Source: an uncultured Clostridia bacterium (GTDB taxonomy: Bacteria > Bacillota > Clostridia > Oscillospirales > CAG-272). Taken from it: a stretch of 64,000 nt of DNA. Within the stretch, counting starts at the first letter, position 1, and every line of letters starts with the position of its first letter. The stretch lies in assembly GCA_945929845.1 (NCBI GenBank), contig CAMEON010000004.1, forward strand, positions 708 through 64,707. The letters run 5' to 3'. Made by a program: the position numbers and the translations under genes. Of the stretch, positions 1 through 64,000 are shown piece after piece. The notes beneath the pieces were generated by a model. The model was not told where the DNA came from. It saw only the letters and a program-made list of their open reading frames with translations, and searched no databases.

Positions 1-277
1 CCATAGCCTTCTCCAGTGCCAGACAGCATACATCCGCCACCCGCTCCATGGCAAGGAAATTCCATTCCGGGTGGGCGGCGGCCATGCCCACGGCAAAGTT
101 TCCCTTGCCGCATCCGATCTCCAGGTGTACCGGGCGGGAAGGCTCCTCCTGCCCTGTGGCCGGGAAAACAGCCGCCGGGTCATCCCCCAGCCGGGACAGG
201 AGGAGGGGATCAGACACCAGCAGTCTTGCACAGGCGGCGATCCGCTCCTCCCCGTGCTTCTTTCTTCTCATTCTCAT
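1..277 (-). CDS. trmB: tRNA (guanine-N7)-methyltransferase TrmB, 5' part; gene continues past the left edge
   Basis: Not in the ORF track because no stop lies in the window. Reverse-strand translation from ATG 277-275 gives MRMRRKKHGEERIAACARLL...RPVHLEIGCGKGNFAVGMAAAHPEWNFLAMERVADV. The MRMR start and the LEIGCGKG SAM-binding motif match TrmB as I recall the Bacillus protein. Confidence 0.75.
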   Translation of the reverse strand, partial: MRMRRKKHGEERIAACARLLVSDPLLLSRLGDDPAAVFPATGQEEPSRPVHLEIGCGKGNFAVGMAAAHPEWNFLAMERVADVCCLALEKAM

Positions 278-294
278 AGGGCGGCACCAAAGGG

Positions 295-1364
295 TCACAC
301 ATTGAAGCGGAACAGCACGATATCGCCGTCCTGCATGACATACTCCTTGCCCTCGGAGCGGATAAGCCCCGCCTCCCTGGCGGCGGCCATGGTGCCCACC
401 CGCATCAGCTCGTCAAACCCGATGACCTCTGCCCGGATGAAGCCCCGCTCAAAGTCGGAGTGGATCTTCCCGGCGGCCTGGGGAGCCTTGGTGCCCTTGG
501 TGATGGTCCAGGCACGAACCTCCTTGGGGCCGGCGGTCAGGTACTCCTGGACGATTTGGGCATTCCGGATTCCTCAATGCCCATATCCTCCAGGAATGCC
601 GCCTTGTCCTCCCCGTCCAACTGGGCGATCTCCGCCTCGATCTGGGCACAGATGGGGATGACCTGGGTGTGCTCCTGCTCGGCCAGTGCCTTGAGAGCCT
701 GGTAGTGGGGGTTGTCCTCCACCTGCCCGGCCGCCTCATCCTCCGACACATTGGCCACATAGATCACCGGCTTCAGGGTCAGAAGAGGCATATCCGAGAA
801 GGAAGCCTGCTCCTCCTCGGTCAGGTCGGCACTGCGGGCGGACTTTCCGTCCGACAGCACAGCCAGCACCTTCTCAAAGGCGGACACCTGGGTGGCGACG
901 GCCTTGTCCCCGTTGCGCAACAGCTTCTGGAGGGCGGGCAGGCGCTTCTCCACCAGCTCCATATCCGACAGGATCAGCTCCATGTTGATGGTCTCCACAT
1001 CCCGCACCGGATCCACACTGCCCTCCACATGGACGATGTTCCCATCCTCGAAGCAACGGACGATGTGCAACACAGCGTCCACCTCCCGGATGTGGGAAAG
1101 GAACTTGTTCCCCAGACCCTCTCCCTGGGAGGCACCCCGGACAAGGCCGGCAATGTCCACGAATTCAATGACAGCCGGTGTATACTTCTCCGGATGGTAC
1201 ATCTCGGCCAGCTTGTCCAGCCGCTTATCGGGTACGGGCACCATGCCTACATTGGGTTCTATGGTGCAGAAGGGGTAATTGGCGGACTCTGCGCCGCCGC
1301 CGGTCAGGGCATTAAAAAGGGTAGACTTGCCCACATTGGGCAGTCCTACGATTCCGAGCTTCAT
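295..1364 (-). pseudogene. ychF: ribosome-binding ATPase YchF with a broken reading frame (pseudogene or assembly error)
   Basis: ATG at 1364 follows AGGAGA. The product starts MKLGIVGLPNVGKSTLFNALTGGGAESANYPFCTIEPNVG (Obg-like P-loop, YchF type). This frame stops at TGA 539-537 right after ...[11 protein letters not shown]. The canonical C-terminus [38 protein letters not shown]...DIVLFRFNV* is present in another frame ending at 297-295, and that frame has its own TGA at 576-574. The two halves need a frame change between about 564 and 573. Confidence 0.75.
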
Positions 1365-1451
1365 ACGGTTTCTCCTGGTTGTTTTTTTCTTTGACTGCGT
1401 CGCTGTCCTTTTATGGACAGCCGGACGGTTCAGTTCATGATCATTCCCCTT

Positions 1452-1480
1452 ATTATAAACCATTTCACGCCTTTGCGCAA
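1452..1480 (-). promoter_or_regulatory. sigma-A-type promoter upstream of ychF (TTGCGC-17 nt-TATAAT)
   Basis: The reverse strand reads CTTGCGCAAAGGCGTGAAATGGTTTATAATAAGG. The spacer is 17 nt and a TG sits 1 nt upstream of the -10. Confidence 0.5.
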
Positions 1481-1573
1481 GAGGTTTTTCCGAATTTCCG
1501 GATAATAATGAGGAATTTCAGCTTCCATTCAGCCGGAGGGCTATGAAATTGACACATAGAGACATGTTGTATT

Positions 1574-1890
1574 GTAGTACGGCGTAACAAATTAAACTCT
1601 ATTTTCTGATAGCCGATATCAGGATAAGGCAAAAAGACCTGTCGTAGGGCGGGGGCTTGCTCCCGCCGAAAGAACAATCCCTCCGTCACGCTTCGCTGAT
1701 GTAACGCCCTTTACACAAGGGAGGTTTTTATCGGGGTCTTCTCCGGCGGGAGCAAGCCCCCGCCCTACAAGGATGCTTGGAGCAACCTCAAATTGAATCA
1801 TTACAGTGTAGTAGGGGCGACATCCGTATACGGAGCCGTATACGGATGTGGTCGCCCTATTCCATGCGGGCGAGCGCAGTTCGCCTCTAC
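1574..1890 (-). repeat. REP/BIME-like mosaic repeat cluster, locus E1
   Basis: GTAGGGCGGGGGCTTGCTCCCGCC at 1644-1667 has an exact inverted partner at 1745-1768, giving 24-nt arms around a 77-nt core. Further GTAG-headed palindromic units lie at 1811-1857 (GTAGGGGCGACATCCGTATACGG...) and 1866-1890. The terminal unit GTAGTACGGCGTAACAA is at 1574. The same modules recur at 23687, 29175 and 54703. Confidence 0.85.
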
Positions 1891-2015
1891 AAAAATTACC
1901 AGGTGGAGCGGGTTCTATATCCGCCCGGAATGAACTGTATCTCCAGAGTGCCACAGTTCAGCCGTCCTATACATACAGTTTCTCTCCGTCCTTTGGCAGG
2001 ATGGCTACGGACAGA

Positions 2016-2243
2016 CTAAATCTGCTTATGCACGCTCTTGTACTCGTCGTAGTAACGGTAGTAGGGGCAACGGCCTGTCTGCCCGGCCACGAAGGCGGCC
2101 ATTTCGTCCTCGTCAAGAGACACCTGGCAGACATAGGCATCCACATCCTCATCATAGTCGTAGAACTCACAGTCCTCACACCGGGGGGCCGGATGCGTGC
2201 CTGCCTCCTTGTGCTTTTTCTGTACATTGGCACGGTTCTCCAT
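2016..2243 (-). CDS. small Cys-rich protein (DUF6472-like by recollection)
   Basis: 75 aa with GGAAGGAGG upstream of the ATG. The pattern CEDCEFYDYDEDVDAYVCQVSLDEDEMAAF...RCPYYRYYDEYK matches my memory of a conserved small clostridial family. Confidence 0.6.
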   Translation of the reverse strand: MENRANVQKKHKEAGTHPAPRCEDCEFYDYDEDVDAYVCQVSLDEDEMAAFVAGQTGRCPYYRYYDEYKSVHKQI

Positions 2244-2319
2244 GGACAGCCTCCTTCCATTTTGTCAGTCAGCCTATTGTACCACAGGAAAAGACGCTTG
2301 TCAAGATGCCGCCGGGGAC

Positions 2320-2348
2320 TTGCCAGAGAGACGGTTTTGTGGTATAAT
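2320..2348 (+). promoter_or_regulatory. sigma-A-type promoter (TTGCCA-17 nt-TATAAT)
   Basis: TTGCCA lies at 2320-2325, the spacer is 17 nt, and TATAAT lies at 2343-2348, preceded by TGTGG. It sits 37 nt upstream of the 2385 start. Confidence 0.6.
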
Positions 2349-2384
2349 AGGATTATTCTGTCTGCTGTAAGGAGTATACATACC

Positions 2385-3512
2385 ATGAATGATAAAGAAA
2401 TATCCGAGATCCGCCGGCATTTCAGGGCGGAGAGAAGCGGCATCTCCCGCATCCGGGGATGCTATGTCAATGAGAAGCGGGAGATCATCTCCGAGCTGGA
2501 TCAGTCCCTGGGACTGATGTCCGAGACCGAGGCGGAGGAGATCCTGTCCCTTCTCAAGAAGACGCTGTCCGGCCGGGTGGGCACCAACCTGCTGGACATA
2601 GCCTTTTCCACGAGCCAGGTGGCGGAGAGCGAGGAGTACAGGCTCCTGACCCGGCTGCGGGAAACTGCCCTGAAGGATGACCAGGCGGTGCATGCCTTTT
2701 TTGCAAAGGTCATACAGAGCCTGGAGATAGAAGGGAACTACATGATCCTGCTGGCTCACGACAGCTACGATGTATTCACCTACCGGAAGGACGGACATAG
2801 GTCAGAGGATGCGGGGGAGATGTTCAACTATATCCTTTGCACGGTCTGCCCGGTGAGGATGGCCAAGCCAGCCCTGAGCTACTATGTGCGGGAGAACTGC
2901 TTCCGCCATGTGACGGCGGACTCGGTGGTGGCCCCGCCGGCGTTGGGCTTCCTTTTCCCGGCCTTTGACGACCGCTGTACCAACCTGTACGGTGCTCTGT
3001 ACTACACCCGGAGCGTGGAGGACAGCCACACGGAATTTACCGATGCCATCTTCAAGGCAGGGCCCATGCCCATGCCTGCCGCCGAGCAGAAGGCCACCTT
3101 CCACACCGTGCTGGCTGATGCCGCCGGGGAGGCGTGCAGTCTGCCGGTGGTTCGGTCTGTCCGTGCCCAGCTATGCCAGGCCATTGAGGATCACAAGGCG
3201 GCCAAGGAGACGGAGCCGCTCACGGTGGACAAGTATGCCATCCGGGATATGCTGGGCTTCTGCGGTGTCCCGGAGGAGAACATCACCCATTTTGAGCAGG
3301 CGTTCGACGCCGGATTCGGCCCAGGAGCCGCCGTCAGCCCCCACAACCTGGTGGATGTCCGCCGCTTTGAGGTCAGGACGCCGGATGTCCGCATCACCGT
3401 AAACCCGGAAAAGACAGACCTGGTGGAGACCCGCATCATCGACGGTGTCCGCTATATTCTTATTCGGGCTGACGAGGGCGCAGAGGTCAACGGGGTGGAT
3501 GTGCGGTTTTGA
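2385..3512 (+). CDS. DUF4317 family protein
   Basis: Internal start is residue 180 of ORF 1848..3512, with AAGGAG 11 nt upstream. MNDKEISEIRRHFRAERSGISRIRGCYVNEKREII... is the N-terminal signature I associate with DUF4317. The upstream part of the ORF overlaps the repeat cluster and the opposite-strand gene. Confidence 0.7.
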   Translation: MNDKEISEIRRHFRAERSGISRIRGCYVNEKREIISELDQSLGLMSETEAEEILSLLKKTLSGRVGTNLLDIAFSTSQVAESEEYRLLTRLRETALKDDQAVHAFFAKVIQSLEIEGNYMILLAHDSYDVFTYRKDGHRSEDAGEMFNYILCTVCPVRMAKPALSYYVRENCFRHVTADSVVAPPALGFLFPAFDDRCTNLYGALYYTRSVEDSHTEFTDAIFKAGPMPMPAAEQKATFHTVLADAAGEACSLPVVRSVRAQLCQAIEDHKAAKETEPLTVDKYAIRDMLGFCGVPEENITHFEQAFDAGFGPGAAVSPHNLVDVRRFEVRTPDVRITVNPEKTDLVETRIIDGVRYILIRADEGAEVNGVDVRF

Positions 3513-3584
3513 ACTGTAGAACCCGGAACGTTTTTGCAAATAAACCCACGGCACCTATTGACAATTGGGTGCCGTTGTATTATA

Positions 3585-3746
3585 AGGAACCGCTGATTTA
3601 TTCGGCGGCACATCTTCGGCACATCTTTTCCCGCCTGCTTCTTGCCGAAAAACTCGATGTACATCCAGTACATCTTGAGTTTTTCGCAATCGCAGACGAA
3701 AAAATCTGTACCGAATCTGCACCACCTCATTAAATCAGCGTTTCCA
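3585..3746 (-). mobile_element. MITE-like element, family C, copy C1
   Basis: AGGAACCGCTGATTTATTCGG...CATTAAATCAGCGTTTCCA, with TA on both flanks (3583-84 and 3747-48). It is homologous over its full length to the copies at 9021, 29273 and 48866. Confidence 0.85.
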
Positions 3747-3845
3747 TAATGATGCGGAAGTTAGCGGACGCTAACCGGAGGCTGGCCGGTTTGATGCAAG
3801 GTGAATGGTCGGCAAATACTGATTGTCAGTAAGGAGGAAAAGGTC

Positions 3846-4100
3846 ATGGTCAGGATTACGGTGGATGTGGAAGGAATGGCGTGCGGGACGTGTGAAGCAC
3901 ATGTCAACGAGGCAGTCAGGAAGGTCTTCCCGGTGAAGAAGGTCACCTCGTCCCATAGCAAAGGGAGAACGGAGATTATCACAGAGGCACCCCTTGATGA
4001 GAACCAACTGAAGGATGCGATCCAGGCGACCGGGTATCAGGTACTGGGCATCCACACGGAGCCATACCAGAAAAAAGGCTTTTCGCTGTTCAGAAAATAA
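3846..4100 (+). CDS. heavy-metal-associated (HMA) domain protein, CopZ-like
   Basis: Start is residue 16 of ORF 3801..4100, right after AAGGAGG. MVRITVDVEGMACGTCEAHVNEAV carries the GMxCxxC metal-binding motif. Confidence 0.8.
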   Translation: MVRITVDVEGMACGTCEAHVNEAVRKVFPVKKVTSSHSKGRTEIITEAPLDENQLKDAIQATGYQVLGIHTEPYQKKGFSLFRK

Positions 4101-4203
4101 CAGGGGAACATACCCTGAGACATGGATGCCCCGCATATTTCTGTGATGGCCGGTCAGCAAGCTGCTTTCACGACATAGCAGGAAGATTATTTCAATAAAT
4201 CGG

Positions 4204-4232
4204 TTGACAGGAGGGGCAATGAGAGGTATAAT
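4204..4232 (+). promoter_or_regulatory. consensus sigma-A promoter (TTGACA-17 nt-TATAAT)
   Basis: TTGACA at 4204-4209 and TATAAT at 4227-4232. The leader to ATG 4299 is about 60 nt. Confidence 0.7.
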
Positions 4233-4298
4233 AGGCAAGGGCCGGTTGGTGTGGATGTGCCGGACCAGCCTACTTTATACTGTTGATCGGGTGATGAT

Positions 4299-5081
4299 AT
4301 GACAGCATATGCTATGTATGGAATTCTGATTCCTTTCCTGGGGACTGCGTTGGGTGCCGCCTGCGTCCTATTCATGAAAAAGACCATGAGCGACCATTTG
4401 CAAAGGGCTTTGTCCGGTTTTGCGGCCGGGGTCATGGTTTCGGCCTCTGTGGGGAGCCTTCTGATCCATGCTCTGGAGCAGGCGGGAGAGATGGGAGCCT
4501 GGTCCTTCCTGCCGGCGGCGGTGGGGTTCTGGGCCGGTATTCTGTTCCTGCTCCTCATGGACCGTCTGATCCCCCACCTGCACCGGAATGCACAGCAAGC
4601 CGAGGGGCCCAGGAGCCGGTTGCAGAAGACCACCATGCTGGTGCTGGCGGTCACATTGCATAACATTCCCGAGGGGATGGCGGTGGGCGTGGTGTACGCC
4701 GGGTACCTGACAGGGAACGGCAACATTTCCGCCATGGGTGCCCTGGCACTGTCCCTGGGTATCGCCATTCAGAATTTCCCCGAGGGAGCCATCATTTCTA
4801 TGCCGCTGAAGGCGGAGGGAATGAAAAAGTCCAGGGCTTTTTTCAACGGCGTCGCCTCCGGTATCGTGGAACCTGTCGGTGCCCTGATCACCATCGCCGC
4901 CGCCGGTTTCGTGATGCCTGCACTGCCGTACCTGCTCAGCTTTGCGGCGGGTGCCATGCTGTATGTGGTGGTGGAGGATCTGATTCCGGAGATGTCTGCG
5001 GGCAGTCACTCTAATGTGGGCACCATCTTCTTCGCCGTCGGCTTCAGCCTGATGATGATCCTGGATGTGGCTCTCGGATAA
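4299..5081 (+). CDS. ZIP family metal (zinc-type) transporter, copy 1
   Basis: 260 aa and multi-pass. HNIPEGMAVG and QNFPEGAIISMPL are the ZIP/ZupT-GufA-type signatures. Confidence 0.85.
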   Translation: MTAYAMYGILIPFLGTALGAACVLFMKKTMSDHLQRALSGFAAGVMVSASVGSLLIHALEQAGEMGAWSFLPAAVGFWAGILFLLLMDRLIPHLHRNAQQAEGPRSRLQKTTMLVLAVTLHNIPEGMAVGVVYAGYLTGNGNISAMGALALSLGIAIQNFPEGAIISMPLKAEGMKKSRAFFNGVASGIVEPVGALITIAAAGFVMPALPYLLSFAAGAMLYVVVEDLIPEMSAGSHSNVGTIFFAVGFSLMMILDVALG

Positions 5082-5190
5082 CAGGGCGGAGTACCACGGG
5101 TGCGCTTTACCTGAACTGTGACCTTTTGTTTCTCCTCCGAACTTTTCACTTCGCTGGGTTGCAGAAGTGTGTCGATTTTTCTGAAAACTG

Positions 5191-5219
5191 TTGACAGCGC
5201 AAACGAATTGATGTATAAT
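5191..5219 (+). promoter_or_regulatory. consensus sigma-A promoter (TTGACA-17 nt-TATAAT)
   Basis: TTGACA at 5191-5196 and TATAAT at 5214-5219. The leader to ATG 5286 is about 60 nt. Confidence 0.7.
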
Positions 5220-5285
5220 AGTGCGCTGGAACGGGCATTTGCATCGGCATGGTCGGTTCAATTCTTTTGAAACAGGTGTTCTGAT

Positions 5286-6068
5286 ATGGATTTATACTCT
5301 TTTTCGGGAATCATGATCTCTTTCCTTGGTACGGTACTGGGAGCCTCCTGTGTCCTGTTCATGAGAAAGAATCTAAGCGACCGCTTGCAAAGGATCCTTT
5401 CCGGCTTTGCAGCTGGGGTCATGGTGGCGGCCTCCATCTGGAGCCTGCTCATTCCTTCCCTTGAACAGTCTGAGGGGATGGGGAAGTGGGCGTTCGTCCC
5501 TGCGGCAGTCGGTTTCTGGGTCGGGATCCTGTTCCTCTTGCTGATGGATCATGTGATCCCTCACCTGCACAGGAACGCCCTGCAGGCAGAAGGGCCGAAG
5601 AGCCGGCTACAGAGGGACACCATGCTGGTGCTGGCGGTCACACTTCATAATATTCCGGAAGGCATGGCTATTGGCGTGGTGTACAGCGGATATCTTTCCG
5701 GGAATGCCAACATCTCGGCTATGGGTGCGCTGGCTCTGTCCATCGGTATCGCCATTCAGAATTTCCCGGAAGGTGCCATCATATCCATGCCGCTGAAAGC
5801 GGAGGGAATGAAGAAGTCCAAGGCTTTCCTGTACGGCGTGCTGTCCGGTGTGGTGGAACCCATCAGCGCATTGCTGACCATCGCCGCTACGGGCATCGTG
5901 ACACCCATCCTGCCGTACCTGCTCAGCTTTGCCGCAGGTGCTATGCTGTATGTGGTGGTGGAGGAACTGATCCCGGAAATGTCTGCGGGTCAGCATTCCA
6001 ATCTGGGCACCATCTTCTTCGCTGTCGGCTTCAGCGTTATGATGATCCTGGAAGTTCTGTTCGGATGA
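5286..6068 (+). CDS. ZIP family metal transporter, copy 2 (tandem paralog)
   Basis: Same 260-aa length as copy 1 and collinear with it without gaps. Most positions are identical by eye, and the HNIPEGMAIG and QNFPEGAIISMPL motifs are shared. Confidence 0.85.
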   Translation: MDLYSFSGIMISFLGTVLGASCVLFMRKNLSDRLQRILSGFAAGVMVAASIWSLLIPSLEQSEGMGKWAFVPAAVGFWVGILFLLLMDHVIPHLHRNALQAEGPKSRLQRDTMLVLAVTLHNIPEGMAIGVVYSGYLSGNANISAMGALALSIGIAIQNFPEGAIISMPLKAEGMKKSKAFLYGVLSGVVEPISALLTIAATGIVTPILPYLLSFAAGAMLYVVVEELIPEMSAGQHSNLGTIFFAVGFSVMMILEVLFG

Positions 6069-6205
6069 TGTCAGGCGGATAGTAAAGTACATATAGAAGG
6101 ATCTTTGAATAATCCGGGGAAGCTTTCTTTTGAGAGTCTCCCCGGCTCACTTTTTGCCTTCCCGGGCATCACTGAATTTTATGGTGCGATCTTTTTCAAA
6201 AAGTA

Positions 6206-6234
6206 TTGCCAAACGAAAGAATTTATGGTATACT
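6206..6234 (+). promoter_or_regulatory. sigma-A-type promoter (TTGCCA-17 nt-TATACT)
   Basis: TTGCCA at 6206-6211 and TATACT at 6229-6234, preceded by TGG. It lies about 50 nt upstream of ATG 6286. Confidence 0.55.
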
Positions 6235-6285
6235 GTACCCAAATCCGGGCATATGCCCGAACTATTCCGAAAGGATTTGAAAAGT

Positions 6286-8808
6286 ATGAGTAAAGATTAT
6301 ATGACAGACGGCCTGGGCCGTTGGATCACCTTTGCCAATCCAAACGGAGGCGTTGCCTCCGAGACAAAGAACCCCTGGGAGACCCCCATCGGGGCCGCCG
6401 ACCAGTTCGCTCCCATTGTGGATAAGGAGGGCGTAGCCCTCTTTGCCCGGAGCTTTTCCGTGTCCGGCCTGAAGTCGGCCCGCATTGATGCCACCTCCCT
6501 GGGTATTTTTGACCTTTGGGTCAACGGTCGCCGGGTAGGCTCCGGCCGGGAGCGGGCGGACAGCGCACCCTTCGACGAGCTGAAGCCCGGTTGGTCGGAC
6601 TACCGCAAGCGGGTGCTGTACTACTCCTATGACCTGACCGACTACCTCCGGGAGGGGGAGAACACCCTGCTCATCGCCGTGGCACCCGGCTGGTACAATG
6701 GGCGTATTTCCCTGGGCACCTACGGGGACACCCACATCTCCCTCCTGGCCGCCATCCACCTGCTGGACGGGGCAGGGGAGCGGTCCATTTATACCGATAG
6801 CTCCTGGCAGGCCGCCTGGGGCAGTGCCATCCGGGCCGCTGACATCTGGGACGGCGAGATGTACGATGCCAACTACCCCTCCCTGGCGGCTCTGTCTCAG
6901 CCCGGCGCAGATGTGACCTGGAGCACCCCCACCGAGGAGGAGTATGACCTGTTCGTGACCCCCCACATCGGCTCCACCATCACCGTGCGTCCCAACCTGA
7001 CCCGCCGCCCCCAGACCGTGACCATCTACTGCGGCACCGAGGACAACGGCAGTGACTATGGCCGGATCCATGTGGTGGACACCCCCACCGGGGACGGCTT
7101 CACCCTGAAGAAGGGACAGTCCGCCGTGCTGGACTTCGGCCAGAACATGGTAGGCTGGCCCACCTTCACCGTGCAGGGTGCCAAGGGCACTTCCATACAG
7201 GTGCGCTTCGGCGAGATGCTCAACGACAGCGGACTGAAGTCCCGGGGCAACGACAATCCCGAGGGCTCCATCTACTCCATCAACTACCGTTCGGCCAAGG
7301 CCAAGATCTGCTATGTGCTGAGCGGCTCCGGGGAGGAGTCCTACCGCCCCACCTTTACCTTCTTCGGCTTCCGCTACTGCGAGATCCAGGCCACTGAGGA
7401 TGTGACCTTCACCTCCATGCAGGCACAGGTGGTTGGCTCTGCCAATGTGGAGCTGGGTCATATGGAGACTTCCCATAAGGATGTGAACCAGCTGATCTCC
7501 AACATTCTCTGGGGTCAGCGTGGCAACTACCTGTCCGTGCCCACCGACTGCCCTCAGCGGGATGAGCGACTGGGCTGGACCGGCGACACCCAGGCCTTCT
7601 GCGGCACCGCATCCTACAACGCCGATGTGGACGGCTTCTTCCACAAGTGGCTCCAGGATGCCCGGGACTCCCAGGCGGATTCCGGCATGTACCCGGATGT
7701 CATTCCCGCCTCCCGGGTGGTAGGATACGGTGGTGCCGCCTGGAGCGATGCAGGCATCATTGTTCCCTACACCATGTGGAAGATGTACGCCGACACCTCC
7801 ATCATCGAGGAGCATTTCGCCTCCATGGAGCGGTATATGGATTGGCTGGCTACCACCAACATGGCAGGCCCCAACCCCACCTACGGCGACTGGCTGGCCT
7901 ATGAGGGCACGGATAATCGGTACATCTCGGTAGCCTACTATGCACTGGATGCCCGCTACATGGCCGCCATGGCCCGGGCCATCGGCAAGGAGGAGCGAGC
8001 CGCCCACTATGACAAGGTGTATAAGGAGGTCAGCGAGCACTTCCGCACCGTGTACTGCGATGGGGAGGGCAACCTGAATCCGGAGTTCCGCACCCAGACC
8101 GGCTACCTGCTCGCCCTGAAGATAGACCTGCTCCTGCCGGAGAACAGACCTGCCGCCGTGGCGGCTCTGAAGCAGAAGGTGATTGACAACGGCTATAAGC
8201 TGTCCACCGGCTTTGTTGGCTCCTGCATCCTCAATGAGGTGCTGGCGGAGTTCGGCGAGAATAACCTGGCCTACTCCCTCCTGCTACAGACCGAGAACCC
8301 CTCCTGGCTGTACAGCGTACACCAGGGTGCCACCACCATTTGGGAGCGGTGGAACTCCTATACCAAGGCAACCGGATTCGGCGATGTGGGCATGAATTCC
8401 TTCAACCACTACGCCTACGGCGCCGTGCAGGAGTGGATGTACCGCCATGTCGCCGGTATCGAGACCACCGAGGAGGCACCCGGCTTTGCCCATCCTGTCC
8501 TCCAGCCCAAACCGGACACCAGAACGCTGGAGGAGATACCCGCTGGGCAGGAGAAGATCACCTGGGTCAAGGCCTCCTACCAGTCAAGAGCCGGGCTGAT
8601 TCAGTCCAGCTGGGATATGACAAACGGCTTTACCTACGAGTGCCAGGTGCCGGTAGCGGCGACGCTGTACCTGCCGGTGCTGACCGACGGAGACACCTTT
8701 ACTGTCAATGGGGAGACCCATCGCTTCGATGAGTACACCGCCTGCCCCTGCGGCCGCGCGGTGGTCATGGAGCTGAAGCCCGGTACATATACCTTCCGGC
8801 AGAACTGA
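6286..8808 (+). CDS. alpha-L-rhamnosidase (glycoside hydrolase family 78)
   Basis: Start is residue 53 of ORF 6130..8808 (MSKDYMTDG), downstream of the promoter. LSVPTDCPQRDERLGWTGDTQAF and the overall ~840-aa architecture are typical of GH78. Confidence 0.8.
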   Translation: MSKDYMTDGLGRWITFANPNGGVASETKNPWETPIGAADQFAPIVDKEGVALFARSFSVSGLKSARIDATSLGIFDLWVNGRRVGSGRERADSAPFDELKPGWSDYRKRVLYYSYDLTDYLREGENTLLIAVAPGWYNGRISLGTYGDTHISLLAAIHLLDGAGERSIYTDSSWQAAWGSAIRAADIWDGEMYDANYPSLAALSQPGADVTWSTPTEEEYDLFVTPHIGSTITVRPNLTRRPQTVTIYCGTEDNGSDYGRIHVVDTPTGDGFTLKKGQSAVLDFGQNMVGWPTFTVQGAKGTSIQVRFGEMLNDSGLKSRGNDNPEGSIYSINYRSAKAKICYVLSGSGEESYRPTFTFFGFRYCEIQATEDVTFTSMQAQVVGSANVELGHMETSHKDVNQLISNILWGQRGNYLSVPTDCPQRDERLGWTGDTQAFCGTASYNADVDGFFHKWLQDARDSQADSGMYPDVIPASRVVGYGGAAWSDAGIIVPYTMWKMYADTSIIEEHFASMERYMDWLATTNMAGPNPTYGDWLAYEGTDNRYISVAYYALDARYMAAMARAIGKEERAAHYDKVYKEVSEHFRTVYCDGEGNLNPEFRTQTGYLLALKIDLLLPENRPAAVAALKQKVIDNGYKLSTGFVGSCILNEVLAEFGENNLAYSLLLQTENPSWLYSVHQGATTIWERWNSYTKATGFGDVGMNSFNHYAYGAVQEWMYRHVAGIETTEEAPGFAHPVLQPKPDTRTLEEIPAGQEKITWVKASYQSRAGLIQSSWDMTNGFTYECQVPVAATLYLPVLTDGDTFTVNGETHRFDEYTACPCGRAVVMELKPGTYTFRQN

Positions 8809-8844
8809 TGGGTTCCCGCCACCACAAGGGATCATATAACAACA

Positions 8845-8885
8845 CCCCCGCCCGTACCATTCCGGTACCCGGCGGGGGTTTTTCG
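8845..8885 (+). terminator. rho-independent terminator (hairpin copy 1 of 3)
   Basis: CCCCCGCCCGTACCATTCCGGTACCCGGCGGGGG is followed by TTTTT. It lies 37 nt after the rhamnosidase stop. Confidence 0.8.
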
Positions 8886-8965
8886 AAGATGTCTACCGTT
8901 GATATTACCAGCGATTAGTAAATTATGCACAAAAATTAATTCAATAAATTGTAAAAAAAAGAGGA

Positions 8966-8994
8966 TTGCATAAAGTCGGATATTCGTGTATGAT
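8966..8994 (+). promoter_or_regulatory. promoter of cassette 1 (TTGCAT-17 nt-TATGAT)
   Basis: It sits in an AT-rich block that is homologous to 10301-10430. Element C2 lies between it and the RBS. Confidence 0.5.
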
Positions 8995-9020
8995 ATATAC
9001 CGAAGATGTTATTTTGCTTA

Positions 9021-9171
9021 GGGAAACGCTGATTTAATGAGGTGGTACAGATTCGGTACAGATTTTTTTGCCTGCGATTGCGAAAAACTCAAGATGTACT
9101 GGATGTACATCCAGTTTTTCGGAAAGAAGCAGGTGGGAAAAGATGTGCCGCCGAATAAATCAGCGGTTCCT
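9021..9171 (+). mobile_element. MITE-like element, family C, copy C2
   Basis: GGGAAACGCTGATTTAATGAGG...CCGAATAAATCAGCGGTTCCT, flanked by TA at 9019-20 and 9172-73. It lacks the 11-nt GAAGATGTGCC segment seen in C1 and C5. Confidence 0.85.
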
Positions 9172-9207
9172 TAAAAATTCTTGTGACAAGTCAAGGAGGG
9201 TATTCCC

Positions 9208-10257
9208 GTGAAAAAAACACCAAATTTTAGTATTGTCTTTAGTCTTACTGTCCTTCTTTTTACCGTTATGTTCACTTCCTGCGCTTCCCAATCGCCGACC
9301 ACGCCGCCGCAAGGCATAGAAGGAGCCGACGAAACAACGGCGGAAGACGCAATTCCCACTCAGGCGGAGGAGGAGAAAACCGAACCTGCCCATACGGAAG
9401 CGGAGCTGAAGGCTTCGGACGGCTGTTTTGCTACTGAGCAGTATGAGGTCACCATGGTGGATGGGGTACATTACCTGAACTATTTCAATGGAAACGAGGC
9501 CACGGAAGAGCAGAAAATAGCCTGTCAGACAGCCGGAGTCTTCTTCCCCTCCATAACGGATATGTACAATGCCATCAGACAGGGCGGGGAAGCGTTGCAG
9601 GAGGCTTCCGTGAAAGCCACCTTCCTGCATGATGCGAACGGGATCCCAGTCTGCAACCCGGATCAGTTGTACCGCCCGGTCAAGCCGATCGGAATTGGTT
9701 CGGTCAAAGAAATATGCTGGATGGGAACATACTATTCCTTTTCTTATGCAGGTGTTGAGGATCTGTGTGGGAGCGTGGATGTCATCTGTTACGATATGAG
9801 CTACTACCTGGCCACCGGGCTGGAGGGTAGAGATCCCCGAGCCTATTACCGGAATTCTTATGAAAAGATTTTTGAAAGATATCCTGGTGATAATGAGAAT
9901 GGGGCGTACAGCAGTACGGTAGTGTCCCGAGAGACCGGCACCTACGGGGGTCAGCCCTGTGAGTCTGTGACCACTACCTCTTCCCTCACCACCAACCGCT
10001 CCACCCGCCTGACTGTTCAGGACGGAGACAGGAATGTGACCATTATCATGCGGTACCTGATCGCCTGCGACCCCGCATGGCAACAGGAGAATGATCTTGA
10101 GGTATCAGACACCGTTCCCTGGGCTGTATTCATGTACTGGGATAACGGTACGGACAGCTATCAGGTGAATATATATAATATGGTGGAGTCCCCCACGCTG
10201 GAGTGGTTGCTATCCTTTGATGTGGCGGCCTACACACCCGGTGAGGTTGACGCCTAA
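9208..10257 (+). CDS. lipoprotein, function unknown
   Basis: GTG start 7 nt after AAGGAGGG. The signal peptide MKKTPNFSIVFSLTVLLFTVMFTSC ends in a lipobox Cys and is followed by a Pro/Thr/Glu-rich linker. No family recognised. Confidence 0.75.
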   Translation: MKKTPNFSIVFSLTVLLFTVMFTSCASQSPTTPPQGIEGADETTAEDAIPTQAEEEKTEPAHTEAELKASDGCFATEQYEVTMVDGVHYLNYFNGNEATEEQKIACQTAGVFFPSITDMYNAIRQGGEALQEASVKATFLHDANGIPVCNPDQLYRPVKPIGIGSVKEICWMGTYYSFSYAGVEDLCGSVDVICYDMSYYLATGLEGRDPRAYYRNSYEKIFERYPGDNENGAYSSTVVSRETGTYGGQPCESVTTTSSLTTNRSTRLTVQDGDRNVTIIMRYLIACDPAWQQENDLEVSDTVPWAVFMYWDNGTDSYQVNIYNMVESPTLEWLLSFDVAAYTPGEVDA

Positions 10258-10300
10258 AAAACAGATCCCCCGCCCGTACCGTTTCGGTACCCGGCGGGGG
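10183..10300 (+). repeat. direct repeat DR-a (last 24 codons of the lipoprotein gene plus hairpin copy 2)
   Basis: It aligns by hand with 11831-11949 at roughly nine in ten positions. The hairpin CCCCCGCCCGTACCGTTTCGGTACCCGGCGGGGG at 10267-10300 has no T-tract here. Confidence 0.85.
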
Positions 10301-10385
10301 GTTCAACATAGGTGTCTGATGTTATTTGACCCAATCTTGTATATCATGTATAAATTAGGCATGAAGAATTTGTAAAAAGTGCGAA

Positions 10386-10414
10386 TTGCATATAGTTGTA
10401 TATTTGTGTATACT
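10386..10414 (+). promoter_or_regulatory. promoter of cassette 2 (TTGCAT-17 nt-TATACT)
   Basis: Same architecture and flanking sequence as 8966-8994 (AATTGTAAAAA..G.GAATTGCATA.AGT). Confidence 0.5.
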
Positions 10415-10545
10415 ATATGTTGTAATTGTTGGTAGTTCTATGTTGGTAAATATTGACAAAAGGAAGTGATACTAATGGCCTAATGTTTTATGATTTTGAA
10501 GAAAGAATATATCATTTGAACGGTATAAAGAAATTGGAGGTTATT

Positions 10546-11820
10546 ATGAAAAAGGCTTTGACAGTCATTCTATCTATAATGCTACTCATTGAAATGGTAA
10601 ATTCCTTACAGGTCGGAACATCAGCAGAAGAGAATACCAGAACAGATGGTGATGACCTATGCGATGATAATTCTTTTTATTTTGAAACTGTTGATCGCTC
10701 TAAATATCAGTTGTCCCAAGCACAACTTGATGCACCGACAGATGAGTTGATCGATGCTATTATGGATTATCCTTATTTGGTTGATCTCTTCACAAGTAGT
10801 GATTCTTCCGTTTCGGCCTATAACAGTCTTCGTGAATCATTCAATGGCTTAGCGGAATTGGAAGAGCGTGCAGATGCTGCATCTGTTTTGTTGACTAAGT
10901 TTATTGATGCTGAAACAACCACTGTCTATGACAATCTTTTAAACTCCGTATATTTAGAGGCGTTACTGTCTCTTCCTGTTTATTTTGAAAACCTAAGCGC
11001 AATCGAAATAGCCACATATTCTCAGATATCTGAAACCAGTGCGCTCATTCCGAAGGCTGAAGCAACACAGTCTGTTACTGATACACCCAATCTTTCCGGT
11101 ACATATTCAAGTTCATCAGTAGCATTTACCGTGAATGGGTTTTCGTATACTCGTTCCAACACCAATGGATCCACCACATGTGGTAATATTGTACCATTAT
11201 ATACAGCTTTGAGCGATTATAGTAGTACGGAGAAAAAATCTATAGCTGAGGGCACTGCTTCAAAGTATGGCATTGAACTCCTAGGTTATGCTACTTCTAT
11301 GTACAACTGCCACAGTTATGCTTGGTACTACTCATCAACCTCGAATTTATCATGGGTTAGTGATATATCTCCCTATACAAGTGACAGCCATTGTACAGTT
11401 TTAAGTGCGCCAAGTGTTGGCTCGATTGCTGTGTATCTAAACAGTAGCAACCAATGTGTACATTCTGCAATTGTCACGAGTGTCGATGGCAACAATGTCA
11501 TGTGCAAGTCTAAATGGGGTTCAAATGGTCTTTTTGAACATCATATTTCGAATGTTCCTTCCGGTTATCAGTACAGTAGCACTTATGTAAAATGTGTATT
11601 TTTCAGCTATTCAAGATATCACACCTGTTCTGTTACCATTGATAATTTATCAACTCATACACGAGTGTGTAGTGTTTGTGGATGGACTTCTACTGAAGCT
11701 CATGTTGAGAATGTTAGGACAGGAAAATGCATGACTTGTGGTTTAGCTGGCCCGTTTACTGCTTGCCTTGAATCCACCCCCCAATTGCCGGAGGACGAAT
11801 GCTCACAGATTAACGAATAA
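10546..11820 (+). CDS. AT-rich secreted protein with a putative papain-like Cys/His core and a C-terminal CxxC-rich module; likely horizontally acquired
   Basis: Start is residue 32 of ORF 10453..11820, after GGAGG. The signal peptide is MKKALTVILSIMLLIEMVNSLQVGTSA. Candidate catalytic motifs are YNCHSYAWYY, then GSIAVYLNSSNQCVHSAIV, then KSKWGSNGLFEHH. The tail has CSVCG...CMTCG. No family recognised with certainty. Confidence 0.7.
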   Translation: MKKALTVILSIMLLIEMVNSLQVGTSAEENTRTDGDDLCDDNSFYFETVDRSKYQLSQAQLDAPTDELIDAIMDYPYLVDLFTSSDSSVSAYNSLRESFNGLAELEERADAASVLLTKFIDAETTTVYDNLLNSVYLEALLSLPVYFENLSAIEIATYSQISETSALIPKAEATQSVTDTPNLSGTYSSSSVAFTVNGFSYTRSNTNGSTTCGNIVPLYTALSDYSSTEKKSIAEGTASKYGIELLGYATSMYNCHSYAWYYSSTSNLSWVSDISPYTSDSHCTVLSAPSVGSIAVYLNSSNQCVHSAIVTSVDGNNVMCKSKWGSNGLFEHHISNVPSGYQYSSTYVKCVFFSYSRYHTCSVTIDNLSTHTRVCSVCGWTSTEAHVENVRTGKCMTCGLAGPFTACLESTPQLPEDECSQINE

Positions 11821-11830
11821 GTATGATTTA

Positions 11831-11949
11831 GTGGAGTACCCCACGCTGGAGTGGTTGCTGTCCTTTGATGTGGCGGCCTATACACCCGGTGAGGTTTCCG
11901 CTTAAAGAATCAAGTCCCCCGCCCGTACCATTCCGGTACCCGGCGGGGG
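11831..11949 (+). repeat. direct repeat DR-b: promoterless 24-codon remnant of a lipoprotein paralog plus hairpin copy 3
   Basis: It translates VEYPTLEWLLSFDVAAYTPGEVSA*, against VESPTLEWLLSFDVAAYTPGEVDA* at the end of 9208..10257. It has no start codon and begins 11 nt after the AT-rich gene's stop. Confidence 0.85.
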
Positions 11950-11966
11950 TGTTTTTATTTCTTTTT
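11916..11966 (+). terminator. rho-independent terminator between convergent genes (hairpin copy 3)
   Basis: CCCCCGCCCGTACCATTCCGGTACCCGGCGGGGG is followed by TGTTTTTATTTCTTTTT. The T-tract overlaps the last plsY codons on the other strand. Confidence 0.7.
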
Positions 11967-12602
11967 GTCCTTCAAGGAAAATTTGGATTCTGTACCCTTG
12001 ATGAGGCGTCCGATGTTCTTCCAGTGGCGCAGGATCATGAAGAGTACGCAAAGGGAGAACAGGAGGGGGGGAAGAAAGTTCTTCGTGGGCAGGAGCCACA
12101 GCACCACGGCACCGCAGGCCATGCCGCACATGGTGGCCAGGGACATGTACTTGACCGTGAACAGCAGAAGCAACATGACGGCGGTACCGCACAGCCCCAC
12201 CCGCCAGTCCAGGAACCAGGAGGCGGTCAGACAGACCATGAAGCCCTTGCCTCCCTTGAAGCGGTACCACACCGGGAAGGCGTTGCCCAGCATGGCGAAG
12301 CAGGCGGACAGAGACACGCCCAGTAGCCTGTCCCCGGCGAAGTGCAAGAACAGGAAGCCAAAGAGAGTGAACAGTACGGCACTCTTGGCAATATCCAGGA
12401 AGAAGACCCACCAGGCATACTTGGAACCGAAGCTACGCTTGAAATTGGTAAAGCCGGGGTTCCCACTGCCGCAGGTGCGGATGTCGGTGTGATAAATGGC
12501 TTTGGAAAGGATGATGGAAGGGTTCAACCCGGCCAGCAGGTAGCTGACCAGTGCTGTACCCGCACAGAGTGCGACCATCACTCCGGTGGAGGGTGGATTC
12601 AT
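11955..12602 (-). CDS. plsY: acyl-phosphate:glycerol-3-phosphate acyltransferase PlsY
   Basis: 215 aa, multi-pass, with the GSGNPGFTN and FKGGKG motifs. Confidence 0.85.
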   Translation of the reverse strand: MNPPSTGVMVALCAGTALVSYLLAGLNPSIILSKAIYHTDIRTCGSGNPGFTNFKRSFGSKYAWWVFFLDIAKSAVLFTLFGFLFLHFAGDRLLGVSLSACFAMLGNAFPVWYRFKGGKGFMVCLTASWFLDWRVGLCGTAVMLLLLFTVKYMSLATMCGMACGAVVLWLLPTKNFLPPLLFSLCVLFMILRHWKNIGRLIKGTESKFSLKDKKK

Positions 12603-12642
12603 AGGGCTCCTTTCTCACGGAGGGGGCTGTTGTCTGAGGCCC

Positions 12643-14376
12643 TCACTCCAGGATCAACATATAGTCATAGATCTTCTGACCGCCATCGATCATGTAGACC
12701 TCGGTCAGCGGGTGACGCTCCACAATGTAGTCACGGAGGGCACGGGCTTCCTCCTCGGGGGCTTCCACCCCGCAGATCAGGATGCAAACCTCCCGATCCT
12801 GAAAATCCAGCGCATCCACAAGACCCCGGGCGGCCTCGGAGCGGGTGTGGCCGGAGGACAGGATCTTCTTGCCGACAAAGCCAATGCTGTCCCCGGGGTG
12901 TATCTGGATGCCGTCCATGTCTGCATCCCGGACGCAGGCGGACACGGAGGCGGTGATGACGGAGGACATCACCTGGGTCAGATCCTCCACGATCTGATCG
13001 GTGTCCCCGGAGGTGGTGTCCAGCATGGAGAGGGCGGCGTACCCCTCGCCCACAGTATGGCTGTCCAGCACCCGGACATCGGCGTCTGTGTACAGGCTGG
13101 CAGCCTGCCGGGCGGCCAGGATCACATTGCTGTTGTTGGGCAGAACCAACACGGTGTCGGCGTTGACAGCCCGAAAGGCCTCCAGAAATGCCTCGGTGGA
13201 GGGGTTCATGCTCTGTCCGCCGTCCACGATGCGGTCGGCACCCATGCTCCGGAAGGTCTCCTTGATCCCCTCGCCGGAGGCGACTGCCACCACACCGAAG
13301 GGCTTGCGGGGGGAGACCTCCGGCTCACGATTCCCGGTCACGGTCTCCGCCACCACATTGTTGTGCTGGAGGGACATATTTTCAATTTTGACGGTCAGGA
13401 ATTCCCCGAACTGCTGGCAGAAGGCCAGCACCTTGTCTGGGGTCATGGTATGCACATGGAGCTTGACCACGCTGTCGGTCTTGAAGGCCACCACCGAATT
13501 GCCGATCTCCGACAGAAAGGCGGTGATGACACCGACATCAAAGGCCTCCGGGTCGCACTTGGCCCGCTGGAGGCGGAGAAGCAGCTCGGTGCAGTAGCCG
13601 AATTCCAGCACGCTGTCCACGCCGAAGGCGTCCAGATCCAGCTTCCCGTGAGGCTCTGTGGGGTTGCCGACACCGTAGGACTCCAGATCGGACACCTGAC
13701 CGCCCCGCAGGACAGCGGCCATGCCTTCAATAATATGGATGAGTCCGGCTCCGCCGGAATCCACCACGCCGGCCTCTTTCAGCACCGGCAGAAGATCCGG
13801 GGTGCGGGCCAGGGAGCGATGGGCCTCCGCCAGGAACAGCTCCAGAAATGCCAGCGGCGTGTCGGCTTTTCCGTCCAGGGCGGCCTGGGTAGCCTCCCGG
13901 ATGACGGTCAGCACGGTACCCTCGGCAGGGGTGACAACGGCGGCGTAGGCGTGGCGTACACCCTCGGCAAAGGCCTCGCCCAGGGCGGCGGCGTCTGCCT
14001 GCTCCCGACCTTCCAGCCCCTTGGCAATGCCGTCGAAGAACTGGGACAGGATGACCCCGGAATTGCCCCGGGCACCCAGCAACATCCCGCCGGCCACCCG
14101 GTGGGCCATCTCGCAGAGGGAGTGACACTCATCCCCGGTAGCACCGGCACCGCTCTCCACAGTCAGTAGCATATTGTCTCCGGTGTCTCCGTCCGGGATG
14201 GGGAATACATTCAGGTCGTTGACCTGTTGCCGGTGGCTTTGCAGGACGGCAGCCCCCGCCTGCACCATGCGGGCGAACAGGATGCCGTCTATACAGACAA
14301 CGACGGAATCCCGGTCGGTAGCCCCGCCCCCGGACATGGGCTCAGACAAAGAAACAGGTGTACTCATCGGACTCAC
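12643..14376 (-). CDS. yloV: DAK2-domain fusion protein YloV (FakA-type fatty-acid kinase subunit)
   Basis: IDGILFARMVQAGAAVLQSHRQQVNDLNVFPIPDGDTGDNM is the YloV/FakA N-terminal signature. The protein is 577 aa. Its ATG overlaps the degV stop by 4 nt. Confidence 0.8.
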   Translation of the reverse strand: MSPMSTPVSLSEPMSGGGATDRDSVVVCIDGILFARMVQAGAAVLQSHRQQVNDLNVFPIPDGDTGDNMLLTVESGAGATGDECHSLCEMAHRVAGGMLLGARGNSGVILSQFFDGIAKGLEGREQADAAALGEAFAEGVRHAYAAVVTPAEGTVLTVIREATQAALDGKADTPLAFLELFLAEAHRSLARTPDLLPVLKEAGVVDSGGAGLIHIIEGMAAVLRGGQVSDLESYGVGNPTEPHGKLDLDAFGVDSVLEFGYCTELLLRLQRAKCDPEAFDVGVITAFLSEIGNSVVAFKTDSVVKLHVHTMTPDKVLAFCQQFGEFLTVKIENMSLQHNNVVAETVTGNREPEVSPRKPFGVVAVASGEGIKETFRSMGADRIVDGGQSMNPSTEAFLEAFRAVNADTVLVLPNNSNVILAARQAASLYTDADVRVLDSHTVGEGYAALSMLDTTSGDTDQIVEDLTQVMSSVITASVSACVRDADMDGIQIHPGDSIGFVGKKILSSGHTRSEAARGLVDALDFQDREVCILICGVEAPEEEARALRDYIVERHPLTEVYMIDGGQKIYDYMLILE

Positions 14377-15260
14377 CCGCGGAAGGTGACTTCCTTACCC
14401 ATTGCCCAGATACCCACCGCATCCGGGCCGATGGATGCACCGATGATGGGACCTATGTAGGTGACGACCACATCCTTGCAGGGGATCTCCTGCTTGACCA
14501 GCGAGACCAGAACATCCACCTCGGCCTGGGAGCAGTCGGCATGGGCCACATAGACGGTCTGCTCCTCCGGGTTGAGGATCGCTTCCTTCAGGAGGGCCAC
14601 GATCTCCCGGAAGGAGGCCTGCCGTCCCTTGGCTTTCTTGATGGGAACCTGGGTGCCGTCAGCATCGGCGATCAGGATGGGCTTGATACCCATCAGGTTG
14701 CCGAAGAAGGCGGCAGAAGCCTTGACCCGGCCGCACCGGCGCAGGGCATCCAGGGAGTGAACGGTGACGAACTCATTGACATTCTTGCGGATGGCCAGGA
14801 TCCGGTCATTGACTTCCTGAGCGGACAGCCCCTCCTTGACCAACATAGCGGCCTGGATGGCCAGAAGTCCCTCACCCAGGCTGGCGTTCATGGAGTCAAC
14901 GCAGAAAATGGAGGCATCGGGGTACTTCTTCAAAAGATCCCGGGATACCACCTGGGCGGTGTTGACCGACCCGGACTGTTTGACGGCGCAGGCAATGTAC
15001 ACGATGTCGTACCCTTCCTCCAGGTACTTGGTGAAGACCGTGATGAATTCCTCCACAGGAACCTGGGTGGTGAGAATGCGGTTTCCGGCCCGCATGATCT
15101 CGTAGAATTCATGGAATTCTTCCGGCGTCCGGGTCAAAAGGGCGGGGGTGGATTCCCCGTTGTACACGGTACACATTCTGGCGTAATCAATATCGTACTT
15201 CGCCATCAGCTCTCCGTTGAGGTCGGAGCAGGAATCTGTGATGATCTTGACTTTTCTCAT
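14373..15260 (-). CDS. DegV family fatty-acid-binding protein (FakB-type)
   Basis: MRKVKIITDSCSDLNGELMAKYDIDY... is a typical DegV N-terminus, and AAGGAGG precedes the start. Confidence 0.85.
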   Translation of the reverse strand: MRKVKIITDSCSDLNGELMAKYDIDYARMCTVYNGESTPALLTRTPEEFHEFYEIMRAGNRILTTQVPVEEFITVFTKYLEEGYDIVYIACAVKQSGSVNTAQVVSRDLLKKYPDASIFCVDSMNASLGEGLLAIQAAMLVKEGLSAQEVNDRILAIRKNVNEFVTVHSLDALRRCGRVKASAAFFGNLMGIKPILIADADGTQVPIKKAKGRQASFREIVALLKEAILNPEEQTVYVAHADCSQAEVDVLVSLVKQEIPCKDVVVTYIGPIIGASIGPDAVGIWAMGKEVTFRG

Positions 15261-15372
15261 GAGCAGCCTCCTTATGCGTTGCCAATCTGTGCTTGGCAGA
15301 CGGATTCATTTTCAACGACAGTATACAACCCGAATCTAAACTGAAACGAAACCGTATGGGAGAAATCTGCGC

Positions 15373-15400
15373 AAAAAAGCCGGTACTGGCGTGTACCGGC
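15373..15400 (-). terminator. rho-independent terminator after the HprK-like gene
   Basis: The reverse strand reads GCCGGTACACGCCAGTACCGGC followed by TTTTTT. It lies 24 nt after the stop at 15424. Confidence 0.75.
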
Positions 15401-15423
15401 TTGTAAGCGGGAAAAGGGGCAGC

Positions 15424-16155
15424 TCAATGCTGTCCGGACATGGTCTCATAGGACAACCGGGCCGCCTCCTCGGATATATTGCAGGCGAGGGCATATACCG
15501 GCACCGCACCGGCGAGGCGTACCAGACTGTCCATTACGGCCGATGCTCCCTCGGCTGTCTCTGTGCGGTAGGCTTCGGCAATCAGGTGGGGGATCGCCTC
15601 CGGGAAGGACAGGCGGCGGATGCTGTTCTTCTCCCCACGGTCAAGGAGGCAGATCCCGGCCAGGGGGGCGGAGGCCGCCACATGCCAGCGTTCCTTGCCG
15701 CTCCAGGGGGTGCCATAGGCCGTGGTTCGCCCATCCTCCTCCACCCGCAAAAGGGGCTTGTCGCCGTTGAGGATCCTGGCCCGCTGGCGACCCAGGAGCT
15801 GTAACCACAGGGTGGCGTGGGTGGATTTTCCGGTACCGGACGGGGCAACAAAGGCATAGGCCCGGCCATCCGCCTCCACGGTGCAGGCGTGGAGCATGAG
15901 GATGCCCCGGGTCGCCACGGCTTGGCAGAACAGGCGGAAAACGGCGGTGCTCTCCAGCATGAAATCCGGAAAACATTCCTCTGCCCGACTGCGCTCCAGG
16001 GCGATGTTCTCCGGGGTGACGGTCAGAGTCAGCTCCGGAGGCTGGTCGGTCAGGTAGTCACGGCAGAAGCGGGGGAAGTAATCGTAGGTGTGGCGAACCA
16101 GGACAGGCACATCCGCAAAGCAACAGCGGGTCTCATAAGGGTAGGTCTCTTGCAT
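15424..16155 (-). CDS. HPr-kinase-C-terminal-like P-loop protein (HprK-related kinase family, function unknown)
   Basis: FVAPSGTGKSTHATLW is a Walker-A motif in the context I associate with HprK-like domains. The protein is 243 aa and lacks the N-terminal HprK domain. Confidence 0.55.
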   Translation of the reverse strand: MQETYPYETRCCFADVPVLVRHTYDYFPRFCRDYLTDQPPELTLTVTPENIALERSRAEECFPDFMLESTAVFRLFCQAVATRGILMLHACTVEADGRAYAFVAPSGTGKSTHATLWLQLLGRQRARILNGDKPLLRVEEDGRTTAYGTPWSGKERWHVAASAPLAGICLLDRGEKNSIRRLSFPEAIPHLIAEAYRTETAEGASAVMDSLVRLAGAVPVYALACNISEEAARLSYETMSGQH

Positions 16156-16171
16156 GCTGTGAGGCTCCTTT

Positions 16172-17311
16172 TCATAATGGTTGACGGTGAGGCAGAATCA
16201 CTGTGAAGGTGGTCACACCATTCTTACAGTCCACGGATACCTGCCCGCAGTGCAGTTCCACCACCCGGCGGACAATGGCCAAGCCGATGCCGTTGCCCTG
16301 ACTGGAGTGGGAGGTATCACCCTGGTAGAATTTCTGGAAGACCTTTTCCCGGGACTCCGGTGGGATCTCCGGGCCGGTGTTGCTGATCTCCACCACCCGG
16401 CGACCGTCACTCATACCGGTGCGGACAGTCACGCAGATCCGGCCTCCTTCCGGGGCGAATTTTATCGCATTGTCCAATAGGTTGATCCACACCTGCTTGA
16501 GCAACTCCTCATTGGCAGTTACCGTGATCTCGTCGAAATCCAAGGTCAGGTCGATATTCCTCTTTTCCATTTTCCCGTTGAGGAGCAGAACGCAGGTACG
16601 GATCTGTTCGGACAGGTTGAAGCAGGACACATCGGTCAGGATGGTCTGGCTCTCCACCTTGTTCAGGTTCAGCACATTGGTAGCCATGTTGGACAGCCGC
16701 AGGGACTCCTCTTCGATGATGTCCAGATACTCTTCCCGTTGTTCCTCCGTCAGATTTCCCCGCTTGAGCAGCTTGGTAAACCCGGCGATGGAGGCGATGG
16801 GGGCTTTGAACTCATGGGAGAAGTTGTTGATAAAATCCGACCGGAGCACCTCCGTCCGCTCCAGCTCGGCAGCCATGGTATTGAAGCTGTCGGTCAGCTC
16901 TTTGACGGTGGGGTGAGAATTGAAGGGCTTCCCGAAGTAGATGCGTGCCTTGAAATCCCCGGAGGCAAGTCGGTTCAAGGCGTTGATAAGCCGGTTGACC
17001 GGCTTCAGCGGGATGCGGCTGATCAGGAAGGTGGCACCGATACCTACCGTCAGACAGGCGGAGGCCACCAGTATGACGATCAGGGTACCGTCTGAGAAGG
17101 CTTCCTCCTGGCTGTTGATCACGCCCGTCCTGATGAGGATGAAGGTAATGGTGGTGACGACCAGAATGGTCGCCAGGATGATGAGCACCACAATGCCGGT
17201 GAAGAGCAGGGTCAAGGCCCACCGGTGGCTTTTCTGCGGTCGCAGGGTGATTCTGGGCAGGGAAAGGGAGGGCATCTTCTTCCCTGTATGTTCCACTTTC
17301 TTTTCTTTCAT
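16172..17311 (-). CDS. sensor histidine kinase (2 TM, HAMP, HisKA, HATPase)
   Basis: H-box FSHEFKAPIASIAGF, N-box LLDNAIKF, and G-box GNGIGLAIVRRVVELH. Confidence 0.9.
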   Translation of the reverse strand: MKEKKVEHTGKKMPSLSLPRITLRPQKSHRWALTLLFTGIVVLIILATILVVTTITFILIRTGVINSQEEAFSDGTLIVILVASACLTVGIGATFLISRIPLKPVNRLINALNRLASGDFKARIYFGKPFNSHPTVKELTDSFNTMAAELERTEVLRSDFINNFSHEFKAPIASIAGFTKLLKRGNLTEEQREEYLDIIEEESLRLSNMATNVLNLNKVESQTILTDVSCFNLSEQIRTCVLLLNGKMEKRNIDLTLDFDEITVTANEELLKQVWINLLDNAIKFAPEGGRICVTVRTGMSDGRRVVEISNTGPEIPPESREKVFQKFYQGDTSHSSQGNGIGLAIVRRVVELHCGQVSVDCKNGVTTFTVILPHRQPL

Positions 17312-17982
17312 ACTTTTTTTATGGCCTTATAGCCCAGATTGCGCACCGACACGATTTCAAACTCCTCCCAGCCCTCGAACCGCCGACGCAACCGCCCGAT
17401 GTGGACAGTGACTGTTTCCCAGCCGGTGTCGCTGTCTGAGCCCCATATCTCATCCATCAATTGAATGCGGGTGAAGATGCGGCCCGGGTAGGAGAGCAGC
17501 TTGAAAAGCAAAAGGAACTCCTTTTGGGGAAGCTCCTGCACCTCACCGTGGCCGGTGACGGTCATGGAGTCATAGTCCAGCACCACCTGCCCGATCTCGA
17601 TCCGCCGGTCGCTGGCGATCTTGGCCCGGCGCAACAGGGCCCTGACATGGAGGAGCAGCTCCTCCCCGTCCACCGGCTTGGTCATGTAGTCGTCTGTGCC
17701 GACCATGAAGGCCTGCTTCCGGTCGGCAGGAAGCTGCTTGGCGGAGACCATCAGGATGGGCAGATCGCTTTTGCCTTCCCGCAGGGCACGGGTAAATTCC
17801 ATCCCGTCCATGCCGGGCATCATAATGTCCAGAATGGCCAGATCAATGTGAACCCCATCCATGATGTTCAGGGCTTCCAGTCCGTTTCCGGCTGTGGACA
17901 CGGTGTAATGCTCCCCCTCCAGCAATGCCTGCATGTACCGACGGGCGTTCCTGTCATCGTCAATGACCAGAATATGGAACAT
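17308..17982 (-). CDS. OmpR/PhoB-family response regulator
   Basis: Start is residue 9 of ORF 17308..18006 (MFHILVIDDD), after GGAGGAGG. The C-terminus is a winged helix (TVHIGRLRRRF). Its stop overlaps the kinase start by 4 nt. Confidence 0.9.
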   Translation of the reverse strand: MFHILVIDDDRNARRYMQALLEGEHYTVSTAGNGLEALNIMDGVHIDLAILDIMMPGMDGMEFTRALREGKSDLPILMVSAKQLPADRKQAFMVGTDDYMTKPVDGEELLLHVRALLRRAKIASDRRIEIGQVVLDYDSMTVTGHGEVQELPQKEFLLLFKLLSYPGRIFTRIQLMDEIWGSDSDTGWETVTVHIGRLRRRFEGWEEFEIVSVRNLGYKAIKKV

Positions 17983-17999
17983 AGCCCCTCCTCCTTCGT

Positions 18000-18749
18000 T
18001 CAGCAACCGCTGTTATTGCTTTCACTTTGCTGTTTGTCTGTACCGTCACTCTCACTTTCACTGTCACTTTCACTGTAACTGTCAGCGCAACTGTTTTCCT
18101 CCTGCTTCTCCATGTTGGCTTCCAACCGCTGAGCCTCCTTGTCCCGATGCCACAGCAGGGAGAAGTGAGCCTCCGTGCCCGCCCTGATCCGCCGCAGGTT
18201 TTCCATATGCTTATAGAGGATCGCAGGGACAGCTATGGCCAGGATCAGCGCACCGATCACCTGGCCGGTCATGAACCCGTGCAGGATTGGGAAGATCACC
18301 GAGGCGGTGATGGCGGTGAAGCAGATGTAATCTGTGATGAATATCAGAAGGATCTCCAGGAGCAACATGATCAGAAAGACCCGAATGTCAAAGGAAAGGA
18401 TCACCCCACCCAGGGCGGCCAGCCCTTTTCCGCCGCGGAAGCCCATGAAGACCGGGAAAATATGCCCAAGGATGCTGGCTACCCCGGCGATCTCTCCGGC
18501 ATACACCAGCTCCGGGAACAGGAGCATGGCCAGGCGGACAGACAGCACACCCTTGGCAATATCCAGAATGGCGGAGATAATACCTACGGTTTTGCCCATC
18601 ACGATGACGGCGTTGGAGGCTCCCGCATTGCCGGAGCCTGTCTTCCGTATATCAAAGCCCCGGATCCGGGCAAACAGGTAGGCAGGATTGATGCACCCGA
18701 TGAGGTATCCCATCAGGATACAGAGGATGACGGACAACCAGACAGGCAT
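18000..18749 (-). CDS. second PlsY-family acyltransferase with an acidic Ser/Glu/Asp repeat tail
   Basis: GSGNAGASN and FRGGKG motifs. About 45 extra C-terminal residues (...SYSESDSESESDGTDKQQSESNNSGC) are encoded by AGTGA(A/C)AGTGA-type short repeats at 18040-18085. Confidence 0.8.
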   Translation of the reverse strand: MPVWLSVILCILMGYLIGCINPAYLFARIRGFDIRKTGSGNAGASNAVIVMGKTVGIISAILDIAKGVLSVRLAMLLFPELVYAGEIAGVASILGHIFPVFMGFRGGKGLAALGGVILSFDIRVFLIMLLLEILLIFITDYICFTAITASVIFPILHGFMTGQVIGALILAIAVPAILYKHMENLRRIRAGTEAHFSLLWHRDKEAQRLEANMEKQEENSCADSYSESDSESESDGTDKQQSESNNSGC

Positions 18750-18876
18750 GATGTATTTTCCTTTCTACAGAACTGTAAATGGTGAATCTATACATATTCT
18801 ACACCATTTTTGTCGGATTGTCAAGAGAAAGTGCGAATGTTGGCAGAACGGTCATGCAGGCGGAGCACAATATTTG

Positions 18877-19124
18877 CTACAGTTCAGGTGGGGGTACGGG
18901 ATGCGGTGGGGAACTTCTTGAAAGAAGTTCCCCACACCCCTCAAGAACTTTCAAAACAGGTATTGTGTATGATTCGAAGCGTTATTCTGTCATATATTTG
19001 TTGTCGTTTTTCCAAAGGAGCCAGCGTTGCTGATGCCCAAAACAGCAGAAACGCCTTCGCGGGGCCCCTCGCCCCGTTCTACGGCGGAAAAGGGAGCGCA
19101 CGGCGGGGGTAGGTGAACTGTAAC
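18877..19124 (+). repeat. family D repeat, copy D1
   Basis: It is bounded by CTACAGTTCA...TGAACTGTAAC and is collinear with the reverse complement of 37051-37300. Its internal hairpin GGGGAACTTCTTGAAAGAAGTTCCCC lies at 18908-18933. Confidence 0.85.
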
Positions 19125-19133
19125 CAATATTTG

Positions 19134-19190
19134 CTACAGTTCAACACAATTGTTTTGAAAGTTCTTGAAGGGTCGTTTCTCCCGTACCCC
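19134..19190 (-). repeat. internally deleted partial family D copy
   Basis: The reverse complement GGGGTACGGGAGAAACGACCCTTCAAGAACTTTCAAAACAATTGTGTTGAACTGTAG matches the D left arm, without its hairpin, fused to the TIR. Confidence 0.7.
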
Positions 19191-19249
19191 TTTTCGTAAA
19201 AGCAAAACAGACCGCCGCACGGGGTGCGCCGATCCGTTCTGCTGTGCGG

Positions 19250-20077
19250 TCATTTCTTTTGCTGCTTGCACCAGATCTCCATGACCAGCCCATGGGGCAG
19301 GAGCTTGGTCAGCAGTACCTGCGCACGGATATCAAAGCCGCAGACAGACACATCCTTGCCCCGTTTCATATCCTTCAGAGCCTTGTCAATGACCTCTTTG
19401 GGGTCAAAGAACCGATTGTAGTATTTGATGGTGTCGTCCAGAACAGCGTGGTCGAAGAACTCGGTTCTGACCCATCCGGGGCAGACAGCCATCACCCGGA
19501 TGTCCCGCTTCTGCTTTTTCAACTCCACATTCAAGGCCCGGGAGAAGGACAGCACGAAGGCCTTGGTGGCCCCGTACACATTGATGTAGGGCACCGGCTG
19601 GAAGGAGGACAGGGAGTCAAGCTGGTAGATACAACTGCCAGGCTCCATGTAGGGCAGGGTGTGGTAGGTCATAGCCACCAGCGCCTTGTCGTTCAGGTCG
19701 ATCATGCGGAGCTGGTCGTCCAGGGGCAGGGCGGTGAAGGCACCGAATCGTCCGAACCCGCTGGCGTTGACCAGCACCTGTACCGAAGGCTTTTCGGCAG
19801 CCAACAGTTCCCGGTAGGTATCCAGACTGGACGCAAGACCCAGATCCAGAGGCAGAGCCCGCACCGTGGCCCGCACCTGTTCCTGCAACGCCTCCAGCCG
19901 ATCCTTCCGTCTGGCGATCAGCCACAGCTCGTCGAAGGACTGCGCCCTGTCCAGAGCCAGCACGAACTCCCGACCCATGCCGGAGGAGGCACCGGTGATG
20001 ACGGCGATCCGCTTGCCACCCGGGGCTGTGTCTCGGGTGGTCTTTCCTGCGGGGACTGTATTCTGATCTGCATCCAT
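19250..20077 (-). CDS. SDR family oxidoreductase
   Basis: The ITGASSGMG cofactor motif is present, and the length of about 275 aa is typical of classical SDRs. Confidence 0.85.
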   Translation of the reverse strand: MDADQNTVPAGKTTRDTAPGGKRIAVITGASSGMGREFVLALDRAQSFDELWLIARRKDRLEALQEQVRATVRALPLDLGLASSLDTYRELLAAEKPSVQVLVNASGFGRFGAFTALPLDDQLRMIDLNDKALVAMTYHTLPYMEPGSCIYQLDSLSSFQPVPYINVYGATKAFVLSFSRALNVELKKQKRDIRVMAVCPGWVRTEFFDHAVLDDTIKYYNRFFDPKEVIDKALKDMKRGKDVSVCGFDIRAQVLLTKLLPHGLVMEIWCKQQKK

Positions 20078-20089
20078 AGGGCGGCCTCC

Positions 20090-20515
20090 TTACTTCTTGG
20101 GTTTCTTGGCCTTGTAGGGCTTGTTCAGCTTGGCTTTCTTGACACCCTTGGCCTTCTTCAGAACGATCAGTCCGGTCTTGGGCTTGTAGCCCTCTTTCTT
20201 CAGGGCCTTGAAGCGCTTCTTTTTATAATTCCGGCGAGCCTTGGCGAATTTCCCGATGATCTCCGTGTATATCTCCAGACCTGTTTTCTTGGGCGGGACA
20301 GCAGGCTTGCCTGTCTTGACACCCAGCACGGCATCCACGGCGGCGGTGGCGGCGGCATTGGCGGCCTTTTTGGACACAGGCGCGGGACTCTTTTTGATGG
20401 CCTTCCGGTACCGTTTGTCCTTCATGACCTCCCGGACCATGCGCTTGAGTACCTTTTTCTTCTCCTTTTTGGGCATACCGTCCAGAGATGCGATTTGCGC
20501 ATTGTGCTCACTCAT
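20090..20515 (-). CDS. lysine-rich, strongly basic protein of unknown function
   Basis: 141 aa, dominated by K/A/P runs (KKEKKKVLKRM..., ...KKAKGVKKAKLNKPYKAKKPKK). It lies 42 nt after the M16 gene and 12 nt before the SDR gene on the same strand. No family recognised. Confidence 0.5.
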   Translation of the reverse strand: MSEHNAQIASLDGMPKKEKKKVLKRMVREVMKDKRYRKAIKKSPAPVSKKAANAAATAAVDAVLGVKTGKPAVPPKKTGLEIYTEIIGKFAKARRNYKKKRFKALKKEGYKPKTGLIVLKKAKGVKKAKLNKPYKAKKPKK

Positions 20516-20557
20516 GACTGCTTTTCAACCTCTCTTTCCTTCAGGGAACTGCATGGC

Positions 20558-23479
20558 TTACAGCTCCCGGATGTCTTCAAACAGGCCGGACGCACGGAGG
20601 GCGTCCTGACCGCCCACGGTAGCGTTGACTCCGGCCTCCCGGCTGTTCAGCGTCCGCACCGTGGCGGCGAAGGCGGCAAAGTCCTCACCGGTGGTGTGCA
20701 GAATGGCTTCCATGTCGGCGGTCACATCGGCGGCATTCCGGCCATTCTCCCAGCGGGACAGGGCGGCTTCGCCCTTGTCCATGGGACTCTGGGGGGCGAA
20801 GTAGGGGGCCAGACTGCTGACAATGAGACTGCCCAGCTCCTCCTCCCCGGGGATATTGGCATCCAGCCAGTCAGGCAGGTTGTCATATACGGCGTAGGTG
20901 TCGGCCACCCGGGGATCCCGGTAGGAGGCCAGCGCCAGAAGACCGTAGGGCATGACCTGGGCGAAGGCTCCGTAGGCACCGCCCTTGGCTCGGATCTCGT
21001 CCCAGAAGTATCGGGTGCCAAGGTAAGCACAGACCACCCGCATCTTCGGGGAGTAGGCGGCATCGGCTTCCGCCAGACTGTACACCCGGGCGCAGTAGTT
21101 GACCTCGCCGGGGATGCTCACGCCCTTGGCGGCCTTGCCGGCCAGTGTGCGGACAGCGGGTGCCATCTGTGTACCATCCCCCAGGAACAGCCCGGCCAGG
21201 GCACCCTGCCAGGCGGCATAGGCGGCCTCGCTTCCGATGAGGAAGGCCACCGGCCTGACCGTGCGGAACAGCACGCTGCGGACACGCTCCAGTCCGGCGA
21301 TCAGGGTATCTGCCTCCCCGTCGAAACGGTCGGCCAGGGCGGTCATGCGGCGGTAGGCGGACACGCCCTTCACCTGATCCCGGATCACGCCGCAGGCGGA
21401 CAGGGAAGCCTCGGCGATACCCTCGGCGGTGGCGTGTCCCCCGCCGATCAGGCGGCTCTTGAGTCCGGCGGTGTTGGAGAAGAGACGGCGCAGGATGGTG
21501 CGGTCAAAGACAGGGGCGGCTATGTAATCGCCCAGCAGAGCCACCGCTTCTGCCAGCCGCTCCTCCGGCGCATTGACGGTCAGGCGCAGGTAGGAGGCGG
21601 TACTGTCAGCACTCAGCCCTCTGACACCCACATCAATGGAGGCATACAGTACGGCGTGCAGAGCTACCCGACGGCCGGTCAGAGTCGGCACATCCTGCCC
21701 ATCGACAGGCAGGTCAAACAGGGCATCCTTCAGGCAACGGACATAGAACAGATCCCCGGTGTCCAGCCCGGACAGGTCAAAGAGCAGGGAAGCGGCGGCA
21801 ATGCCGTTGGTGTCAGCCGGGAAGTACAGGGAGAGAAGCTCCTTGCCGTTTACCGTTATGGTATGCGTCTCCACATCCTTATATTCAGCATGGGGATCAA
21901 TATCGGCGGGGGTCAGATGAGGAATGGAGGCTTCGGCTTCGGGGGAGTCGGGGGATGTCAGGTACTCTTGGAAGGCCGCCATGTGAGCCTCCAGTGCCTC
22001 GTAGGCACCGGGGGTGGCGTGGCGTTTGTCCGATTCCTTGGCCAGCCAGGCATCCATGCGTTCCCGCTTCTCCTGGGAGACGGTGCGGGAGGGGACGCAT
22101 CGGGTCAGTGCCCAGTGGTCGCTGTGGAGAATGTACCGCCGGATCAGCTTGTCAAAATACTGCGGATCCTGGGAGAAGGCCTGGCGGAGGGCGGCCAGGT
22201 CATCCGGCGTGGCGGCCTCGCCCCGCTGGACATGGGTGCGGAACAGGAATTCCATGATGCGGAAGCCGCTATCCACGGAGAGGGCCGCCCGGCGGCAGTC
22301 GGTCTCGTGGTTATCCAGAAGGTCGGAGAGGCGGGCGGTATCCAGACCCTTGTCTACCAGGTCTGTCAGGGTGTCCGTCACCACCTGGCGGAAGGCTTCT
22401 GCCTGCTCCGGCTGGGTCTTGCTCAAGGTCAGGTATACGAAGGGCTGGCGGACGGAGCTCTCGCAGGCCATGGAGAAGTCCTGACCGATACCGGCATCCA
22501 ACACCGCCTTGGACAGGGGAGACTCGGTGGTCTCTGCCAGGTAGCGGGAGAGGATGGAGAAGGCCAGTGCTTCCTCCGTCCGGGCACCGTCGCCCAGCAC
22601 GCAGGCCAGCATCAGGTGGGTGTTGTCCGCCGTATCCTCGTTGTCCCCGACCTGGTAGTAGGCTATGCCGTCGGGGCTGACCACCGGGGATTGCAGAGGA
22701 GCCGGTTCCGGGCGGGGGTATCTGGGCGGCTCGTGGGCGGAGAGGACATCATTGATCTGAGCCAGCTCCCGGTCAAGACCCAGTCTGCCGGACAGGTAGA
22801 AGATGGCGTTATCCACACCGTAGAAGCGCCGGTATGTCTCCTGGAACTGCTCGTAGGTCAGCGTAGGGATGGCGGCAGGGTCTCCGCCGGAATTGAAGCG
22901 GATGAACAGATCCGGGTACAGCTGCTTGAGAATCTGCAAGTACATGATCTCATAGGGCTGGTTGTCGTGCCCCTGCATTTCGTTGAACACCACGCCGGAA
23001 CAACGCAGGCCGCCCTGGCCGTCCGGCTCCAGGTGCCAGGCTTCCTTCTCAAAGATCCGCCGGTCGGAGAGGAGCAGAGGGTGGAACACGGCATCCAGGT
23101 AGACCGTCATCATGTTCATGAAGTCCTGCTCATTGGTGGAAATGAAGTAGTACAGCGTCTTGTCCTCATAGGTCATGGCGTTCAGATCCACGGCCATGGA
23201 GGTCTTCATCAGGTTGACGAAAGGCTCCTTGAGGCGGTAGGACTCCGACCCATCCAGCGTGGAGTGCTCAATGATGTGGAATACGCCGGTGTCATTCTCC
23301 GGCAGGGTACGGAAGCCCACGCTGAACACCATCTGTCCGTCGTCCCGGTCTGAGTAGTACAGGGTGGCACCGGTGGCCTCGTGGGTCAGCTTCCAATAGT
23401 TGGCGTTCATGGTGGGTATCTCGTGTACTCCCTCCACCCGGAAGCCTTGAATCTTTTCTCCGATTTTCCATGCAGGCAT
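20558..23479 (-). CDS. M16 (insulinase/PreP-like) zinc metallopeptidase
   Basis: The inverted zincin motif HIIEHSTLDGS (HxxEH) lies near the N-terminus. The protein is about 970 aa. GAAGGAGG precedes the ATG. Confidence 0.85.
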   Translation of the reverse strand: MPAWKIGEKIQGFRVEGVHEIPTMNANYWKLTHEATGATLYYSDRDDGQMVFSVGFRTLPENDTGVFHIIEHSTLDGSESYRLKEPFVNLMKTSMAVDLNAMTYEDKTLYYFISTNEQDFMNMMTVYLDAVFHPLLLSDRRIFEKEAWHLEPDGQGGLRCSGVVFNEMQGHDNQPYEIMYLQILKQLYPDLFIRFNSGGDPAAIPTLTYEQFQETYRRFYGVDNAIFYLSGRLGLDRELAQINDVLSAHEPPRYPRPEPAPLQSPVVSPDGIAYYQVGDNEDTADNTHLMLACVLGDGARTEEALAFSILSRYLAETTESPLSKAVLDAGIGQDFSMACESSVRQPFVYLTLSKTQPEQAEAFRQVVTDTLTDLVDKGLDTARLSDLLDNHETDCRRAALSVDSGFRIMEFLFRTHVQRGEAATPDDLAALRQAFSQDPQYFDKLIRRYILHSDHWALTRCVPSRTVSQEKRERMDAWLAKESDKRHATPGAYEALEAHMAAFQEYLTSPDSPEAEASIPHLTPADIDPHAEYKDVETHTITVNGKELLSLYFPADTNGIAAASLLFDLSGLDTGDLFYVRCLKDALFDLPVDGQDVPTLTGRRVALHAVLYASIDVGVRGLSADSTASYLRLTVNAPEERLAEAVALLGDYIAAPVFDRTILRRLFSNTAGLKSRLIGGGHATAEGIAEASLSACGVIRDQVKGVSAYRRMTALADRFDGEADTLIAGLERVRSVLFRTVRPVAFLIGSEAAYAAWQGALAGLFLGDGTQMAPAVRTLAGKAAKGVSIPGEVNYCARVYSLAEADAAYSPKMRVVCAYLGTRYFWDEIRAKGGAYGAFAQVMPYGLLALASYRDPRVADTYAVYDNLPDWLDANIPGEEELGSLIVSSLAPYFAPQSPMDKGEAALSRWENGRNAADVTADMEAILHTTGEDFAAFAATVRTLNSREAGVNATVGGQDALRASGLFEDIREL

Positions 23480-23544
23480 GGTCAGTCCTCCTTCTGCGTT
23501 TCAAAATTACCGTATCTGTGCGTCAATGACTGGATTTTACCACA

Positions 23545-23573
23545 ATTATACCACATTCCGCGGTATATTGCAA
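23545..23573 (-). promoter_or_regulatory. sigma-A-type promoter for the M16 operon (TTGCAA-17 nt-TATAAT)
   Basis: The reverse strand reads CTTGCAATATACCGCGGAATGTGGTATAATTG. Confidence 0.6.
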
Positions 23574-23686
23574 GGGATTCCGGACATAATAATTGCAGGT
23601 TTTCCCGGAGAGATCACCGTTCGGCCAAGCGGCCTATGAACAAATCGCTTAACCGTATGCTTCATATGTGCAATACCTGGCATAAC

Positions 23687-23926
23687 GGGCGGATATGGAA
23701 TCTGCTCAAACTGTGTTCGTCTCCGTATACGGATGTCGCCCCTACTACACTGTAACGATTAAAACTTAACATTTATATTTGAGGTTGTTCCAAGCATCCT
23801 TGTAGGGCGGGGGCTTGCTCCCGCCGGAGAAGACCCCGATAAAACCTCCCTTGTGTAAAGAGCGTTACATCAGCGAAGCATGACGGAGTATCGGGAAATA
23901 AAGTTTCATTGGTTGCACCGTACTAC
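23687..23926 (+). repeat. REP/BIME-like mosaic repeat cluster, locus E2 (truncated)
   Basis: It has GGGCGGATATGGAAT..., CCGTATACGGATGTCGCCCCTAC (23723-23745), and a single GTAGGGCGGGGGCTTGCTCCCGCC at 23802-23825. The second inverted arm and about 70 nt are missing relative to E1, E3 and E4. Confidence 0.8.
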
Positions 23927-24007
23927 AATATATGTGTCATGTATTTCCCGGGGCATCAGCGAAAGCACATGTACATCCGGACGGTCAAAGGAGGAAAGGG
24001 TATCCAT

Positions 24008-25084
24008 ATGCAACAGACAGACAGTAAGCCCCTCCGCAGTGAGGCGGGGAGCATCATCCGGCCGGGCACCGAGATCATCGGGGCGGCCTCCGTGGTGGGC
24101 GGCCGGGAGCATGAAGGCCCCCTGGGGGACAGATTTGACTTTTACAATCCGAAGGATCGCTTCGGGGAGGACACCTGGGAGAAGGCGGAGTCGGAAATGC
24201 AACGGATGGCACTGTCCGCCGCCATGCACAAGGCCGGTGTCCGGGAGGAGGAGGTGGACCTGCTCTTTGCCGGGGATCTGCTCAACCAGTGCGTTGGCTC
24301 GTCCTACGGTCTGGAAGCCTACAAGATCCCCTACCTTGGTCTGTACGGAGCCTGCTCCACCTCGGCGGAGGGACTGCTGTTGGCATCAGCCATGGTGGGG
24401 GCGGGGTATGCCTCCTGTGCGGCGGCGGTGACATCCTCCCACAATGCGGCGGCGGAGCGGCAGTTCCGCACCCCGCTGGAGTACGGCGGCCAGCGTCCCC
24501 AGAGCGGCCAGTGGACGGTCACGGGAGCCGGGGCCTTCATCATCACCCCGGCCTGCTCCAAGGGTGGCTGTCCCATCTATGCCCCCGGTGTCAAGCCGCT
24601 GGCTCGGGTCAGTGCCGCCCTGCCGGGGCTTGTCCTTGACCGGGGTGTGACCGACCCCAACAACATGGGGGCGGCCATGGCTCCGGCGGCGGAGAGCACG
24701 CTGTGTCGGTTCTTTGCGGCCAGCGGCACCGGCCCGGATAACTATGACTTGATCGTTACCGGAGACCTGGGCTGGGAGGGAAGCCGGATCCTCTGCGACC
24801 TGATGGACACCCACGGCTATGACATCCGGAAGAAACACAACGACTGCGGCATGATGATCTATACAAAGAACACCCAGGACACCCACAGCGGTGGCTCCGG
24901 GTGCGGGTGCGGGGCTACCGTGCTGGCTTCTTACCTGTTGCCCAAGCTGGCGGCAGGGGAGATACACCGCCTGCTGTTCATGGCCACCGGAGCCCTGATG
25001 AGCCCGGACAGCGTCAAGCAGGGGCTGTCCATTCCCGGCGTGGCACACCTTCTGTGCCTGGAGGCACCGGGTGCGCAGGTGTGA
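24008..25084 (+). CDS. spoVAD: stage V sporulation protein AD
   Basis: Start is residue 34 of ORF 23909..25084, after AAAGGAGGAAAGG. The protein has a thiolase-like fold, and ...YLGLYGACSTSAEGLLLA... is typical of SpoVAD. Confidence 0.85.
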   Translation: MQQTDSKPLRSEAGSIIRPGTEIIGAASVVGGREHEGPLGDRFDFYNPKDRFGEDTWEKAESEMQRMALSAAMHKAGVREEEVDLLFAGDLLNQCVGSSYGLEAYKIPYLGLYGACSTSAEGLLLASAMVGAGYASCAAAVTSSHNAAAERQFRTPLEYGGQRPQSGQWTVTGAGAFIITPACSKGGCPIYAPGVKPLARVSAALPGLVLDRGVTDPNNMGAAMAPAAESTLCRFFAASGTGPDNYDLIVTGDLGWEGSRILCDLMDTHGYDIRKKHNDCGMMIYTKNTQDTHSGGSGCGCGATVLASYLLPKLAAGEIHRLLFMATGALMSPDSVKQGLSIPGVAHLLCLEAPGAQV

Positions 25085-25152
25085 GCAGTATAACCAGCTC
25101 AGAAAAATTTTGGCCCTGGTATTTTTCTATCGTTGGAAAGGAATGATCAAAT

Positions 25153-25518
25153 ATGGAGTGGCTGAAATATGTGTGGTCCTTTTTGGTGGGCGGGGCACTA
25201 TGCGTCGTTGCCCAAATCCTGATAGACAAAACCAAGCTGACCCCCGCCCGGATCCTGGTCGGGTATGTGACGGCGGGGGTGATCCTGGGGGCCATCGGCG
25301 TGTACCAGCCCCTGGTGGACTTCGCCGGGGCAGGGGCGGCCACGCCGCTGACCGGATTCGGCAACCTGATCGCCAAGGGCATCCGGAAGGCGGTGGATGA
25401 GCGGGGTCTGCTGGGTGTCCTGACCGGCGGCCTGACAGCGGCGGCAGGCGGGACAGCGGCGGCGCTGGTCTTCGGCTACCTGGCGGCACTGATCTGGCGG
25501 GGGAAGCCCAAGGGGTAA
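25153..25518 (+). CDS. spoVAE: stage V sporulation protein AE (SpoVAEB-type)
   Basis: 121 aa. MEWLKYVWSFLVGGALCVVAQILIDKTKLTPARILV...PLTGFGNLIAKG matches SpoVAE. Confidence 0.85.
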   Translation: MEWLKYVWSFLVGGALCVVAQILIDKTKLTPARILVGYVTAGVILGAIGVYQPLVDFAGAGAATPLTGFGNLIAKGIRKAVDERGLLGVLTGGLTAAAGGTAAALVFGYLAALIWRGKPKG

Positions 25519-25658
25519 GGGAACCACTGATTGATTCGGCGGCGCATCTTCGGCACATCTTTTCCCGTCTGCTTCTTGCCGAAAAAAGCGTTTTTCGCAA
25601 TCGCAGACTAAAAAAATCTGTACAGAATCTGCACCACCTCATTCAATCAGTGTTTCCC
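25519..25658 (-). mobile_element. MITE-like element, family C, copy C3 (internally deleted)
   Basis: GGGAACCACTGATTGATTCGG...CATTCAATCAGTGTTTCCC, flanked by TAA on both sides. About 28 nt of the central palindrome region is missing. Confidence 0.8.
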
Positions 25659-25662
25659 TAAG

Positions 25663-26388
25663 CTATGAGTACCTTCTGGGGGAGGATACCTTGATGCCAA
25701 AGCCCTCCCGGAGCTTGTCGATGGCGGCCTTCTCAATGCGGCTGACATAGGAGCGGGAGATGCCAAGCAGGGCGGCGATCTCCCGCTGTGTCATGGCGGG
25801 GGTGTCGCCAAGGCCAAAGCGCAGGAGAATGACCTGCTGTTCCCGGGGATCCAGACGGCTGTGGATCATGTGCATAGCCCGCTCCGCCTCCACCTTGCGG
25901 AAAATCTCCTCGGTGATGCACTCCTCCGAGCTGATGACATCCATGTATGTCAGGGGGTTGCCGTCCCTGTCCACATCTATCGTGTCGTTCAGGGACACCT
26001 CGCCGCAGGTCTTTTTCTGTGCCCGGAAGTACATAAGGATCTCGTTCTGAATACATTTGGCCCCGTAGGTGGCAAAACGGGTGCCAGCCTCCGGCTTGAA
26101 GGTGTCCACCGCCTTGCACAGACCGATGGTGCCGATGGATACCAGATCCTCCTGATTCCGGCTGGAGGCATAGTATTTGCGGACGATATGGGACACAAGC
26201 CGCAGGTTGTGGAGGATGAGCTTCTGCCGGGCCTCCTCGCGGACGGCGGGATCCGGGTGGTTCCGGGACAGGCGGAAGGCCTGCTCTTCCTCCGCACTGT
26301 CCAGGGGCGGGGGAAAATTCTGAGCCGTACCTACGCCCAGGATCAGGTGAAACAGACGGGTGATAGGGGAAAGAAGCAATCCGAACAT
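25663..26388 (-). CDS. sigK: sporulation sigma factor, pro-sigma-K type
   Basis: A short hydrophobic pro-sequence is followed by NFPPPLDSAEEE. GTRFATYGAKCIQNEILMYFR and TQREIAALLGISRSYVSRIEK resemble SigK more than SigE (ISQSYISRLEK) as I recall them. The gene is not interrupted. Confidence 0.7.
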   Translation of the reverse strand: MFGLLLSPITRLFHLILGVGTAQNFPPPLDSAEEEQAFRLSRNHPDPAVREEARQKLILHNLRLVSHIVRKYYASSRNQEDLVSIGTIGLCKAVDTFKPEAGTRFATYGAKCIQNEILMYFRAQKKTCGEVSLNDTIDVDRDGNPLTYMDVISSEECITEEIFRKVEAERAMHMIHSRLDPREQQVILLRFGLGDTPAMTQREIAALLGISRSYVSRIEKAAIDKLREGFGIKVSSPRRYS

Positions 26389-26547
26389 GATATTCCCACT
26401 CCTTTCTGATGTGACTGACAGGGCAAAAACAGCCCCATCTCAGTATATGCAGGCCGGGCTTGTTCGTTTCGGAAATTTCTCTTGCAATTCTCCTGGTTCT
26501 GTGCTATACTATAGCCATACTGATTGTATCGGCGAAGGAGATGCGGT

Positions 26548-27525
26548 ATGAAGCCTTTTGTAGAGATCCGGATGCTGGGGGAGGCCAGGAAGGCCGCCCG
26601 TCCGGCTCACCGCCTGATCATAGAGCTTTTGATCTTCCTCTTGCTCATGCTGGTGGCATCCATGGTGGAGAGCGTGGTCATTGCCCCCTGTGAGGTGGGC
26701 ATCATCCTCTCGGATGAATCCTTCCTGGAGGCAGTCGGGAGCGGAAACCTTCTGTCTCTGCCGGATGTCGTGTCGGATCTGCTGAGCCGTCTGCCGGACT
26801 GGTTCATGCTGGTGCAACTGTTCGCCACCGCCGGGATGATCGCCACGGTGCTGGTCTACTGCCTGAAAATAGAAAAGCGGAACATGGCTTCCCTGGGCCT
26901 CCACCGCCGGGGGGCGGTGGGGGAGTACTTAGTCGGCCTTGCCCTGGGGCTTGTCCTGTTCGCCGGGGCGGTGGGCATTTGCTGCCTGACCGGTCAGATG
27001 ACCCTGACCCTCCGAAGCCAGCCGCCGGTGGGTATGATCCTGTGCTTCTTTGTGGCCTACCTGGTGCAGGGCCTCAGTGAGGAACTGCTCTGCCGGGGGT
27101 ATCTGATGGTATCCCTGAGCCGTGGCTACCCCCTGTGGGCCTGCGTTCTGACCAATGCCCTGCTGTTCGCCGTCCTCCACCTGGGCAACCCCGGCATGAC
27201 CGTGCTGGCCTTCATCAACCTGACGCTTTTCGGGGTGCTGGCATCGTTGTACACCCTGCGCCGGGGCAGTCTGTGGGGCATTGCCGCCCTGCATTCCGCC
27301 TGGAACTTTGCCCAGGGGAACCTGTTTGGCCTGTCCGTCAGCGGAACCGCCGCCACACCCTCCCTCTTTGCCGCCTCCACAACCTCCGGGCGGGTGGCCA
27401 ACCTGATCCATGGCGGCAATTTTGGGCCGGAGGGCGGACTGGCGGTGACGCTGATACTGGCGGCGGCACTCCTTCTTATCCTGTGGGTGCCGACCAAGAA
27501 GTCGGAGGCGGTGGCTGTCTTGTAA
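26548..27525 (+). CDS. CPBP-family (CAAX/Abi) glutamic-type intramembrane protease
   Basis: Start is residue 9 of ORF 26524..27525, after AAGGAG. The motifs are SEELLCRGYL, LLFAVLHLGN and LHSAWNF. Confidence 0.85.
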   Translation: MKPFVEIRMLGEARKAARPAHRLIIELLIFLLLMLVASMVESVVIAPCEVGIILSDESFLEAVGSGNLLSLPDVVSDLLSRLPDWFMLVQLFATAGMIATVLVYCLKIEKRNMASLGLHRRGAVGEYLVGLALGLVLFAGAVGICCLTGQMTLTLRSQPPVGMILCFFVAYLVQGLSEELLCRGYLMVSLSRGYPLWACVLTNALLFAVLHLGNPGMTVLAFINLTLFGVLASLYTLRRGSLWGIAALHSAWNFAQGNLFGLSVSGTAATPSLFAASTTSGRVANLIHGGNFGPEGGLAVTLILAAALLLILWVPTKKSEAVAVL

Positions 27526-27600
27526 TTCCACAGCACTACCCGCTTTTTGTAGCAAAGCACCAAGAGCGATCCGGAGCCCAAAGGGAATCATCCGGTCAAA

Positions 27601-28008
27601 ATGAAAGAATTCGGAAAGGCTTCACTCATGGAACTGTCTGTATTTTTCAAAAGTGTGATGGATCAGGACGCCGCATCTATCGTGCTGTGCGACCTGAACC
27701 ATACCATTCTCTACATGAACCCTGCCGCCATCCGGAACTATGCAAAGCGGGGCGGGGAAACGCTCATCGGGCAGAGTCTTCTTGCCTGTCATAACCCTCA
27801 CTCGCAGGAGCTGATCAAAAAGACTGTCGCTTGGTTTGAAGAAAGTCCCGATCACAACCGCATCTTTGAATTTCATCACGAAAAAGACAACCGTGATGTG
27901 TACACGGTTGCCCTGCGGGACAGTACCGGACGGTTGATCGGGTACTACGAGAAGCATGAGTACCGGAATCCCGAAACGGCACAGCCATTTGATTTCGGAA
28001 GCGTCTAA
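27601..28008 (+). CDS. small PAS-domain protein
   Basis: 135 aa. SIVLCDLNHTILYMNPAAIRNYAKRGGETLIGQSLLACH is PAS-like. Residue 10 (MELSVFF) is an alternative start. Confidence 0.6.
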   Translation: MKEFGKASLMELSVFFKSVMDQDAASIVLCDLNHTILYMNPAAIRNYAKRGGETLIGQSLLACHNPHSQELIKKTVAWFEESPDHNRIFEFHHEKDNRDVYTVALRDSTGRLIGYYEKHEYRNPETAQPFDFGSV

Positions 28009-28146
28009 ATGAGATGCGCCACCTTTGGGCAGTATGAATACACTTCTTCGGTTGATTTTTCCGCTTGAAGGTTAAGACAACTTGCCGAATGATATCTGTA
28101 CTTTTTTCAAAAAGCTGATATAATTGAAGTACGATCGATCGGAAAA

Positions 28147-28944
28147 ATGAAAAGGAGAACAGAACGAAAGATGAAAACCTTAGGTGAAAGAATAGCTGAG
28201 CTTCGTAAAGAAAGGAATATGACACAGGAGGGACTGGCAAGCACGATCGGCATTTCGGCACAGGCGATTTCTAAATGGGAAAATAATGTTACCATGCCGG
28301 ATATCACACTTCTTCCTCTCATTGCGGATGTTTTCGAAGTCACGATAGATGAGCTGTTTTCGATCACATCAAAGCCGCACAAGCATCCCGTCAATATTGA
28401 AGAAATACCGTCGTTCGTCTATGATGAAACCATCATCAATATGTGGGGACGAGAATACGATGATTACGCTGAAAAGGTAAAGGAACAATTCAAAAAGAAT
28501 CCTGAACTAAGTACAGGGTTTGTTTCGGAGGAAGCGGGTGCAGTTTATGGAGAGAAAGATTTGGCTTTGGTTTATCTCCCGAGCGCAGAGGAGTCTCTTA
28601 AACTTCTGGATGACGAAAAAGCGGCAAAATTCCTACAGGTACTTTCAGATAGGAATGTAAGAATGCTACTCAAATATCAGCTCCAGCAATGTGCGCATGC
28701 ATTTACTGCCGCATCAGCATCAACCCAAACAGGAATATCGGAAACGGATGCAAAGGAAGCACTGGAGAAACTTACCGGTTACAACCTGACTTTTGCGCAG
28801 GATGTGGATGTGGGAGCGGGCGAAAAACTGCGCGTTTACCAAGTATTTGCCATATACAAAATGCCGCTTCTTGTTTATCCTCTACTCACGCTTGCAAAAA
28901 AGCTCTCGGATTTCAGAGACAGCTGGTATGGGTTCCGGGGATAG
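28147..28944 (+). CDS. XRE-family helix-turn-helix transcriptional regulator with an uncharacterised C-terminal domain
   Basis: LGERIAELRKERNMTQEGLASTIGISAQAISKWENNVTMPDITLLPLIADVF is HTH_3 type. The start could instead be residue 9 (28171). Confidence 0.8.
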   Translation: MKRRTERKMKTLGERIAELRKERNMTQEGLASTIGISAQAISKWENNVTMPDITLLPLIADVFEVTIDELFSITSKPHKHPVNIEEIPSFVYDETIINMWGREYDDYAEKVKEQFKKNPELSTGFVSEEAGAVYGEKDLALVYLPSAEESLKLLDDEKAAKFLQVLSDRNVRMLLKYQLQQCAHAFTAASASTQTGISETDAKEALEKLTGYNLTFAQDVDVGAGEKLRVYQVFAIYKMPLLVYPLLTLAKKLSDFRDSWYGFRG

Positions 28945-29000
28945 TACAGACAAAAATGAAAAGTGATCCATTCTCCCGGATGTGAACCCGGGAGATCAGG

Positions 29001-29058
29001 GTGAGTATCAGAGAAAAGTAGAGTAGCACTCTGTTTTTCTTCTGATGCTCACTTTTTG
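29001..29058 (+). terminator. rho-independent terminator after the XRE gene
   Basis: A long imperfect hairpin, GTGAGTATCAGAGAAAAG...TTTTTCTTCTGATGCTCAC, has the inner hairpin AGAGTAGCACTCT and is followed by TTTTT. Confidence 0.65.
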
Positions 29059-29174
29059 CAATATATGACGGAATCACGCTCTGAACAGCATCTGATAGAT
29101 GTTTTGAGAACGCATTCAGTTACAGTACGGGTTTAACAATCGTTGGGGTTATGTTCCGTACAGGTTTAACAACT

Positions 29175-29656
29175 GTAGGGGCGACCGCCGTATACGGATG
29201 TGGTCGCTTTGTTCAATGCGGGCGAACACAGTTCGCCCCTACTACACTGTAACGATTAAAATTTTACATTTAAGAAAACGCTGATTGAATGAGGTGGTAC
29301 AGATTCGGTGCGGATTTTTTCGTCTGCGATTGCGAAAAACTCAAGATGTACTGGATGTACATCGAATTTTTCGGCAAGAAGCAGGCGGGAAAAGATGTGC
29401 CGAAGATGGCCACCGAATAAATCAGCGGTTCCTTAAATTTGAGGTTGATCCAAGCATCCTTGTAGGGCGGGGGCTTGCTCCCGCCGGAGAAGACCCCGAT
29501 AAAAACCTCCCTTGTGTAAAGGGCGTTACATCAGCGAAGCGTGACGGAGGGATTGTTCTTTCGGCGGGAGCAAGCCCCCGCCCTACGACAGATCATTTTG
29601 CCTTATCCTGATATCGGCTATCAGGAAATAAAGTTTAACTTGTTACGCCGTACTAC
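29175..29656 (+). repeat. REP/BIME-like mosaic repeat cluster, locus E3 (carries the nested element C4)
   Basis: Units are GTAGGGGCGACCGCCGTATACGGATGTGGTCGC at 29175 and GCGGGCGAACACAGTTCGCCCCTAC at 29218-29242. The 24-nt inverted arms lie at 29462-29485 and 29563-29586. The terminal ...CGCCGTACTAC ends at 29656. Confidence 0.85.
29273..29433 (+). mobile_element. MITE-like element, family C, copy C4, inserted inside E3
   Basis: AGAAAACGCTGATTGAATGAGG...CCGAATAAATCAGCGGTTCCT, with TA at 29271-72 and 29434-35. Confidence 0.85.
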
Positions 29657-29700
29657 CATTATTGGGGTAGGTTCCATATCCTCCCGAAATGCAAAGTATT

Positions 29701-29732
29701 ACACATGAAGCATGAGGTCATGTGTTTTTTTT
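29701..29732 (+). terminator. orphan rho-independent terminator
   Basis: ACACATGA-agcatgagg-TCATGTGT is followed by TTTTTTT. There is no plus-strand CDS between it and the XRE terminator. Confidence 0.6.
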
Positions 29733-29799
29733 CATTGGCCTCCCAGCTGAGCTGTAACCGCATTCACATCCACACTCTGTGAAACTTTTCGCTTCTGCC

Positions 29800-29828
29800 T
29801 TGACAAGAGGCGAGAAAAAAGGTACAAT
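29800..29828 (+). promoter_or_regulatory. sigma-A-type promoter of the moxR operon (TTGACA-17 nt-TACAAT)
   Basis: TTGACA at 29800-29805 and TACAAT at 29823-29828. The leader contains the hairpin CCCTGCCGG...CCGGGCAGGG at 29841-29866. Confidence 0.6.
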
Positions 29829-29901
29829 ATAGGCATACATCCCTGCCGGGCGACTGCCGGGCAGGGAGAATCATGGGGGGAGATCCCGAAAAAGAGAGGG
29901 T

Positions 29902-30879
29902 ATGGGTATGGCGACGCAGATTTCTGACAAGATCACAGGGGTGTACACAAGGATCAAAGAGAATATTGGAAAGGTGATCGTCGGCAAGTCGGACACCATT
30001 GACATGCTCATCGTTTCCATGCTGTGCGGCGGCCATGTACTGCTGGAGGATGTGCCCGGCACAGGAAAGACCATGCTGATCAAGTCGCTGGCGGCCTCGG
30101 TCAGCTGTCAGTATAAGCGGATCCAGTTCACGCCGGATCTTCTGCCTTCCGACATCACCGGTGTCAACTTCTTCAACATGAAGAAGTCGGAATTTGAGTT
30201 CGTACCCGGCCCCATCTTCGCCAACATCGTGCTGGCGGATGAGATCAACCGGGCTACGCCCAAGACCCAGTCCGGGCTTCTGGAGTGCATGGAGGAGACC
30301 CAGGCCACCATTGACGGAAAGACCTTCAAGCTGGCTCAGCCCTTCATGGTCATCGCCACCCAGAACCCGGTGGAGAACATGGGCACCTTCCCCCTGCCGG
30401 AGGCCCAGCTGGACCGCTTCCTGATGAAGGGCAAGATGGAGTACCCCACCCACGGGGAAGGGGTGGACATCCTGGCCCGCTTTGACAGGGAGAGCCCCCT
30501 GGACACCCTCCAGCCGGTGGTCAGTGCCGAGGAGCTGACCGAGGCCATCCGGGAACTGCCCGGGGTGTACATCAGCCGGGAGCTGATGGGTTACATCACC
30601 TCCATCGTGGAGAAGACCCGCACCTACCCCAAGGTGCTCCTGGGCGTGTCCCCCCGTGGTGCACTGGCTCTGATGAAGGCCGCCAAGGGGTACGCCGCCA
30701 TCGCCGGGCGGAGCTATGTCATTCCGGATGATGTGAAGCGGGCCGCCCACCCGGTGCTGGATCACCGGCTTACCCTGGAGAATGCCGCCCGCATCCGCAA
30801 GAACGCCGCCTATGAGGTCATTGAGGATGTGCTGGGCATGGTCACTGTACCCACCGAGACGGTATTCGAGGACAGATAA
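29902..30879 (+). CDS. MoxR-family AAA+ ATPase
   Basis: HVLLEDVPGTGKTMLIKSLA (Walker A), VLADEINRATPKTQSGLLECMEE (Walker B/sensor), and a length of 325 aa. Confidence 0.9.
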   Translation: MGMATQISDKITGVYTRIKENIGKVIVGKSDTIDMLIVSMLCGGHVLLEDVPGTGKTMLIKSLAASVSCQYKRIQFTPDLLPSDITGVNFFNMKKSEFEFVPGPIFANIVLADEINRATPKTQSGLLECMEETQATIDGKTFKLAQPFMVIATQNPVENMGTFPLPEAQLDRFLMKGKMEYPTHGEGVDILARFDRESPLDTLQPVVSAEELTEAIRELPGVYISRELMGYITSIVEKTRTYPKVLLGVSPRGALALMKAAKGYAAIAGRSYVIPDDVKRAAHPVLDHRLTLENAARIRKNAAYEVIEDVLGMVTVPTETVFEDR

Positions 30880-30882
30880 CAG

Positions 30883-32085
30883 ATGGGACAGGTAGGTATG
30901 GATGCGTGGAGCCACCCGGCCTCCCTTGCGGCGGAGCTGTCGGCGGAGGCAGTGGCCGATGGGATCCAGCGGGTGATCACCTCCGTCTGGTTCCGGGTGA
31001 TCCTGATCCTGTTGGGTGTCCTGCTGGTGCTCTGGTTGCTCCTGCGGCTGTATGGGGCTATGCGGAGCCGGCGGCTGGGTCGGATCGTGTATGAGCGCAC
31101 CTTCTCTCAGGAGGGCGTGTATGAGGGGGAGACGGTGGAGCTGATCGAGACCGTCCGCAATACTGGGTTCTTTCCCCTGCTGGGTGTGGATATCGAGTCC
31201 TACTTCTACAATGAGCTGGAACTGGAGGAGTACCAGGCGGATCCGGGAAGCACCATGCAGTACTGCATCAGCCGATTCAACCTGTGGCCGTACATGCAGA
31301 TCCGCCGGCACCACCGCATCACAGCGAAAAAGAGGGGTCAGTACGGACTCCATGTAGCGACCATTTATAACAAAAAGAACCCCATCACCCTGGAGGCCCC
31401 GGCGGAGCTGTATGTCTACCCCCGGGCCATTCCCCTGAATCTGCCGGTGCTGGCGGTGGGACGGATGCAGGGAGAGTATGTCAGCAACCGCCCCCTGTTC
31501 ACGGATCCCTTTTCGCTGGCCGGCATCCGGGACTATCGTTTCGGCGATCCGGTGTCCCAGATCAACTTCAAGGCCTCGGCCCGTGTGCCCATGACAGGCT
31601 TTTCCTCCTCGCCCCTGAAGGTGAACGCCCGGGACTTCTGCGCCTCCCGTCGCCTGATGGTGTACATGGATTTTCACCTGCCTATGGGCAGTAAGATAGA
31701 CGGGAAGGAGTATGAGCAGCGGGCAGAGCGGGGCCTGTCCTTCTGTGCCGCCCTTTTGCGGGATGCGGTGTACGGCGGGTATCGGGTGGGCTTTGCCGCC
31801 AACTGCCGGAATATCACCGGAGAGATGTCCACTCGTTTTTCCTGCGATGGCTCCGAGGCTCACCTGACAGCCATGATGAAGGAAATGGCCCGGATGAACC
31901 CCACCGACGGGGCTTCCTTCGCTTCGCTCCTGGAGCATGACATCGCCGACTGTATGACGGACACCGAGATCATCATCGTAGCCTTTGACACCCACGAGGA
32001 GGTGCTGGACAGGATCAGCACCCTGGAGCAGTCCGGCAACTCGGTACAGCAGATCATTCTGGAGGAGGTGGAGGATGATGAGTGA
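30883..32085 (+). CDS. DUF58 domain protein (MoxR partner)
   Basis: An N-terminal TM pair is followed by AGIRDYRFGDPVSQINFKASAR, the DUF58 signature. It lies 3 nt after moxR. Confidence 0.8.
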   Translation: MGQVGMDAWSHPASLAAELSAEAVADGIQRVITSVWFRVILILLGVLLVLWLLLRLYGAMRSRRLGRIVYERTFSQEGVYEGETVELIETVRNTGFFPLLGVDIESYFYNELELEEYQADPGSTMQYCISRFNLWPYMQIRRHHRITAKKRGQYGLHVATIYNKKNPITLEAPAELYVYPRAIPLNLPVLAVGRMQGEYVSNRPLFTDPFSLAGIRDYRFGDPVSQINFKASARVPMTGFSSSPLKVNARDFCASRRLMVYMDFHLPMGSKIDGKEYEQRAERGLSFCAALLRDAVYGGYRVGFAANCRNITGEMSTRFSCDGSEAHLTAMMKEMARMNPTDGASFASLLEHDIADCMTDTEIIIVAFDTHEEVLDRISTLEQSGNSVQQIILEEVEDDE

Positions 32086-33616
32086 CAGAAGAACCACCGA
32101 GGCGGAGCGGAATGTTCGCTATACCCAGGCCTCCCAGCGGTTTGCCGCCGCCTCGGACTGGCGGGTATATCTGGAGTTGGCGGATGAGTTCCGGGCACTG
32201 GACACCTACAAGGATTCCGCCCAGAAGTATGTCCAGTGCGTCCGTGCCGCCTCCGCTCCGGCCTACCGGGAGATACAGGCCAGACTGACCGCCCCGGGGG
32301 AGAAGACAGCTACAGCCGGGGATTACCGGGAGGCGGCTCGTATCATGGGTCTGATCCAGGACTATCAGGATGCCCGGGAGCTGATGCGGGTGTATACCGT
32401 CAAGGCCAATGCCATGGTTTATGAGGAAGCCGTGGCACTGGTGTCCGATTCCCAGGCCACCTGTGAGGCGCTGGGCCGGGGGGTGGAGCTATTCAAAAGC
32501 ATCCGTGGCTTCCGCAACACCCGGGAGCTTTATGAGCGGTACGAGAAGTATTACTTTGAAAAGATGTACGCCGCCGGACTGGCTTTGATGCAGAACGGCC
32601 ATGTGTGGAGCGAGTTTGAGGAGGCCGCTGAGATTTTCGAGAAGATCTCCGCCTACTCCGATGCCGCCGACCAGGCCGCCGCCTGCCGCAAGAGGGCCAA
32701 CCGCATGAAGCCCAAGAGGCAGGTAAAGGCGGAGTCCGGCGCAGGGAAGACAAAGGACAGTGCGAACGCCAAAACGGATACAGAGACAGAGCGAATCATA
32801 AATGCCAAAACGGCAAGGACAGAAAAATCCGCCCCGAAGCGGGCGGATCCAGCCGAGAAAATGAAGACCAAGCGGGTCAAAACACCCACCGATGAGACGG
32901 TCAGCGCCGTGGCGGAGGTGTGGCGCACACTGGATAAGCGTCGCCTGGTCTTCTGCCTCCTGTGGCTGGCTGTGCTGGTGGCCTGTGTGTACGGCTCCAT
33001 CCGGGTGTCCCTGATCGCCAAAGCGGACGAGTACGGCTGGGTGGCTACCCACCTGCACACCCTGCAAACCGGATTTACCCTGGGTTCCCTGGTGTCCCTG
33101 ATCCTGGGTGTCCGCTGTTTCCTGCACATGCTCACCGCCAGTATGCGCCGCAAGCTGGCCGGAGCCGCCCTCTCCCTGGTCAGGCGGCTGACCGCCCCGG
33201 TGGTCAAGGCCCTGAACAAACTGTTGCTTTCCATCGGCATAGACCTGAGTCGCCGCAATCGTCTGGGCGGGCGGGACGAAAAGTCATTCGTCTATGGAGA
33301 TGAGGAGAAGGAGGGCAAGGCGGGGAAGAAGAGGCTGAAAAACGGAATGAAATGGGCGGAACAGCCGGACAACGCCGCCCGGGTGCGCTTCATTTTCATT
33401 GACTACATGATCCGTCGGATCCGGCAGGGCTACTTCATGCGCCGCACCATGACCCCCGCGGAGATCAGCCGGGATATGTCACTGGAGGGTGACGAGGAAG
33501 AGCTGTTCCGGGTGTACCAGATCGCCCGGTACGCCGGACGGGGGGACGCCAACCGGGAGATCTCGGATGCCACAGTCGGCAAGCTCCGGGCCATCAATCA
33601 ACGCCGCACCGGATAA
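32075..33616 (+). CDS. membrane protein with helical YKDS/YxDA-type repeats and a DUF4129-like C-terminus
   Basis: Start is residue 31 of ORF 31985..33616 (ATGATG after GGAGGAGGTGGAGG) and overlaps the DUF58 stop by 11 nt. Two TM segments are followed by ...TPAEISRDMSLEGDEEELFRVYQIARYAGRGD, which I recall as DUF4129-like. Confidence 0.6.
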   Translation: MMSDRRTTEAERNVRYTQASQRFAAASDWRVYLELADEFRALDTYKDSAQKYVQCVRAASAPAYREIQARLTAPGEKTATAGDYREAARIMGLIQDYQDARELMRVYTVKANAMVYEEAVALVSDSQATCEALGRGVELFKSIRGFRNTRELYERYEKYYFEKMYAAGLALMQNGHVWSEFEEAAEIFEKISAYSDAADQAAACRKRANRMKPKRQVKAESGAGKTKDSANAKTDTETERIINAKTARTEKSAPKRADPAEKMKTKRVKTPTDETVSAVAEVWRTLDKRRLVFCLLWLAVLVACVYGSIRVSLIAKADEYGWVATHLHTLQTGFTLGSLVSLILGVRCFLHMLTASMRRKLAGAALSLVRRLTAPVVKALNKLLLSIGIDLSRRNRLGGRDEKSFVYGDEEKEGKAGKKRLKNGMKWAEQPDNAARVRFIFIDYMIRRIRQGYFMRRTMTPAEISRDMSLEGDEEELFRVYQIARYAGRGDANREISDATVGKLRAINQRRTG

Positions 33617-33712
33617 GCACAGGCGTTGCGTACGCCGGACACGGGCGAACCGTAGAAACCGTCATGGAAAGATACGCAAGCAAAAAAGCAGAAACGGAAA
33701 GATCACACGGAT

Positions 33713-34270
33713 ATGGAACAGGAAACAGTCACGGATACACAAACGCAAACCCACGAGCATTCGCATACCCACACACATACACACAAGCACAGGCACAGAC
33801 GCAGGCGATGGCTCAAGCGGTGCCTGCGCGGGCTGGTCATTCTCGCCATCCTGTGTATGACGCTCCTTGCCATCGCCTTGACCGCCGCTTTCCTGGCCAA
33901 GGATGTATTCCTATGGCAGGGAATGTACACGGACAGCGATATGCTGGATGAGCAGACCAATGAGACCATCAAGACCCTGGCACTGGAGGCAGTGAAAGAC
34001 AGATGCTCCTCGGTCTTCACGGTGGATCAGGACGCCATATATGACGAAGACTCCATCCTGCACATCGTACAGTACGGCGGGTATGTCTACTCCGAGCGGG
34101 CAGTGTTCATCATGGTGGATCCCCACTTCATGGATACGCTGGAGCCAGGGGAGAACGGCGAATACAGCCTGGCCGTCACTGTGGCACGGCCGGAGAAGAA
34201 TACATACCGGCTCACCGTGCGCCCGGTGGACGGGACTTACAGGATCGTGTCCTTTCAGCTCAACGACTGA
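33713..34270 (+). CDS. single-pass membrane protein with a His/Thr/Arg-rich N-terminus
   Basis: MEQETVTDTQTQTHEHSHTHTHTHKHRHRRRRW is followed by a TM helix and a ~120-aa extracytoplasmic domain. The N-terminus is encoded by CA-rich low-complexity DNA. Confidence 0.6.
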   Translation: MEQETVTDTQTQTHEHSHTHTHTHKHRHRRRRWLKRCLRGLVILAILCMTLLAIALTAAFLAKDVFLWQGMYTDSDMLDEQTNETIKTLALEAVKDRCSSVFTVDQDAIYDEDSILHIVQYGGYVYSERAVFIMVDPHFMDTLEPGENGEYSLAVTVARPEKNTYRLTVRPVDGTYRIVSFQLND

Positions 34271-34293
34271 CCGGACGCCCTGCCCGCAAATGA

Positions 34294-35973
34294 TCACACC
34301 TGCCGGATGCAGGTACGGCTGTCGGAAAAGGAGCGGGTGACGGCGGCCAGGGCGGCTACAGTGTCCGAAGCCAGAAGGCCGTACTCACCGGTGCTCTCAG
34401 CGGCCCTGTCCCCGGCCATGGCGTGGAGCAGGACCCCGGCGGCGGCTACCTGACCGGCGGACAGATTCCGGCCCAGCCGATGGCGGTTCTGCACCAGCAG
34501 GGAACCAATGACCCCAGCCAGTACATCCCCACTGCCGCCCTTGGCCATGCCTGCATTCCCGGCGGCACAGATCCACACCTGACCGTCCGGGGAGGCGATG
34601 ACGGTGTGGGCATCCTTGAGAACCACCACCACACCGTAAGACCTGGCAAAGGACAGTGCCGTGCCGGGCAGGTCAGCCAGTATCTCACCCACCGCCCGGC
34701 CGCACAGCCGGGCCATTTCTGCCGGATGGGGGGTGATGACCGCCTGCCGGTGCGGGTCGGCCAGCAGGGCGCAGGCCCACAGGTCGGGGTGCCTGGAAAG
34801 CAAAGTCAGAGCATCCGCATCCAGCACAAGGGGCAGGGGCACCTCACCGGGAGCCGGGGGCGTCCGGGAGAGCAGGGTGCGCAACACGGTACAAGACGCC
34901 TCGCCAGTGCCCAGCCCGCAACCGGCCACCAGACCGTCCGGATTGGCAACAGCGGTCAGAAGGGCGGCCGGGTCGGGTGCCTCCCGGTCGTACAGGGTCA
35001 GGACGGCCTCCGGCAGGGCAGTCTGGAGGATGACCCTATTGTCGGCAGGCGTGACCACCTGAGCCAGCCCCACGCCGCAACGCAGAGCCGCCGAGGCGGA
35101 CAGGATGGCAGCTCCGGCCATTCCATAGGAACCGCACAGGAGTGCCAGGCGGCCATAGGTGCCCTTGTGGGAGCGGCGGCTCCTGGGCGGGAGGGCGACC
35201 CGGAGCATATCCTCCCCCACGAGGCAGGCCGTGGGAGCATCCGCCGGGTTTGCGTCAATCGCCGGGTCGGAGGCAGGGTGGCACACGGGGGACAGGTCGA
35301 TGCCAATGTCCGCCACCACCACCTCCCCGCAGAGCGCCGCCCCGGGGTAGAGGAGCAGACCGGGCTTGAGGGCCTGCATGGTGACCGTGACATCCGCCGG
35401 CAGAGCCGCCCCGGGCACAGCCCCGGTGTCGGTGTACACACCGGAGGGAATGTCTATGGCCAGTACCGGACGCCCGGTCTCCGCCACACGGCGGAGAAAT
35501 GCCCCCATGACCCCCTCCACCGGGCGATCCAGCCCGATACCGAACACGGCATCCACCACGGCACAACAACCGGACAAGGCATCCGTCGCCCGGTCGGGAG
35601 GCAGAACAGGGATACCTGCCTGCCGTGCCAGCGCATACTGCCGGGCGCATTCCTGACTCATGCGGTCGGTGTCCGGCAGACCCTCCGGGGTCAGCCGACC
35701 CAAGTATACCACTGTTACCGGGCGGCTTTCGCCCTGGGAACCGTCCGCAAGGAAGCGGGCGATGGCCAGCCCGTCACCACCGTTGTTCCCACTACCGCAA
35801 AGCACCAGCACAGACCCCTGGGGGAACAGGGAGGGACGGCCAAGCAGACAGGACACCGCCGCCCGAGCCGCCCGCTCCATCAGGGTGTGGGAGGGAATGT
35901 GCAGCTCCCGGATGGTGTGCTCGTCACAAAGCCGCATCTTGGCGGCAGTCAGTACGGGTAAGGATGTGTTCAT
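34294..35973 (-). CDS. nnr: bifunctional NAD(P)H-hydrate epimerase / ADP-dependent dehydratase
   Basis: Start is residue 32 of ORF 34294..36066, after AGGAGGA. LVLCGSGNNGGDGLAIARFL is the YjeF-N domain and GGSGDVLAGVIGSLL is the kinase-like C domain. Confidence 0.85.
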   Translation of the reverse strand: MNTSLPVLTAAKMRLCDEHTIRELHIPSHTLMERAARAAVSCLLGRPSLFPQGSVLVLCGSGNNGGDGLAIARFLADGSQGESRPVTVVYLGRLTPEGLPDTDRMSQECARQYALARQAGIPVLPPDRATDALSGCCAVVDAVFGIGLDRPVEGVMGAFLRRVAETGRPVLAIDIPSGVYTDTGAVPGAALPADVTVTMQALKPGLLLYPGAALCGEVVVADIGIDLSPVCHPASDPAIDANPADAPTACLVGEDMLRVALPPRSRRSHKGTYGRLALLCGSYGMAGAAILSASAALRCGVGLAQVVTPADNRVILQTALPEAVLTLYDREAPDPAALLTAVANPDGLVAGCGLGTGEASCTVLRTLLSRTPPAPGEVPLPLVLDADALTLLSRHPDLWACALLADPHRQAVITPHPAEMARLCGRAVGEILADLPGTALSFARSYGVVVVLKDAHTVIASPDGQVWICAAGNAGMAKGGSGDVLAGVIGSLLVQNRHRLGRNLSAGQVAAAGVLLHAMAGDRAAESTGEYGLLASDTVAALAAVTRSFSDSRTCIRQV

Positions 35974-36101
35974 GTGAAGGATATCCTCCTGAAACAGTGT
36001 TCTAAAAGGTATACAATGGCTGTGAAAGTCTTTGAAAGGGTCTGTACTCTCCGTAACCCCGGCCACTTCAAAAGAAAACTTTCATTCGGCCAAAAAAGGT
36101 C

Positions 36102-36130
36102 TTGACAAATGCCCGGAGTTGGTATATAAT
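36102..36130 (+). promoter_or_regulatory. consensus sigma-A promoter for tRNA-Gly (TTGACA-17 nt-TATAAT)
   Basis: TTGACA at 36102-36107 and TATAAT at 36125-36130, 19 nt before the mature tRNA 5' end. Confidence 0.7.
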
Positions 36131-36149
36131 AAGGGTGTCGAGCAGGTAA

Positions 36150-36223
36150 GCGGGCATAGTCTAATGGCAAAACTCCAGCTTCCCAAGCTGGTTATGCGGG
36201 TTCGATTCCCGTTGCTCGCTCCA
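36150..36223 (+). tRNA. tRNA-Gly (anticodon CCC), CCA encoded
   Basis: Hand folding gives acceptor GCGGGCA/TGCTCGC (one G-U pair), anticodon arm CCAGC-TTCCCAA-GCTGG, T arm GCGGG-TTCGATT-CCCGT, discriminator T, then CCA. The D stem GTCT/AAAC has one C-A mismatch. Confidence 0.9.
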
Positions 36224-36256
36224 GAAAAACCCAGGTTTACCCTGGGTTTTTGCTTT
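36224..36256. terminator. bidirectional terminator between tRNA-Gly and bioY
   Basis: AAAAACCCAGG-tttac-CCTGGGTTTTT has an A-tract on the left and a T-tract on the right. Confidence 0.8.
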
Positions 36257-36277
36257 TTCGCCGCATGAGCGGTCGCA

Positions 36278-36856
36278 TCAGCGGCTGGCGAAATGATCCT
36301 TCACCAGGCGGACACTGCGGCCAATAGCCACAGCGGCCACGCACTTGAACAGGTCGAAGGGGATGAAGGGGAACACGCAGGCGGACAGAGCGGGAACCAC
36401 AGCCATGTCCATCACGGCGCAGAACTGAATGGTACCGCCAATGTAGCAAACGGCCACACCGATGATGCAGGCGACAATCTCCCACACATAGCCCCACACC
36501 TTGTGCTGGCTGGCCTTGGGGAAAGCCATACGGAGCAGACCCACCAGAGGTGCTACCAGGATGTAGGACCACAGGTAGCCGCCGGTGGGGCCGACCAGCA
36601 CCTGGAAGCCGCCATGCCATCCGCTGAACACAGGCACGCCAACAGCACCCAGAACCAGGTAGAGGGCCACGGACTGGACACTGTCCCGGGGGTCAAGCAC
36701 AACGCCTGCCAGCAGGACGGCAAAGAGTCCCAGGGAGATGGGCACCGTGCCGATGGGCACGGACATAGGTGCCAGCACGCAGATCAGGGCGGCAAAAATG
36801 GCGTTGAATACCATTTGCCGCAGGAGGCGGTGCTTGGAACGGACAGCAGTACTCAT
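36278..36856 (-). CDS. bioY: biotin transporter BioY
   Basis: Start is residue 33 of ORF 36278..36952. The GPTGGYLWSY and FPFIPFDLFK motifs are present. Confidence 0.85.
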   Translation of the reverse strand: MSTAVRSKHRLLRQMVFNAIFAALICVLAPMSVPIGTVPISLGLFAVLLAGVVLDPRDSVQSVALYLVLGAVGVPVFSGWHGGFQVLVGPTGGYLWSYILVAPLVGLLRMAFPKASQHKVWGYVWEIVACIIGVAVCYIGGTIQFCAVMDMAVVPALSACVFPFIPFDLFKCVAAVAIGRSVRLVKDHFASR

Positions 36857-37050
36857 GGGTGTAGGATTCCTTTCTGTTTTGCAATCGTGCAGACTTTGGT
36901 CTGACAAGAAAAATTCCCCTATAGTATAACATAAAAGGGAGTGATTGTGCAACAGCCTTTTACGACAAAATTACAGGCTCTGTCAGCGCATCAAACGGTG
37001 AAATTGCCGGGCTTGACATCCGTAACTCCATTTACGGACTGAACTGTACA

Positions 37051-37300
37051 TTACAGTTCACCTACTTCCCAAGAGGACGCTCCCTTTTCCTCCTTAGAGC
37101 GGGGCGAGGGGTCCCCGCGAAGGCGTTTCATCTGTTTTGGGCAACAGTTATGCTGTCTCCCCTGGAACAATGAATGACAAAAATAACATCAAACAACGCA
37201 TCGAACATAAATATATACACATTTTGAAAGTTCTTGGGGGTCTGGGGGCTTCTTTCAAGAAGCCCCCAGGCGTTCTCCCGTACCCCACCTGAACTGTAAC
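37051..37300 (-). repeat. family D repeat, copy D2
   Basis: TTACAGTTCACCTAC...CCACCTGAACTGTAAC. The reverse complement is collinear with D1. The internal hairpin GGGGGCTTCTTTCAAGAAGCCCCC lies at 37244-37267. Confidence 0.85.
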
Positions 37301-37339
37301 ACTGTACCGGAACAGTTATAAAAAATCAGTCAGAAACCG

Positions 37340-37368
37340 TTGAAAAAAGGCGAAAAGTATGGTATAAT
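37340..37368 (+). promoter_or_regulatory. sigma-A-type promoter (TTGAAA-17 nt-TATAAT)
   Basis: TTGAAA at 37340-37345 and TATAAT at 37363-37368, preceded by TGG. Confidence 0.6.
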
Positions 37369-37405
37369 GAGCGGTGTTGTAAGAGAAGGAAGGACGGTAT
37401 CTACC

Positions 37406-38926
37406 ATGGAGTACAAAGAATCACAGCCGGCCTGCGGCTTGAAGCCGGGGTTTTCCAACGAGAAGTACATTCAGCTTCAGTCTGAAAGGATCCGCCGCCG
37501 TATCGGGGAATTTGGCGGCAAGCTATATATGGAGTTCGGCGGCAAGCTGTTTGATGACTACCATGCATCCAGGGTACTGCCCGGCTTCCATCCGGACAGC
37601 AAGCTGAAGATGCTCTGTGCCCTGCGGGATCAGGCGGAGATCGTCATTGCCATCAACGCCGCCGATATCGAGAGCAGGAAGTACCGGGAGGATCTGGGTA
37701 TCACCTACGACCGGGAGGTCATGCGCCTCATCGACGCCTTCCGCCGGGAGGGGCTGTATGTAGGGTCGGTGGTGATGACACGGTACAATGGCCAGCACGC
37801 CGCCGACGCCTTCAAAAAGGCCATGGAATCCCAGGGGGTGCAGGTGTACTGTCACTACCCCATTGCCAATTACCCGGAGGATGTCAACGCCATCGTCAGC
37901 GAGGAGGGCTTCGGCCGGAACGAGTATATCCAGACCACCCGCTCCCTCATCGTGGTCACTGCCCCCGGCCCCGGCAGTGGCAAGATGGCGACCTGCCTGT
38001 CCCAGCTCTACCACGAGAATAAGCGGGGCATCAAGGCGGGGTACGCCAAGTTTGAGACCTTCCCCATCTGGAACCTGCCCCTGAAGCACCCGGTGAACCT
38101 GGCTTATGAAGCCGCCACCGCCGACCTGGCCGATGTGAATATGGTAGACCCTTACCACCTGGCCGCCTATCAGCAGGTGGCTGTCAACTACAACCGGGAT
38201 GTGGAGATCTTCCGGGTGCTGGACGCCATGATGACGCGCATCTTCGGTGCCTGCCCCTACAAGAGCCCCACGGATATGGGGGTCAACATGGCGGGCTTCG
38301 CCATCTACGACGATGAGGCCGTGTGTGAGGCCGCCCGCCAGGAGATCATCCGCCGGTACTTCAAGGCCGCCTGTGCCCAGTGCCGGAACAACGGAGAGTC
38401 CGGGGAGGTGCGCAAGATACAGCTACTCATGGAGGAGGCCGGCATCATCGAGGCCGACCGGACGGTGGTGCCCGCCGCCCGCCGGGTGGCTGAAAGGACC
38501 GGCCGCCCTGCCACTGCCATCCGCCTGCCGGACGGCCATGTGGTGACCGGCAAGACCACCGACCTGCTGGGTGCCTCCTCCGCCGCTCTGCTCAATGCGC
38601 TGAAGTACATTGCAAACATTGACGACAGCATTGACCTGATCTCCCGGGAGGTCATAGAGCCCATCATGCACCTGAAGACAGAGCATCTGGGCAGCAGAAA
38701 CCCCCGGATGCACACGGACGAATTGCTCATTGCCCTGTCCATCTGCGCCGTCACTGACCCCCACGCCGCACAGGCGATGGAGTCGCTGGGGGGTCTGCGG
38801 GGCAGTGAGGTCCATTCCACGGTCATCCTGGCTCACGCTGACGAAAAGCAGTTCGGCAAGCTGGGAGCCTATGTCACCTGCGACCCGGTGTTTGAGGAGA
38901 AGAGCCTGTACCACGGTCGGGAGTGA
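37406..38926 (+). CDS. DUF1846 (UPF0371) family protein
   Basis: Start is residue 23 of ORF 37340..38926. GFSNEKYIQLQSERIRRRIGEFGGKLYMEFGGKLFDDYHASRVLPGFHPD is the family signature as I recall it. Confidence 0.8.
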   Translation: MEYKESQPACGLKPGFSNEKYIQLQSERIRRRIGEFGGKLYMEFGGKLFDDYHASRVLPGFHPDSKLKMLCALRDQAEIVIAINAADIESRKYREDLGITYDREVMRLIDAFRREGLYVGSVVMTRYNGQHAADAFKKAMESQGVQVYCHYPIANYPEDVNAIVSEEGFGRNEYIQTTRSLIVVTAPGPGSGKMATCLSQLYHENKRGIKAGYAKFETFPIWNLPLKHPVNLAYEAATADLADVNMVDPYHLAAYQQVAVNYNRDVEIFRVLDAMMTRIFGACPYKSPTDMGVNMAGFAIYDDEAVCEAARQEIIRRYFKAACAQCRNNGESGEVRKIQLLMEEAGIIEADRTVVPAARRVAERTGRPATAIRLPDGHVVTGKTTDLLGASSAALLNALKYIANIDDSIDLISREVIEPIMHLKTEHLGSRNPRMHTDELLIALSICAVTDPHAAQAMESLGGLRGSEVHSTVILAHADEKQFGKLGAYVTCDPVFEEKSLYHGRE

Positions 38927-38983
38927 TATACTCATGTATGTGTAGGTCAAAAGATACTATTCCGCAATATTCTGCAATGATGT

Positions 38984-39013
38984 GGCAGGGGCTTCCTGAT
39001 GAGAGCCCCTGCC
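38984..39013. terminator. GC-rich hairpin between convergent genes (possible bidirectional terminator)
   Basis: GGCAGGGGCT-tcctgatgag-AGCCCCTGCC. Neither side has a clear U-tract. Confidence 0.45.
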
Positions 39014-39056
39014 ATGACACTTTCCATAGCATCGTACGCCTGCGCCGCCCGTAGGA

Positions 39057-40703
39057 TCATTCACCGTCTTCTTGGTTGCGGTGGGCGAGGTAATCCTCCA
39101 CTTCGCTCTTGATGACAGTGACTTTAGGGCCGTAGACCACCTGCACGCCGTCGCCCTTGCGGATCACACCCAAAGCCCCCGAGGACTTGAGCATGTCCTC
39201 CTTCACAAGAGACGGGTCGGCGACTGTCACACGCAGGCGTGTGGCGCAGCTGTCCAGATTGCGGATATTGGACTGCCCGCCCAGGCCATCCACGATCAGC
39301 GTGGCTGTGGCATCGGCAGAAGGCGGCGTGGCCGGGGAGGAAGCGGCCTGCTGCTTCTTTTGGTTATAGTCGGCTCGGGTGTAGAGCCTGACTTCTTCCT
39401 CGTCCTGCTCACGGCCGGGCGTGATATAATTGAATTTGACGATCAACAGCCGGAAGATCAGATAGTAGACGATAAAGTAGATCACGCCGACCCAGAGAAT
39501 GTTTACCCAGTTGGTCTTGGCGTTGCCTTGCAGGATGCCGAAAAGCGTCAGGTCAATGATGCCGCCTGAAAAGGTCATGCCGACACCCACCTTCAGGATG
39601 TGCATGAGCATATAGGAAAGTCCCGCCAGGACGCAATGGATCACATAGAGCAGGGGAGCGACAAACAGGAAGGTGAACTCCAGCGGCTCTGTAATGCCGG
39701 TCACGATGGAGGTCAGTGCCGCACCGAGCAGAAGGCCGCCGGCTACCTTTTTCTTGCCGGGCTTTGCCGTATGATACATGGCAAGTGCCGCACCGGGCAG
39801 TCCGAAGATCATGAAGGGGAATTTCCCTGTCATGAACCGCATGGCGGAAATGTCAAAAACTTTGGTGGAGGGGGAGGCCAGCTCTGCAAAGAAAATGTTC
39901 TGGGCACCGTACACGGTGACACCGTCGATCACGGCACTGCCGCCAAGTCCCGTCTGCCAGAAGGGCATATAAAAGACATGGTGAAGGCCGAAGGGGATCA
40001 GCGCCCGTTCGATGATACCGTAGATCAGCGTTCCGCCATATCCGGAACGGGTGACGAGGGATCCCAATGCGTAGATCCCGTTTTGCAGAACCGGCCAGAC
40101 AAAGTACATCAATACCCCGACCAGCATATAGCTCACACCGGAAATAATGGGAACAAAGCGCACGCCGCCGAAAAAGGAGATCACACTGGGCAGTTTGATC
40201 CTGTAAAAGCGGTTGTGCAGGAAGGCGACGCCCAGCCCCACGATGATGCCGCCGAAGACCCCCATCTCCAGCGACTGAATGCCGACCACATTGCCTATGG
40301 TCCCTTCCAGCATCTCTCCCTCCAACTTTCCCGTCAGGGAGAGCAGGGAGGAAATGGTGGCGTGCATGATGAAGAAGGAGATGGCGGCGGAGAGAACAGC
40401 CGTGGCCTTTTCCTTTTCCGCCATGCCCAGCGCAACGCCCATGGCAAAGATAATGGGTAGATTGGAAAAAATGATATTCCCGGCGGCGCTCATCACCGAC
40501 AGGACAGCATGCAGGAAGGTACCCTCTCCCAATAACCATTCCAGACCGTAGGTGGTTATGGTGGTGGTGTTGGTAAAGGAGGATCCGATGCCAAGCAACA
40601 GACCGGCAATGGGCAGAAGGGCTATGGGCAGCATGAAGGAACGCCCGATGCGTTGCAGAAGGCTGAAGACAACTCCCGATTTCTTTTGTTTGATCTCTTC
40701 CAT
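39057..40703 (-). CDS. PTS glucose-family EIICB component
   Basis: Start is residue 36 of ORF 39057..40808 (MEEIKQKKSG). The EIIC N-terminus is LQRIGRSFMLPIALLPIAGLLLGIG. The C-terminal EIIB domain has NLDSCATRLRVTV. Confidence 0.85.
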   Translation of the reverse strand: MEEIKQKKSGVVFSLLQRIGRSFMLPIALLPIAGLLLGIGSSFTNTTTITTYGLEWLLGEGTFLHAVLSVMSAAGNIIFSNLPIIFAMGVALGMAEKEKATAVLSAAISFFIMHATISSLLSLTGKLEGEMLEGTIGNVVGIQSLEMGVFGGIIVGLGVAFLHNRFYRIKLPSVISFFGGVRFVPIISGVSYMLVGVLMYFVWPVLQNGIYALGSLVTRSGYGGTLIYGIIERALIPFGLHHVFYMPFWQTGLGGSAVIDGVTVYGAQNIFFAELASPSTKVFDISAMRFMTGKFPFMIFGLPGAALAMYHTAKPGKKKVAGGLLLGAALTSIVTGITEPLEFTFLFVAPLLYVIHCVLAGLSYMLMHILKVGVGMTFSGGIIDLTLFGILQGNAKTNWVNILWVGVIYFIVYYLIFRLLIVKFNYITPGREQDEEEVRLYTRADYNQKKQQAASSPATPPSADATATLIVDGLGGQSNIRNLDSCATRLRVTVADPSLVKEDMLKSSGALGVIRKGDGVQVVYGPKVTVIKSEVEDYLAHRNQEDGE

Positions 40704-40803
40704 CTCAATGACTCCGTTCTTTTTTTCATGCGGTATCATTCCGTATTTTGTACAGAACTTCATGGGGATATACACCGCAAATGTTCCCGGCAAATTTTGT
40801 GGG

Positions 40804-40841
40804 CGCAAAAAACCGGAGAAGAAACGGGTTCTTCTCCGGTT
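40804..40841 (-). terminator. rho-independent terminator between the CHAP gene and the PTS gene
   Basis: A 13-bp stem, AACCGGAGAAGAA/TTCTTCTCCGGTT, with a 5-nt loop is followed by TTTTTT on the reverse strand. Confidence 0.7.
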
Positions 40842-40923
40842 ACTATTTCGGTCTGAATATGCTGTTGTGTTTCACACTCGAAAAATATGTTGTTATCAAG
40901 GGACGGTTACATACCCGCAAACC

Positions 40924-42447
40924 TCACTCATCCCGCCGCCTCTTCCGCAACAGGGCCAGGGCAGGGAGCAGGAGCAGAGCCGGGGATCCCAGCCCCAGAG
41001 CGGTGGTACAGCCGCCGCTGGAGGATGACTTTTCCGTTGCGCTCTCCCCGGAATCCGTATCTTTGGCGGTGGGGGCGGTCGTCTCCGGTTGCGTTTCAGG
41101 CTGGGTCTCCGGCGGTATCTCGGTGTAGACGGCGTTGACCACCACATCCCCGGTGGTCAGAGTGAACGGCTCCCATGCGCCGGTGTAGCCCTCCTTTTCG
41201 GGAACGGCCGGCGGGGTCACAGTGGGGGCATCCGTGGTGTAGGTGCGGGTGTCTACGGTGATGCCGTCCGCCTGGAAGGTCACGGTGTAGGACAGGGCCG
41301 TGTAGACAGCCTTGACGGTGATGTCACCGGTGGCCGTCCCCAGGGTAAAGTTCTCCCACGCACCGATGTAGCCTTCTTTCTCGGGTACTGCCGGGACAGT
41401 GCTGGGGTTCTCATCCCCCGCAGTAAACAGTACCTCCTCAACAAGCTGTCCGTCCGCTACAAAGGACAGGGTGTACATGGGGGTCAGCAGGCAGAGGTAC
41501 TGGGGCTCCATGTACCCGACGGTCTCCACGCCGTCCACAGAGACCAGCACCTTGGCACGGGTGCCCTTCTTCTCGGTCTCCACAAGATCAAGGAGCTTCA
41601 CCGTGCCGCCCAGGACGGTGTTGGTCAGCCGGGTGTTGTTTTCTGCTTCCGTGGTGATACGAACCATGGCGGAGGTGATGACATAGGTTCCCCGGGGCAT
41701 TCCTTCGGTGTAGGCGTAGTCCAGGGTAGCCTCGGAGCCTTCCTCGTAGGGCGGGGTACCATAACCGATGATGCAGGGGTCATTCAGCGCATAGCAACGG
41801 ATGCCCACTTCGTTGTTGCTGTTGCCCTCGATGGTGTAGATCTTGTCTTCGGTTGTATACAGCACATAGCCGATATGGCCGGAGGTGGTGTTGTTGGCAT
41901 CCCAGTTGAAGAAGATCATGTCGGCAGGCTGGGGGTCGTAGGAGCCCTTGTAGGCGGCGGAGTCCTCAAACATACCGTTGGCCTTGAGCCACTCCACCCA
42001 CTTCCAACAGCCGATCTCCCCATAGCAGTAGTCAATGTGGGCCTGATTCAGTACCCAGTTGACAAAACAGGCGCACCATTCATAGCTGTTGTTGTTGTAA
42101 TTGGGGACAATGAGCCGGGCATACTCTATGTAGTTCCCGCTGCCGCTCCGGTTGGTACCGCTGAATTCCTCCGGGGAATTTCCCTCATGGTAGCCCAGCT
42201 GGGATACGGCGATCCGCAGGACATTGTTCCGTTGATTCTCCGTCAGGGACAGGGAGTGGAAATTCTGGTACCACACCGATGTCATATACGCATCGGAGAA
42301 GGTGTAATCCGGGTCGTTGGTGACCCAGTTCCGTATCTTCACACCGTTGCCGGAGGGCTCCAGTGCCTGAATGGACACCGTGGCCGGCACAGCCAGCATA
42401 AGGACGGACAGGAGGACTGCGATCAGCTTCTGCATAGTGGAGCGCAT
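40924..42447 (-). CDS. secreted CHAP-domain cell-surface protein with two Listeria-Bacteroides-type repeats and a Cys-containing C-terminal anchor signal
   Basis: Start is residue 15 of ORF 40924..42489, after AAGAGG. The signal peptide is ...LLSVLMLAVPATVSIQA. The CHAP motifs are EWCACFVNWV, SGHIGYVLY and TIEGNSNN. The repeat PAVPEKEGY(I/T)GAWE.FTL occurs twice. The tail is SSSSGGCTTALGLGSPALLLLPALALLRKRRRDE, with no LPXTG. Confidence 0.8.
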   Translation of the reverse strand: MRSTMQKLIAVLLSVLMLAVPATVSIQALEPSGNGVKIRNWVTNDPDYTFSDAYMTSVWYQNFHSLSLTENQRNNVLRIAVSQLGYHEGNSPEEFSGTNRSGSGNYIEYARLIVPNYNNNSYEWCACFVNWVLNQAHIDYCYGEIGCWKWVEWLKANGMFEDSAAYKGSYDPQPADMIFFNWDANNTTSGHIGYVLYTTEDKIYTIEGNSNNEVGIRCYALNDPCIIGYGTPPYEEGSEATLDYAYTEGMPRGTYVITSAMVRITTEAENNTRLTNTVLGGTVKLLDLVETEKKGTRAKVLVSVDGVETVGYMEPQYLCLLTPMYTLSFVADGQLVEEVLFTAGDENPSTVPAVPEKEGYIGAWENFTLGTATGDITVKAVYTALSYTVTFQADGITVDTRTYTTDAPTVTPPAVPEKEGYTGAWEPFTLTTGDVVVNAVYTEIPPETQPETQPETTAPTAKDTDSGESATEKSSSSGGCTTALGLGSPALLLLPALALLRKRRRDE

Positions 42448-42639
42448 GACGAAACCTCTTTCAGTTGTGTATTTCCCGGACTCTCGCACCTTCGAGCGAA
42501 ACGACGGGCCCCTTGGGGGTACCCTATTATAACATGAAAGGTTGAATTTGTAAAGACTGTTTTTTGCTTTTCTGGCAGATTTATCACTGGAAAATCAGGA
42601 AAATAGTTACAGACTGCCGCCTCTCCATATCCCGGTTTC

Positions 42640-43152
42640 TCAAAGCTGGCGCTCCCCCCACATATGCTCATGGAGCTGTCCCTCGGTTTGCAGGCCGTCG
42701 AAGTCGTACTGCCGCAGGACCTCATACACGGCGACAGCCACGGAGTTGGACAGGTTGAGGGAGCGCAGATGATCCCGCATGGGGATGCGCAGGCAGGTGT
42801 CCGGGTGGGCAAGGAGCAATTCCTCCGGCAGTCCCCGGGTCTCCTTACCGAACATCAGGTATACTTCCTCCGGGTAATCCACATCCGTGTGACGACGGCG
42901 ACCCTTGGTGGTGAAGAAGTAGACGGCGGCTCCGGGGTGTCTGGCGAAGAAGTCCTCCAGACCATCATAGTAGGAGACATTGAGCTTGTCCCAGTAATCC
43001 AGCCCGGCCCGCTTCATCTTCCGGTCATCAATGGGGAAGCCCAGGGGGCGGATCAGGTGGAGGGAGGCACCGGTGGCGGCGCAGGTGCGGGCGATGTTCC
43101 CGGTGTTCTGGGGAATCTCCGGCTCATGGAGAACGATATGGATATGCGGCAT
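42640..43152 (-). CDS. trmL: tRNA (cytidine/uridine-2'-O)-methyltransferase TrmL (SpoU family)
   Basis: Start is residue 25 of ORF 42640..43224. The product begins MPHIHIVLHEPEIPQNTGNIARTCAATGASLHLIRPLGF. Confidence 0.85.
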   Translation of the reverse strand: MPHIHIVLHEPEIPQNTGNIARTCAATGASLHLIRPLGFPIDDRKMKRAGLDYWDKLNVSYYDGLEDFFARHPGAAVYFFTTKGRRRHTDVDYPEEVYLMFGKETRGLPEELLLAHPDTCLRIPMRDHLRSLNLSNSVAVAVYEVLRQYDFDGLQTEGQLHEHMWGERQL

Positions 43153-43359
43153 GGTGTATCCTTTCCCGGATGCGACGGGCATCCTGATGGCTTCCATTAT
43201 AGTACAAAAGGGAACAAATTGCAAGTATTATCTGAAAATTTACAATTAGGTGCCGGTTCCGTATAAAATTTGTAGTATAATAGAATAGATAGCCGGATGA
43301 GACCGGCCAATGACCCATATCCGTCCCGCCCGGGACGGTCCAAGAAAGGAATCCTGTGC

Positions 43360-46125
<2,766 letters not shown>

Positions 46126-46135
46126 GAAGCGGCAG

Positions 46136-46165
46136 GTCTGAAATAAACTTTTGCTTATTTCAGAC
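46136..46165 (+). terminator. hairpin after secA (weak terminator candidate)
   Basis: GTCTGAAATAA-acttttgc-TTATTTCAGAC forms an 11-bp stem. There is no U-tract. Confidence 0.35.
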
Positions 46166-46193
46166 AGATATTCAGAAAGGACTGGTCACACAT

Positions 46194-46922
46194 ATGGGCT
46201 TCGGACTCATGCTCTGCGGATACTTCATACTCACCTTCATGTCCTTTGGCATGGGGGAGTATGGCTTCGCCGCCTACATCATCGGCGGGGCGGTCAGCAT
46301 GATGGCGGCCGGTAAGCTGTACGAGTATAAGCACCGCTTCGCCCTGTGCGTCGGTACCTCCATAGCCTACATGGTGCTGGGGGTGTATGATGCCGTTGGC
46401 TGTCTGGACACCCTGTTGCTGTGGGAATTGCCCCTGTTCGGCAAGGCGGTCTCCGGGGTGATGGACATCCTGCGCTTTGCCCTGGAGCTGGGTCATACCC
46501 TGTGCCTTCTGTGGGCGGTCATGGAGCTTTCCACCGCCGCAGGGGTGGAGAAAATCCGTGGGGGGGCTATGCGCAATGCCATTCTGACCGGCGTCTGGGC
46601 AGTGGGACAGGTGGTGCTGGTGCTGTTTCCGGCGGTGGCCGCATTTGAAGACCAGACCATAACCAAAATTTTCGTGCTGTTCCAACTCATCTTATACCTG
46701 CTCAATACCTGGCTGCTGTTCCGTGCCTACCAGCTGATCTGCCCGGAGGGGGAGGAGACCGGCAGGGACAGGAAGCCGTCCCGCTTCGGCTTTGTCAATG
46801 CCATCCGGAATAAGCTGGATGAGAAGGCGGAGCGGGCCATGACGGAGACCATGGAGTATCAGGCACAGAAGGCTGCCCAAAAGGACAGGAAGAATCAGAA
46901 GAAAAAGCAGAACCGCCGTTGA
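46194..46922 (+). CDS. multi-pass membrane protein with a basic C-terminal tail, unknown function
   Basis: 242 aa and about 6 hydrophobic segments. It starts MGFGLMLCGYFIL and ends in a K/Q-rich tail. No family recognised. Confidence 0.6.
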   Translation: MGFGLMLCGYFILTFMSFGMGEYGFAAYIIGGAVSMMAAGKLYEYKHRFALCVGTSIAYMVLGVYDAVGCLDTLLLWELPLFGKAVSGVMDILRFALELGHTLCLLWAVMELSTAAGVEKIRGGAMRNAILTGVWAVGQVVLVLFPAVAAFEDQTITKIFVLFQLILYLLNTWLLFRAYQLICPEGEETGRDRKPSRFGFVNAIRNKLDEKAERAMTETMEYQAQKAAQKDRKNQKKKQNRR

Positions 46923-46948
46923 AAAAGCCGGAGAAAGGGGACGGAGTC

Positions 46949-48448
46949 ATGACATGGGCGAATGGTGAAGGGAGAAGACAGGAAACGGGAGCGTATGCCC
47001 TGACTGAAGACGCACAGCCGGGGATGACAGGCGTGAAGGGGAAGAAAAGGCACTGTATGGGTCTGGGCTTTTTGGTGGCCGGTGCGTTCTTCCTGATGGA
47101 TCCCTTTGTCAGCGTCTTTGATTTCCTGCCGGATGTCATCGGCTACCTGCTGATCATACACGGCCTTACCCGGCTGGCGGATCTGGACAGCCGGATGGAG
47201 GAGGCCCGGGGACAGTTCCGGAAGCTGGCCTTGCTGGCAGGCGTGCGGCTCCTGACGATCCCCTTCATTTTCGGATTGTCCTCTCCCTCGGAACAGGGGG
47301 TGGAGCTTCTCCTGTTCTCCTTCGGCCTGGCGGTGCTGGACAGCATCGTGCTGGTTTCCGCCTGGCGTACCCTTGCGGCCGGGTTCCACTCCCTGGCGTA
47401 CCGGTATGACGGTACAGTGCCCCTTACATCTGCGCCCCGGGGCACAAAGAGCATCACGGAGCGGTTGCTGACCCGGACACTGCTGTTCATGCTTGTAAAG
47501 GAAGTGCTTGCCGTACTTCCCGAGCTGACCGTGCTGACCAATCAGGCAGGCGGTGCCGAGGCTGGTCAGAAGTGGAGCCACCTGTACGATTACATCACGC
47601 TGATGCGGGAGGTCTCTGCCGCCATCGTGCTGATCCTGGGGATCCTATGGCTGGTGTCCGTATGCCTGTATGCCCGCCGTCTGTGTGCCGATACAGTGCT
47701 CTTTGACCACCTTGCGGTGGCGTATCAGGAGACGGTGCGCACCAAGCCGGGGCTGTTTACCCAGCGCGGGATCTCCCGGGCTATGATCGTCATGGGGGTC
47801 GGCCTTGCCCTGACCGTGGATTTCTACGCCGACGGTATCAACTGCCTGCCGGATGCCCTGGCCGGGGTGTGTCTGATCTTATCTCTGCTCATGCTCCGAC
47901 GCTATGTCTCGTCCGCAGGCCCCTGCCTTGTGGGGCTTACCCTGTTCATTCCGGTCAGCCTGGCCGCCGGAGCCTGGCAGTCTTACTGCCTCAATGACCT
48001 GGCGGTCAGCGGTGGCGAGGAGTACACCCTGCTTGAGAATGCGGCCCGCCTGCCCCGGGATCCGGAGGCCTTCCGCTCCTTCTGCCTGATGTGCGTGGCT
48101 CTGCTTCTGTCTCAACTGATCCTCTCCGGGGTGCTGTACGGGCTGTACCGTGCCCTGTGCCGGGTGGTGGACAGGTACACCGGTCTGTATGTGTCTACTT
48201 CCTCTGAGGCGGAGGTGGAGGCTCTGCATACCTCCATGAAAAAGCGGCTCCTTGGATTGACGGTGTACGGCGTGGTCTGTTCCCTTTTCTCGGTGGTGTA
48301 CATGGCCACCCTGCCGATGGCCGGGGGTACGCCGATGGAGGCCTTCGGGGTGCTGGATATTGGCCTGCATATCCTCTTTGCCGTGCTGTTCTTCCGAGAG
48401 GTGGGGCGGATACGGGAGCAGATGGAGTACCGCTTCCTTTTGTCATGA
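46949..48448 (+). CDS. multi-pass membrane protein, unknown function
   Basis: The ORF-track start at 46919 is a TTG overlapping the upstream stop. I prefer ATG 46949, after AAGGGGA. The first hydrophobic block, MGLGFLVAGAFFLMD, resembles the start of the preceding gene. No family recognised. Confidence 0.6.
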   Translation: MTWANGEGRRQETGAYALTEDAQPGMTGVKGKKRHCMGLGFLVAGAFFLMDPFVSVFDFLPDVIGYLLIIHGLTRLADLDSRMEEARGQFRKLALLAGVRLLTIPFIFGLSSPSEQGVELLLFSFGLAVLDSIVLVSAWRTLAAGFHSLAYRYDGTVPLTSAPRGTKSITERLLTRTLLFMLVKEVLAVLPELTVLTNQAGGAEAGQKWSHLYDYITLMREVSAAIVLILGILWLVSVCLYARRLCADTVLFDHLAVAYQETVRTKPGLFTQRGISRAMIVMGVGLALTVDFYADGINCLPDALAGVCLILSLLMLRRYVSSAGPCLVGLTLFIPVSLAAGAWQSYCLNDLAVSGGEEYTLLENAARLPRDPEAFRSFCLMCVALLLSQLILSGVLYGLYRALCRVVDRYTGLYVSTSSEAEVEALHTSMKKRLLGLTVYGVVCSLFSVVYMATLPMAGGTPMEAFGVLDIGLHILFAVLFFREVGRIREQMEYRFLLS

Positions 48449-48537
48449 GGGAAATTTCCGCATTTTGCATAGAGTGACCTCATCCGGGTGATACTGTTTG
48501 TGGGCAGGGCTGTGGCCCTGCCGCTTACCGCATACTT

Positions 48538-48726
48538 GTGAATGTAAAGAAAAGGATGGTCACTGAAATGCAGAACCAGCAGAATCAGAACAGAAACAAC
48601 CAGAATCAGAACCAGCAGAAGCAGAATCAGAATCAGCAGAACCAGAATCAGCAGGATCAACAGAACCAGAACAGAAACAACCAGAACCAGAGCAGACAGC
48701 AGCAGAGACAGTCCGAGGAGGACTGA
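48538..48726 (+). CDS. possible Gln/Asn-repeat microprotein (start uncertain)
   Basis: 62-aa ORF with the sequence ...MQNQQNQNRNNQNQNQQKQNQNQQNQNQQDQQNQNRNNQNQSRQQQRQSEED, built from CAGAAY units. Candidate ATGs are at 48556 and 48568. The RBS is weak. Coding status is uncertain. Confidence 0.35.
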   Translation: MNVKKRMVTEMQNQQNQNRNNQNQNQQKQNQNQQNQNQQDQQNQNRNNQNQSRQQQRQSEED

Positions 48727-48865
48727 CCCCGCCGTATAGCCGGGTTGCCGTGTGACCGAATCCTCCGGCACGGCTTGCCGTAGGGAAAGCGGTCACGGGT
48801 AAAAAGGGCTGGTGCACTCCGGTGCGCCAGCCTCTGCCTCTGACAGAGGGAAAGATCACATTTTA

Positions 48866-49027
48866 GGGAAACACTGACTTAATGAGGTGGTACAGATTCG
48901 GTACAGATTTTTTCGTCTGCGATTGCGAAAAACTCAAGATGTACTGGATGTACATCGAGTTTTTCGGCAAGAAGCAGGCGGGAAAAGATGTGCCGAAGAT
49001 GTGCCGCCGAATAAATCAGCGGTTCCC
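48866..49027 (+). mobile_element. MITE-like element, family C, copy C5
   Basis: GGGAAACACTGACTTAATGAGG...CCGAATAAATCAGCGGTTCCC, with TA at 48864-65 and 49028-29. It ends 34-46 nt upstream of the pcrA start. Confidence 0.85.
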
Positions 49028-49072
49028 TAGACAGATACAACAGACGAATACCAGAAAGGAATGGCCATACAT

Positions 49073-51544
49073 ATGACAGACAGTACAGCAACGGCGACAG
49101 ACAGCGCAGTGAAACAACGCTACTTGGCGGCCAAGCGGGCTCTGTTTGACAGAGCTTACAGCCGTCTCAATCAAAAACAGCGGGAGGCGGTGTATACCAC
49201 CAAAGGCCCTCTCCTGGTGCTGGCCGGGGCAGGGAGTGGGAAGACCACGGTGCTGGTTCAGCGGATCGCCCACATCATCAAGTACGGGGATGCCTACCAT
49301 TCGGAGAAGGTGCCCGCCGGGCTTGACATGGCTCATGTGACCCAGCTGGAAGCGGCGGTCAGCCTGAGCCCGGAGGAGGTAGAGCAGATCCTGCCGGAAT
49401 TCATCTGTGACCCCTGCCCGCCGTACCGGATGTTGGCCATCACCTTTACCAACAAGGCGGCCAACCAGATCAAGAGCCGCCTGGCCAGCCAGTTCAGCGA
49501 CGAGACCATTGCCAAGGACATATGGAGCGGCACCTTCCATTCGGTGTGTATGCGGATCCTGCGCCGGGATGGGGAGAGGATCGGATACGCCCCCAATTTC
49601 ACCATTTATGACGACGACGACAGGAAAAAGATCCTGTCCCAGATCATCAAGCAGATGGAGATGGACAAGCTGATCAAGGTCAGGGAAGTGATGAACATCA
49701 TTAGCCGGGAGAAGGATAAGCTCCACACCCCGGAGGACACCCTGCGCACAGCCGGGGTGGATTACCGCCTGACCACGGTGGCCAAGGTGTATCAGGCGTA
49801 CACCGAGGAGCTGCGCCGCTCCAACGCCCTGGATTTTGACGACATCATCATGCAGACCGTGCACCTCTTCCGGACTTGCCCGGAGGTGCTGTCCTACTAC
49901 CAGCGGAAGTTCCGCTATGTGTGCATTGACGAGTATCAGGACACCAACGAGGCCCAGTTCGCCCTGGCCTCCCTGCTCTCCGGCGGCAGTGGGAACCTGA
50001 TGGTGGTGGGAGACGATGACCAGAGCATATACAGGTTTCGGGGAGCCACCATTGAGAACATCCTGCACTTTGACGAGAATTTCAAGGATGCCACCGTCAT
50101 CAAGCTGGAGCAGAATTACCGCTCCACCAAGACCATTCTGGACGCCGCCAACGGCGTCATCGCCCACAACCAGGGCCGCCGGGGGAAGACGCTGTGGACA
50201 GCCGGGGAAGCCGGAGACAAGATCGTCCTGCGCACCGCAGAGGATCAGACAGCGGAGGCTCGCTCCATTGTGGACACCATCAACCGCTGTATGAGCGGGG
50301 AGAGCACCCGGGCGGACGGCAGTCGGTGGCAGTACCGGGATTTTGCCGTGCTCTACCGTGCCAACTCCCAGTCCAGCTCCATTGAGCGTGCCTTTGCCAA
50401 AAGTGCCGTTCCCTACCGGATGCTGGGCGGCACCCGGTTCAATGACCGCAAGGAGATCCGGGATGCCGTGGCTTACCTGCAACTGATCCACAACCACAAC
50501 GACCGGGAACGCCTGCTCCGCATCATCAACGAACCCCGGCGGAAGATCGGCGACAAGACCCTGGACGCAGTCAATACCATTGCGGCTGAGACCGGGCGAT
50601 CCCTGTTCGAGGTCATGGATCACGCCGATACCTACCCGGCACTGGGACGGTCTGTGGCGGCCCTCAAGGGCTTCACCAACCTGATCCATGAGCTGACCCG
50701 CATCGCACAGACCCAGAGCCTGCCGGAGCTGTTCGATGCCGTCATGACCAAATCCGGCTACATGCTCATGCTGTTGGAGGGCGGCGAGCCGGAAAGGGAG
50801 CGGATCGAAAACCTGTACGAGCTGAAATCCAACATCACAGAGTATGCCGAGAAGGATCCGGAGCCTTCGCTGGGCGGCTTCCTGGAGGAGAACGCCCTGG
50901 TGGCGGAGGTGGACAAGTACGACGAGACCGCTGACGCCGTGGTGCTGATGACGGTGCACAGTGCCAAGGGGCTGGAGTTCCCGGTGGTGTTCCTGCCGGG
51001 CATGGAGGAGAATATCTTTCCCAGCTGGCAGACCGTGGAGCGGGGCAATGCGGATGACATGGAGGAGGAGCGCCGCCTGGCCTATGTGGCTCTGACCCGG
51101 GCCAAGGAGCGGGTGTACATCATCCACACCAAGACCCGGATGCTGAACGGACAGACCATCGTCAACCCGCCGCTCTCCTGCTTCGTGGAGGAGATCCCCA
51201 CCGAGCTGATCCAGGAGGAGGATCTGACGCAAGAAACGCCCGAGCGTCCGGCTCCGCAGACAAGCTGGCGGAACCCCTACGGGGACTACCCCCGCAGACC
51301 CCGCAAACCCCAGCATACGGATCGCCTGACCGTAGGCCGCCCCACCCCCGCTGTCAACACAGACGAGCGGGCCACCATGCAGACCCTGCGCCCCGGCGAC
51401 CGGGTGAGGCACATCACCTTTGGAGAAGGAGAGATCCTGTCCGCCAAGCCGATGGGAAGCGATATTCTCTTTGAGGTCATGTTTGACACCGCCGGAACCA
51501 AAAAGCTCATGGGTACATACGCCAAGCTGAAACGGGTGGAGTGA
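49073..51544 (+). CDS. pcrA: ATP-dependent DNA helicase PcrA (UvrD family)
   Basis: LNQKQREAVYTTKGPLLVLAGAGSGKTTVLVQRIAHII is present, plus the later helicase motifs. ATG 49073 is better spaced from AAAGGA than ATG 49061. Confidence 0.9.
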   Translation: MTDSTATATDSAVKQRYLAAKRALFDRAYSRLNQKQREAVYTTKGPLLVLAGAGSGKTTVLVQRIAHIIKYGDAYHSEKVPAGLDMAHVTQLEAAVSLSPEEVEQILPEFICDPCPPYRMLAITFTNKAANQIKSRLASQFSDETIAKDIWSGTFHSVCMRILRRDGERIGYAPNFTIYDDDDRKKILSQIIKQMEMDKLIKVREVMNIISREKDKLHTPEDTLRTAGVDYRLTTVAKVYQAYTEELRRSNALDFDDIIMQTVHLFRTCPEVLSYYQRKFRYVCIDEYQDTNEAQFALASLLSGGSGNLMVVGDDDQSIYRFRGATIENILHFDENFKDATVIKLEQNYRSTKTILDAANGVIAHNQGRRGKTLWTAGEAGDKIVLRTAEDQTAEARSIVDTINRCMSGESTRADGSRWQYRDFAVLYRANSQSSSIERAFAKSAVPYRMLGGTRFNDRKEIRDAVAYLQLIHNHNDRERLLRIINEPRRKIGDKTLDAVNTIAAETGRSLFEVMDHADTYPALGRSVAALKGFTNLIHELTRIAQTQSLPELFDAVMTKSGYMLMLLEGGEPERERIENLYELKSNITEYAEKDPEPSLGGFLEENALVAEVDKYDETADAVVLMTVHSAKGLEFPVVFLPGMEENIFPSWQTVERGNADDMEEERRLAYVALTRAKERVYIIHTKTRMLNGQTIVNPPLSCFVEEIPTELIQEEDLTQETPERPAPQTSWRNPYGDYPRRPRKPQHTDRLTVGRPTPAVNTDERATMQTLRPGDRVRHITFGEGEILSAKPMGSDILFEVMFDTAGTKKLMGTYAKLKRVE

Positions 51545-51600
51545 ACAGATGGTAGCCGGTAGCCGGTAGCCGGTAATTGATAACCGGACAGTTGGACATA

Positions 51601-51650
51601 AAAAGGTTCATCGCATGAATGTACAGTGACATCCATGGGATGAACCTTTT
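51601..51650. terminator. bidirectional terminator between pcrA and the acyltransferase gene
   Basis: AAAAGGTTCATC...GATGAACCTTTT has 12-bp arms and a 26-nt loop, with A/T tracts inside the arms. Confidence 0.6.
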
Positions 51651-51653
51651 CCT

Positions 51654-52733
51654 TTAATGGGCGTACTTCAGGAAGCGGAAGGGGCGGTGCCGCTCCAGCA
51701 GGGTGAAGACACCGTACGCCGCAAGGCAGACAGCCAGCGTGATCAGAACGGTCACAGCCCGGTGCCAGTCTTCACCCGCTGGGAACAGGCGGCGGAGCAG
51801 AGCGTCCACCACCGTGATCACAGAGGCGTGAAGACAGAAGATCACGGTACTCAGCCGCCGGAGCGTCCCGGTCAGGCGGGGGCCGGACATACAGGCCGGC
51901 CACGGCATATCCCGGAGCAGGGGGAAGGACAGGGCGCACAGCGGTACCAGGCTGACATAGAAATTCCGTGCCGCGGCCCCGCCGATGCTGTCCACCAGGT
52001 ACTTTTCTCCCACGAGAAGCCCCACGCACAGCCCGGTGAGTATCAGACGGACGACCAGCCGTCCGACCGGGCGGGAGCCGGGGGCTTTTTTGGCTCTCCC
52101 GGCCAGCCAGCGCCCCAGCGCCACCCAGAAAAGGGCTTCCGGAAAGCTGTTGGCAAAGGTGCCGAAGATGGACAGATACCCCTGGTACAGCCGGATCAGC
52201 CAGCCACAGTCGGCGATCAGGCCGTAGTAATTATGGAAGAGACAGCAGAGCAGGTAAGCGGGCAGGGTGAGCAGGAGCACCGCCCAGGCAGGTAGCCTGA
52301 CAGAGAGCAGGTACACAATGACCATCCCCAGACAGAGGGCGGACAGGAACCAAGAGGAGCGGAAGGTGCTCCCGAACAGCAGATCCCGGATCAGGTGCCA
52401 CACCCCCGTACCCACCCCGGCACTCAGGTAATCCCGGATGGCCAGGGTGAGGGGCAGGAGCAGGATGAACCAGAACAGGTACAGCCGCCCGGAGCGCAGA
52501 AGAAATTTGCCCAGTGCCGCCCGGCGTTCCTTCCCGTCCAACTGCCCGGCTCGGCTCCAGAAAAAGTAGGAGGACATGACAAAGAACAGCGGGACGGCGC
52601 ACCACAGGATGACAGGCGGCTCCCCCTGCCACAGGTCAGCATGGATGCAGACAATGGCAAGGGACAGGATCAGCTTCAGCCAATCCAGGGAGGCGTATGT
52701 TTTGGCTTCCCCCGCATCGGTTGCACGGGGCAT
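51654..52733 (-). CDS. acyltransferase family 3 membrane protein
   Basis: Start is residue 39 of ORF 51654..52847, after AAAGGAGG. YASLDWLKLILSLAIVCIH and about 10 TM segments are typical of acyltransferase_3. Confidence 0.7.
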   Translation of the reverse strand: MPRATDAGEAKTYASLDWLKLILSLAIVCIHADLWQGEPPVILWCAVPLFFVMSSYFFWSRAGQLDGKERRAALGKFLLRSGRLYLFWFILLLPLTLAIRDYLSAGVGTGVWHLIRDLLFGSTFRSSWFLSALCLGMVIVYLLSVRLPAWAVLLLTLPAYLLCCLFHNYYGLIADCGWLIRLYQGYLSIFGTFANSFPEALFWVALGRWLAGRAKKAPGSRPVGRLVVRLILTGLCVGLLVGEKYLVDSIGGAAARNFYVSLVPLCALSFPLLRDMPWPACMSGPRLTGTLRRLSTVIFCLHASVITVVDALLRRLFPAGEDWHRAVTVLITLAVCLAAYGVFTLLERHRPFRFLKYAH

Positions 52734-52789
52734 GGGTACCTCCTTTCCCGTCACGGTGACGAGGGGGTATTGACATTGAAGGCGTACTT

Positions 52790-53407
52790 TCACGCTTTCC
52801 TGACCGGAACAGGCTTCCTCTGCCGCGCGCCAGCCCACAACAAACACAGCGTGCCGGAGAAAACAGCCGGGATCAGCAAGTACACATACTTGGCACCGGT
52901 GTACACCTTTTCAAGGAAGGGAAATAGGGCAAACAGGTTGATGCCATCGCCTGGAAGCCATCCGAACAGGTCGAAGTACCGCCATTGCATATACTCACAC
53001 GAAGGAAAGCGCAGGCGGATCAGTTCGGGCGAGGCAACCAGGAGAATCGCCCAGTAGACAACGGAGAGCAACGCACACAGACTCATCACCCCGTACAGAA
53101 TGCGGAACAGCCGGGGCTTTTGCTCCTTCCGGTAGGCAAAGGCGGTGCAGATCAGGGACAGTGCCGCCATTCCCACAAACAGAAGGATCAGGGGGAGAAA
53201 CGGGGCAAGGGACGGCCAGATCAGCGAGGGGTCAACCGCCAGGTAGTACCCGCCCTCGTCGGAGACCATCAATACACAGGAGCAGGCTTTTACCGTATCG
53301 AATAACAGCTTCCCGTAAGAATAGCCGAAAAGCAGGCAGAACGCCGACAGGGCGGTGGACAGCACCCGATGGATGCGCCGCAAGCGGTGTCCCTCCAGTA
53401 CCAGCAT
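52790..53407 (-). CDS. membrane protein, unknown function
   Basis: 205 aa and about 5 TM segments. It starts 4 nt after the oxidoreductase stop on the same strand. Confidence 0.55.
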   Translation of the reverse strand: MLVLEGHRLRRIHRVLSTALSAFCLLFGYSYGKLLFDTVKACSCVLMVSDEGGYYLAVDPSLIWPSLAPFLPLILLFVGMAALSLICTAFAYRKEQKPRLFRILYGVMSLCALLSVVYWAILLVASPELIRLRFPSCEYMQWRYFDLFGWLPGDGINLFALFPFLEKVYTGAKYVYLLIPAVFSGTLCLLWAGARQRKPVPVRKA

Positions 53408-53411
53408 ATGC

Positions 53412-54500
53412 TTACCAGTCCAGGCTGACCTCGGCGTGAGCGTCCGAGGAGTCGTAGATGGCCTGCATCATGCGGGCGGTGATGATGACCTTGTCGATGT
53501 GGGAGGGCAAAACCTCGCCGGTGCGGACACAGCGGACGAAGGAGTCGATCTCATTCTGGAACATATTGACGCTCTCGAACTGGGGGGTGTCCTGCCACAG
53601 CTTGCCGTCCTTCACACCGTAGATGGTGAAGTTGCCGCCATACTGGAGGCGGATACCGGCCTTGTCGCCCAGGAAATCAATGTAAGTCTCGCTGACACCG
53701 ATGTTCTGCGCCCAGGCACCGTTGAGGCTGATGGTGGGGCCGTACACGCCGGGGGCGGTCTGGGTGCGCACCAGCCCGGTCACGCTGTCGTCCACATCGT
53801 AGGTGCCGTTCAGATCCTTGGTGTTCTCCGACCACATACCCTCATATACATAGTTGGGCATATCCACACCCAGCTTACAGTAGGCCTGTCCGGACACCGT
53901 GACCGGCTTGGGATCCCCGGTACAGTACATGACGATGTCCAGGTAGTGGACGCCCCAGTCAATGAGGGCACCGCCCCCGGCGATCTCCTTGGTGGTGAAG
54001 GCACCGCCAAGCCCGGGAATGGCGCGGTGCGCACGGAAGGACACATACACATGGTACACCTCACCCAGCGCACCGGCGGCGATCAGGTCATGGATCTTAT
54101 TGACAGCCGTGTTGAAACGGTTGACCACACCGATGTTGAGCACCTTGCCGGTCTCGTGCTGAACCTTCTGCATCTCCCGTGCCTCGGCATAGGTGCGGGC
54201 AGCCGGCTTTTCGCACAGCACATGCTTGCCAGCCCGCAGGGCATCCATGGCAATGATGGGGTGCATCTTGTTGGGGGTGCAGACCGACACTGCCTCTACC
54301 TCCGGGTCATTGATGACCTGGTGATAGTCCGTGACGGCCACGCCGCACCCGTACTTGTTCACGGCCTCCTCGGCCCGCTCCGGGATGATGTCGCAGAAAT
54401 ACTTGATGACCACATCCGGGTTGTTCATGTAGCTGGGAATATGGGCGGCATTGGCGATACAGCCACAACCGATGACGCCGACAGTAACCTTCTTATCCAT
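53412..54500 (-). CDS. Gfo/Idh/MocA family oxidoreductase
   Basis: Start is residue 45 of ORF 53412..54632, after AAGGAG. The product reads MDKKVTVGVIGCGCIANAAHIPSY...LRAGKHVLCEKP. Confidence 0.85.
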   Translation of the reverse strand: MDKKVTVGVIGCGCIANAAHIPSYMNNPDVVIKYFCDIIPERAEEAVNKYGCGVAVTDYHQVINDPEVEAVSVCTPNKMHPIIAMDALRAGKHVLCEKPAARTYAEAREMQKVQHETGKVLNIGVVNRFNTAVNKIHDLIAAGALGEVYHVYVSFRAHRAIPGLGGAFTTKEIAGGGALIDWGVHYLDIVMYCTGDPKPVTVSGQAYCKLGVDMPNYVYEGMWSENTKDLNGTYDVDDSVTGLVRTQTAPGVYGPTISLNGAWAQNIGVSETYIDFLGDKAGIRLQYGGNFTIYGVKDGKLWQDTPQFESVNMFQNEIDSFVRCVRTGEVLPSHIDKVIITARMMQAIYDSSDAHAEVSLDW

Positions 54501-54551
54501 ACAGAAAAGACGCTCCTTATGTATCAGAATATGCCCCTGGGGGCTACCACC

Positions 54552-54580
54552 ATTATATAATATCTTCTCCGGAAAGTCAA
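54552..54580 (-). promoter_or_regulatory. sigma-A-type promoter (TTGACT-17 nt-TATAAT)
   Basis: The reverse strand reads CCTTGACTTTCCGGAGAAGATATTATATAATGG. Confidence 0.6.
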
Positions 54581-54702
54581 GGCAAAAGTAGATTTTTTCG
54601 GGAAAAAGGGGTGGGGCTGGGTTACAGTTCATCTAGGGGCTTGTGAAAAAATCGCATAACCTCATCTCTCATATATGTATATATATATAATGTTTTTATT
54701 TC

Positions 54703-54947
54703 GGGCGGATATGGAATCCGCCCCTACTACTAGAAGTTGATCCAAGCATCCTTGTAGGGCGGGGGCTTGCTCCCGCCGGAGAAGACCCCGATAAAAACCT
54801 CCCTTGTGTAAAGGGCGTTACATCAGCGAAGCGTGACGGAGGGATTGTTCTTTCGGCGGGAGCAAGCCCCCGCCCTACGACAGATCATTTTGCCTTATCC
54901 TGATATCGGCTATCAGGAAATAAAGTTTAATTGTTACGCCGTACTAC
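54703..54947 (+). repeat. REP/BIME-like mosaic repeat cluster, locus E4
   Basis: GGGCGGATATGGAATCCGCCCCTAC lies at 54703-54727. The 24-nt inverted arms lie at 54754-54777 and 54855-54878. The terminal ...CGCCGTACTAC ends at 54947. Confidence 0.85.
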
Positions 54948-55034
54948 GGAGTTACGGGAATGCCCCTAAAAAATACGGAGAGCCATTTCCCATCCACATC
55001 CTTCCAAGTTAAATATACGAACTCACCTTTTTTC

Positions 55035-55060
55035 GTAGGGGCGGATTCCATATCCGCCCG
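55035..55060 (+). repeat. isolated GTAG-headed palindromic unit
   Basis: GTAGGGGCGGATTCCATATCCGCCC is the exact inverted partner of 54703-54727, so the two bracket about 300 bp including E4. Confidence 0.8.
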
Positions 55061-55341
55061 CAGCGTGACGCAAAAGGCATGGTGTTTAAATGGTTATTCT
55101 ATGGCCAGGCACCTGAACAGTAACGGGCTGGCGAACTGTAATTACCGTATTTTTCAAAAAATCACAACAAATGTGCGAAACCCCCTTGACAAAGAGAAAC
55201 GATTATGATAGTATATTACTACATTGGTAGTGTAGTGCGACTTGCGCACCATGCAACTGAACCTTTATATGTCAGAAAATACAAAAAAACGGTCCGATAC
55301 CTATCGAATGTGACGAAAAGGAAATTATTATGAAATGGGTG

Positions 55342-55370
55342 TTTACAAATAATACAAATAATGTTATAAT
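55342..55370 (+). promoter_or_regulatory. sigma-A-type promoter for the lipoprotein cluster (TTTACA-17 nt-TATAAT)
   Basis: TTTACA at 55342-47 and TATAAT at 55365-70. A second candidate, TTGACA-17-TAGTAT, lies about 150 nt further upstream. Confidence 0.55.
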
Positions 55371-55414
55371 ACTTGTGGATCGAAAGATTACACAATAATT
55401 TAGGAGGCATATTC

Positions 55415-56233
55415 ATGAAGTATTTAAGAATCGTTGTTATGTGTTTGATTTGTGCCCTGTTTTGCAGTGTCTTTCTGTCCTGCACCCCGACTCAGAATTC
55501 AAACGCCCCTTCCACGGCGAAGGATGTGTTGGATGGGGAACGCAGTATTTCCCAATCCCATGATTTGAGCGAGATCGCATACATATGGCGGATGAGCAAA
55601 TCTTTCGCCCGGACATCCATAGTTGTCCCCCCCTCCATGAGCATTGGAACAGAAGTACAAAATCCGGCTCTGATCTACTATGAGAATCCGAATCATGTTA
55701 ACTGGCAGTATGAGTATCCCGTCATGGATTCAGACAGTTATTGGTTTTTCCAGTACAGCTATATGCTATGGTCTGACTGCCGGGTGGGCGTGTATCGTAC
55801 CAGCTTCAGCGAAAGCGAAAACCATGGAGAAACGGGGGAGGATGTGTACTATGTCCACCTGATCTTTGAGAAAAAGGCCCCCATCAGCACGGAGGAATGT
55901 CTGCCGGAGACATGGTGGTATTTTACCGGAAAGTACATCTACACCTCTGAAACCTCCGCCACCGCCGACACCTCCCTCCTGAAACCCGGTGCTTCGGTGC
56001 GCTCCCTCTTGGACAGCTTCCCGGAGCTGGGGCTGTACTGCAAGGTGGACGGACGGTTCCCCTTCACGGTCAGTGGCGATGTGTACGCCGGCCCCGCCGT
56101 GCTCATGGTCAACGAGGGCTTCTTCCTCATCACCACCGAGCTGTCAGCGGACGGCACGGATGTGCTGATCAAGGAGGTCACAAAGCAGGACACGCTGACT
56201 TACCAAGACCTGTGCGCCTTGTTTGGCGCATGA
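55415..56233 (+). CDS. lipoprotein A, unknown function
   Basis: Start is residue 15 of ORF 55373..56233, after AGGAGG. The signal peptide MKYLRIVVMCLICALFCSVFLSC has a lipobox. The C-terminal ~100 aa are nearly identical to those of the next gene. Confidence 0.75.
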   Translation: MKYLRIVVMCLICALFCSVFLSCTPTQNSNAPSTAKDVLDGERSISQSHDLSEIAYIWRMSKSFARTSIVVPPSMSIGTEVQNPALIYYENPNHVNWQYEYPVMDSDSYWFFQYSYMLWSDCRVGVYRTSFSESENHGETGEDVYYVHLIFEKKAPISTEECLPETWWYFTGKYIYTSETSATADTSLLKPGASVRSLLDSFPELGLYCKVDGRFPFTVSGDVYAGPAVLMVNEGFFLITTELSADGTDVLIKEVTKQDTLTYQDLCALFGA

Positions 56234-56258
56234 CCGCACAACGAGAGGAGAAAACGAT

Positions 56259-57035
56259 ATGAGGACAATGCAAAAGATTGCTATCCTGTTACTGCTCGCC
56301 CTTTCTTTGCTGGCTGTGAATGCCTGCCAGTGGGGCACAGTGCCTAGTCAGGAGAGCGGGACGATGACCGAAAATGTGAATCCGGAGACGGAGGCACAAA
56401 CCACACGCAGTCAGATGATTTTGGATGCGCAGAATCAGGCGGAAGTGATGGATGAACTGACGGTGCCAACGCTTGTATTTATGTACTCTCTGACTGCGCA
56501 TATGGATCAGCCTGTATATATACCGCAAATGTCTCGCCACCAGCCCTTGTGTAAGCCCAAAGGATGGGATTCATACATGATGGACGAGGAGCATACTGTT
56601 TGCGTGCTACAGACGAAGGATGCGGAAGGTAAGGCCTACAACCTGCACCTGATATACGGCCCCAACAACCCGAACGATCCGTTGTCTCCGTACGCCACAG
56701 AGAATGAGGATGAGAACTGGGTACTTTCCGGAAAGTATCTATTCACCTCCTCCGTCTCCGCCACCGCCGACACAACGCTTCTGAAGCCAGGCGTCTCGGT
56801 GCGCTCTCTCTTGGACAGCTTCCCGGAGCTGGGGCTATACTGCAAGGTGGATGACCGGTTCCCCTTCCAGGTCAGCGGTGATGTGTACGCCGGCCCCGCC
56901 GTGCTCATGGTCAACGAGGGCTTCTTCCTCATCACCACCGAACTGTCGGAGGACGGCACGGATGTGCTGATCAAGGAGGTCACGAAGCAGGACACGCTGA
57001 CTTACCAAGACCTGTGTGGGCTGTACGGCTCGTAA
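56259..57035 (+). CDS. lipoprotein B (paralog of A)
   Basis: Start is residue 13 of ORF 56223..57035, after GAGAGGAG. The signal peptide MRTMQKIAILLLLALSLLAVNAC has a lipobox. The N-terminal half is divergent and the C-terminal domain is conserved. Confidence 0.75.
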   Translation: MRTMQKIAILLLLALSLLAVNACQWGTVPSQESGTMTENVNPETEAQTTRSQMILDAQNQAEVMDELTVPTLVFMYSLTAHMDQPVYIPQMSRHQPLCKPKGWDSYMMDEEHTVCVLQTKDAEGKAYNLHLIYGPNNPNDPLSPYATENEDENWVLSGKYLFTSSVSATADTTLLKPGVSVRSLLDSFPELGLYCKVDDRFPFQVSGDVYAGPAVLMVNEGFFLITTELSEDGTDVLIKEVTKQDTLTYQDLCGLYGS

Positions 57036-57121
57036 GATGGGCAGGACACTATCCGGTTCTGCCGGGCATGAGCGGCGAGCGCATATTCATGCGTGCATGA
57101 TCTGAATCAGGAGGTTGCGAG

Positions 57122-58087
57122 ATGAGGATAAAGAAAATCCGTTTTGGTTGTTGCGCCCTTGGCATACTTCTTCTGCTTTCCTTTATGGCCGGATGCACAC
57201 AGTCTGCACCGTCGGAATCAGAAACCCCAGTGCAGGAGATGGATGTGCCGGATTCTGTGAAATGGTACCACTATATGGAACAGTTCTCAGTACTTTTCCC
57301 CCGGGTTCCGGACGGCTTCTTGCAGGCCGGCCTCGCCACCTATGAGAATGTTCCCCTGAGCCGGATGACCGTGCATCCGTATGAACAGGTCTTCTGCACG
57401 GATGAACGGGCAAATTCCCTATACGGCCTGACCGGTGTGTCCATGGTCATGGATCTGCCGAAGCTGACCGACCGCTGGCCAGTGGAACGGCTGGAAATGC
57501 TGGACGAGGACCATATCTGCGTCACCTACGCTTTTTCCGATGAGAATACCGACATCGGGCGGTTTTACCTGTACGGTATCTTCACACGCTCTGTTCACGG
57601 CATGACCCCGGACGGCACGGCAGAATACGAAGACTGGAGCATGAAGTACAACGAAAGGTACTATTGCTCAAAGAGCCTGTCCTATCAGGATTATCAGGGC
57701 ATTCAGGCAGGCGATCCACTGGAAGCGGTGGCGCAGATCGACCCAACCGTTTATATTGAACAGCAGGAAAATACCTCGGAATATTACAGATTTGATACCG
57801 GTTCGGTCATCAAATGGACTCCCCCGGATCAAGACACCATCATAAGGGGTACGCCCAAGGAGGGTAGCCCGGGAGAGTTGGTACGGAGTTTCCGGTCATA
57901 TCGCCTGCTGACAGACGGAGTGCTGGTCATTTCCTTCCGTGCGGACTGCATCCGTTACAACGCAGAAGGAGAAAATGATTTTGGAGACTTCCAGGTGGTT
58001 CAAACCACCTTCTATCCGTACGGTTCGGAGGAGGCACCTGCCTATGCCGCCGTCCTGTCCTGCCGGGAAAAGCCCACACTTCCGTAA
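57122..58087 (+). CDS. lipoprotein C, unknown function
   Basis: AGGAGG precedes the start. The signal peptide MRIKKIRFGCCALGILLLLSFMAGC has a lipobox. Confidence 0.75.
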   Translation: MRIKKIRFGCCALGILLLLSFMAGCTQSAPSESETPVQEMDVPDSVKWYHYMEQFSVLFPRVPDGFLQAGLATYENVPLSRMTVHPYEQVFCTDERANSLYGLTGVSMVMDLPKLTDRWPVERLEMLDEDHICVTYAFSDENTDIGRFYLYGIFTRSVHGMTPDGTAEYEDWSMKYNERYYCSKSLSYQDYQGIQAGDPLEAVAQIDPTVYIEQQENTSEYYRFDTGSVIKWTPPDQDTIIRGTPKEGSPGELVRSFRSYRLLTDGVLVISFRADCIRYNAEGENDFGDFQVVQTTFYPYGSEEAPAYAAVLSCREKPTLP

Positions 58088-58343
58088 CATGCAGGACATG
58101 ACTGCGGGCGTTGAACTTCAGCCATAACCGATCATTCCCCCCGCTGTCCCGGAAACGGAACGGCGGGGGCTTTCTGTCCCGCCCGGTCTGCGCCTGGGGC
58201 TGGTAGAATAACTTCACATTCGCTTGAAGAATGTTTACAATCTGTTGGTTGTATTTGGACGGTATTTGCGGTATGATATAAGGAGAGAGTCCGGCCTGAT
58301 GCCAAAAACGATGGATGCCGTGAGAAAGGAGACCCGTGACTGT

Positions 58344-59306
58344 ATGTTCGGTTATGTGAGAACCTGGCCCCCGGAGCTACGGGGGCGGGAGCAGGAATAC
58401 TATAGGGGCGTGTACTGCGGGCTTTGCCGTGCCCAGGGCAAGTGTACCGGTACCTGCTCACGGGCCATGCTGAATTATGATATGACCTTCATGGCACTGG
58501 TGCGCCTGGCTCTGACCGGAGAGACCCCTGTCTTTACCCGGCGGCGTTGCGTGGTGCATCCTGTCCATTGGCGGGTCATGGCAGAGCCGAATGCCTCGCT
58601 GACCATGACAGCCCTTTGCAGTGCCCTCCTGACCTACCATAAGGTAGCCGATGACAAGGCGGACGAGACTGGCCTTCGCTTTATCCGGGCGGAGGCGGTC
58701 ACGCCCGTGGTAGCCGGGGCACGCCGCCGGGCTATGAGGCGGATGGCGGACGGACAGAAGCCGCAGGGTGAGGGAATCACACCGGACGGGACGGCGTTGG
58801 ATAAACTGGTCGCCGATTGTATGAAGGCACTGGCCGAGACCGAGAGCAAACGGCCCCCGTCGGTGGATCAGCCCGCCGAGCTGTTCGGGGTGATGATGGG
58901 GGATATGCTTGCCTTCGGGCTGGAGGGAGATGCCGCTCGGTTGGCTCGGGACATCGGCCGTCACACAGGCAGGTGGGTGTACATCCTGGACGCCGCCGAC
59001 GACTACGAGGAGGATGTCCGCCGGAAGCGGTATAACCCCTATGTCTGCCTGTACGGGGAGGGAATGACTACCCTGCCGGAGGAGAGGAAACAGGAGATAC
59101 GGACGGCCCTCATCGGGGAGCTGGTGGAAATAGAGGCCGCTTTTGACCTGATGGAGATCCCCGACCGGAACCTGGACGGCGTGTTGCGGAACATCCTGTA
59201 CGAGGGGATGCCCCGGGTGGCAGACCGTGTCCTGTGGGGGGAGCCGGAAAAGCATGACCCGTCCGGGGCGGGTGAACCGTCCGGTGGGAAAACCTCCGGT
59301 GCGTGA
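58344..59306 (+). CDS. DUF5685 family protein
   Basis: Start is residue 41 of ORF 58224..59306, after AAAGGAGA. MFGYVRTWPPELRGREQEYYRGVYCGLCRAQGKCTGTCSRAMLNYDMTF matches my recollection of DUF5685. Confidence 0.7.
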   Translation: MFGYVRTWPPELRGREQEYYRGVYCGLCRAQGKCTGTCSRAMLNYDMTFMALVRLALTGETPVFTRRRCVVHPVHWRVMAEPNASLTMTALCSALLTYHKVADDKADETGLRFIRAEAVTPVVAGARRRAMRRMADGQKPQGEGITPDGTALDKLVADCMKALAETESKRPPSVDQPAELFGVMMGDMLAFGLEGDAARLARDIGRHTGRWVYILDAADDYEEDVRRKRYNPYVCLYGEGMTTLPEERKQEIRTALIGELVEIEAAFDLMEIPDRNLDGVLRNILYEGMPRVADRVLWGEPEKHDPSGAGEPSGGKTSGA

Positions 59307-59339
59307 AGTGAAATTGCCAAGGAAAGGTATGGAACATAT

Positions 59340-60008
59340 ATGAAGGATCCGTATCAGGTGTTGGGCGTGTCCCCAACGGCTACCGATGAGGAGATCAAGG
59401 CCGCCTACCGGAATCTGGCCCGGAAGTACCATCCGGACAAGTACCGTGACAGCGACCTGGCCGACATGGCCGAGGAGAAGATGAAGGAGATCAACCAAGC
59501 CTACGACGAGATCAAGAAGATGCGGGCCGGTGGAGCGACGGGGAACCGGGGGCAGGGAAGTGCCGGCTATGGCTACGCCGGACAGAGCGGCGGCTATTCC
59601 CAGGGCTACACCGGGGAGGACTGGCAGAAGTACGCAAACGGCGGCTACTCCGGCCCGGAGGTGTACTACTGCGTCCGCCAGTTGATCAACGCCGGACGGA
59701 TACGGGAGGCCGAGGCGGTTCTCCAGGCTGTCGCCGAGGGAGACCGTGGCGCAGAATGGAATTTCCTCATGGGATGCGTGGCTCTGCGCCGCAGGTACTA
59801 TGTGGATGCCCAGCAGTTTTTTGATACTGCCTGCGGCATGGATCCGGGGAATCAGGAGTACCGGGCCGCCCAGGCACGCCTGCGGGAGAGAACCGGGAGC
59901 TTCGGTGGAGCCGGTGTCACGGACAACGATGGCTGCTCCCCCTGCTCTCTCTGCATGGGGTTGGCTTGCCTGGATTGTTGCTGTGATATGCGGCACGGCC
60001 ACTGCTGA
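59340..60008 (+). CDS. J-domain protein with a Cys-cluster C-terminus
   Basis: [33 protein letters not shown] contains the HPD motif. The last 25 aa, [25 protein letters not shown], contain 9 Cys. Confidence 0.85.
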
Positions 60009-60019
60009 CGGAGGCACCC

Positions 60020-60709
60020 ATGGAACCGAACAGAAAGGGGGAAATCCCCCCGACCCGCCGGTCGCCGGAGGGGGATAACCACAACTCGCCGGACAACTCC
60101 CCCGCCGCCGGGCGACAGACTCCGGGGGGAGGGAGACGGAGCCGCCGCTCCCATACCACCTACCGCATGGCTGTTTCGGCCATATTCTGCGCCCTGGGCG
60201 TGGTGGTGCTGGGGTTGGGAGCCTTGGTGGAGGTCATCGACATGACCGCCGCCGCCCTGGCCGCCCTGTTGTTTCTGCCCATCCTGTACCGCTACGGCAA
60301 TGGGTACGCCCTGCTTTGCTGGGGGGTGACGGCGATCCTTGGCGTGATGCTCATGCCCCAGAACCTGGCCTCCTGGCTGTACCTCTGCCTGTTGGGCTAC
60401 TACCCGGTGCTGAAACAGCGGCTGGATCGTCTGCCCCGGCTTCTGGCCGTCCTCTCCAAGCTGGCCCTGGTGCTGGTGGCGCTGGGCTTCTACCTGTTGC
60501 TGTTCTGGCTGATCATGATGAACGGGGAGGGAACCCTTGCGGAGATCTTTGTCACCGGCTTTGGCGAGGGGGAGGGAAGCACCTGGATGGCCTGGATCCT
60601 TGTGGGGCTCTGTATCATGACCTTCTTCATATTCGACCTGCTGATAGACAAGCTGTCTGTCCTGTACCGCCTCCGGTGGCGCAAGCGGGTGGAAAAGTGG
60701 CTGAAATAA
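60020..60709 (+). CDS. membrane protein with a disordered basic N-terminus, unknown function
   Basis: GGAGG lies 6 nt upstream. The first ~50 aa are Pro/Arg/Gly-rich and are followed by about 5 TM segments. Confidence 0.6.
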   Translation: MEPNRKGEIPPTRRSPEGDNHNSPDNSPAAGRQTPGGGRRSRRSHTTYRMAVSAIFCALGVVVLGLGALVEVIDMTAAALAALLFLPILYRYGNGYALLCWGVTAILGVMLMPQNLASWLYLCLLGYYPVLKQRLDRLPRLLAVLSKLALVLVALGFYLLLFWLIMMNGEGTLAEIFVTGFGEGEGSTWMAWILVGLCIMTFFIFDLLIDKLSVLYRLRWRKRVEKWLK

Positions 60710-60716
60710 AAAAGGA

Positions 60717-60750
60717 ACCGTGCGGAAACTGTCTCCCGCACGGTCTTTTT
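60717..60750. terminator. bidirectional terminator between the membrane gene and cotJC
   Basis: ACCGTGCGG-aaactgtctc-CCGCACGGT has AAAAA on the left and TTTTT on the right. Confidence 0.75.
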
Positions 60751-60754
60751 CCTG

Positions 60755-61399
60755 TCAGTTCCTGTGTTCCCTGGCTTCTGCTGCCCAGGCTTCCTTGTCC
60801 TCCATGTTGTCAAAGGCCGGGTTATAGGCATAGAAATTCCGGCCATCCATCCCGTCCTGGGTGATGCGCAGGGCATCGGCGAAACGCTGGTAGTGTACGA
60901 TCTCCCGCTCCCGCAGGAAGCGGATGGGATCACGCACATCCGGGTCATCGCACAACCGCAGGATGTTGTCATAGGTCAGGCGTGCCTTCTGCTCGGCCGC
61001 CATATCCTCATGCAGATCAGCCAGCGGGTCGCCCTTGACACCGATATACTTCATGTCGTAGGGGACGCCGGAGGCCGCAATGGGGTACACGGCGGTGGTG
61101 TGATCCACAAAGTAGTTGGCATACGGCCCCTCGGCGATCTCATGCGCCTTCAGACACCGGGTGAGCTGGTATACGATGGCAGAAACCATCTCCACATGAG
61201 CCAGCTCCTCAGTCCCAATGTCCGTAAGAAGACCTGTCACTCTCTTGTCCGGCATGGTGTACCGTTGGTTCAGGTAGCGCATGGATGCGCCGATCTCTCC
61301 GTCCGGGCCGCCCAGCTGGGAGATGATGATCTGAGCCATATGGGGATTCGGATTCTTGATCTTCACCGGATACTGGAGTTTCTTTTCATAAACCCACAT
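60755..61399 (-). CDS. cotJC: manganese-catalase-family spore coat protein CotJC
   Basis: MWVYEKKLQYPVKIKNPNPHMAQIIISQLGGPDGEIGASMRYLNQRY...GTEELAHVEMV is typical of CotJC. Confidence 0.9.
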   Translation of the reverse strand: MWVYEKKLQYPVKIKNPNPHMAQIIISQLGGPDGEIGASMRYLNQRYTMPDKRVTGLLTDIGTEELAHVEMVSAIVYQLTRCLKAHEIAEGPYANYFVDHTTAVYPIAASGVPYDMKYIGVKGDPLADLHEDMAAEQKARLTYDNILRLCDDPDVRDPIRFLREREIVHYQRFADALRITQDGMDGRNFYAYNPAFDNMEDKEAWAAEAREHRN

Positions 61400-61411
61400 A
61401 TCGCTTCCTCC

Positions 61412-62230
61412 TTACTTGTTGGCCCGGATGTCCCAGGGGTACGGCTCGTTGACCCAATCCCACTGGGTGCAGCTCCTGTTCCCACGGAAGGTCAGGGGGC
61501 CGATCTCTGCTTCATACTTTTCTGCGGCGACCCGGCGCTGTTCCAGCAGACGGTGGTACAGCTCCAGGGCCTGGCAGTCATCACAGTAGGCATCCAGGTA
61601 CAGGGTCACTTCAAACAGGGCGAAGTCCAGTGCCTGTATGGTGTCCAGCAAGGACTCCCCGTTGCAACCCTCCTGTTCTCTGCCACAACCACAGCTTCTT
61701 TCCCTTGCGGAACGGCCGTTGTCGTTGTCTCTGCCACAGCCACAGCTTCTCTCGCTTGCGGAACGGTCATTGTCATCATAGCTGTTGCCGTTTCGTCCGG
61801 CGCAACAGTTACCCAGCCCCGTCCGGGGCATACCATATCCATTGAGACAGCAGGCACCAAAGCGGGATACCGATCCTACGCCGCCGGTCGGCCCCATCCG
61901 GCCCACCCCATTGGGGAAGCCATACACCGGGCCACGGTTGCGGTCGTTGTCTCGGCCACTGTTGCATCCGCATCTGCGGTTTTCGGAGTGCTCTCCCTCC
62001 CGGCTGTTGCCGCATCTGTTATCCCGGCATTGTCTCATGCTACAGTCGTCTCTGCCCCTGCGGTCATCGCCGTCTCTCCGAACCTGTCCGTACCTGTTTT
62101 CCATGTCACTCCGGTTCCGGTCTGCATAGCGCAAACGGTCAGTGTCCTCACGGCGAGCGGTGTTGCGATCCGTGTCGGATCCGTCCAGGAGCTGTCCGTT
62201 ACAGCTCCGTCTCACAGTTTCATCAAGCAT
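61412..62230 (-). CDS. cotJB: spore coat protein CotJB with a ~195-aa Arg/Asp/Asn/Gly/Cys-rich N-terminal extension
   Basis: The C-terminal 80 aa, LLDTIQALDFALFEVTLYLDAYCDDCQALELYHRLLEQRRVAAEKYEAEIGPLTF, form the CotJB domain. I place the start at residue 35 of ORF 61412..62332, 20 nt after the cotJA stop. Confidence 0.7.
   Translation of the reverse strand: MLDETVRRSCNGQLLDGSDTDRNTARREDTDRLRYADRNRSDMENRYGQVRRDGDDRRGRDDCSMRQCRDNRCGNSREGEHSENRRCGCNSGRDNDRNRGPVYGFPNGVGRMGPTGGVGSVSRFGACCLNGYGMPRTGLGNCCAGRNGNSYDDNDRSASERSCGCGRDNDNGRSARERSCGCGREQEGCNGESLLDTIQALDFALFEVTLYLDAYCDDCQALELYHRLLEQRRVAAEKYEAEIGPLTFRGNRSCTQWDWVNEPYPWDIRANK
61680..61779. repeat. tandem ~50-bp repeat inside the cotJB extension
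   Basis: CTGCCACAACCACAGCTTCTTTCCCTTGCGGAACGGCCGTTGTCGTTGTCT is followed by CTGCCACAGCCACAGCTTCTCTCGCTTGCGGAACGGTCATTGTCATCAT. They encode ...RSCGCGRDND... twice. Confidence 0.8.
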
Positions 62231-62252
62231 AACTGTATCACCTCTGCCTTTC

Positions 62253-62588
62253 TCAGCGGCTTCTGTTGCCACAGCCGCAACCACAGCCACTGCGCCCACG
62301 CCGTTCCTCGCCGCACCGGGAGCCACAGCCACCGGTGTTCCGTCCGCCGTATGCCGCCTCTAGGGGCAGATCCAGCTCACAGAACATAGTCCCCCGGTGC
62401 AGTGCTGTCCGGGGGTCGTACAGTCCACGGAAGCTCTGCATGGGAGCGTATGCCATGGCGAGAGGATACTCATATATTCCCCAGTGTTCCCGCTGGCACG
62501 CCTGGGGGCAGGGCTGGTGACATCCGCAGGAACCGTCATTCTGCGATTCTCTGGCGGCGTACATCAGACCGCCTTGTCTGTTTTCCAT
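62253..62588 (-). CDS. cotJA: spore coat-associated protein CotJA with a Gly/Cys/Arg-rich tail
   Basis: PLAMAYAPMQSFRGLYDPRTALHRGTMFCELDLP is the CotJA core. AAAGGAGGAACAA precedes the ATG. The tail reads GGCGSRCGEERRGRSGCGCGCGNRSR. Confidence 0.8.
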   Translation of the reverse strand: MENRQGGLMYAARESQNDGSCGCHQPCPQACQREHWGIYEYPLAMAYAPMQSFRGLYDPRTALHRGTMFCELDLPLEAAYGGRNTGGCGSRCGEERRGRSGCGCGCGNRSR

Positions 62589-62865
62589 CGTTGTTCCTCC
62601 TTTGTTTGGTTTGTGTGCCCGGGCGGGGGATGGTCTGACTGACCTTCAGAAAGACAGTCAGTCAGATGTGCGACCCCCGACCCGGCCCCCGCACCGGGGT
62701 GGAATGACCCCGGCACGGGTCACTGACAGTATATGTCGGATGCTGTCGGCAGGTGTCGAAACGCTGATCCTTTGCGGAAACAGTACCGTATATGCATGTG
62801 CATCTGTTTTGAAAGCTCCCCCAGGCGTTCTCCCGTATCTCTTACCCGGAAATAGGCGAAAAACA

Positions 62866-62894
62866 TTGACATCCAAGCGTTTTCATGTTATAAT
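62866..62894 (+). promoter_or_regulatory. consensus sigma-A promoter (TTGACA-17 nt-TATAAT)
   Basis: TTGACA at 62866-71 and TATAAT at 62889-94. This excludes the in-frame ATG at 62893 as a start. Confidence 0.7.
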
Positions 62895-62919
62895 GGAGAA
62901 AACCGATGGGGGAGATGCC

Positions 62920-63888
62920 ATGAAGAAGGATCTGCGGCCAGATATCTGGTCTGTCATAGCCGCCTACGGGCGCATCATCATACACCGCCACCAGAGTCCG
63001 GATGGAGATGCCATCGGGGCGCAAGTGGGCCTGAAACACATCATACAAGAGAATTACCCCGACAAGGAGGTGTACACGGTGGGCGACCCTGCCGGGCGGT
63101 ACGCCTTCATGGACGACGCTGTCATGGATGACATTCCGGACAGCCGGTATGAGGGGGCACTGGCTGTCATCCTGGACACGGGCTCTGCCGCCCTGATCAG
63201 CGACACAAGGTACACCCTGGCCGCCGATACCCTTCGCATTGACCATCACCTGTTCTGCGGGCCCATTGCCAGGGTGGAGGTGGTGGAGACGGGGTACGAA
63301 AGCTGTTGTGGCCTTATCACGGCGCTGGCCGTGGAGGCGGGCTTGAGGATCCCGCCGCTGGCCGCCAAGTCACTGTTCACCGGCATCGTCACAGATTCCG
63401 GCCGGTTCCGCTACGATTCCGTGACGCCGGAGACCTTCCGGCTGGCCGCCTGCCTGCTGGAGCAATCCTTCAACCCCGGGGATATATACCGCAACCTGTA
63501 CAGCGATGACCTGGACGCTGTGAAGGCCCGAGCCGCCTTCGTGCAAAAGATCAAACTGACCACCCACGGCGTGGCCTACATCTACACCACCAAAGAGGAA
63601 ATGGCCGCCCTGGGCATGAGCACCTTTGCGGTGTCCCGTGGCATGGTCAACACCATGGCGGACATCCGGGGGGTGAACATCTGGGTCAACTTCACCGAGA
63701 CGGAGGACGGGGTGCTGTGCGAGTTGCGTTCCGGGACATGCAACATCAACCCGGTGGCCGTCCGGTATGGCGGCGGGGGGCACCCCAAGGCCAGCGGGGC
63801 TACAGTGAAGGACAGAGACACGGCTATGGCCATGCTGAATGACCTGGATGCCCTGTCCGGGCAGGCCAGTCCTAAGAAAGGGAAATAG
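62920..63888 (+). CDS. DHH-family phosphoesterase (NrnA-like)
   Basis: Start is residue 107 of ORF 62602..63888. The product reads IIIHRHQSPDGDAIGAQVGL (DHH motif I region), ...AVILDTGSA..., ...RIDHH.... Confidence 0.8.
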   Translation: MKKDLRPDIWSVIAAYGRIIIHRHQSPDGDAIGAQVGLKHIIQENYPDKEVYTVGDPAGRYAFMDDAVMDDIPDSRYEGALAVILDTGSAALISDTRYTLAADTLRIDHHLFCGPIARVEVVETGYESCCGLITALAVEAGLRIPPLAAKSLFTGIVTDSGRFRYDSVTPETFRLAACLLEQSFNPGDIYRNLYSDDLDAVKARAAFVQKIKLTTHGVAYIYTTKEEMAALGMSTFAVSRGMVNTMADIRGVNIWVNFTETEDGVLCELRSGTCNINPVAVRYGGGGHPKASGATVKDRDTAMAMLNDLDALSGQASPKKGK

Positions 63889-63895
63889 GTAAGTC

Positions 63896-64000
63896 ATGAA
63901 TCAGGAAATTAAGGAACAGATATTGCAGAAGATCAAGGATTACCACCGCATCATCCTGTCCAGACACATCCGTCCGGACGGGGATGCCGTTGGCTCGACG
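63896..64000 (+). CDS. second DHH-family phosphoesterase, 5' fragment running off the right edge
   Basis: Not in the ORF track. The ATG at 63896 gives MNQEIKEQILQKIKDYHRIILSRHIRPDGDAVGST, the same N-terminal DHH motif as the preceding gene. Confidence 0.7.
   Translation, partial: MNQEIKEQILQKIKDYHRIILSRHIRPDGDAVGST

Follow-up and report, generated by a model that had tools for sequence, protein, structure and literature searches.

GTAG-headed REP-like hairpins in gut Clostridia, probably linked to RAYT-type transposases and carried in one genomic window by copies of a composite element

Our results make it probable that GTAG-headed hairpins constitute a REP family common to an order of gut Clostridia and are the cognate DNA of RAYT-type HUH single-tyrosine transposases. 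Four types of these GC hairpins occur, in mosaic order, at four intergenic loci of the window, the 64-kb stretch of DNA from an uncultured Clostridia bacterium that was analysed here. Judged by sequence, the window units are REPs: each short GC palindrome is headed by GTAG, and the units are extragenic and arranged in inverted doublets. The REP/RAYT reading of the preliminary description stands in this respect, and gains from the presence of an identical type I unit inside RAYT genes of other Clostridia, and in two stretches also beside them; it has to be narrowed for the window itself, where every unit belongs to one of four copies of a composite element, and at least one of these copies moved in the manner of a TIR-type MITE.

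The loci E1 (1574-1941), E2 (23687-23926), E3 (29175-29758) and E4 (54621-55124) lie between genes that are all supported by Pfam. Divergent gene pairs flank three of the four, unlike the REP/BIME elements of E. coli; classical REPs are found preferentially at gene 3' ends. All units of the window sit within four copies of one composite, ordered as TIR, type IV, II/III doublet, linker, type I doublet with a 77-nt core, type IV and TIR, and a pattern search of the 64 kb found no solo units outside these loci. The commonest unit, type I (GTAGGGCGGGGGCTTGCTCCCGCC), has seven exact copies in the window against zero expected by chance, and GTAGRGGCG has seven matches against 1.0 expected. In DNA folding, every unit forms a GTAG-headed hairpin of -7.5 to -19 kcal/mol. 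The units first described were all recovered in place, as were the perfect 24-nt inverted type I pairs around the 77-nt core, present at three of the four loci as exact matches with the first arm on the plus and the second on the minus strand (1644-1667/1745-1768, with heads outward, in E1; 29462-29485/29563-29586 in E3; 54754-54777/54855-54878 in E4). The core is a copy of another, different short repeat. Likewise, when oriented by the shared flank CTACTACACTGTAAYGATT (n = 3), the II+III doublet points in opposite directions in E1 and E3, and the alignment places the shared composite end at exactly CCGTACTAC in every copy.

In E1, a family A copy (1574-1797, minus strand), comprising the type I doublet, the 77-nt core, conserved flanks and a terminal GTAGTACGG, aligns as a 96% inverted match to 29433-29659. 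Beyond it lie a type II unit (1811-1858, plus; -19.2 kcal/mol, z = -7.2), in which the GTAG head precedes a long hairpin with a CCGTATACGG palindrome, a type III unit identified by pattern match (GTAGAGGCGAACTGCGCTCGCCCGC, 1866-1890, minus), a degenerate type IV unit that has three mismatches and is headed by GTGG (1903-1927, plus) and, at the edge, a TIR-like terminus (GATACAGTTCA, 1931-1941, minus). E2 contains a degenerate type IV unit with two mismatches (23687-23707, minus), a fused remnant of types III and II (23713-23745, minus) and a family A copy (23773-23926, plus; alignment and strain comparison) with one exact type I unit (23802-23825, plus), its second arm having been lost in a 69-nt deletion at 23888/23889 that is private to the window strain. 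Four other strains (L218-L221) retain sequence that is missing from the window here: L219 has the complete doublet and L218 the second arm, and the L220 and L221 sequences start inside the element. The M16-spoVAD spacer measures 528 nt in the window versus 168 nt, without units, in the nearest genus-level relatives. E3 starts with a short form of type II (29175-29211, plus) and a type III unit (GTAGGGGCGAACTGTGTTCGCCC, 29218-29242, minus) whose identical sequence is present in other genomes, followed by a 167-nt family B MITE unrelated to the GTAG units and inserted into the linker (29269-29435, plus), an aligned family A copy (29433-29656, plus), a decayed type IV unit read directly from the sequence (GTAGGTTCCATATCCTCCCG, 29667-29686, plus) and a TIR-like terminus (GTTACAGCTCA, 29748-29758, minus) 10 nt inside a strain indel boundary at 29768. 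The degenerate type IV units, the loss of the E2 arm, the MITE in E3 and the TIR-like ends of the loci are additions to the preliminary description.

Among the matches listed, at least 120 stretches contain the exact 24-mer GTAGGGCGGGGGCTTGCTCCCGCC; they come from about 100 species, mostly Oscillospirales, and the flanks of the unit are unrelated from stretch to stretch. With type I masked, GTAG stands directly 5' of 96 of the 701 strict GC hairpins in the listed loci, the next tetranucleotide being found at 15. The GT[AG]G hairpins of these loci fall into 183 distinct sequences, whose stems show compensatory changes; the type III and type IV units of the window are represented exactly. Doublets in the listed loci are heads-out in 69 cases and heads-in in 19, spacers of 20-27 nt are the commonest, and long open frames hold 52 of 290 units versus 79% of the bases.

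No Y1 transposase ORF was found in the 64-kb window, as the preliminary description had remarked; RAYT-like Y1 transposase ORFs are present in eight of the at least 120 stretches listed. Like E. coli RayT (TnpAREP, YafM; PDB 4ER8), which they match at E = 5e-8, their products are Y1 HUH proteins, with 4ER8 (TnpArep) as the best solved structure. They score 53-70 bits against NCBIfam REP_Tyr_transpos, under the curated cutoff (70 vs 80), and up to 38 bits against Pfam Y1_Tnp. The HUH and Y---NP motifs are invariant, and Q, H and R align with the E. coli residues at the GTAG-contacting positions (positions as given in PMC6006769). Within the RAYT gene, the type I unit occurs twice, inverted and in frame, encoding VGRGLAPA and AGASPRPT; the doublet, heads-out with 137-155 nt between its arms, surrounds the segment encoding the HUH motif, and in two stretches (L108 and L104) units also flank the gene. 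The two in-gene arms co-evolve: they occur as matched pairs (VGRGLAPA/AGASPRPT, VGQGLAPA/AGASPCPT, VGEGLAPP/GGASPSPT, VGDGLPVP/GTGNPSPT), and their reverse complementarity is consistent in 46 of 57 diverse homologues against a null of 13.4 +/- 3.0, a count reached by 0 of 5000 shuffles. The RAYT is a single-copy gene amid housekeeping genes. Around three RAYT loci picked regardless of REPs, 15-20 kb of sequence held no dispersed units, and RAYT carriage therefore does not imply many REPs.

The E4 copy inserted as a TIR-bounded MITE. The 504-nt insert (54621-55124, plus) ends in GTTACAGTTCA and TGAACAGTAAC, TIR-like sequences inverted at 10 of 11 positions (54621-54631 and 55114-55124), between two copies of the 7-nt direct repeat GGGCTGG (54614-54620 and 55125-55131) that represent the target duplication. 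It contains an aligned family A copy (54733-54947, plus) and two type IV units, one identified by pattern match and folding (GTAGGGGCGGATTCCATATCCGCCC, 54703-54727, minus) and the other its exact inverted partner (55035-55060, plus); in agreement with the original observation, the segments 54702-54727 and 55035-55060, which lie 307 nt apart, show 100% complementarity along all 26 nt. Among the strain differences envisaged earlier (presence, absence or inversion), presence and absence were found for E4, which is missing from six same-species contigs that show empty sites, alongside the private arm deletion of E2. Terminal inverted repeats, target duplication and empty sites together indicate that E4, the only composite copy with a reconstructable insertion, moved as a TIR-type MITE and not by a RAYT; its ends and duplication are a signature of DDE-type MITEs, not of Y1 transposition. 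The 11-nt termini are common to a separate MITE family: two independent elements of about 250 nt are bounded by E4-type termini with 7-8-nt duplications, and one such terminus each is kept in E1 and in E3. Two further MITE families occur in the window. The later changes to the composite include doublet inversion, the 69-nt arm deletion, unit decay and MITE insertion.

These observations, together with the lack of solo units and of a Y1 gene in the window, lend some weight to a possible but rather unlikely alternative, namely that all four loci are copies of a composite TIR-type MITE mobilised by a DDE transposase in trans, and that the GTAG hairpins are fossils, acquired earlier or by transfer, in a genome with no active RAYT. 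Passive passengers fit poorly, however, with the type I arms, which are identical in all seven copies while the flanks differ (0/48 versus 13/88 variable columns, p = 0.004), suggesting constraint on the arms or their homogenisation. In addition, E1 and E3 carry the II/III doublet in opposite orientations with the CTAC junction intact, which fits events at the level of the doublet, and identical units disperse independently in other genomes.

It seems highly improbable that the clusters are conserved because they encode or shape an RNA (a small RNA, a 5' UTR structure or a terminator). On both strands, the 125-nt module does fold, at -44.7 kcal/mol with z about -9, and E2 is probably transcribed, as a conserved promoter-like segment lies on one side of it and the spoVAD start on the other. 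However, the one weak Rfam match, RF02662, scores 27.6 bits where the gathering score is 61, nearly all from the long stem, and no Rfam family attains its threshold; type I, III and IV units are not followed by a T-run, orientation to neighbouring genes varies among loci, conservation across genomes is limited to the 24-nt unit and excludes spacer and flanks, and most strains are without E4. We give barely any credence to the doublets being decayed fragments of RAYT genes, left by an internal deletion, as opposed to mobile or functional units, since the heads-out pairs inside RAYT genes and a tblastn match of a RAYT query to the window doublets are offset by the extent of that match (confined to the two arms, with 39% identity in 64 columns, about 20 of them gaps, and a window segment of 132 nt), by the absence of further RAYT-like sequence in the window or in 112 listed non-RAYT stretches, by spacers that are unrelated between genomes and mostly of 20-27 nt, and by the origin of the 77-nt core in a different repeat.

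The preferred reading, a REP family with cognate RAYTs, finds its closest parallels in known systems. As in E. coli REP/BIME, a 5' GTAG directly precedes a short GC-rich imperfect palindrome, and the units are extragenic, form inverted pairs and combine several types in mosaics. In contrast to that system, the units belong to a spore-forming Clostridium-class host, and the unit has 24 nt and an 8-bp stem, where that of E. coli has about 35 nt and a bulge. The 24-nt unit also lies in frame within the transposase gene, and among the matches listed it is identical in about 100 species and not genus-specific. TnpAREP subclass 2.4 (Quentin et al., 2018, PMC6006769), the equivalent of group 4 of the RAYTs in Bertels et al. 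(2017, PMC5581495), also carries REPs inside the tnpAREP gene without breaking the frame and a variable repeated insert after the HUH motif (PMC6006769), here one to three tandem copies of the AGASPRPT module; as described there, it also has no C-terminal extension, is patchy across phyla and has low REP copy numbers. This likeness follows the published description. The subclass is reported as abundant in Cyanobacteria, Bacteroidetes, Chlorobia and Caldilineae, and Clostridia are not named for it (PMC6006769, PMC5581495); the HUH-to-Y distance is about 63 residues in the common Clostridia form versus a median of 88 reported there, and the parts of these papers that were searched contain no mention of two fixed sites whose arms co-vary. 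Pseudomonas REPINs with group 3 RAYTs (Bertels and Rainey, 2011, PMC3116915) similarly pair two inverted REPs, separated by some tens of nucleotides, in a long hairpin; there too the doublet is the repeated unit and the RAYT a single-copy gene among housekeeping genes. REPINs, however, number hundreds per genome and flank the RAYT (PMC3116915), unlike the three Clostridia RAYT surroundings, and window doublets occur only within the larger composite. E4 in turn resembles TIR-type MITEs of Firmicutes and other bacteria (RUP, BOX, Correia, ERIC-type) in its TIRs, 7-nt target duplication, non-coding nature and presence or absence among strains, but its interior consists of GTAG-headed units and doublets common to unrelated genomes and not of a deleted IS copy.

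By analogy with E. coli TnpAREP, the top strand as ssDNA would fold into an 8-bp GC stem, retaining in type I a G-T wobble that the bottom strand would be unable to form; the RAYT would bind the unpaired 5' GTAG together with the stem, and would cleave and rejoin nearby, spreading single units and heads-out doublets. A RAYT presumably acts on units of the window type, and one may be encoded in the source genome. Because the window units all lie in four related composites, the window provides no evidence for single-unit transposition in this genome. The identity of the 24-mer across so many species probably reflects its double role in coding for protein and serving as a DNA site. Subclass 2.4 already provides examples of REPs inside RAYT genes (PMC6006769). 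The surveys consulted include no GTAG REPs in Firmicutes (PMC3733652) and give only group 1 RAYTs for Clostridia (PMC5581495), in keeping with the early remark that no such system was known to have been characterised in this class. Taken together, our findings would extend the mostly proteobacterial REP/RAYT system to gut Clostridia.

The preliminary description had placed GTAG-headed, GC-rich palindromic units at four loci of the window, and counts bear this out: the type I 24-mer GTAGGGCGGGGGCTTGCTCCCGCC is found in 7 exact copies where chance predicts 0, and GTAGRGGCG occurs 7 times against 1.0 expected. About 17 units are present in these 64 kb of the genome, all of them inside four clusters, namely E1 (1574-1941), E2 (23687-23926), E3 (29175-29758) and E4 (54621-55124); classical REPs are dispersed through one genome at high copy number, typically more than 100. 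With permissive settings 362 hairpins were called in the window, too noisy a result to use, and strict criteria replaced them. An unpaired GT[AG]G tetranucleotide stands at the 5' foot of the stem in all window units, which measure 23-26 nt with an 8-bp stem, type II being longer. When folded as single-stranded DNA, the units leave GTAG unpaired and form the 8-bp stem at -7.5 to -9.7 kcal/mol, with type II reaching -19 kcal/mol. The two strands of type I are not equivalent, since the top strand reads as a G-T wobble and the bottom strand as an A-C mismatch; consistent with the mismatch, the folded stem of the bottom strand is just 6 bp long.

The window mosaics mix types I to IV, with inverted pairs in a REPIN/BIME-like arrangement, and the specific configurations proposed beforehand were all recovered. 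E1, E3 and E4 each hold heads-out type I pairs around a 77-nt core of identical length; the doublet (inverted unit pair) of types II and III is flipped in E1 relative to E3, with the shared junction CTAC|TACACTGTAA unchanged; and the type IV units at 54702-54727 and 55035-55060 are perfectly complementary over 26 nt. The type I doublet, its core and the conserved flanks make up family A (about 225-227 nt), which is 96-97% identical between loci and closes with exactly CCGTACTAC in every copy. Aligned across the family A copies, the flanks vary at 13 of 88 columns and the type I arms at 0 of 48 (p = 0.004), suggesting constraint on the arms or their homogenisation. The 77-nt core holds a second short repeat, consisting of ACAATCCCTC, a variable hairpin and CTCCCTTTACACAAGGGAG (1681-1728 in the window), which also occurs in stretches of unrelated Clostridia genomes (L028, L082 and, in two copies, L033).

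All four loci are intergenic, with Pfam-supported genes on both sides: E1 is flanked by ychF and a DUF4317 gene, E2 by the gene of an M16 peptidase and spoVAD, E3 by the genes of an XRE-type regulator and a MoxR ATPase, and E4 by a gene for a Gfo/Idh/MocA oxidoreductase and an unknown gene. The host is a spore-forming member of the Clostridia: SpoVAD is encoded in the window, as is a sigma factor (regions 2 and 4) adjoining spoVA genes, and same-species contigs carry CotJ genes; the GC content is ~58%. Other features of the window concern its genes. At ~540-560 on the minus strand, ychF shows an apparent frameshift, the GTPase N-terminal part stopping at 537 and the conserved C-terminal YchF part lying in another frame; an assembly error might account for this, or the gene may be a pseudogene. 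Tandem paralogue pairs are found at 55923-56222 and 56725-57024 (88%) and at 4295-4594 and 5282-5581 (71%), compared over 300 nt, and the number of paralogues in the E4 neighbourhood varies among strains. A tandem repeat with a 15-nt period (CAGAACCAGCAGAAT-like) at 48570-48711 falls within an open frame, where it is read as low-complexity sequence with many E, P and Q residues. A 44-nt GC hairpin without a GTAG head (CCCCCGCCCGTACC...GGTACCCGGCGGGGG) occurs three times (8840-8883, 10262-10305 and 11911-11954), and Ts after two of the three copies give it a terminator-like look.

Every unit of the window falls in one of four related composites, whose plan reads TIR, type IV (minus), II/III doublet, linker, family A, type IV (plus), TIR. 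E4 is a complete TIR-to-TIR copy without the II/III doublet, E1 and E3 retain one terminus each (1931-1941 and 29748-29758, respectively), and in E2 just the left part survives, in degenerate form. The window has 11 occurrences of the terminus GTTACWGTTCA, where 0.85 are expected; the transposase of the MITE would be a DDE enzyme with ends reading GTTACAGTTCA. The E4 insert (54621-55124, 504 nt) is bordered on both sides by the direct repeat GGGCTGG, and its termini match at 10 of 11 positions. At this site four contigs of the same species are empty and two carry another allele without the insert, which is present in the window and in one further contig (L227). Given the empty sites, the GGGCTGG duplication and the matching termini, E4 arrived as a TIR-type MITE; it is the only one of the four loci at which TIRs, a target duplication and an empty site in relatives are all found. 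Each cluster in this genome is a copy of one composite, and this composite has spread as a TIR-type MITE on at least one occasion.

Two other MITE families are present in the window. Family C comprises independent elements of ~250 nt at 18876-19124 and 37050-37300, which have the same termini as E4 (GYTACAGTTCA) and target duplications of 8 and 7 nt, respectively; inside each copy lies a hairpin that shows compensatory changes, and a GTAG-like hairpin is found close to one end. Family B (~167 nt) has imperfect TIRs, TTAGGGAAACGCTGATT ... AATCAGCGGTTCCTTA, and unrelated flanks, with five copies in 64 kb: 3583-3749 (-), 9016-9176 (+), 25518-25668 (-), 29269-29435 (+) and 48856-49029 (+). One of its copies sits inside the E3 mosaic, and same-species contigs carry family B too.

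The contigs used for comparison share 95-99% nucleotide identity with the window; the ENA assemblies ERZ28573803, ERZ27233209, ERZ27233312 and ERZ28563661 include contigs of this species. They were reached via the 90% SpoVAD cluster, which includes an NCBI entry labelled 'Eubacteriales bacterium', and via the Gfo/Idh/MocA protein; exact-protein look-ups with SpoVAD (two alternative starts), MoxR and DUF4317 gave no match. These contigs show that the clusters are polymorphic within the species, as the comparison of strains suggested in the preliminary description might reveal: differences were found at E2 and E3 as well as at E4. At E2, 69 nt are deleted in the window at 23888/23889, and as 4/4 other strains retain sequence from this segment, the deletion is confined to the strain of the window; a second type I arm is seen there in two contigs (L218 and L219), one of which (L219) has the complete doublet. 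At E3, 28050-29768, spanning the XRE gene and the whole cluster, is missing in L218 and present in L219, and no obvious repeat is seen at the junctions of this 1.7-kb absence. Across ~110 kb of same-species contigs our finder located units at the E2 and E3 sites only, and L227 ends inside the E4 type IV unit.

Two other classifications were considered for these elements. Assignment of the 125-nt inverted-arm module to a known RNA family, which had been named as a refuting outcome, fails: across the window, Rfam 15 covariance models gave nothing above the gathering threshold but a tRNA, and the best match of the module, RF02662, scores 27.6 bits against a threshold of 61 and reflects a generic long stem. 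Derivation from an IS200/IS605 element (a PATE) was rejected as well, in that E4 has TIRs and a target duplication, and the associated RAYT-like proteins of other genomes (REP-associated Y1 HUH transposases) match the IS200 model weakly, at 21 bits versus 70 for the RAYT model.

A scan for the 24-mer, with one genome per species, returned at least 120 stretches, with ~100 species among the matches listed. Nearly all of these hosts are Oscillospiraceae, Acutalibacteraceae, Ruminococcus (including R. albus 8), Sporobacter termitidis, Faecousia and similar MAGs. The flanks are unrelated between stretches, and therefore it is the unit itself that is conserved; in blastn, the window showed no similarity to the 120 stretches listed beyond short units, which makes family A private to this lineage. 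The 24-mer is also seen in an Alphaproteobacteria MAG (L015), a Bifidobacteriaceae bin (L054) and 15 IMG/VR viral contigs (L123-L137), and this presence outside the Clostridia may stem from contaminated bins, from prophages or from genuine transfer. A search of one literature library for the 24-mer or its peptides found no occurrence.

With type I masked, 96 of the 701 strict GC hairpins in the listed stretches carry GTAG at the 5' foot, the next tetranucleotide accounting for 15. The same stretches hold 183 distinct GT[AG]G-headed hairpins, many with paired stem changes, and the window's type III and type IV units recur there unchanged. Neighbouring units lie heads-out in 69 cases versus 19 heads-in and 50 direct, with spacers mostly of 20-27 nt, and 18% of the units fall inside long open frames versus 79% of all bases. 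The units disperse independently in many genomes. Their distribution is patchy: at 80 loci picked by SpoVAD homology alone (695 kb; genus-level relatives with 49-74% SpoVAD identity from a metagenome scan, used as an unbiased control) GTAG hairpins were not enriched, and the M16-spoVAD spacer measures 168 nt without units in the nearest genus-level relatives versus 528 nt in the window.

The window itself contains no Y1 ORF, in agreement with the preliminary description, which had reported no RAYT gene there. When E. coli RayT, followed by a profile built from the first matches, was searched against all open frames of the listed stretches, RAYT-like ORFs were found in 8 of the at least 120. 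Their products score 53-70 bits with the NCBIfam model NF047646 (REP-associated tyrosine transposase; cutoff 80) and 38, 24.5 and 21.5 bits with Pfam Y1_Tnp (cutoff 23), one protein giving no match, and their nearest solved structure is E. coli TnpAREP (4ER8). In an alignment of 27 sequences, no change is seen at H84, H86, Y149 or N153 and hardly any at P154, corresponding to the HUH + Y---NP signature of class 2, and the residues aligned with the GTAG-contacting Q, H and R of E. coli (PMC6006769) are identical to them. The family is large: one protein collection yields 2,458 clusters at E <= 1e-5 and another 2,709 representatives at 50% identity (E <= 1e-30); some of its members are named 'REP element-mobilizing transposase RayT' at JGI and 'hypothetical protein [Clostridia / Ruminococcaceae]' at NCBI.

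In all 8 of these stretches, among those listed, the unit lies inside or flanks the RAYT gene. Within RAYT genes the type I unit is present twice, inverted and in frame: at site 1, before helix A, GTAGGGCGGGGGCTTGCTCCCGCC is read as VGRGLAPA, and at site 2, directly after the HUH motif, its complement is read as AGASPRPT, the two copies starting 161-179 nt apart. Other arrangements also occur. In one stretch (L108) inverted type I units flank the gene instead; in another (L104, 5256-5447) five head-to-tail type I units with a 42-nt period and near-identical spacers lie beside a RAYT gene that carries the variant unit GTAGGGCGGGGGTTTACTCCCGCC. The latter belongs to the Faecousia MAG JAZQDL01, which has units on two further contigs (L036 and L098). 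Around three RAYT genes picked independently of REPs, no dispersed units were found in the surrounding 15-20 kb.

The two in-gene sites also carry other palindromes. One stretch (L114) has a different palindrome at both sites, and the variant peptide pairs VGQGLAPA/AGASPCPT, VGEGLAPP/GGASPSPT and VGDGLPVP/GTGNPSPT are exactly what reverse-complementary DNA predicts. Among 57 representatives with less than 50% mutual identity, the third residue of site 1 and the sixth of site 2 are consistent with complementarity in 46, compared with 13.4 +/- 3.0 for shuffled pairings, and 0 of 5000 shuffles reached 46. This peptide comparison shows that the embedded arms co-evolve. In some genes the site 2 module is present in two or three tandem copies; such in-frame modules, composed of the REP arm and the next ~18 codons, follow the HUH motif in P0022, P0045, P0046 and other proteins of the family, and in the stretch L236 at 10315-10455.

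With respect to known systems, cyanobacterial proteins of this kind have an N-terminal RLKxYDYS...FVTICT motif and '...APT' segments after HUH, as here. Because these motifs are shared, the Clostridia RAYT family probably belongs to subclass 2.4. Subclass 2.4 corresponds to RAYT group 4, characterised by in-frame REPs in tnpAREP genes and a variable repeated insert after HUH, and is reported to be common in Cyanobacteria and Bacteroidetes, with a scattered occurrence in other groups (PMC6006769, PMC5581495). The HUH-to-Y distance differs, the reported median for the subclass being 88 residues, whereas it is ~63 here. At three RAYT loci on long contigs the gene is single-copy with housekeeping neighbours, and one such gene (P0065) lies on contigs of three samples with the same neighbours, in likeness to what is described for domesticated RAYTs (PMC5581495). 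For Clostridia, only group 1 RAYTs, without association to canonical REPs, were reported (PMC5581495), and the catalogue of GTAG REPs covers Proteobacteria, Cyanobacteria, Chloroflexi and the PVC group, Firmicutes not being included (PMC3733652).

The observation is real, and the interpretation of the units as REP sequences is essentially right. The units have REP anatomy, and in other genomes they are linked to RAYT genes. The reading needs one correction for this genome, in that the window clusters are copies of a composite and E4 moved as a TIR-type MITE. By analogy with E. coli TnpAREP (PMC3479197, PMC8266576), the RAYT would bind the top-strand hairpin together with its GTAG head on single-stranded DNA, and would then cut and rejoin nearby, producing units and doublets. 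That these 24 bases serve at once as coding sequence and as DNA site would, we infer, explain why the 24-mer is identical across the order.

These observations allow us to put forward, tentatively and as a somewhat doubtful proposal, that the RAYT gene holds the master copy of the repeat, the dual-use 24-mer being frozen order-wide and the dispersed units being occasional offshoots, some of them spread by MITEs. The doublet would bracket the HUH-coding segment and be read in frame as VGxGxxxP and GxxxPxPT, and the complementarity of its arms would be maintained by selection or gene conversion. Serving as both protein code and the enzyme's own DNA site would freeze the repeat across the whole order, whereas ordinary REPs turn over within genera. 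Some offshoot units would have been captured and spread by unrelated TIR-type MITEs, as in the window.

Work on REPs and RAYTs has so far been almost entirely proteobacterial. From sequence comparison, our analysis shows that a REP family with its putative cognate RAYT is widely distributed among gut Clostridia of the Oscillospirales type, and its standout feature is one unit that is identical across an order and locked into a transposase reading frame. The 24-mer and its in-frame peptides provide a sequence handle for finding such elements in metagenomes, for explaining contig breaks and spurious small ORFs arising from them, and for testing the co-evolution of a domesticated transposase and its repeat. 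With its co-varying arms, the in-gene doublet lends itself well to studying whether a RAYT gene seeds repeats. The E4 polymorphism shows that other mobile elements, too, can carry REP units along as cargo, which matters wherever REP counts serve to infer RAYT activity.

Follow-up and report, generated by a model that had tools for sequence, protein, structure and literature searches.

The window, a 64,000-nucleotide stretch from the genome of an uncultured Clostridia bacterium, carries five copies of a short repeat, family C (Table 1), with a 160-bp element body that runs from GGAAAC to GGTTCC. The limits of the five bodies were fixed from the flanking duplication. The copies lie where the sequence-only reading had placed them, with bodies one base shorter at each end, and the terminal inverted repeats (TIRs) it described are real (GGAAMCGCTGATT). 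These TIRs are 13–17 nt long and read GGAAACGCTGATT(T/G)AAT... at the left end and ...AATCAGCGGTTCC at the right end. The mean column identity of the window copies is 88%, flanks counted in. The 11-nt indel reported earlier corresponds to a unit that C2 is short of, and the reported internal deletion is present in C3 at a smaller size than the ~28 nt first given. The interior palindrome GATGTAC...GTACATC is also present and forms the tip of a hairpin spanning the whole element. As proposed, C2 and C5 occupy expression-relevant spots ahead of start codons. The promoter postulated upstream of C2 was not recovered, as no sigma-70 promoter passed a consensus scan there.

Table 1 Family C copies in the window, with their flanking 4-mers and neighboring features.
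Copy	Body	Strand	Length and structure	Flanking 4-mers	Neighboring feature
C1	3586..3745	-	160 bp	TTAT (3746-3749) and TTAT (3582-3585), direct duplication in element orientation	HMA (CopZ-like) gene start at 3846, 100 nt downstream
C2	9022..9170	+	149 bp; right arm without one 11-nt unit	TTAG (9018-9021) and TTAA (9171-9174)	GTG start of the 9208 lipoprotein gene, 37 nt downstream
C3	25520..25657	-	138 bp; central deletion of 21-23 nt	TTAG and CTTA, non-identical	inserted at the spoVAE stop codon (TAA; gene at 25153-25518); convergent sigma-factor gene on the other side
C4	29274..29432	+	159 bp	TTAA (29270-29273) and TTAA (29433-29436), duplication	nested insertion; host sequence is a second repeat family
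C5	48867..49026	+	160 bp	TTAG (48863-48866) and CTAG (49027-49030)	first ATG of a pcrA-like gene, ~35 nt downstream

A profile search with nhmmer identified 153 non-overlapping family C loci in the 2.36-Mb assembly, comprising 85 full copies, 48 pieces at contig ends and 20 internal partials. The very high genome-wide load suspected from the five copies is thereby borne out, and the family is not confined to the window. The median divergence of the copies from their consensus is 3 positions in 160, and thus the spread of the family was not a burst of yesterday. The element contains a 48-codon ATG frame that is lost in diverged variants. A search of a plasmid collection for the element gave no DNA match.

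The element is flanked by a 4-bp direct duplication with the consensus YTAR. The two flanking 4-mers are identical in 53 of 84 copies and differ in 31, against 12.8 identical pairs (maximum 25) in 20,000 shuffles (p<5e-5). Non-palindromic 4-mers occur as direct repeats in 32 cases and as an inverted repeat in one, and 34 of the perfect duplications fit YTAR. The element had originally been assigned to the IS630/Tc1-mariner type, which duplicates a 2-bp TA, and under this assignment the R...Y bases beside the TA would be part of the element. A TA does stand immediately outside both ends of all five window copies, because TA is the middle of the 4-bp duplication; genome-wide, however, a central TA is found on both sides in only 49 of 84 copies. 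A single empty site would look the same under a 4-bp duplication or a 2-bp duplication with variable tips. Nonetheless, the outer positions of the 4-mers co-vary between left and right flanks (65 of 84 and 69 of 84 copies versus ~43 expected, p<5e-5), and 16 perfect duplications contain no central TA, for example CAAG/CAAG and TTTA/TTTA (four copies each) and CTTA/CTTA (three copies), both of which contradict a TA duplication.

Empty sites, which the earlier reading had proposed as a check, were found both within the genome and between strains, and each holds one copy of the 4-mer. The paralogous sites of C4 in this genome (G000, contig C2:84300-84428 and contig C34:25-165) have the sequence ...TTTTACATTTAAATTTGA..., with TTAA present once. 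An orthologous site consists of the 4 nt in L202 and L203, and its filled counterpart, CTAA + 160 bp + CTAA, is present in G000 (contig C22:23062-23229) and in L200 and L201; the strains compared at this polymorphic site have an identical 338-aa neighboring protein. The C1 site is occupied in three further conspecific assemblies and the C3 site in GCA_019972995.1; when empty C1 and C3 sites were sought in the recovered conspecific assemblies, all were filled. The protein neighboring C2 was sought for the same strain-level comparison and returned no record. Among 28 other species of the genus (~70% DNA identity), only the C3 site could be aligned. The spoVAE and sigma-factor genes are adjacent in these congeners, 0–40 bp apart, and the spacer is too diverged for the target to be read. 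Copy number, duplications, empty sites and presence or absence between strains together uphold the view that family C is a mobile element, bounded by TIRs and non-autonomous (a MITE).

The proposed search for a full-length element with the same TIRs and a DDE transposase was successful, and the enzyme belongs to the IS5 family. Full-length elements of 1.2–1.28 kb, with family C ends and 4-bp flanks, occur in relatives and metagenomes and code for an IS5-family DDE transposase of 326–341 aa. The resemblance of the MITE to the ends of this clade takes in its TIRs and ~40 nt at its right end. One of these (L055:361-1557) is 1197 bp long, has an intact 326-aa ORF, carries GGAAACGCTGATT identically at both ends and is flanked by CCGA/CCGA. 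Its transposase contains the Pfam domains DDE_Tnp_1 (PF01609) and DUF772 (PF05598) and matches the NCBIfam model NF033581, 'IS5 family transposase', with 267 bits (cut-off 140 bits). In a tblastn comparison, annotated IS5-family transposases aligned over 97% of the length with ~47% identity. From metagenome contigs, 37 elements of this clade with TIRs at both ends were recovered, mostly 1.2–1.28 kb with ORFs of ~330–340 aa, a few truncated and nearly all with YTAR flanks. The 4-mers flanking the IS copies are TTAA, TTAG, CTAA, CTAG or CCGA. In one congener, IS elements 914/918 and 577/581 bp long are deletion derivatives of a ~1.27-kb full-length form found in another genus of the family, and all share the same ends and flanks. 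Two short transposase contigs from another MITE-bearing MAG (L025 and L026) were rejected as partners, as no TIRs were seen in them; L025 is an IS5-type contig that ends before the element termini.

An intact IS of 1281 bp is present in a conspecific strain (L099:2287-3567). It is flanked by TTAA/TTAA and encodes, at 2374-3399, a 341-aa ORF that matches NF033581 (309.9 bits, 284 of 285 positions covered). The sequences flanking it are 98–99% identical to contig C40:78-614 of G000, where the site is empty (TTAA) and reads GGAATTTAA followed by CTTTTCACTTCGCT. The interior of this IS is absent from the G000 assembly (93% complete, 104 contigs), and searches of the same assembly with PF01609 and PF05598 revealed no IS5-type transposase. 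The earlier remark that no transposase is in sight therefore extends from the window to the whole assembly, and family C is probably immobile in this genome unless an IS is reacquired. The sole trace of the enzyme expected of an IS630-type element is a match to PF13358 (DDE_3) at contig C24:1617-1730 (24.9 bits, below the cut-off), which was rejected as a partner because its 38 residues belong to a mosaic junk ORF that lacks matching ends. All full-length elements recovered with family C ends code for an IS5-family enzyme. In view of this partner and the 4-bp YTAR duplication, the IS630/Tc1-mariner assignment is abandoned as highly improbable.

The left end of the MITE is matched at 17 of 17 nt by many metagenomic IS of the clade, better than by the conspecific IS. 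In the latter, TIR position 7 is A instead of the G of most MITE copies, a 1-nt indel occurs at position 14, and left-end identity to the MITE was not found to extend beyond ~20 nt. At the right end, ~29 of 40 nt match between the MITE and the L046/L099 type, as judged by eye. Because the ends of the conspecific IS differ from those of the MITE, the true mobilizer may be another member of the clade. The MITE might then be a fossil in this species, spread by a clade member since lost, with the conspecific IS unrelated to its amplification. The filled C1 and C3 sites in every other recovered conspecific assembly, the divergence from the consensus and the transposase-free assembly are all consistent with such a history. 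However, at least one MITE site is polymorphic between strains despite the identical neighboring protein, the 11 nt at the right end are common to the MITE and the conspecific IS, and the left-end variant of that IS, GGAAACACTGATT, is present in 10 of 76 MITE copies. The fossil history is thus regarded as possible but rather unlikely.

Family C is, very probably, a 160-bp non-autonomous MITE that derives from an IS5-group IS (IS5 family). In the mechanism proposed for its spread, a transposase supplied in trans would bind the MITE ends and excise the element. Insertion would then take place by a staggered 4-bp cut in a YTAR tetranucleotide, usually TTAA, TTAG or CTAA, and repair of the cut would generate the 4-bp direct duplication. 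New copies would settle in spacers, often on stop codons or between a promoter and a ribosome-binding site, leaving genes unbroken; the AT-rich nature of YTAR, and the stop codon it contains, would explain this placement. Following its expansion to more than 100 copies in the species, the element presumably decayed by internal deletion into forms of 149, 138, 105, 60 and 27 bp. Any transcribed copy is predicted to fold into a hairpin of ~64 base pairs, with a conjectural effect on neighboring genes.

Elements of this type have precedents. The 4-bp YTAR duplication is the signature of IS5 of Escherichia coli and the IS5 group (PMC5009759), and ends starting with GGAA are common to this group and family C. 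The partners resemble the group in their size, the single ORF, the DUF772 and DDE_Tnp_1 domains and an NF033581 score above the cut-off. Compared with IS5, the window element is 160 bp long and has no transposase gene, its TIR sequence is different, and it forms an imperfect palindrome from end to end. MITEs derived from the IS5 family include BrickBuilt, MITE293 and MITE700 of Porphyromonas gingivalis and ATR of Neisseria, which is paired with ISNme1; like family C, these are short, non-coding, multi-copy and intergenic, and their TIRs match resident IS5-family elements (PMC4596501). They differ from family C in host phylum, sequence and IS subgroup, and BrickBuilt exhibits variable duplications and an internal minisatellite, whereas the duplication of family C is uniformly 4 bp. 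The copy number of family C, above 100, compares with 10–20 for the Porphyromonas and Neisseria MITEs. The Correia elements of Neisseria (CREE/NEMIS) and the ERIC sequences of enterobacteria are likewise intergenic MITE-like repeats of ~100–160 bp and high copy number, which form long hairpins when co-transcribed and can occupy 5' UTRs. Correia elements have 26-bp TIRs and duplicate TA, unlike the 4-bp duplication of family C. To our knowledge, no partner transposase is known for Correia elements, whereas an IS5-type partner was identified for family C, and we know of no sequence similarity of Correia or ERIC repeats to family C.

The palindrome spanning family C is imperfect, and the resulting hairpin of ~64 pairs is far more stable on one strand. 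RNA of the + strand folds with -95.9 kcal/mol (z -16.9), compared to -66.1 kcal/mol for the other strand. All six transition differences between the arms are accommodated as G.U pairs in the + strand, and the opposite strand gains no such pair. This asymmetry is kept in the diverged variants from two other species, and compensatory changes of the arms are seen between species. Between genes of the same direction in the own genome, 34 copies lie antisense and 14 sense (p=0.0055), counted with the element masked so that ORFs running through it were excluded. The replication strand was rejected as the cause of this bias (GC skew 38 versus 28, p=0.27), which tracks gene direction. A hairpin shaped for a function as a single strand, rather than a mere by-product of transposon ends, would fit both the one-strand G.U differences and the 34:14 orientation, yet such shaping is considered improbable. 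Less probable still is a structured RNA or DNA hairpin (REP/ERIC-like or a small-RNA gene) that is kept for a host function, with mobility secondary. The orientation bias was not reproduced in four or five other genomes (12 sense and 7 antisense downstream, 12 and 12 upstream), and the orientation favored in the own genome places the weaker-folding strand in the mRNA. Homogenization of the arms by template switching can imitate compensatory change. Nothing beyond the TIRs, duplications, empty sites and IS partner is needed to explain how the element spread. A search of all copies with the Rfam covariance models gave nothing at gathering thresholds, and around C5 nothing at E<=1 overlaps the element; a match to a known structured RNA family had been named as grounds for rejecting a mobile repeat, and no such match emerged from these searches.

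Family C and its IS5 partner are an ordinary MITE/IS5 pair of uncultured gut Clostridia, in which the strand-asymmetric hairpin is the only unusual trait. If that hairpin does act as a single strand, the element would be a domesticated or selected module at the RNA or ssDNA level, with orientation-dependent effects on transcript stability or termination. The family makes up ~1% of the genome and accounts for 48 of 208 contig ends, about a quarter of the breaks in the assembly. In annotation, it gives rise to false 48-codon ORFs and to N-termini that are wrongly extended. It coincides with stop codons and is probably part of 5' UTRs. With the true boundaries (160 bp plus the 4-bp YTAR duplication) and the IS5-type partner known, annotators can mask the element, and the presence or absence of its copies can be used as strain markers in population studies.

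The five stretches that the sequence-only reading had grouped are copies of a single element (family C), and its interpretation of them as a MITE is right. A profile built from the five copies retrieved 153 non-overlapping loci in the genome that carries the window (G000; 2,362,626 bp in 104 contigs, 58% G+C; the window is contig C4:708-64707), of which 85 are full-length, 48 are truncated at a contig end and 20 are internal partials. Since about one quarter of all contig ends stop within a copy, the true copy number is probably 110-130. With all copies anchored on their conserved ends, the body reads GGAAAC...GGTTCC and is 160 bp long in 65 of 84 copies. The copies were correctly located earlier, with one base of the target duplication included at each end. 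No Rfam family matches any copy at gathering thresholds, and at E≤1 no match overlaps window copy C5.

The four bases outside the body form a direct repeat. Identical 4-mers flank 53 of 84 copies (shuffles: mean 12.8, maximum 25, n=20,000), the outer two positions are the same on both sides in 65 and 69 of the 84 (~43 expected), and non-palindromic 4-mers occur as 32 direct repeats versus 1 inverted. Perfect repeats that fit YTAR number 34 (TTAA 21, TTAG 7, CTAA 6); another 16 do not have the central TA, including CAAG (4), TTTA (4) and CTTA (3). The TA reported on both sides is therefore present, as the middle of a 4-bp duplication rather than the whole of it. A 4-bp YTAR duplication is the behavior described for IS5 (PMC5009759).

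Many copies lie inside repeats of other families, and this provides paralogous empty sites. The filled site of window copy C4 reads ACAT-TTAA-[element]-TTAA-ATTTGAGG, whereas its sister repeats at contigs C2:84300 and C34:25 are empty, ACATTTAAATTTGAAG. Likewise, the filled contig sites C22:21191 and C15:392 have empty counterparts at C4:30246 (a single TTAA) and C11:15775 (a single CTAA), respectively, and the same pattern occurs at C20:6926 and C56:5148. An orthologous site, located via the neighboring gene, is filled in G000 contig C22 and in contigs L200 and L201 (CTAA + 160 bp + CTAA), whereas L202 (ERZ28573666) and L203 (SRR11185226), which encode an identical 338-aa protein, carry four bases, TTGA, in place of the element, a difference of 164 bp. 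The sites of window copies C1 and C3 are filled in all other recovered assemblies. At a lone empty site, a duplication of 4 bp looks the same as one of 2 bp combined with variable tips of the element; the flank statistics and the TA-less duplications tell the two apart. A second repeat family that hosts family C (92-99% identity across many contigs) contains ...CACTGTAACGATTAAAATTTTACATTTAAATTTGAAGTTGATCCAAGCATCCTTGTAGGGCGGGGGCTTGCTCCCGCC... and has been entered at no fewer than three different TTAA sites (C4:29981, C87:50 and C22:21191).

The full-length element with these ends and a DDE transposase, for which a search had been proposed, exists outside G000 and is of the IS5-family type. The IS630/TA assignment is incorrect; family C is assigned to the IS5 group instead, and its partner has been identified. 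MITEs derived from the IS5 family have been described before, in Porphyromonas gingivalis and Neisseria among others (PMC4596501). The L055 contig, from another genus of the same family, encodes a DUF772 + DDE_Tnp_1 protein whose score against the NCBIfam model NF033581, 'IS5 family transposase', is 267 bits (cut-off 140). Elements in G024, a congener, and in G254, which belongs to a different genus of the family, are bounded by GGAAACACTGATTAATG.../...ATTCAGCGGTTCC, with flanks that include TTAG/TTAG and TTAA/TTAA. A metagenome scan yielded 37 TIR-bounded elements of the partner clade, most of 1.2-1.28 kb with ORFs of ~330-340 aa, a few truncated, and nearly all YTAR-flanked. G000 itself has no PF01609 or PF05598 match, and its only DDE_3 match is a 38-residue piece of a 100-aa junk ORF (C24:1462-1764, minus strand, outside the window) that fuses an IS256-like N-terminal piece to the IS630-like one; the ORF is a degenerate mosaic of transposases and has no relation to family C.

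The most telling partner is the L099 element, whose ORF scores 309.9 bits against NF033581 and covers 284 of the model's 285 positions. The contig around it is 98-99% identical to G000 C40:78-614, where the site is uninterrupted (GGAATTTAA directly followed by CTTTTCACTTCGCT). Judged from these flanks and the empty site, the autonomous element resides in the same species, with the G000 strain or bin being without it. Relative to C40, L099 carries a further 532-bp insertion (L099:1435-1965), and from 3586 on, starting 18 nt past the IS site, its sequence differs and contains GTTACAGTTCA, with which a different MITE family of G000 ends. Because of these two features the spacer is a hotspot for several mobile elements.

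Elements, deletion forms and host repeats
Feature	Location	Size	Remarks
Copy C1	window 3586-3745 (-)		
Copy C2	window 9022-9170 (+)		
Copy C3	window 25520-25657 (-)		
Copy C4	window 29274-29432 (+)		
Copy C5	window 48867-49026 (+)		
Partner, L055	361-1557	1197 bp	perfect 18-nt TIRs GGAAACGCTGATTAAATC; intact 326-aa ORF; flanks CCGA/CCGA
Partner, L099	2287-3567	1281 bp	intact; 341-aa ORF; flanks TTAA/TTAA
Partner, G254		1270 bp	full-length, frameshifted
Partner deletion forms, G024		914/918 and 577/581 bp	
Mini-derivative	C3:68128-68154	27 bp	GGAACCGCTGATTGATTCGGCGGTTCC
Mini-derivative	C22:7547-7573	27 bp	GGAACCGCTGATTGATTCGGCGGTTCC
Mini-derivative	C41:6654-6680	27 bp	GGAACCGCTGATTGATTCGGCGGTTCC
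Mini-derivative	C1:25836-25862	27 bp	GGAACCGCTGATTGATTCGGCGGTTCC
60-bp form	C98:59-118	60 bp	
60-bp form	C98:1014-1073	60 bp	
105-bp form	C67:5856-5960	105 bp	
105-bp form	C67:7512-7616	105 bp	
Second repeat family	window 29175-29656		
Second repeat family	window 1574-1820		C4:2281-2527
Second repeat family	window 23736-23875		C4:24443-24582
Second repeat family	window 54733-54947		C4:55440-55654

Family C occurs in 4 of 24 congeneric species searched (71-98% identity) and in one MAG from another genus of the family. The 160-bp copies in G000 differ from the majority consensus at a median of 3 positions and fall into two subfamilies, split at positions 14 and 147 (G/C versus T/A), which lie opposite each other in the TIR. 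Deletion derivatives measure 149, 138, 105, 60 and 27 bp. The shortest retain barely more than both ends, are still flanked by YTAR-like 4-mers, and may represent either extreme products of deletion or footprints left by excision.

Because YTAR contains TAA or TAG, several copies lie directly on stop codons: seven are 0-1 bp from a called stop, and C3 sits on that of spoVAE. In the window (25153-26388), only C3 separates spoVAE (121 aa) from a convergent sporulation-type sigma-factor gene (241 aa); in 11 congeners the distance between the two is 0-40 bp. For 30 copies a start codon follows within 120 bp downstream, in half of these cases within 43 bp, and the noted proximity of C2 (37 nt) and C5 (~35 nt) to start codons holds and is typical of this group. 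Between same-direction genes in G000, with elements masked to stop ORFs running through them, 34 copies are antisense and 14 sense (p=0.0055), a bias that tracks gene direction, not GC skew. It was not reproduced among 45 copies in five other genomes and, the gene calls being crude, is an unreplicated hint.

Family C is an imperfect palindrome from end to end, its arms matching at 60 of 75 positions. Its + strand RNA is predicted to form a 64-pair hairpin (-95.9 kcal/mol, z = -16.9), and the opposite strand a fold of -66.1 kcal/mol. Six of the differences between the arms are transitions, and each of them forms a G.U pair on the + strand but not on the opposite one. Diverged variants from genomes G026 and G021 show the same asymmetry (e.g. 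13 to 0, 8 to 3) and compensatory central-stem changes (GATGTAC/GTACATC to GCTGTAC/GTACAGC). Each arm also contains two tandem 11-nt units (positions 20-45 and 116-143, e.g. window 48886-48911 and 48982-49009; left GGTACAGATTC/GGTACAGATTT, right GATGTGCCGAA/GATGTGCCGCC), an arrangement found again at the right end of the partner IS (ATGTTCGGGAG/ATTTGGAGGCG). The units may be subterminal transposase-binding sites; the 11-nt indel of C2 reflects the loss of one.

Every full copy contains a 48-codon ATG frame, MRWCRFGTDFFVCDCEKLKMYWMYIEFFGKKQAGKDVPKMCRRINQRF (positions 16-160, + strand; e.g. window 3730-3586, minus strand), which exits the right end into the flank. The frame lacks a good ribosome-binding site, and the diverged variants do not preserve it; in annotation it leads to false ORFs and to false N-terminal extensions of downstream genes.

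Follow-up and report, generated by a model that had tools for sequence, protein, structure and literature searches.

Two copies of a miniature transposon

The window analyzed here, 64,000 nucleotides of a contig from an uncultured human-gut Clostridia bacterium, contains two full-length copies of a repeat that we call Family D. D1 (249 bp, positions 18876 to 19124, plus strand) has plsY-like and SDR genes as neighbors, and D2 (251 bp, 37050 to 37300, minus strand) is neighbored by BioY and DUF1846 genes, the gene context given by an earlier, sequence-only reading of this DNA. As that reading also held, D1 is collinear with the reverse complement of D2 (79% identity). The inverted ends that it described are real, but the coordinates of both copies have been corrected to those given here, and the repeat is 11 bp long. 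The family termini are GTTACAGTTCA...TGAACTGTAAC; in D1 the left repeat reads GCTACAGTTCA (18876 to 18886, plus strand) and the right repeat TGAACTGTAAC (19114 to 19124, plus strand). The first bases of D1 are GCT, and the last bases of D2 are ...GTAAT.

D1 is flanked by an 8-bp target-site duplication, CAATATTT, whose left copy (18868 to 18875) is identical to the right copy (19125 to 19132). D2 is flanked by a direct repeat, GTACAGT on the strand of the element (37301 to 37307, with its partner at 37043 to 37049), and its target is itself a terminus-like sequence, TACAGTTCA. Two fragments that had been proposed in the window also proved genuine. The first, now placed at 19133 to 19190, is an older rearranged copy consisting of a terminus GCTACAGTTCA, 9 nucleotides, and an inverted left arm that is missing its terminal repeat and from which the hairpin described below has been exactly deleted. 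The second (62801 to 62845, minus strand) is a left-arm remnant, GGGTAAGAGATACGGGAGAACGCCTGGGGGAGCTTTCAAAACAG, that retains just part of the 5' arm of the hairpin.

The genome carrying D1 and D2, a 2.36-Mb metagenome-assembled genome labeled G000, was searched with nhmmer, which returned 222 Family D matches, 74 of them full length. Copies are usually about 250 bp, with long variants of 300 to 327 bp, and contain no conserved open reading frame (ORF); the sole 100-amino-acid ORF across D1 is a stretch that happens to lack stops. Throughout the genome, the two copies of the 8-bp duplication are identical in 28 of 72 full-length elements and agree at 7 or more of 8 positions in 34 of 72, compared to 1 of 72 at the same threshold in a shifted control. 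Six other copies in the genome, each at an unrelated locus and flanked by a separate duplication, are 98 to 100% identical to D1, indicating that Family D has been active recently. Left-arm and interior types reassort among copies, and other miniature families with the same termini hold different interiors. Family D is therefore a nonautonomous miniature transposon (MITE) with inverted ends, a duplication of fixed length, small size, many copies, and no coding capacity, as expected from the original suggestion of a mobile repeat. It is the most abundant repeat of this genome, and these repeats account for the positions of over half the contig ends in the assembly.

Parent insertion sequence

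A search for a cognate transposase with the same termini, which the sequence-only reading had recommended, led to a 1,718- to 1,725-bp element with GTTACAGTTCACCT ends on three human-gut metagenome contigs. Its one ORF, of 518 amino acids, matches PF03050 (DDE_Tnp_IS66) with an E value of 2e−24 and 86.9 bits (cutoff, 23.1) over profile positions 4 to 282 of 284, and it also matches DUF6444. The NCBIfam model transpos_IS66 covers positions 1 to 385 of 387, but its score of 152 bits is below the 180-bit cutoff. Both ends of the element are found at contig ends of G000 with 98 to 100% identity, while its interior is absent from the assembly. The three metagenome copies did not show a clean target duplication, and chimeric assembly across the repeat is possible there, in which case the left and right flanks would stem from different copies. 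The 8-bp duplication typical of IS66 is found on the miniature copies.

The layout, in which a single ORF fills the element, fits the ISBst12 group rather than the arrangement with tnpA and tnpB accessory genes (PMC12898284). The same plan, a lone ORF whose product has a coiled-coil N terminus and a DDE_Tnp_IS66 domain, is seen in ISBst12 (Geobacillus stearothermophilus) and ISDge4 (Deinococcus geothermalis), which also share the 8-bp target duplication and short inverted repeats that start with GT.AC. Termini resembling those of the parent, GTAACTGCTCAGCA, together with an 8-bp duplication, have been published for an ISBst12-group element (PMC12898284); this ISDge4 terminus is identical to that of the parent element, GTTACAGTTCAGGT, at 9 of 14 positions. 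Published termini of IS66 members read GTAAGCG..., GTAACCG..., and GTAACTGC..., whereas those of the parent begin GTTA and not the usual 5'-GTAA. The element also differs from the ISBst12 group in its very high copy number for a 2.4-Mb genome and in its insertion sites. Judging from these sequence features, the mover of Family D is very probably this 1.72-kb single-ORF, ISBst12-like insertion sequence of the IS66 family, acting in trans and present, though unassembled, in the same genome.

Parent and MITE share only 11 to 19 terminal nucleotides, which shows that the MITE interior is not derived from the insertion sequence; the longest match, 19 nucleotides, is formed by the right repeat of D1 and the preceding GGGGTAGG. 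Insertion sequence-derived MITEs in general likewise have only their termini in common with the parent, but the interior here is a captured host repeat and not a deleted insertion sequence.

Insertion upstream of promoters

D1 and D2 each lie beside a promoter that reads away from the element. The promoter of the plsY-like gene (TTGACA, 17 nucleotides, TAGAAT; 18796 to 18824, minus strand) has a −35 box that begins 51 nucleotides from the left end of D1, and the −35 box of the DUF1846 gene promoter (TTGAAA, 17 nucleotides, TATAAT; 37340 to 37368, plus strand) begins 39 nucleotides from the left end of D2. Genome-wide, a consensus promoter was found with its −35 box at 38 to 42 nucleotides for 93 of 343 termini and at 49 to 52 nucleotides for 31, against 0.05 expected from random positions. 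The insertion sequence's own junctions obey the same rule, at 39 to 41 nucleotides. Elements therefore insert about 40 or, less often, about 50 bp upstream of −35 boxes. MITE orientation is random relative to promoters and neighboring genes, and many copies lie between divergent genes or promoters. We propose that the transposase binds the GTTACAGTTCA termini, sets either end of the element at one of these distances upstream of a sigma-A-type −35 box, and generates the 8-bp target duplications.

Fixed-distance insertion upstream of sigma-A promoters has been described for prokaryotic Mutator-like transposases, namely, TnGBS/ISLre2 and part of the ISKra4 group (PMC3942029). These systems share with Family D the fixed promoter distance, duplications of 8 to 9 bp, a terminal C, and, in elements with symmetric ends, insertion both ways round. 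They differ in inserting 15 to 17 bp upstream of the −35 box, a spacing that the termini examined here do not show, and in encoding a Mutator-like enzyme. A mover of the ISLre2/TnGBS type was rejected because the element whose termini match encodes a transposase of the IS66 type; the ISLre2 and ISKra4 models (NF033529 and NF033572) also found nothing in G000 or the 29 genomes of the genus. No report of fixed-distance promoter targeting by IS66-family elements was found in the literature searched.

Covariation of the hairpin

The left half of each full copy contains the palindrome that the sequence-only reading had singled out, although it is longer than was first described. In D1 (type A; 18906 to 18935, plus strand) the 14-bp arms GTGGGGAACTTCTT and AAGAAGTTCCCCAC enclose the center GA, and in D2 (type B; 37242 to 37269, minus strand) the hairpin is CTGGGGGCTTCTT-GA-AAGAAGCCCCCAG. 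The hairpin is followed by a conserved box, CAAGAACTTTCAAAA, at 18942 to 18956 on the plus strand in D1 and at 37222 to 37236 on the minus strand in D2, an order that holds for every copy and for each species of the genus that was examined. The stem consists of an invariant apex, CTTCTT-GA-AAGAAG, on a GC-rich base of 7 to 9 bp that is free in sequence but always Watson-Crick paired. The apex is unchanged across 15 species, while the stem base varies.

Changes on one arm had been said to be mirrored on the other in D1 and D2, and larger samples bear this out. Among 41 distinct hairpins from G000, 98.5% of 533 cells are paired, 8 of 13 pairs have two-sided changes, and 96 cells carry such changes, versus 26.9 ± 4.3 in shuffles. 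In 14 sister genomes of the genus, 25 distinct hairpins are 97.8% paired, with 54 two-sided cells versus 14.2. These pairing statistics exceeded those of all 500 shuffles and of every slid control, and the hairpin covaries. One-sided changes are nearly absent (3 of 533 cells in G000 and 0 of 325 in the sister genomes), which suggests that the double changes arose by copying of one arm to the other rather than by two independent hits. If so, selection is not the only force that could produce the pattern of paired changes.

An explanation without function builds on this point. The palindrome would be self-maintaining DNA, its arms kept complementary by template switching inside it during replication and its sequence homogenized by gene conversion among more than 150 dispersed copies, and the covariation would be a mutational footprint. 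The scarcity of G-U and other one-sided intermediates favors it, as do perfect palindromy down to the 2-nucleotide center, equally rare G-T and A-C mismatches (3 versus 4, without strand asymmetry), hairpins nested in the loops of older ones with compensatory changes of their own, an inverted center in one species (G003), and reassortment of modules among copies. Published work shows that template switching can both generate perfect stems and repair them (PMC8794818). We consider this explanation rather unlikely but a serious contender; the invariance of the apex in 15 species alongside a free stem base speaks against it, and two further objections are given below.

The palindrome might instead be read as double-stranded DNA, either as an operator for a dimeric protein such as a nucleoid-associated or regulatory protein or as a supercoil-absorbing cruciform near promoters. 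The half-sites CTTCTT and AAGAAG within the invariant 14-bp apex, together with AAGAAC in the box, a third motif of the AAGAA type at a distance of about 20 bp, are putative contacts; the AT-rich center and GC-rich base favor extrusion, and many MITE copies lie between divergent promoters. REP/BIME elements of enterobacteria bind gyrase and IHF. However, a protein that reads double-stranded DNA needs no covariation of the flanking 7 to 9 bp, the native site of the module lies after stop codons in a single orientation, and no candidate protein was identified, so that we regard this role as improbable.

Maintenance in resident copies

Copies already resident in the genome have 35 of 1,056 inverted-repeat bases off consensus (3.3% per base) but only 1 broken pair in 1,248 stem bases (P = 2e−11 against the inverted repeat). 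Inverted-end bases have thus been lost about 40 times faster than stem pairing. The CAAGAACTTTCAAAA box is off consensus at just 3 of 624 bases, and private variants average about 0.04 per column in the hairpin and box versus a mean of 0.67 per column. The hairpin and box are therefore better preserved than the inverted ends. Together with the covariation, this agrees with the earlier argument that the stem is kept as a stem, in RNA or in DNA, with the reservation made above about selection. Since left arms and interiors reassort among the more than 150 copies, gene conversion could explain part of this conservation. It is harder to explain on the self-maintaining palindrome why the nonpalindromic box CAAGAACTTTCAAA, which has no opposite arm to be repaired from, should be protected equally.

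Distribution and placement of the module

A covariance model of the hairpin module gave hits in all 29 members of the genus and in none of 120 further genomes from the order. In contrast, of the genomes tested for the inverted-repeat sequence, just G000 and G013 contain it frequently, and the module is abundant both in species that do not have these termini and in copies whose inverted ends are missing. The module comprises G-rich short repeats, the hairpin, and the box (A)CCCC(C/T)CAAGAACTTT; in G022, it and other hairpin modules together form mosaics and tandem arrays. In G000, copies without inverted ends lie in the sense orientation after stop codons in 24 of 34 cases, compared with 9 of 34 for the opposite side (P = 6e−4), and sense placement after stop codons was seen in 14 of 15 cases in G024 and 21 of 27 in other species. 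These copies lie about 20 nucleotides past the stop codon (range, about 12 to 45). A mutational process alone does not predict so strong a bias of position and strand, which is the second objection to a functionless palindrome.

Rather than being intrinsic to the transposon, the hairpin is thus an older, genus-wide module that travels as the transposon's cargo. This bears on the idea that it is a cis requirement for transposition, as a target bound by the transposase or by a host factor or as a structure bridging the ends, so that only copies with intact stems leave descendants. All subfamilies of this actively transposing element keep the stem, and GAACT is common to the box and the terminal repeat. 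The autonomous insertion sequence, however, has neither hairpin nor box, miniature families with the same termini have different interiors, and the module is abundant where the termini are missing. Nor could such selection protect copies already inserted, in which private mutations are nevertheless depleted. We consider a transposition requirement very unlikely.

From its position and orientation, we infer that the module has a role in RNA, folding at the 3' end of the transcript that comes from upstream to form either a protective or a terminating hairpin. It is not a canonical intrinsic terminator, as the hairpin is followed by AGACCCCCAAGAACTTTCAAAA with no U-tract and the reverse strand has no T-run beside the stem. 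If each copy encoded a separate small RNA that included the hairpin and had a promoter and terminator of its own, this could account for the covarying stem, and the loop TTGAAA resembles a −35 hexamer. Besides the absence of a U-tract terminator, the element has no second helix with two-sided changes on either strand, its orientation is random relative to its neighbors, and more than 200 copies of a single small RNA would be unusual. Comparison with known families, another of the checks that had been recommended, gave no support: an Rfam 15 scan of the window found a tRNA as the lone match at the gathering level, and relaxed thresholds over D2 (E up to 10) gave only chance-level matches. We find this origin the hardest of all to credit.

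Discussion

Our preferred reading, to which we assign a probability of roughly 0.55, is that Family D is an IS66-moved MITE that inserts by promoters and carries, as a passenger in its left half, a preexisting genus-specific palindromic module proposed to be a 3'-end RNA structure. Changes in the two arms would arise by templated copying (template switching), and selection would purge unpaired variants. Several observations weigh against it. The hairpin has no following U-tract, and the symmetry of the G-T and A-C mismatches gives no strand asymmetry indicating RNA. MITE-borne modules face both ways, often between divergent genes where read-through is unlikely, and are still perfectly paired, and gene conversion could account for part of their conservation. 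For the mover, the interior is unassembled here, the metagenome copies have no clean target duplication, and the NCBIfam score is below its cutoff.

The module most resembles the REP/BIME elements of enterobacteria and pseudomonads, which are also GC-rich palindromes of about 30 nucleotides in tens to hundreds of extragenic copies, typically just past stop codons and in part in mosaics or tandem arrays, with compensatory changes that preserve the stem. It differs in belonging to a Firmicute (Clostridia) genus, in having no GTAG head, in its invariant apex and variable base, in its fixed orientation to the upstream gene, and in its flanking G-rich short repeats and conserved 3' box. PF01797, the RAYT-type Y1 HUH transposase, was not found in G000, G013, G022, or G024, the genomes richest in the module, although a gene could have been missed because these genomes are metagenome assembled. 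To our knowledge, no REP-like system with covariation, an invariant apex, and a fixed post-stop site has been well characterized in Firmicutes, for which the module is a candidate.

The bcr1 repeats of the Bacillus cereus group, Correia elements of Neisseria, and RUP and BOX of pneumococcus are structured bacterial MITEs, and compensatory changes have been reported for bcr1. They resemble Family D as small, noncoding, modular mobile repeats with inverted ends and stable predicted folds (elements of this kind are reviewed in PMC3184786). Family D differs in its parent family and target rule and in that its structured part is older than, and independent of, the mobile element.

A more detailed joint reading is possible, though we hold it tentatively: the IS66 transposase would gauge its distance from the −35 box as about four (or five) helical turns and insert there in either orientation, and a REP-like module that spreads without RAYT as a pairing-selected 3'-end RNA would have been captured and amplified by IS66-type ends. 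If this is true, a single genus of uncultured gut Clostridia links two behaviors that have not been described before.

The enzyme family that would move the most abundant repeat of this genome can now be named, and the mobile shell of IS66-type ends has been separated from its structured cargo. If the 40-bp rule is a property of the IS66-family transposase, promoter-guided insertion evolved outside the Mutator-like group, and this targeting is testable with one 518-amino-acid protein and a 250-bp substrate. The module itself offers a test case for telling whether compensatory changes arise from selection on a fold or from repair by template switching.

Family D is a mobile miniature element

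The two full copies of Family D in the window, D1 and the reverse-strand D2, are gene-less mini-transposons (MITEs) of about 250 bp. The sequence-only reading had described D1 and the reverse complement of D2 as collinear, and they align end to end with 79% identity. Its element bounds exist, but each copy is one base longer than proposed (D1, 18876 to 19124; D2, 37050 to 37300). Read base by base, the ends of both copies form an 11-bp inverted repeat, GTTACAGTTCA...TGAACTGTAAC; a perfect 8-bp direct repeat, CAATATTT, surrounds D1, and GTACAGT is found on either side of D2. The hairpins described in both copies are present but longer than stated, being near-perfect palindromes with a 2-nt center: GTGGGGAACTTCTT-GA-AAGAAGTTCCCCAC in D1 (type A) and CTGGGGGCTTCTT-GA-AAGAAGCCCCCAG in D2 (type B). 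Both of the fragments that had been pointed out are real: at 19133 to 19190, a terminus abuts an inverted left arm that lacks precisely the hairpin, and 62801 to 62845 is a remnant of the left arm. The gene context had also been read correctly, with a plsY-like acyltransferase gene and a short-chain dehydrogenase gene next to D1, and genes for BioY and a DUF1846 protein next to D2. Overall, the earlier observation was real.

The 19-nt sequence CAATATTTGCTACAGTTCA occurs at 18868 to 18886 and again at 19125 to 19143, a spacing of 257 bp. A rare GCT start is found in D1 and in the adjoining older fragment, while the 99%-identical sisters of D1 start with GTT, which points to gene conversion acting locally between these neighboring termini.

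The assembly that holds the window (G000; 2.36 Mb, 104 contigs, 58% GC) has no contig below 2.5 kb, the signature of a metagenome-assembled genome. Iterated nhmmer searches found 222 Family D matches in it, 74 of them full length. Six copies that are 98 to 100% identical to D1 lie at unrelated loci, indicating recent movement. An 8-bp target duplication was perfect in 28 of 72 full copies and matched at 7 or more of 8 positions in 34, compared to 1 of 72 in a shifted control; other duplication lengths almost never matched in these copies. Frequent targets are TACAGTTCA-like, i.e., the termini of other copies. About 100 more GTTACAGTTCA termini in G000 mark other miniature families, whose interiors are unrelated, and 115 of the 208 contig ends lie in one network of these repeats.

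Some of these other families hold GTAGGGGCG...CGCCC-type hairpins; in the window, the other families that share the termini are represented by a 504-bp copy (54621 to 55124) and by lone ends at 1941, 5122, and 29758. A second, unrelated high-copy repeat starts with GGAAACGCTGATTGAATGAGGTGGTACAGATTCGGTACAGATTTTTTCGTCTGCGATTGCGAAAAAC, is almost always preceded by TTAA, TTAG, or CTAA, and forms the end of many contigs. It has ∼115 copies in the genome, at window positions 3745, 9022, 25657, 29274, and 48867 (4452, 9729, 26364, 29981, and 49574 of the contig) and at ∼110 further sites. Illumina adapter sequence, AGATCGGAAGAGCGTCGTGTAGGGAAAGAGTGTAGATCTCGGTGGTCGCC, is present at the 5′ ends of contigs C21 and C86.

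An IS66-family insertion sequence shares the termini of Family D

A hunt for a cognate transposase, as the sequence-only reading had suggested, found an IS66-family parent with matching termini. Pairs of termini 0.8 to 4.7 kb apart in G000 enclosed ordinary host genes and no assembled transposon, and model searches for DDE_Tnp_1, ISL3, rve, ISLre2, and ISKra4 gave no match. A Transposase_mut match was rejected as the mover, being only a 52-residue remnant (C24:1749-1904) in a low-GC stretch unconnected with the termini. The short open reading frame (ORF) of that stretch (C24:1600-1910) combines an IS256-like N-terminal piece with an IS630-like C-terminal motif and represents what is left of a decayed transposase that has no relation to Family D.

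At three G000 contig ends, a right-arm-type terminus leads into one common AT-rich sequence. This candidate element end gave no match in the 28 other genus genomes searched, and in a scan of metagenome contigs a 30-nt piece of it matched three contigs from the human gut. Each carries an element of 1,718 to 1,725 bp with ends GTTACAGTTCACCT(A/C)CC and a single ORF of 518 amino acids; in two of these contigs, a frameshift interrupts the ORF. The protein matched Pfam DDE_Tnp_IS66 with 86.9 bits (cutoff of 23.1) and DUF6444 at its N terminus, and NCBIfam transpos_IS66 spans it entirely with 152 bits, under the 180-bit naming cutoff. The element has the ISBst12-like, single-ORF layout of the IS66 family. 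In one copy (L016:3395-3410), the transposase ORF reaches the extreme end of the element, and its TAA stop lies within the terminal inverted repeat (GGT GAA CTG TAA C). The recently described member ISDge4 makes an 8-bp duplication and has termini GTAACTGCTCAGCA, which agree with those of the parent at 9 of 14 positions (PMC12898284). Classic IS66 members begin with GTAAGCG or GTAACCG (PMC12888890); GTTA, with which this element begins, is a variant start.

G000 contig ends contain both ends of the insertion sequence with 98 to 100% identity (one end on C40, C82, and C32 and the other on C24), which indicates that G000 carries the element as an unassembled repeat; a diverged C-terminal remnant is found on C72. 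The insertion sequence and Family D have only the terminal 11 to 19 nt in common. Neither the hairpin nor the conserved 3′ box that follows it, both parts of what is called the module below, is present in the insertion sequence.

Termini lie at fixed distances from promoters

For 343 termini genome-wide, promoters reading away from the element were sought as TTGACA-16/18-TATAAT with at most one mismatch per hexamer. A match was found at 138 termini, and, counting all families with the inverted repeat, the distance from terminus to the start of the −35 box was 38 to 42 nt in 93 cases and 49 to 52 nt in 31. For random positions, the corresponding values were 1.75 promoter matches per 343 and, within either distance window, 0.05. 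The two peaks lie one helical turn apart, as if the transposase read one face of the DNA. The left end faced the promoter in 26 cases, the right end in 16, and both ends in 7. The left end of D1 lies 51 nt from the promoter of the plsY-like gene and that of D2 lies 39 nt from the DUF1846 promoter. For the insertion sequence itself, the junctions lie 39, 40, and 41 nt from the −35 box in G000 and 39, 40, and 40 nt in two of the metagenome contigs.

Promoter-guided insertion is known for the Mutator-like transposases of TnGBS/ISLre2 and some ISKra4 elements, at a distance of 15 to 17 bp, and symmetric-ended elements among them insert in both orientations (PMC3942029). In contrast, the enzyme here is of another family and the distance is greater. 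No report of promoter-distance targeting by IS66-family elements was found in the literature searched. With crude gene calls, the MITEs showed no orientation bias relative to neighboring genes.

The hairpin stem covaries

The sequence-only reading had claimed that changes on one hairpin arm are mirrored on the other. A formal covariation test was positive in G000 and was replicated in sister genomes of the same genus. When all short-type G000 hairpins (92 copies) were aligned from the center outwards, pairs 1 to 13 were Watson-Crick in 1,185 of 1,196 cells, and five pairs occurred in three or four distinct Watson-Crick forms. Among the 41 distinct hairpins, 98.5% of 533 cells were paired, compared to 81.5% in shuffles, 8 of 13 pairs had changes on both sides, and 96 cells were changed on both sides versus 26.9 ± 4.3 after shuffling, a value reached by none of 500 shuffles. 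Pairing fell to 40 to 68% when the partner was shifted by one to three columns. There are at least 18 distinct stem bases, every one with its exact complement (e.g., GTGGGGAAC, GTGGGAAAC, CTGGGGGC, CTGGGCCC, TTGGACCC, GGGGGGAAGAC, TCGGGACCC, and CAAGGGGGC). The six apical pairs, with the loop-proximal CTTCTT..AAGAAG, are nearly invariant, and the two central bases are free to vary. The 25 distinct hairpins from 14 other genus genomes were 97.8% paired, with both-side changes at 7 of 13 pairs, 54 cells changed on both sides (14.2 ± 3.8 in shuffles), and no one-sided changes. Across species, the apex is identical and the stem bases differ widely (e.g., CCAAGAAAC, CTTAAACCC, and GGAGGAAAAC).

In long variants of 300 to 327 bp, the closing stem persists and still shows covariation according to type, and the slot holds two or three additional hairpins with compensatory variants of their own (GCAATTGC/GCAATTGC versus GCACTTGC/GCAAGTGC; GCACTGGC/GCCAGTGC versus GAACTGGC/GCCAGTTC), some with another hairpin inserted within the loop. 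In some copies the apex is replaced, giving a single perfect stem of 20 to 21 bp. In ∼10 copies, the slot is occupied by inverted repeats with arms of at least 40 to 55 bp, of two types (CTGG-AGCCGTAAAAAAAGTCCCCCGCAGAAAAGGTAAAATAA... and ...AGCCGTAAAAAAGTCAAAAAATGAGCGGATGCGTGGGGTCGAGGGGTCGCAG), which the assembly never crosses and which end 21 contigs (e.g., C5 3′, C38 3′, C18 5′, and C39 5′).

The module is native to gene ends throughout the genus

In BLAST searches with D2, 22 of 24 sister genomes matched, mostly at positions 21 to 80 only, i.e., at the hairpin module. A hairpin covariance model found 1 to 102 matches per genome in 29 of 29 genus genomes, of which single matches near an E value of 1e−4 may be chance, and at an E value of ≤1e−5 it found none in 120 other genomes of the order, including five other genera of the family. 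The exact 28-mer of the type B hairpin, too strict a probe for distribution, occurred among 185,579 species genomes in two contigs of one uncultured Clostridium genome. High counts of the terminus GTTACAGTTCA are confined to G000 and its closest relative, G013 (180 sites); G022, G024, G003, and G017 show background level. The hairpin is older than the transposon.

In G024, 14 of the 15 modules with enough upstream sequence lie 6 to 102 nt past the stop codon that ends a long ORF on their strand; G-rich short tandem repeats stand before these modules and ACCCCCAAGAACTTTTC after them. In other species, 21 of 27 modules likewise follow a same-strand stop. In G000, 37 of 90 short modules lack the upstream terminal repeat and are solitary units of ∼60 to 110 bp. 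The plain upstream-ORF test has a background of 53% in this GC-rich genome; under a stricter version requiring coding-like codon-position GC periodicity, 24 of 34 solitary modules lie 12 to 91 nt (median, ∼21) after a same-strand stop, compared to 9 of 34 with a gene end on the opposite side (P = 6e−4). Given this native place, Family D consists of a resident module, a spacer, and a right arm enclosed by IS66-type ends.

In G022, the module also occurs in 129-bp tandem arrays adjoining arrays of other hairpins. In one stretch (G022:C1:780371-783419), a 1.1-kb intergenic region consists entirely of such arrays, a BIME-like mosaic of 129-bp units with a Family D-type hairpin and 235- to 259-bp units with three other GC-rich hairpins. 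A RAYT/REP-style mobilizer is not supported, as Y1 transposases were not found in the incomplete assemblies of the module-rich G000, G013, G022, and G024.

Preservation of the pairing

Features were compared within one set of 48 full-length copies. Terminal-repeat bases were off consensus at 35 of 1,056 positions, while pairs were broken at 1 in 1,248 stem bases (Fisher P = 2e−11), and the non-palindromic box was off consensus at 3 of 624 bases. Variants found in one or two copies averaged 0.67 per column across the element, with a value of 1.2 for the left terminal repeat, and were nearly absent from the hairpin and box, the two central bases excepted. Since the module is missing from the insertion sequence and copies already inserted are beyond the reach of selection for mobility, the preservation points to selection on the resident copies, repair by copying, or both.

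A putative role as an RNA structure fits the solitary modules, which stand in sense orientation close to stop codons throughout the genus. Several observations speak against such a role or are neutral. The stem has no following U-tract, and the Rfam scan that had been proposed gave no relevant match at gathering or relaxed thresholds. RNAalifold found no other helix with both-side changes on either strand of the whole element, and a reverse-strand right-arm helix showed one-sided changes only. Within the hairpin, there are hardly any one-sided changes, G-T and A-C defects are equally rare (3 versus 4), and palindromy extends to the 2-nt center. Left-arm and interior types reassort, and inside the MITE the module faces either way, frequently between divergent genes. 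The center is inverted in one species: in G003 (C116:18575-19212), it reads CTTCTT-TC-AAGAAG with flanks in the usual orientation, as would be expected after template switching or after inversion mediated by a cruciform.

Template switching during replication creates and mends perfect stems (PMC8794818). As the source of the arm changes, it fits the scarcity of intermediates and the way in which hairpins grow by nesting, but it cannot account for the protected box, the invariant apex, or the placement at stop codons. In our reading, templated copying would be the route by which the arms change, and selection on a putative folded 3′-end structure would be the filter on those changes.

The kinds of element involved are known ones, an IS66-derived MITE and REP-like palindromes. 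To these, the analysis adds an IS66-family parent for Family D, a formal and replicated covariation test of the hairpin, and evidence of better preservation in the module than in the ends of the transposon itself. The hairpin is a genus-wide, REP-like module at the 3′ side of genes that the transposon merely carries.
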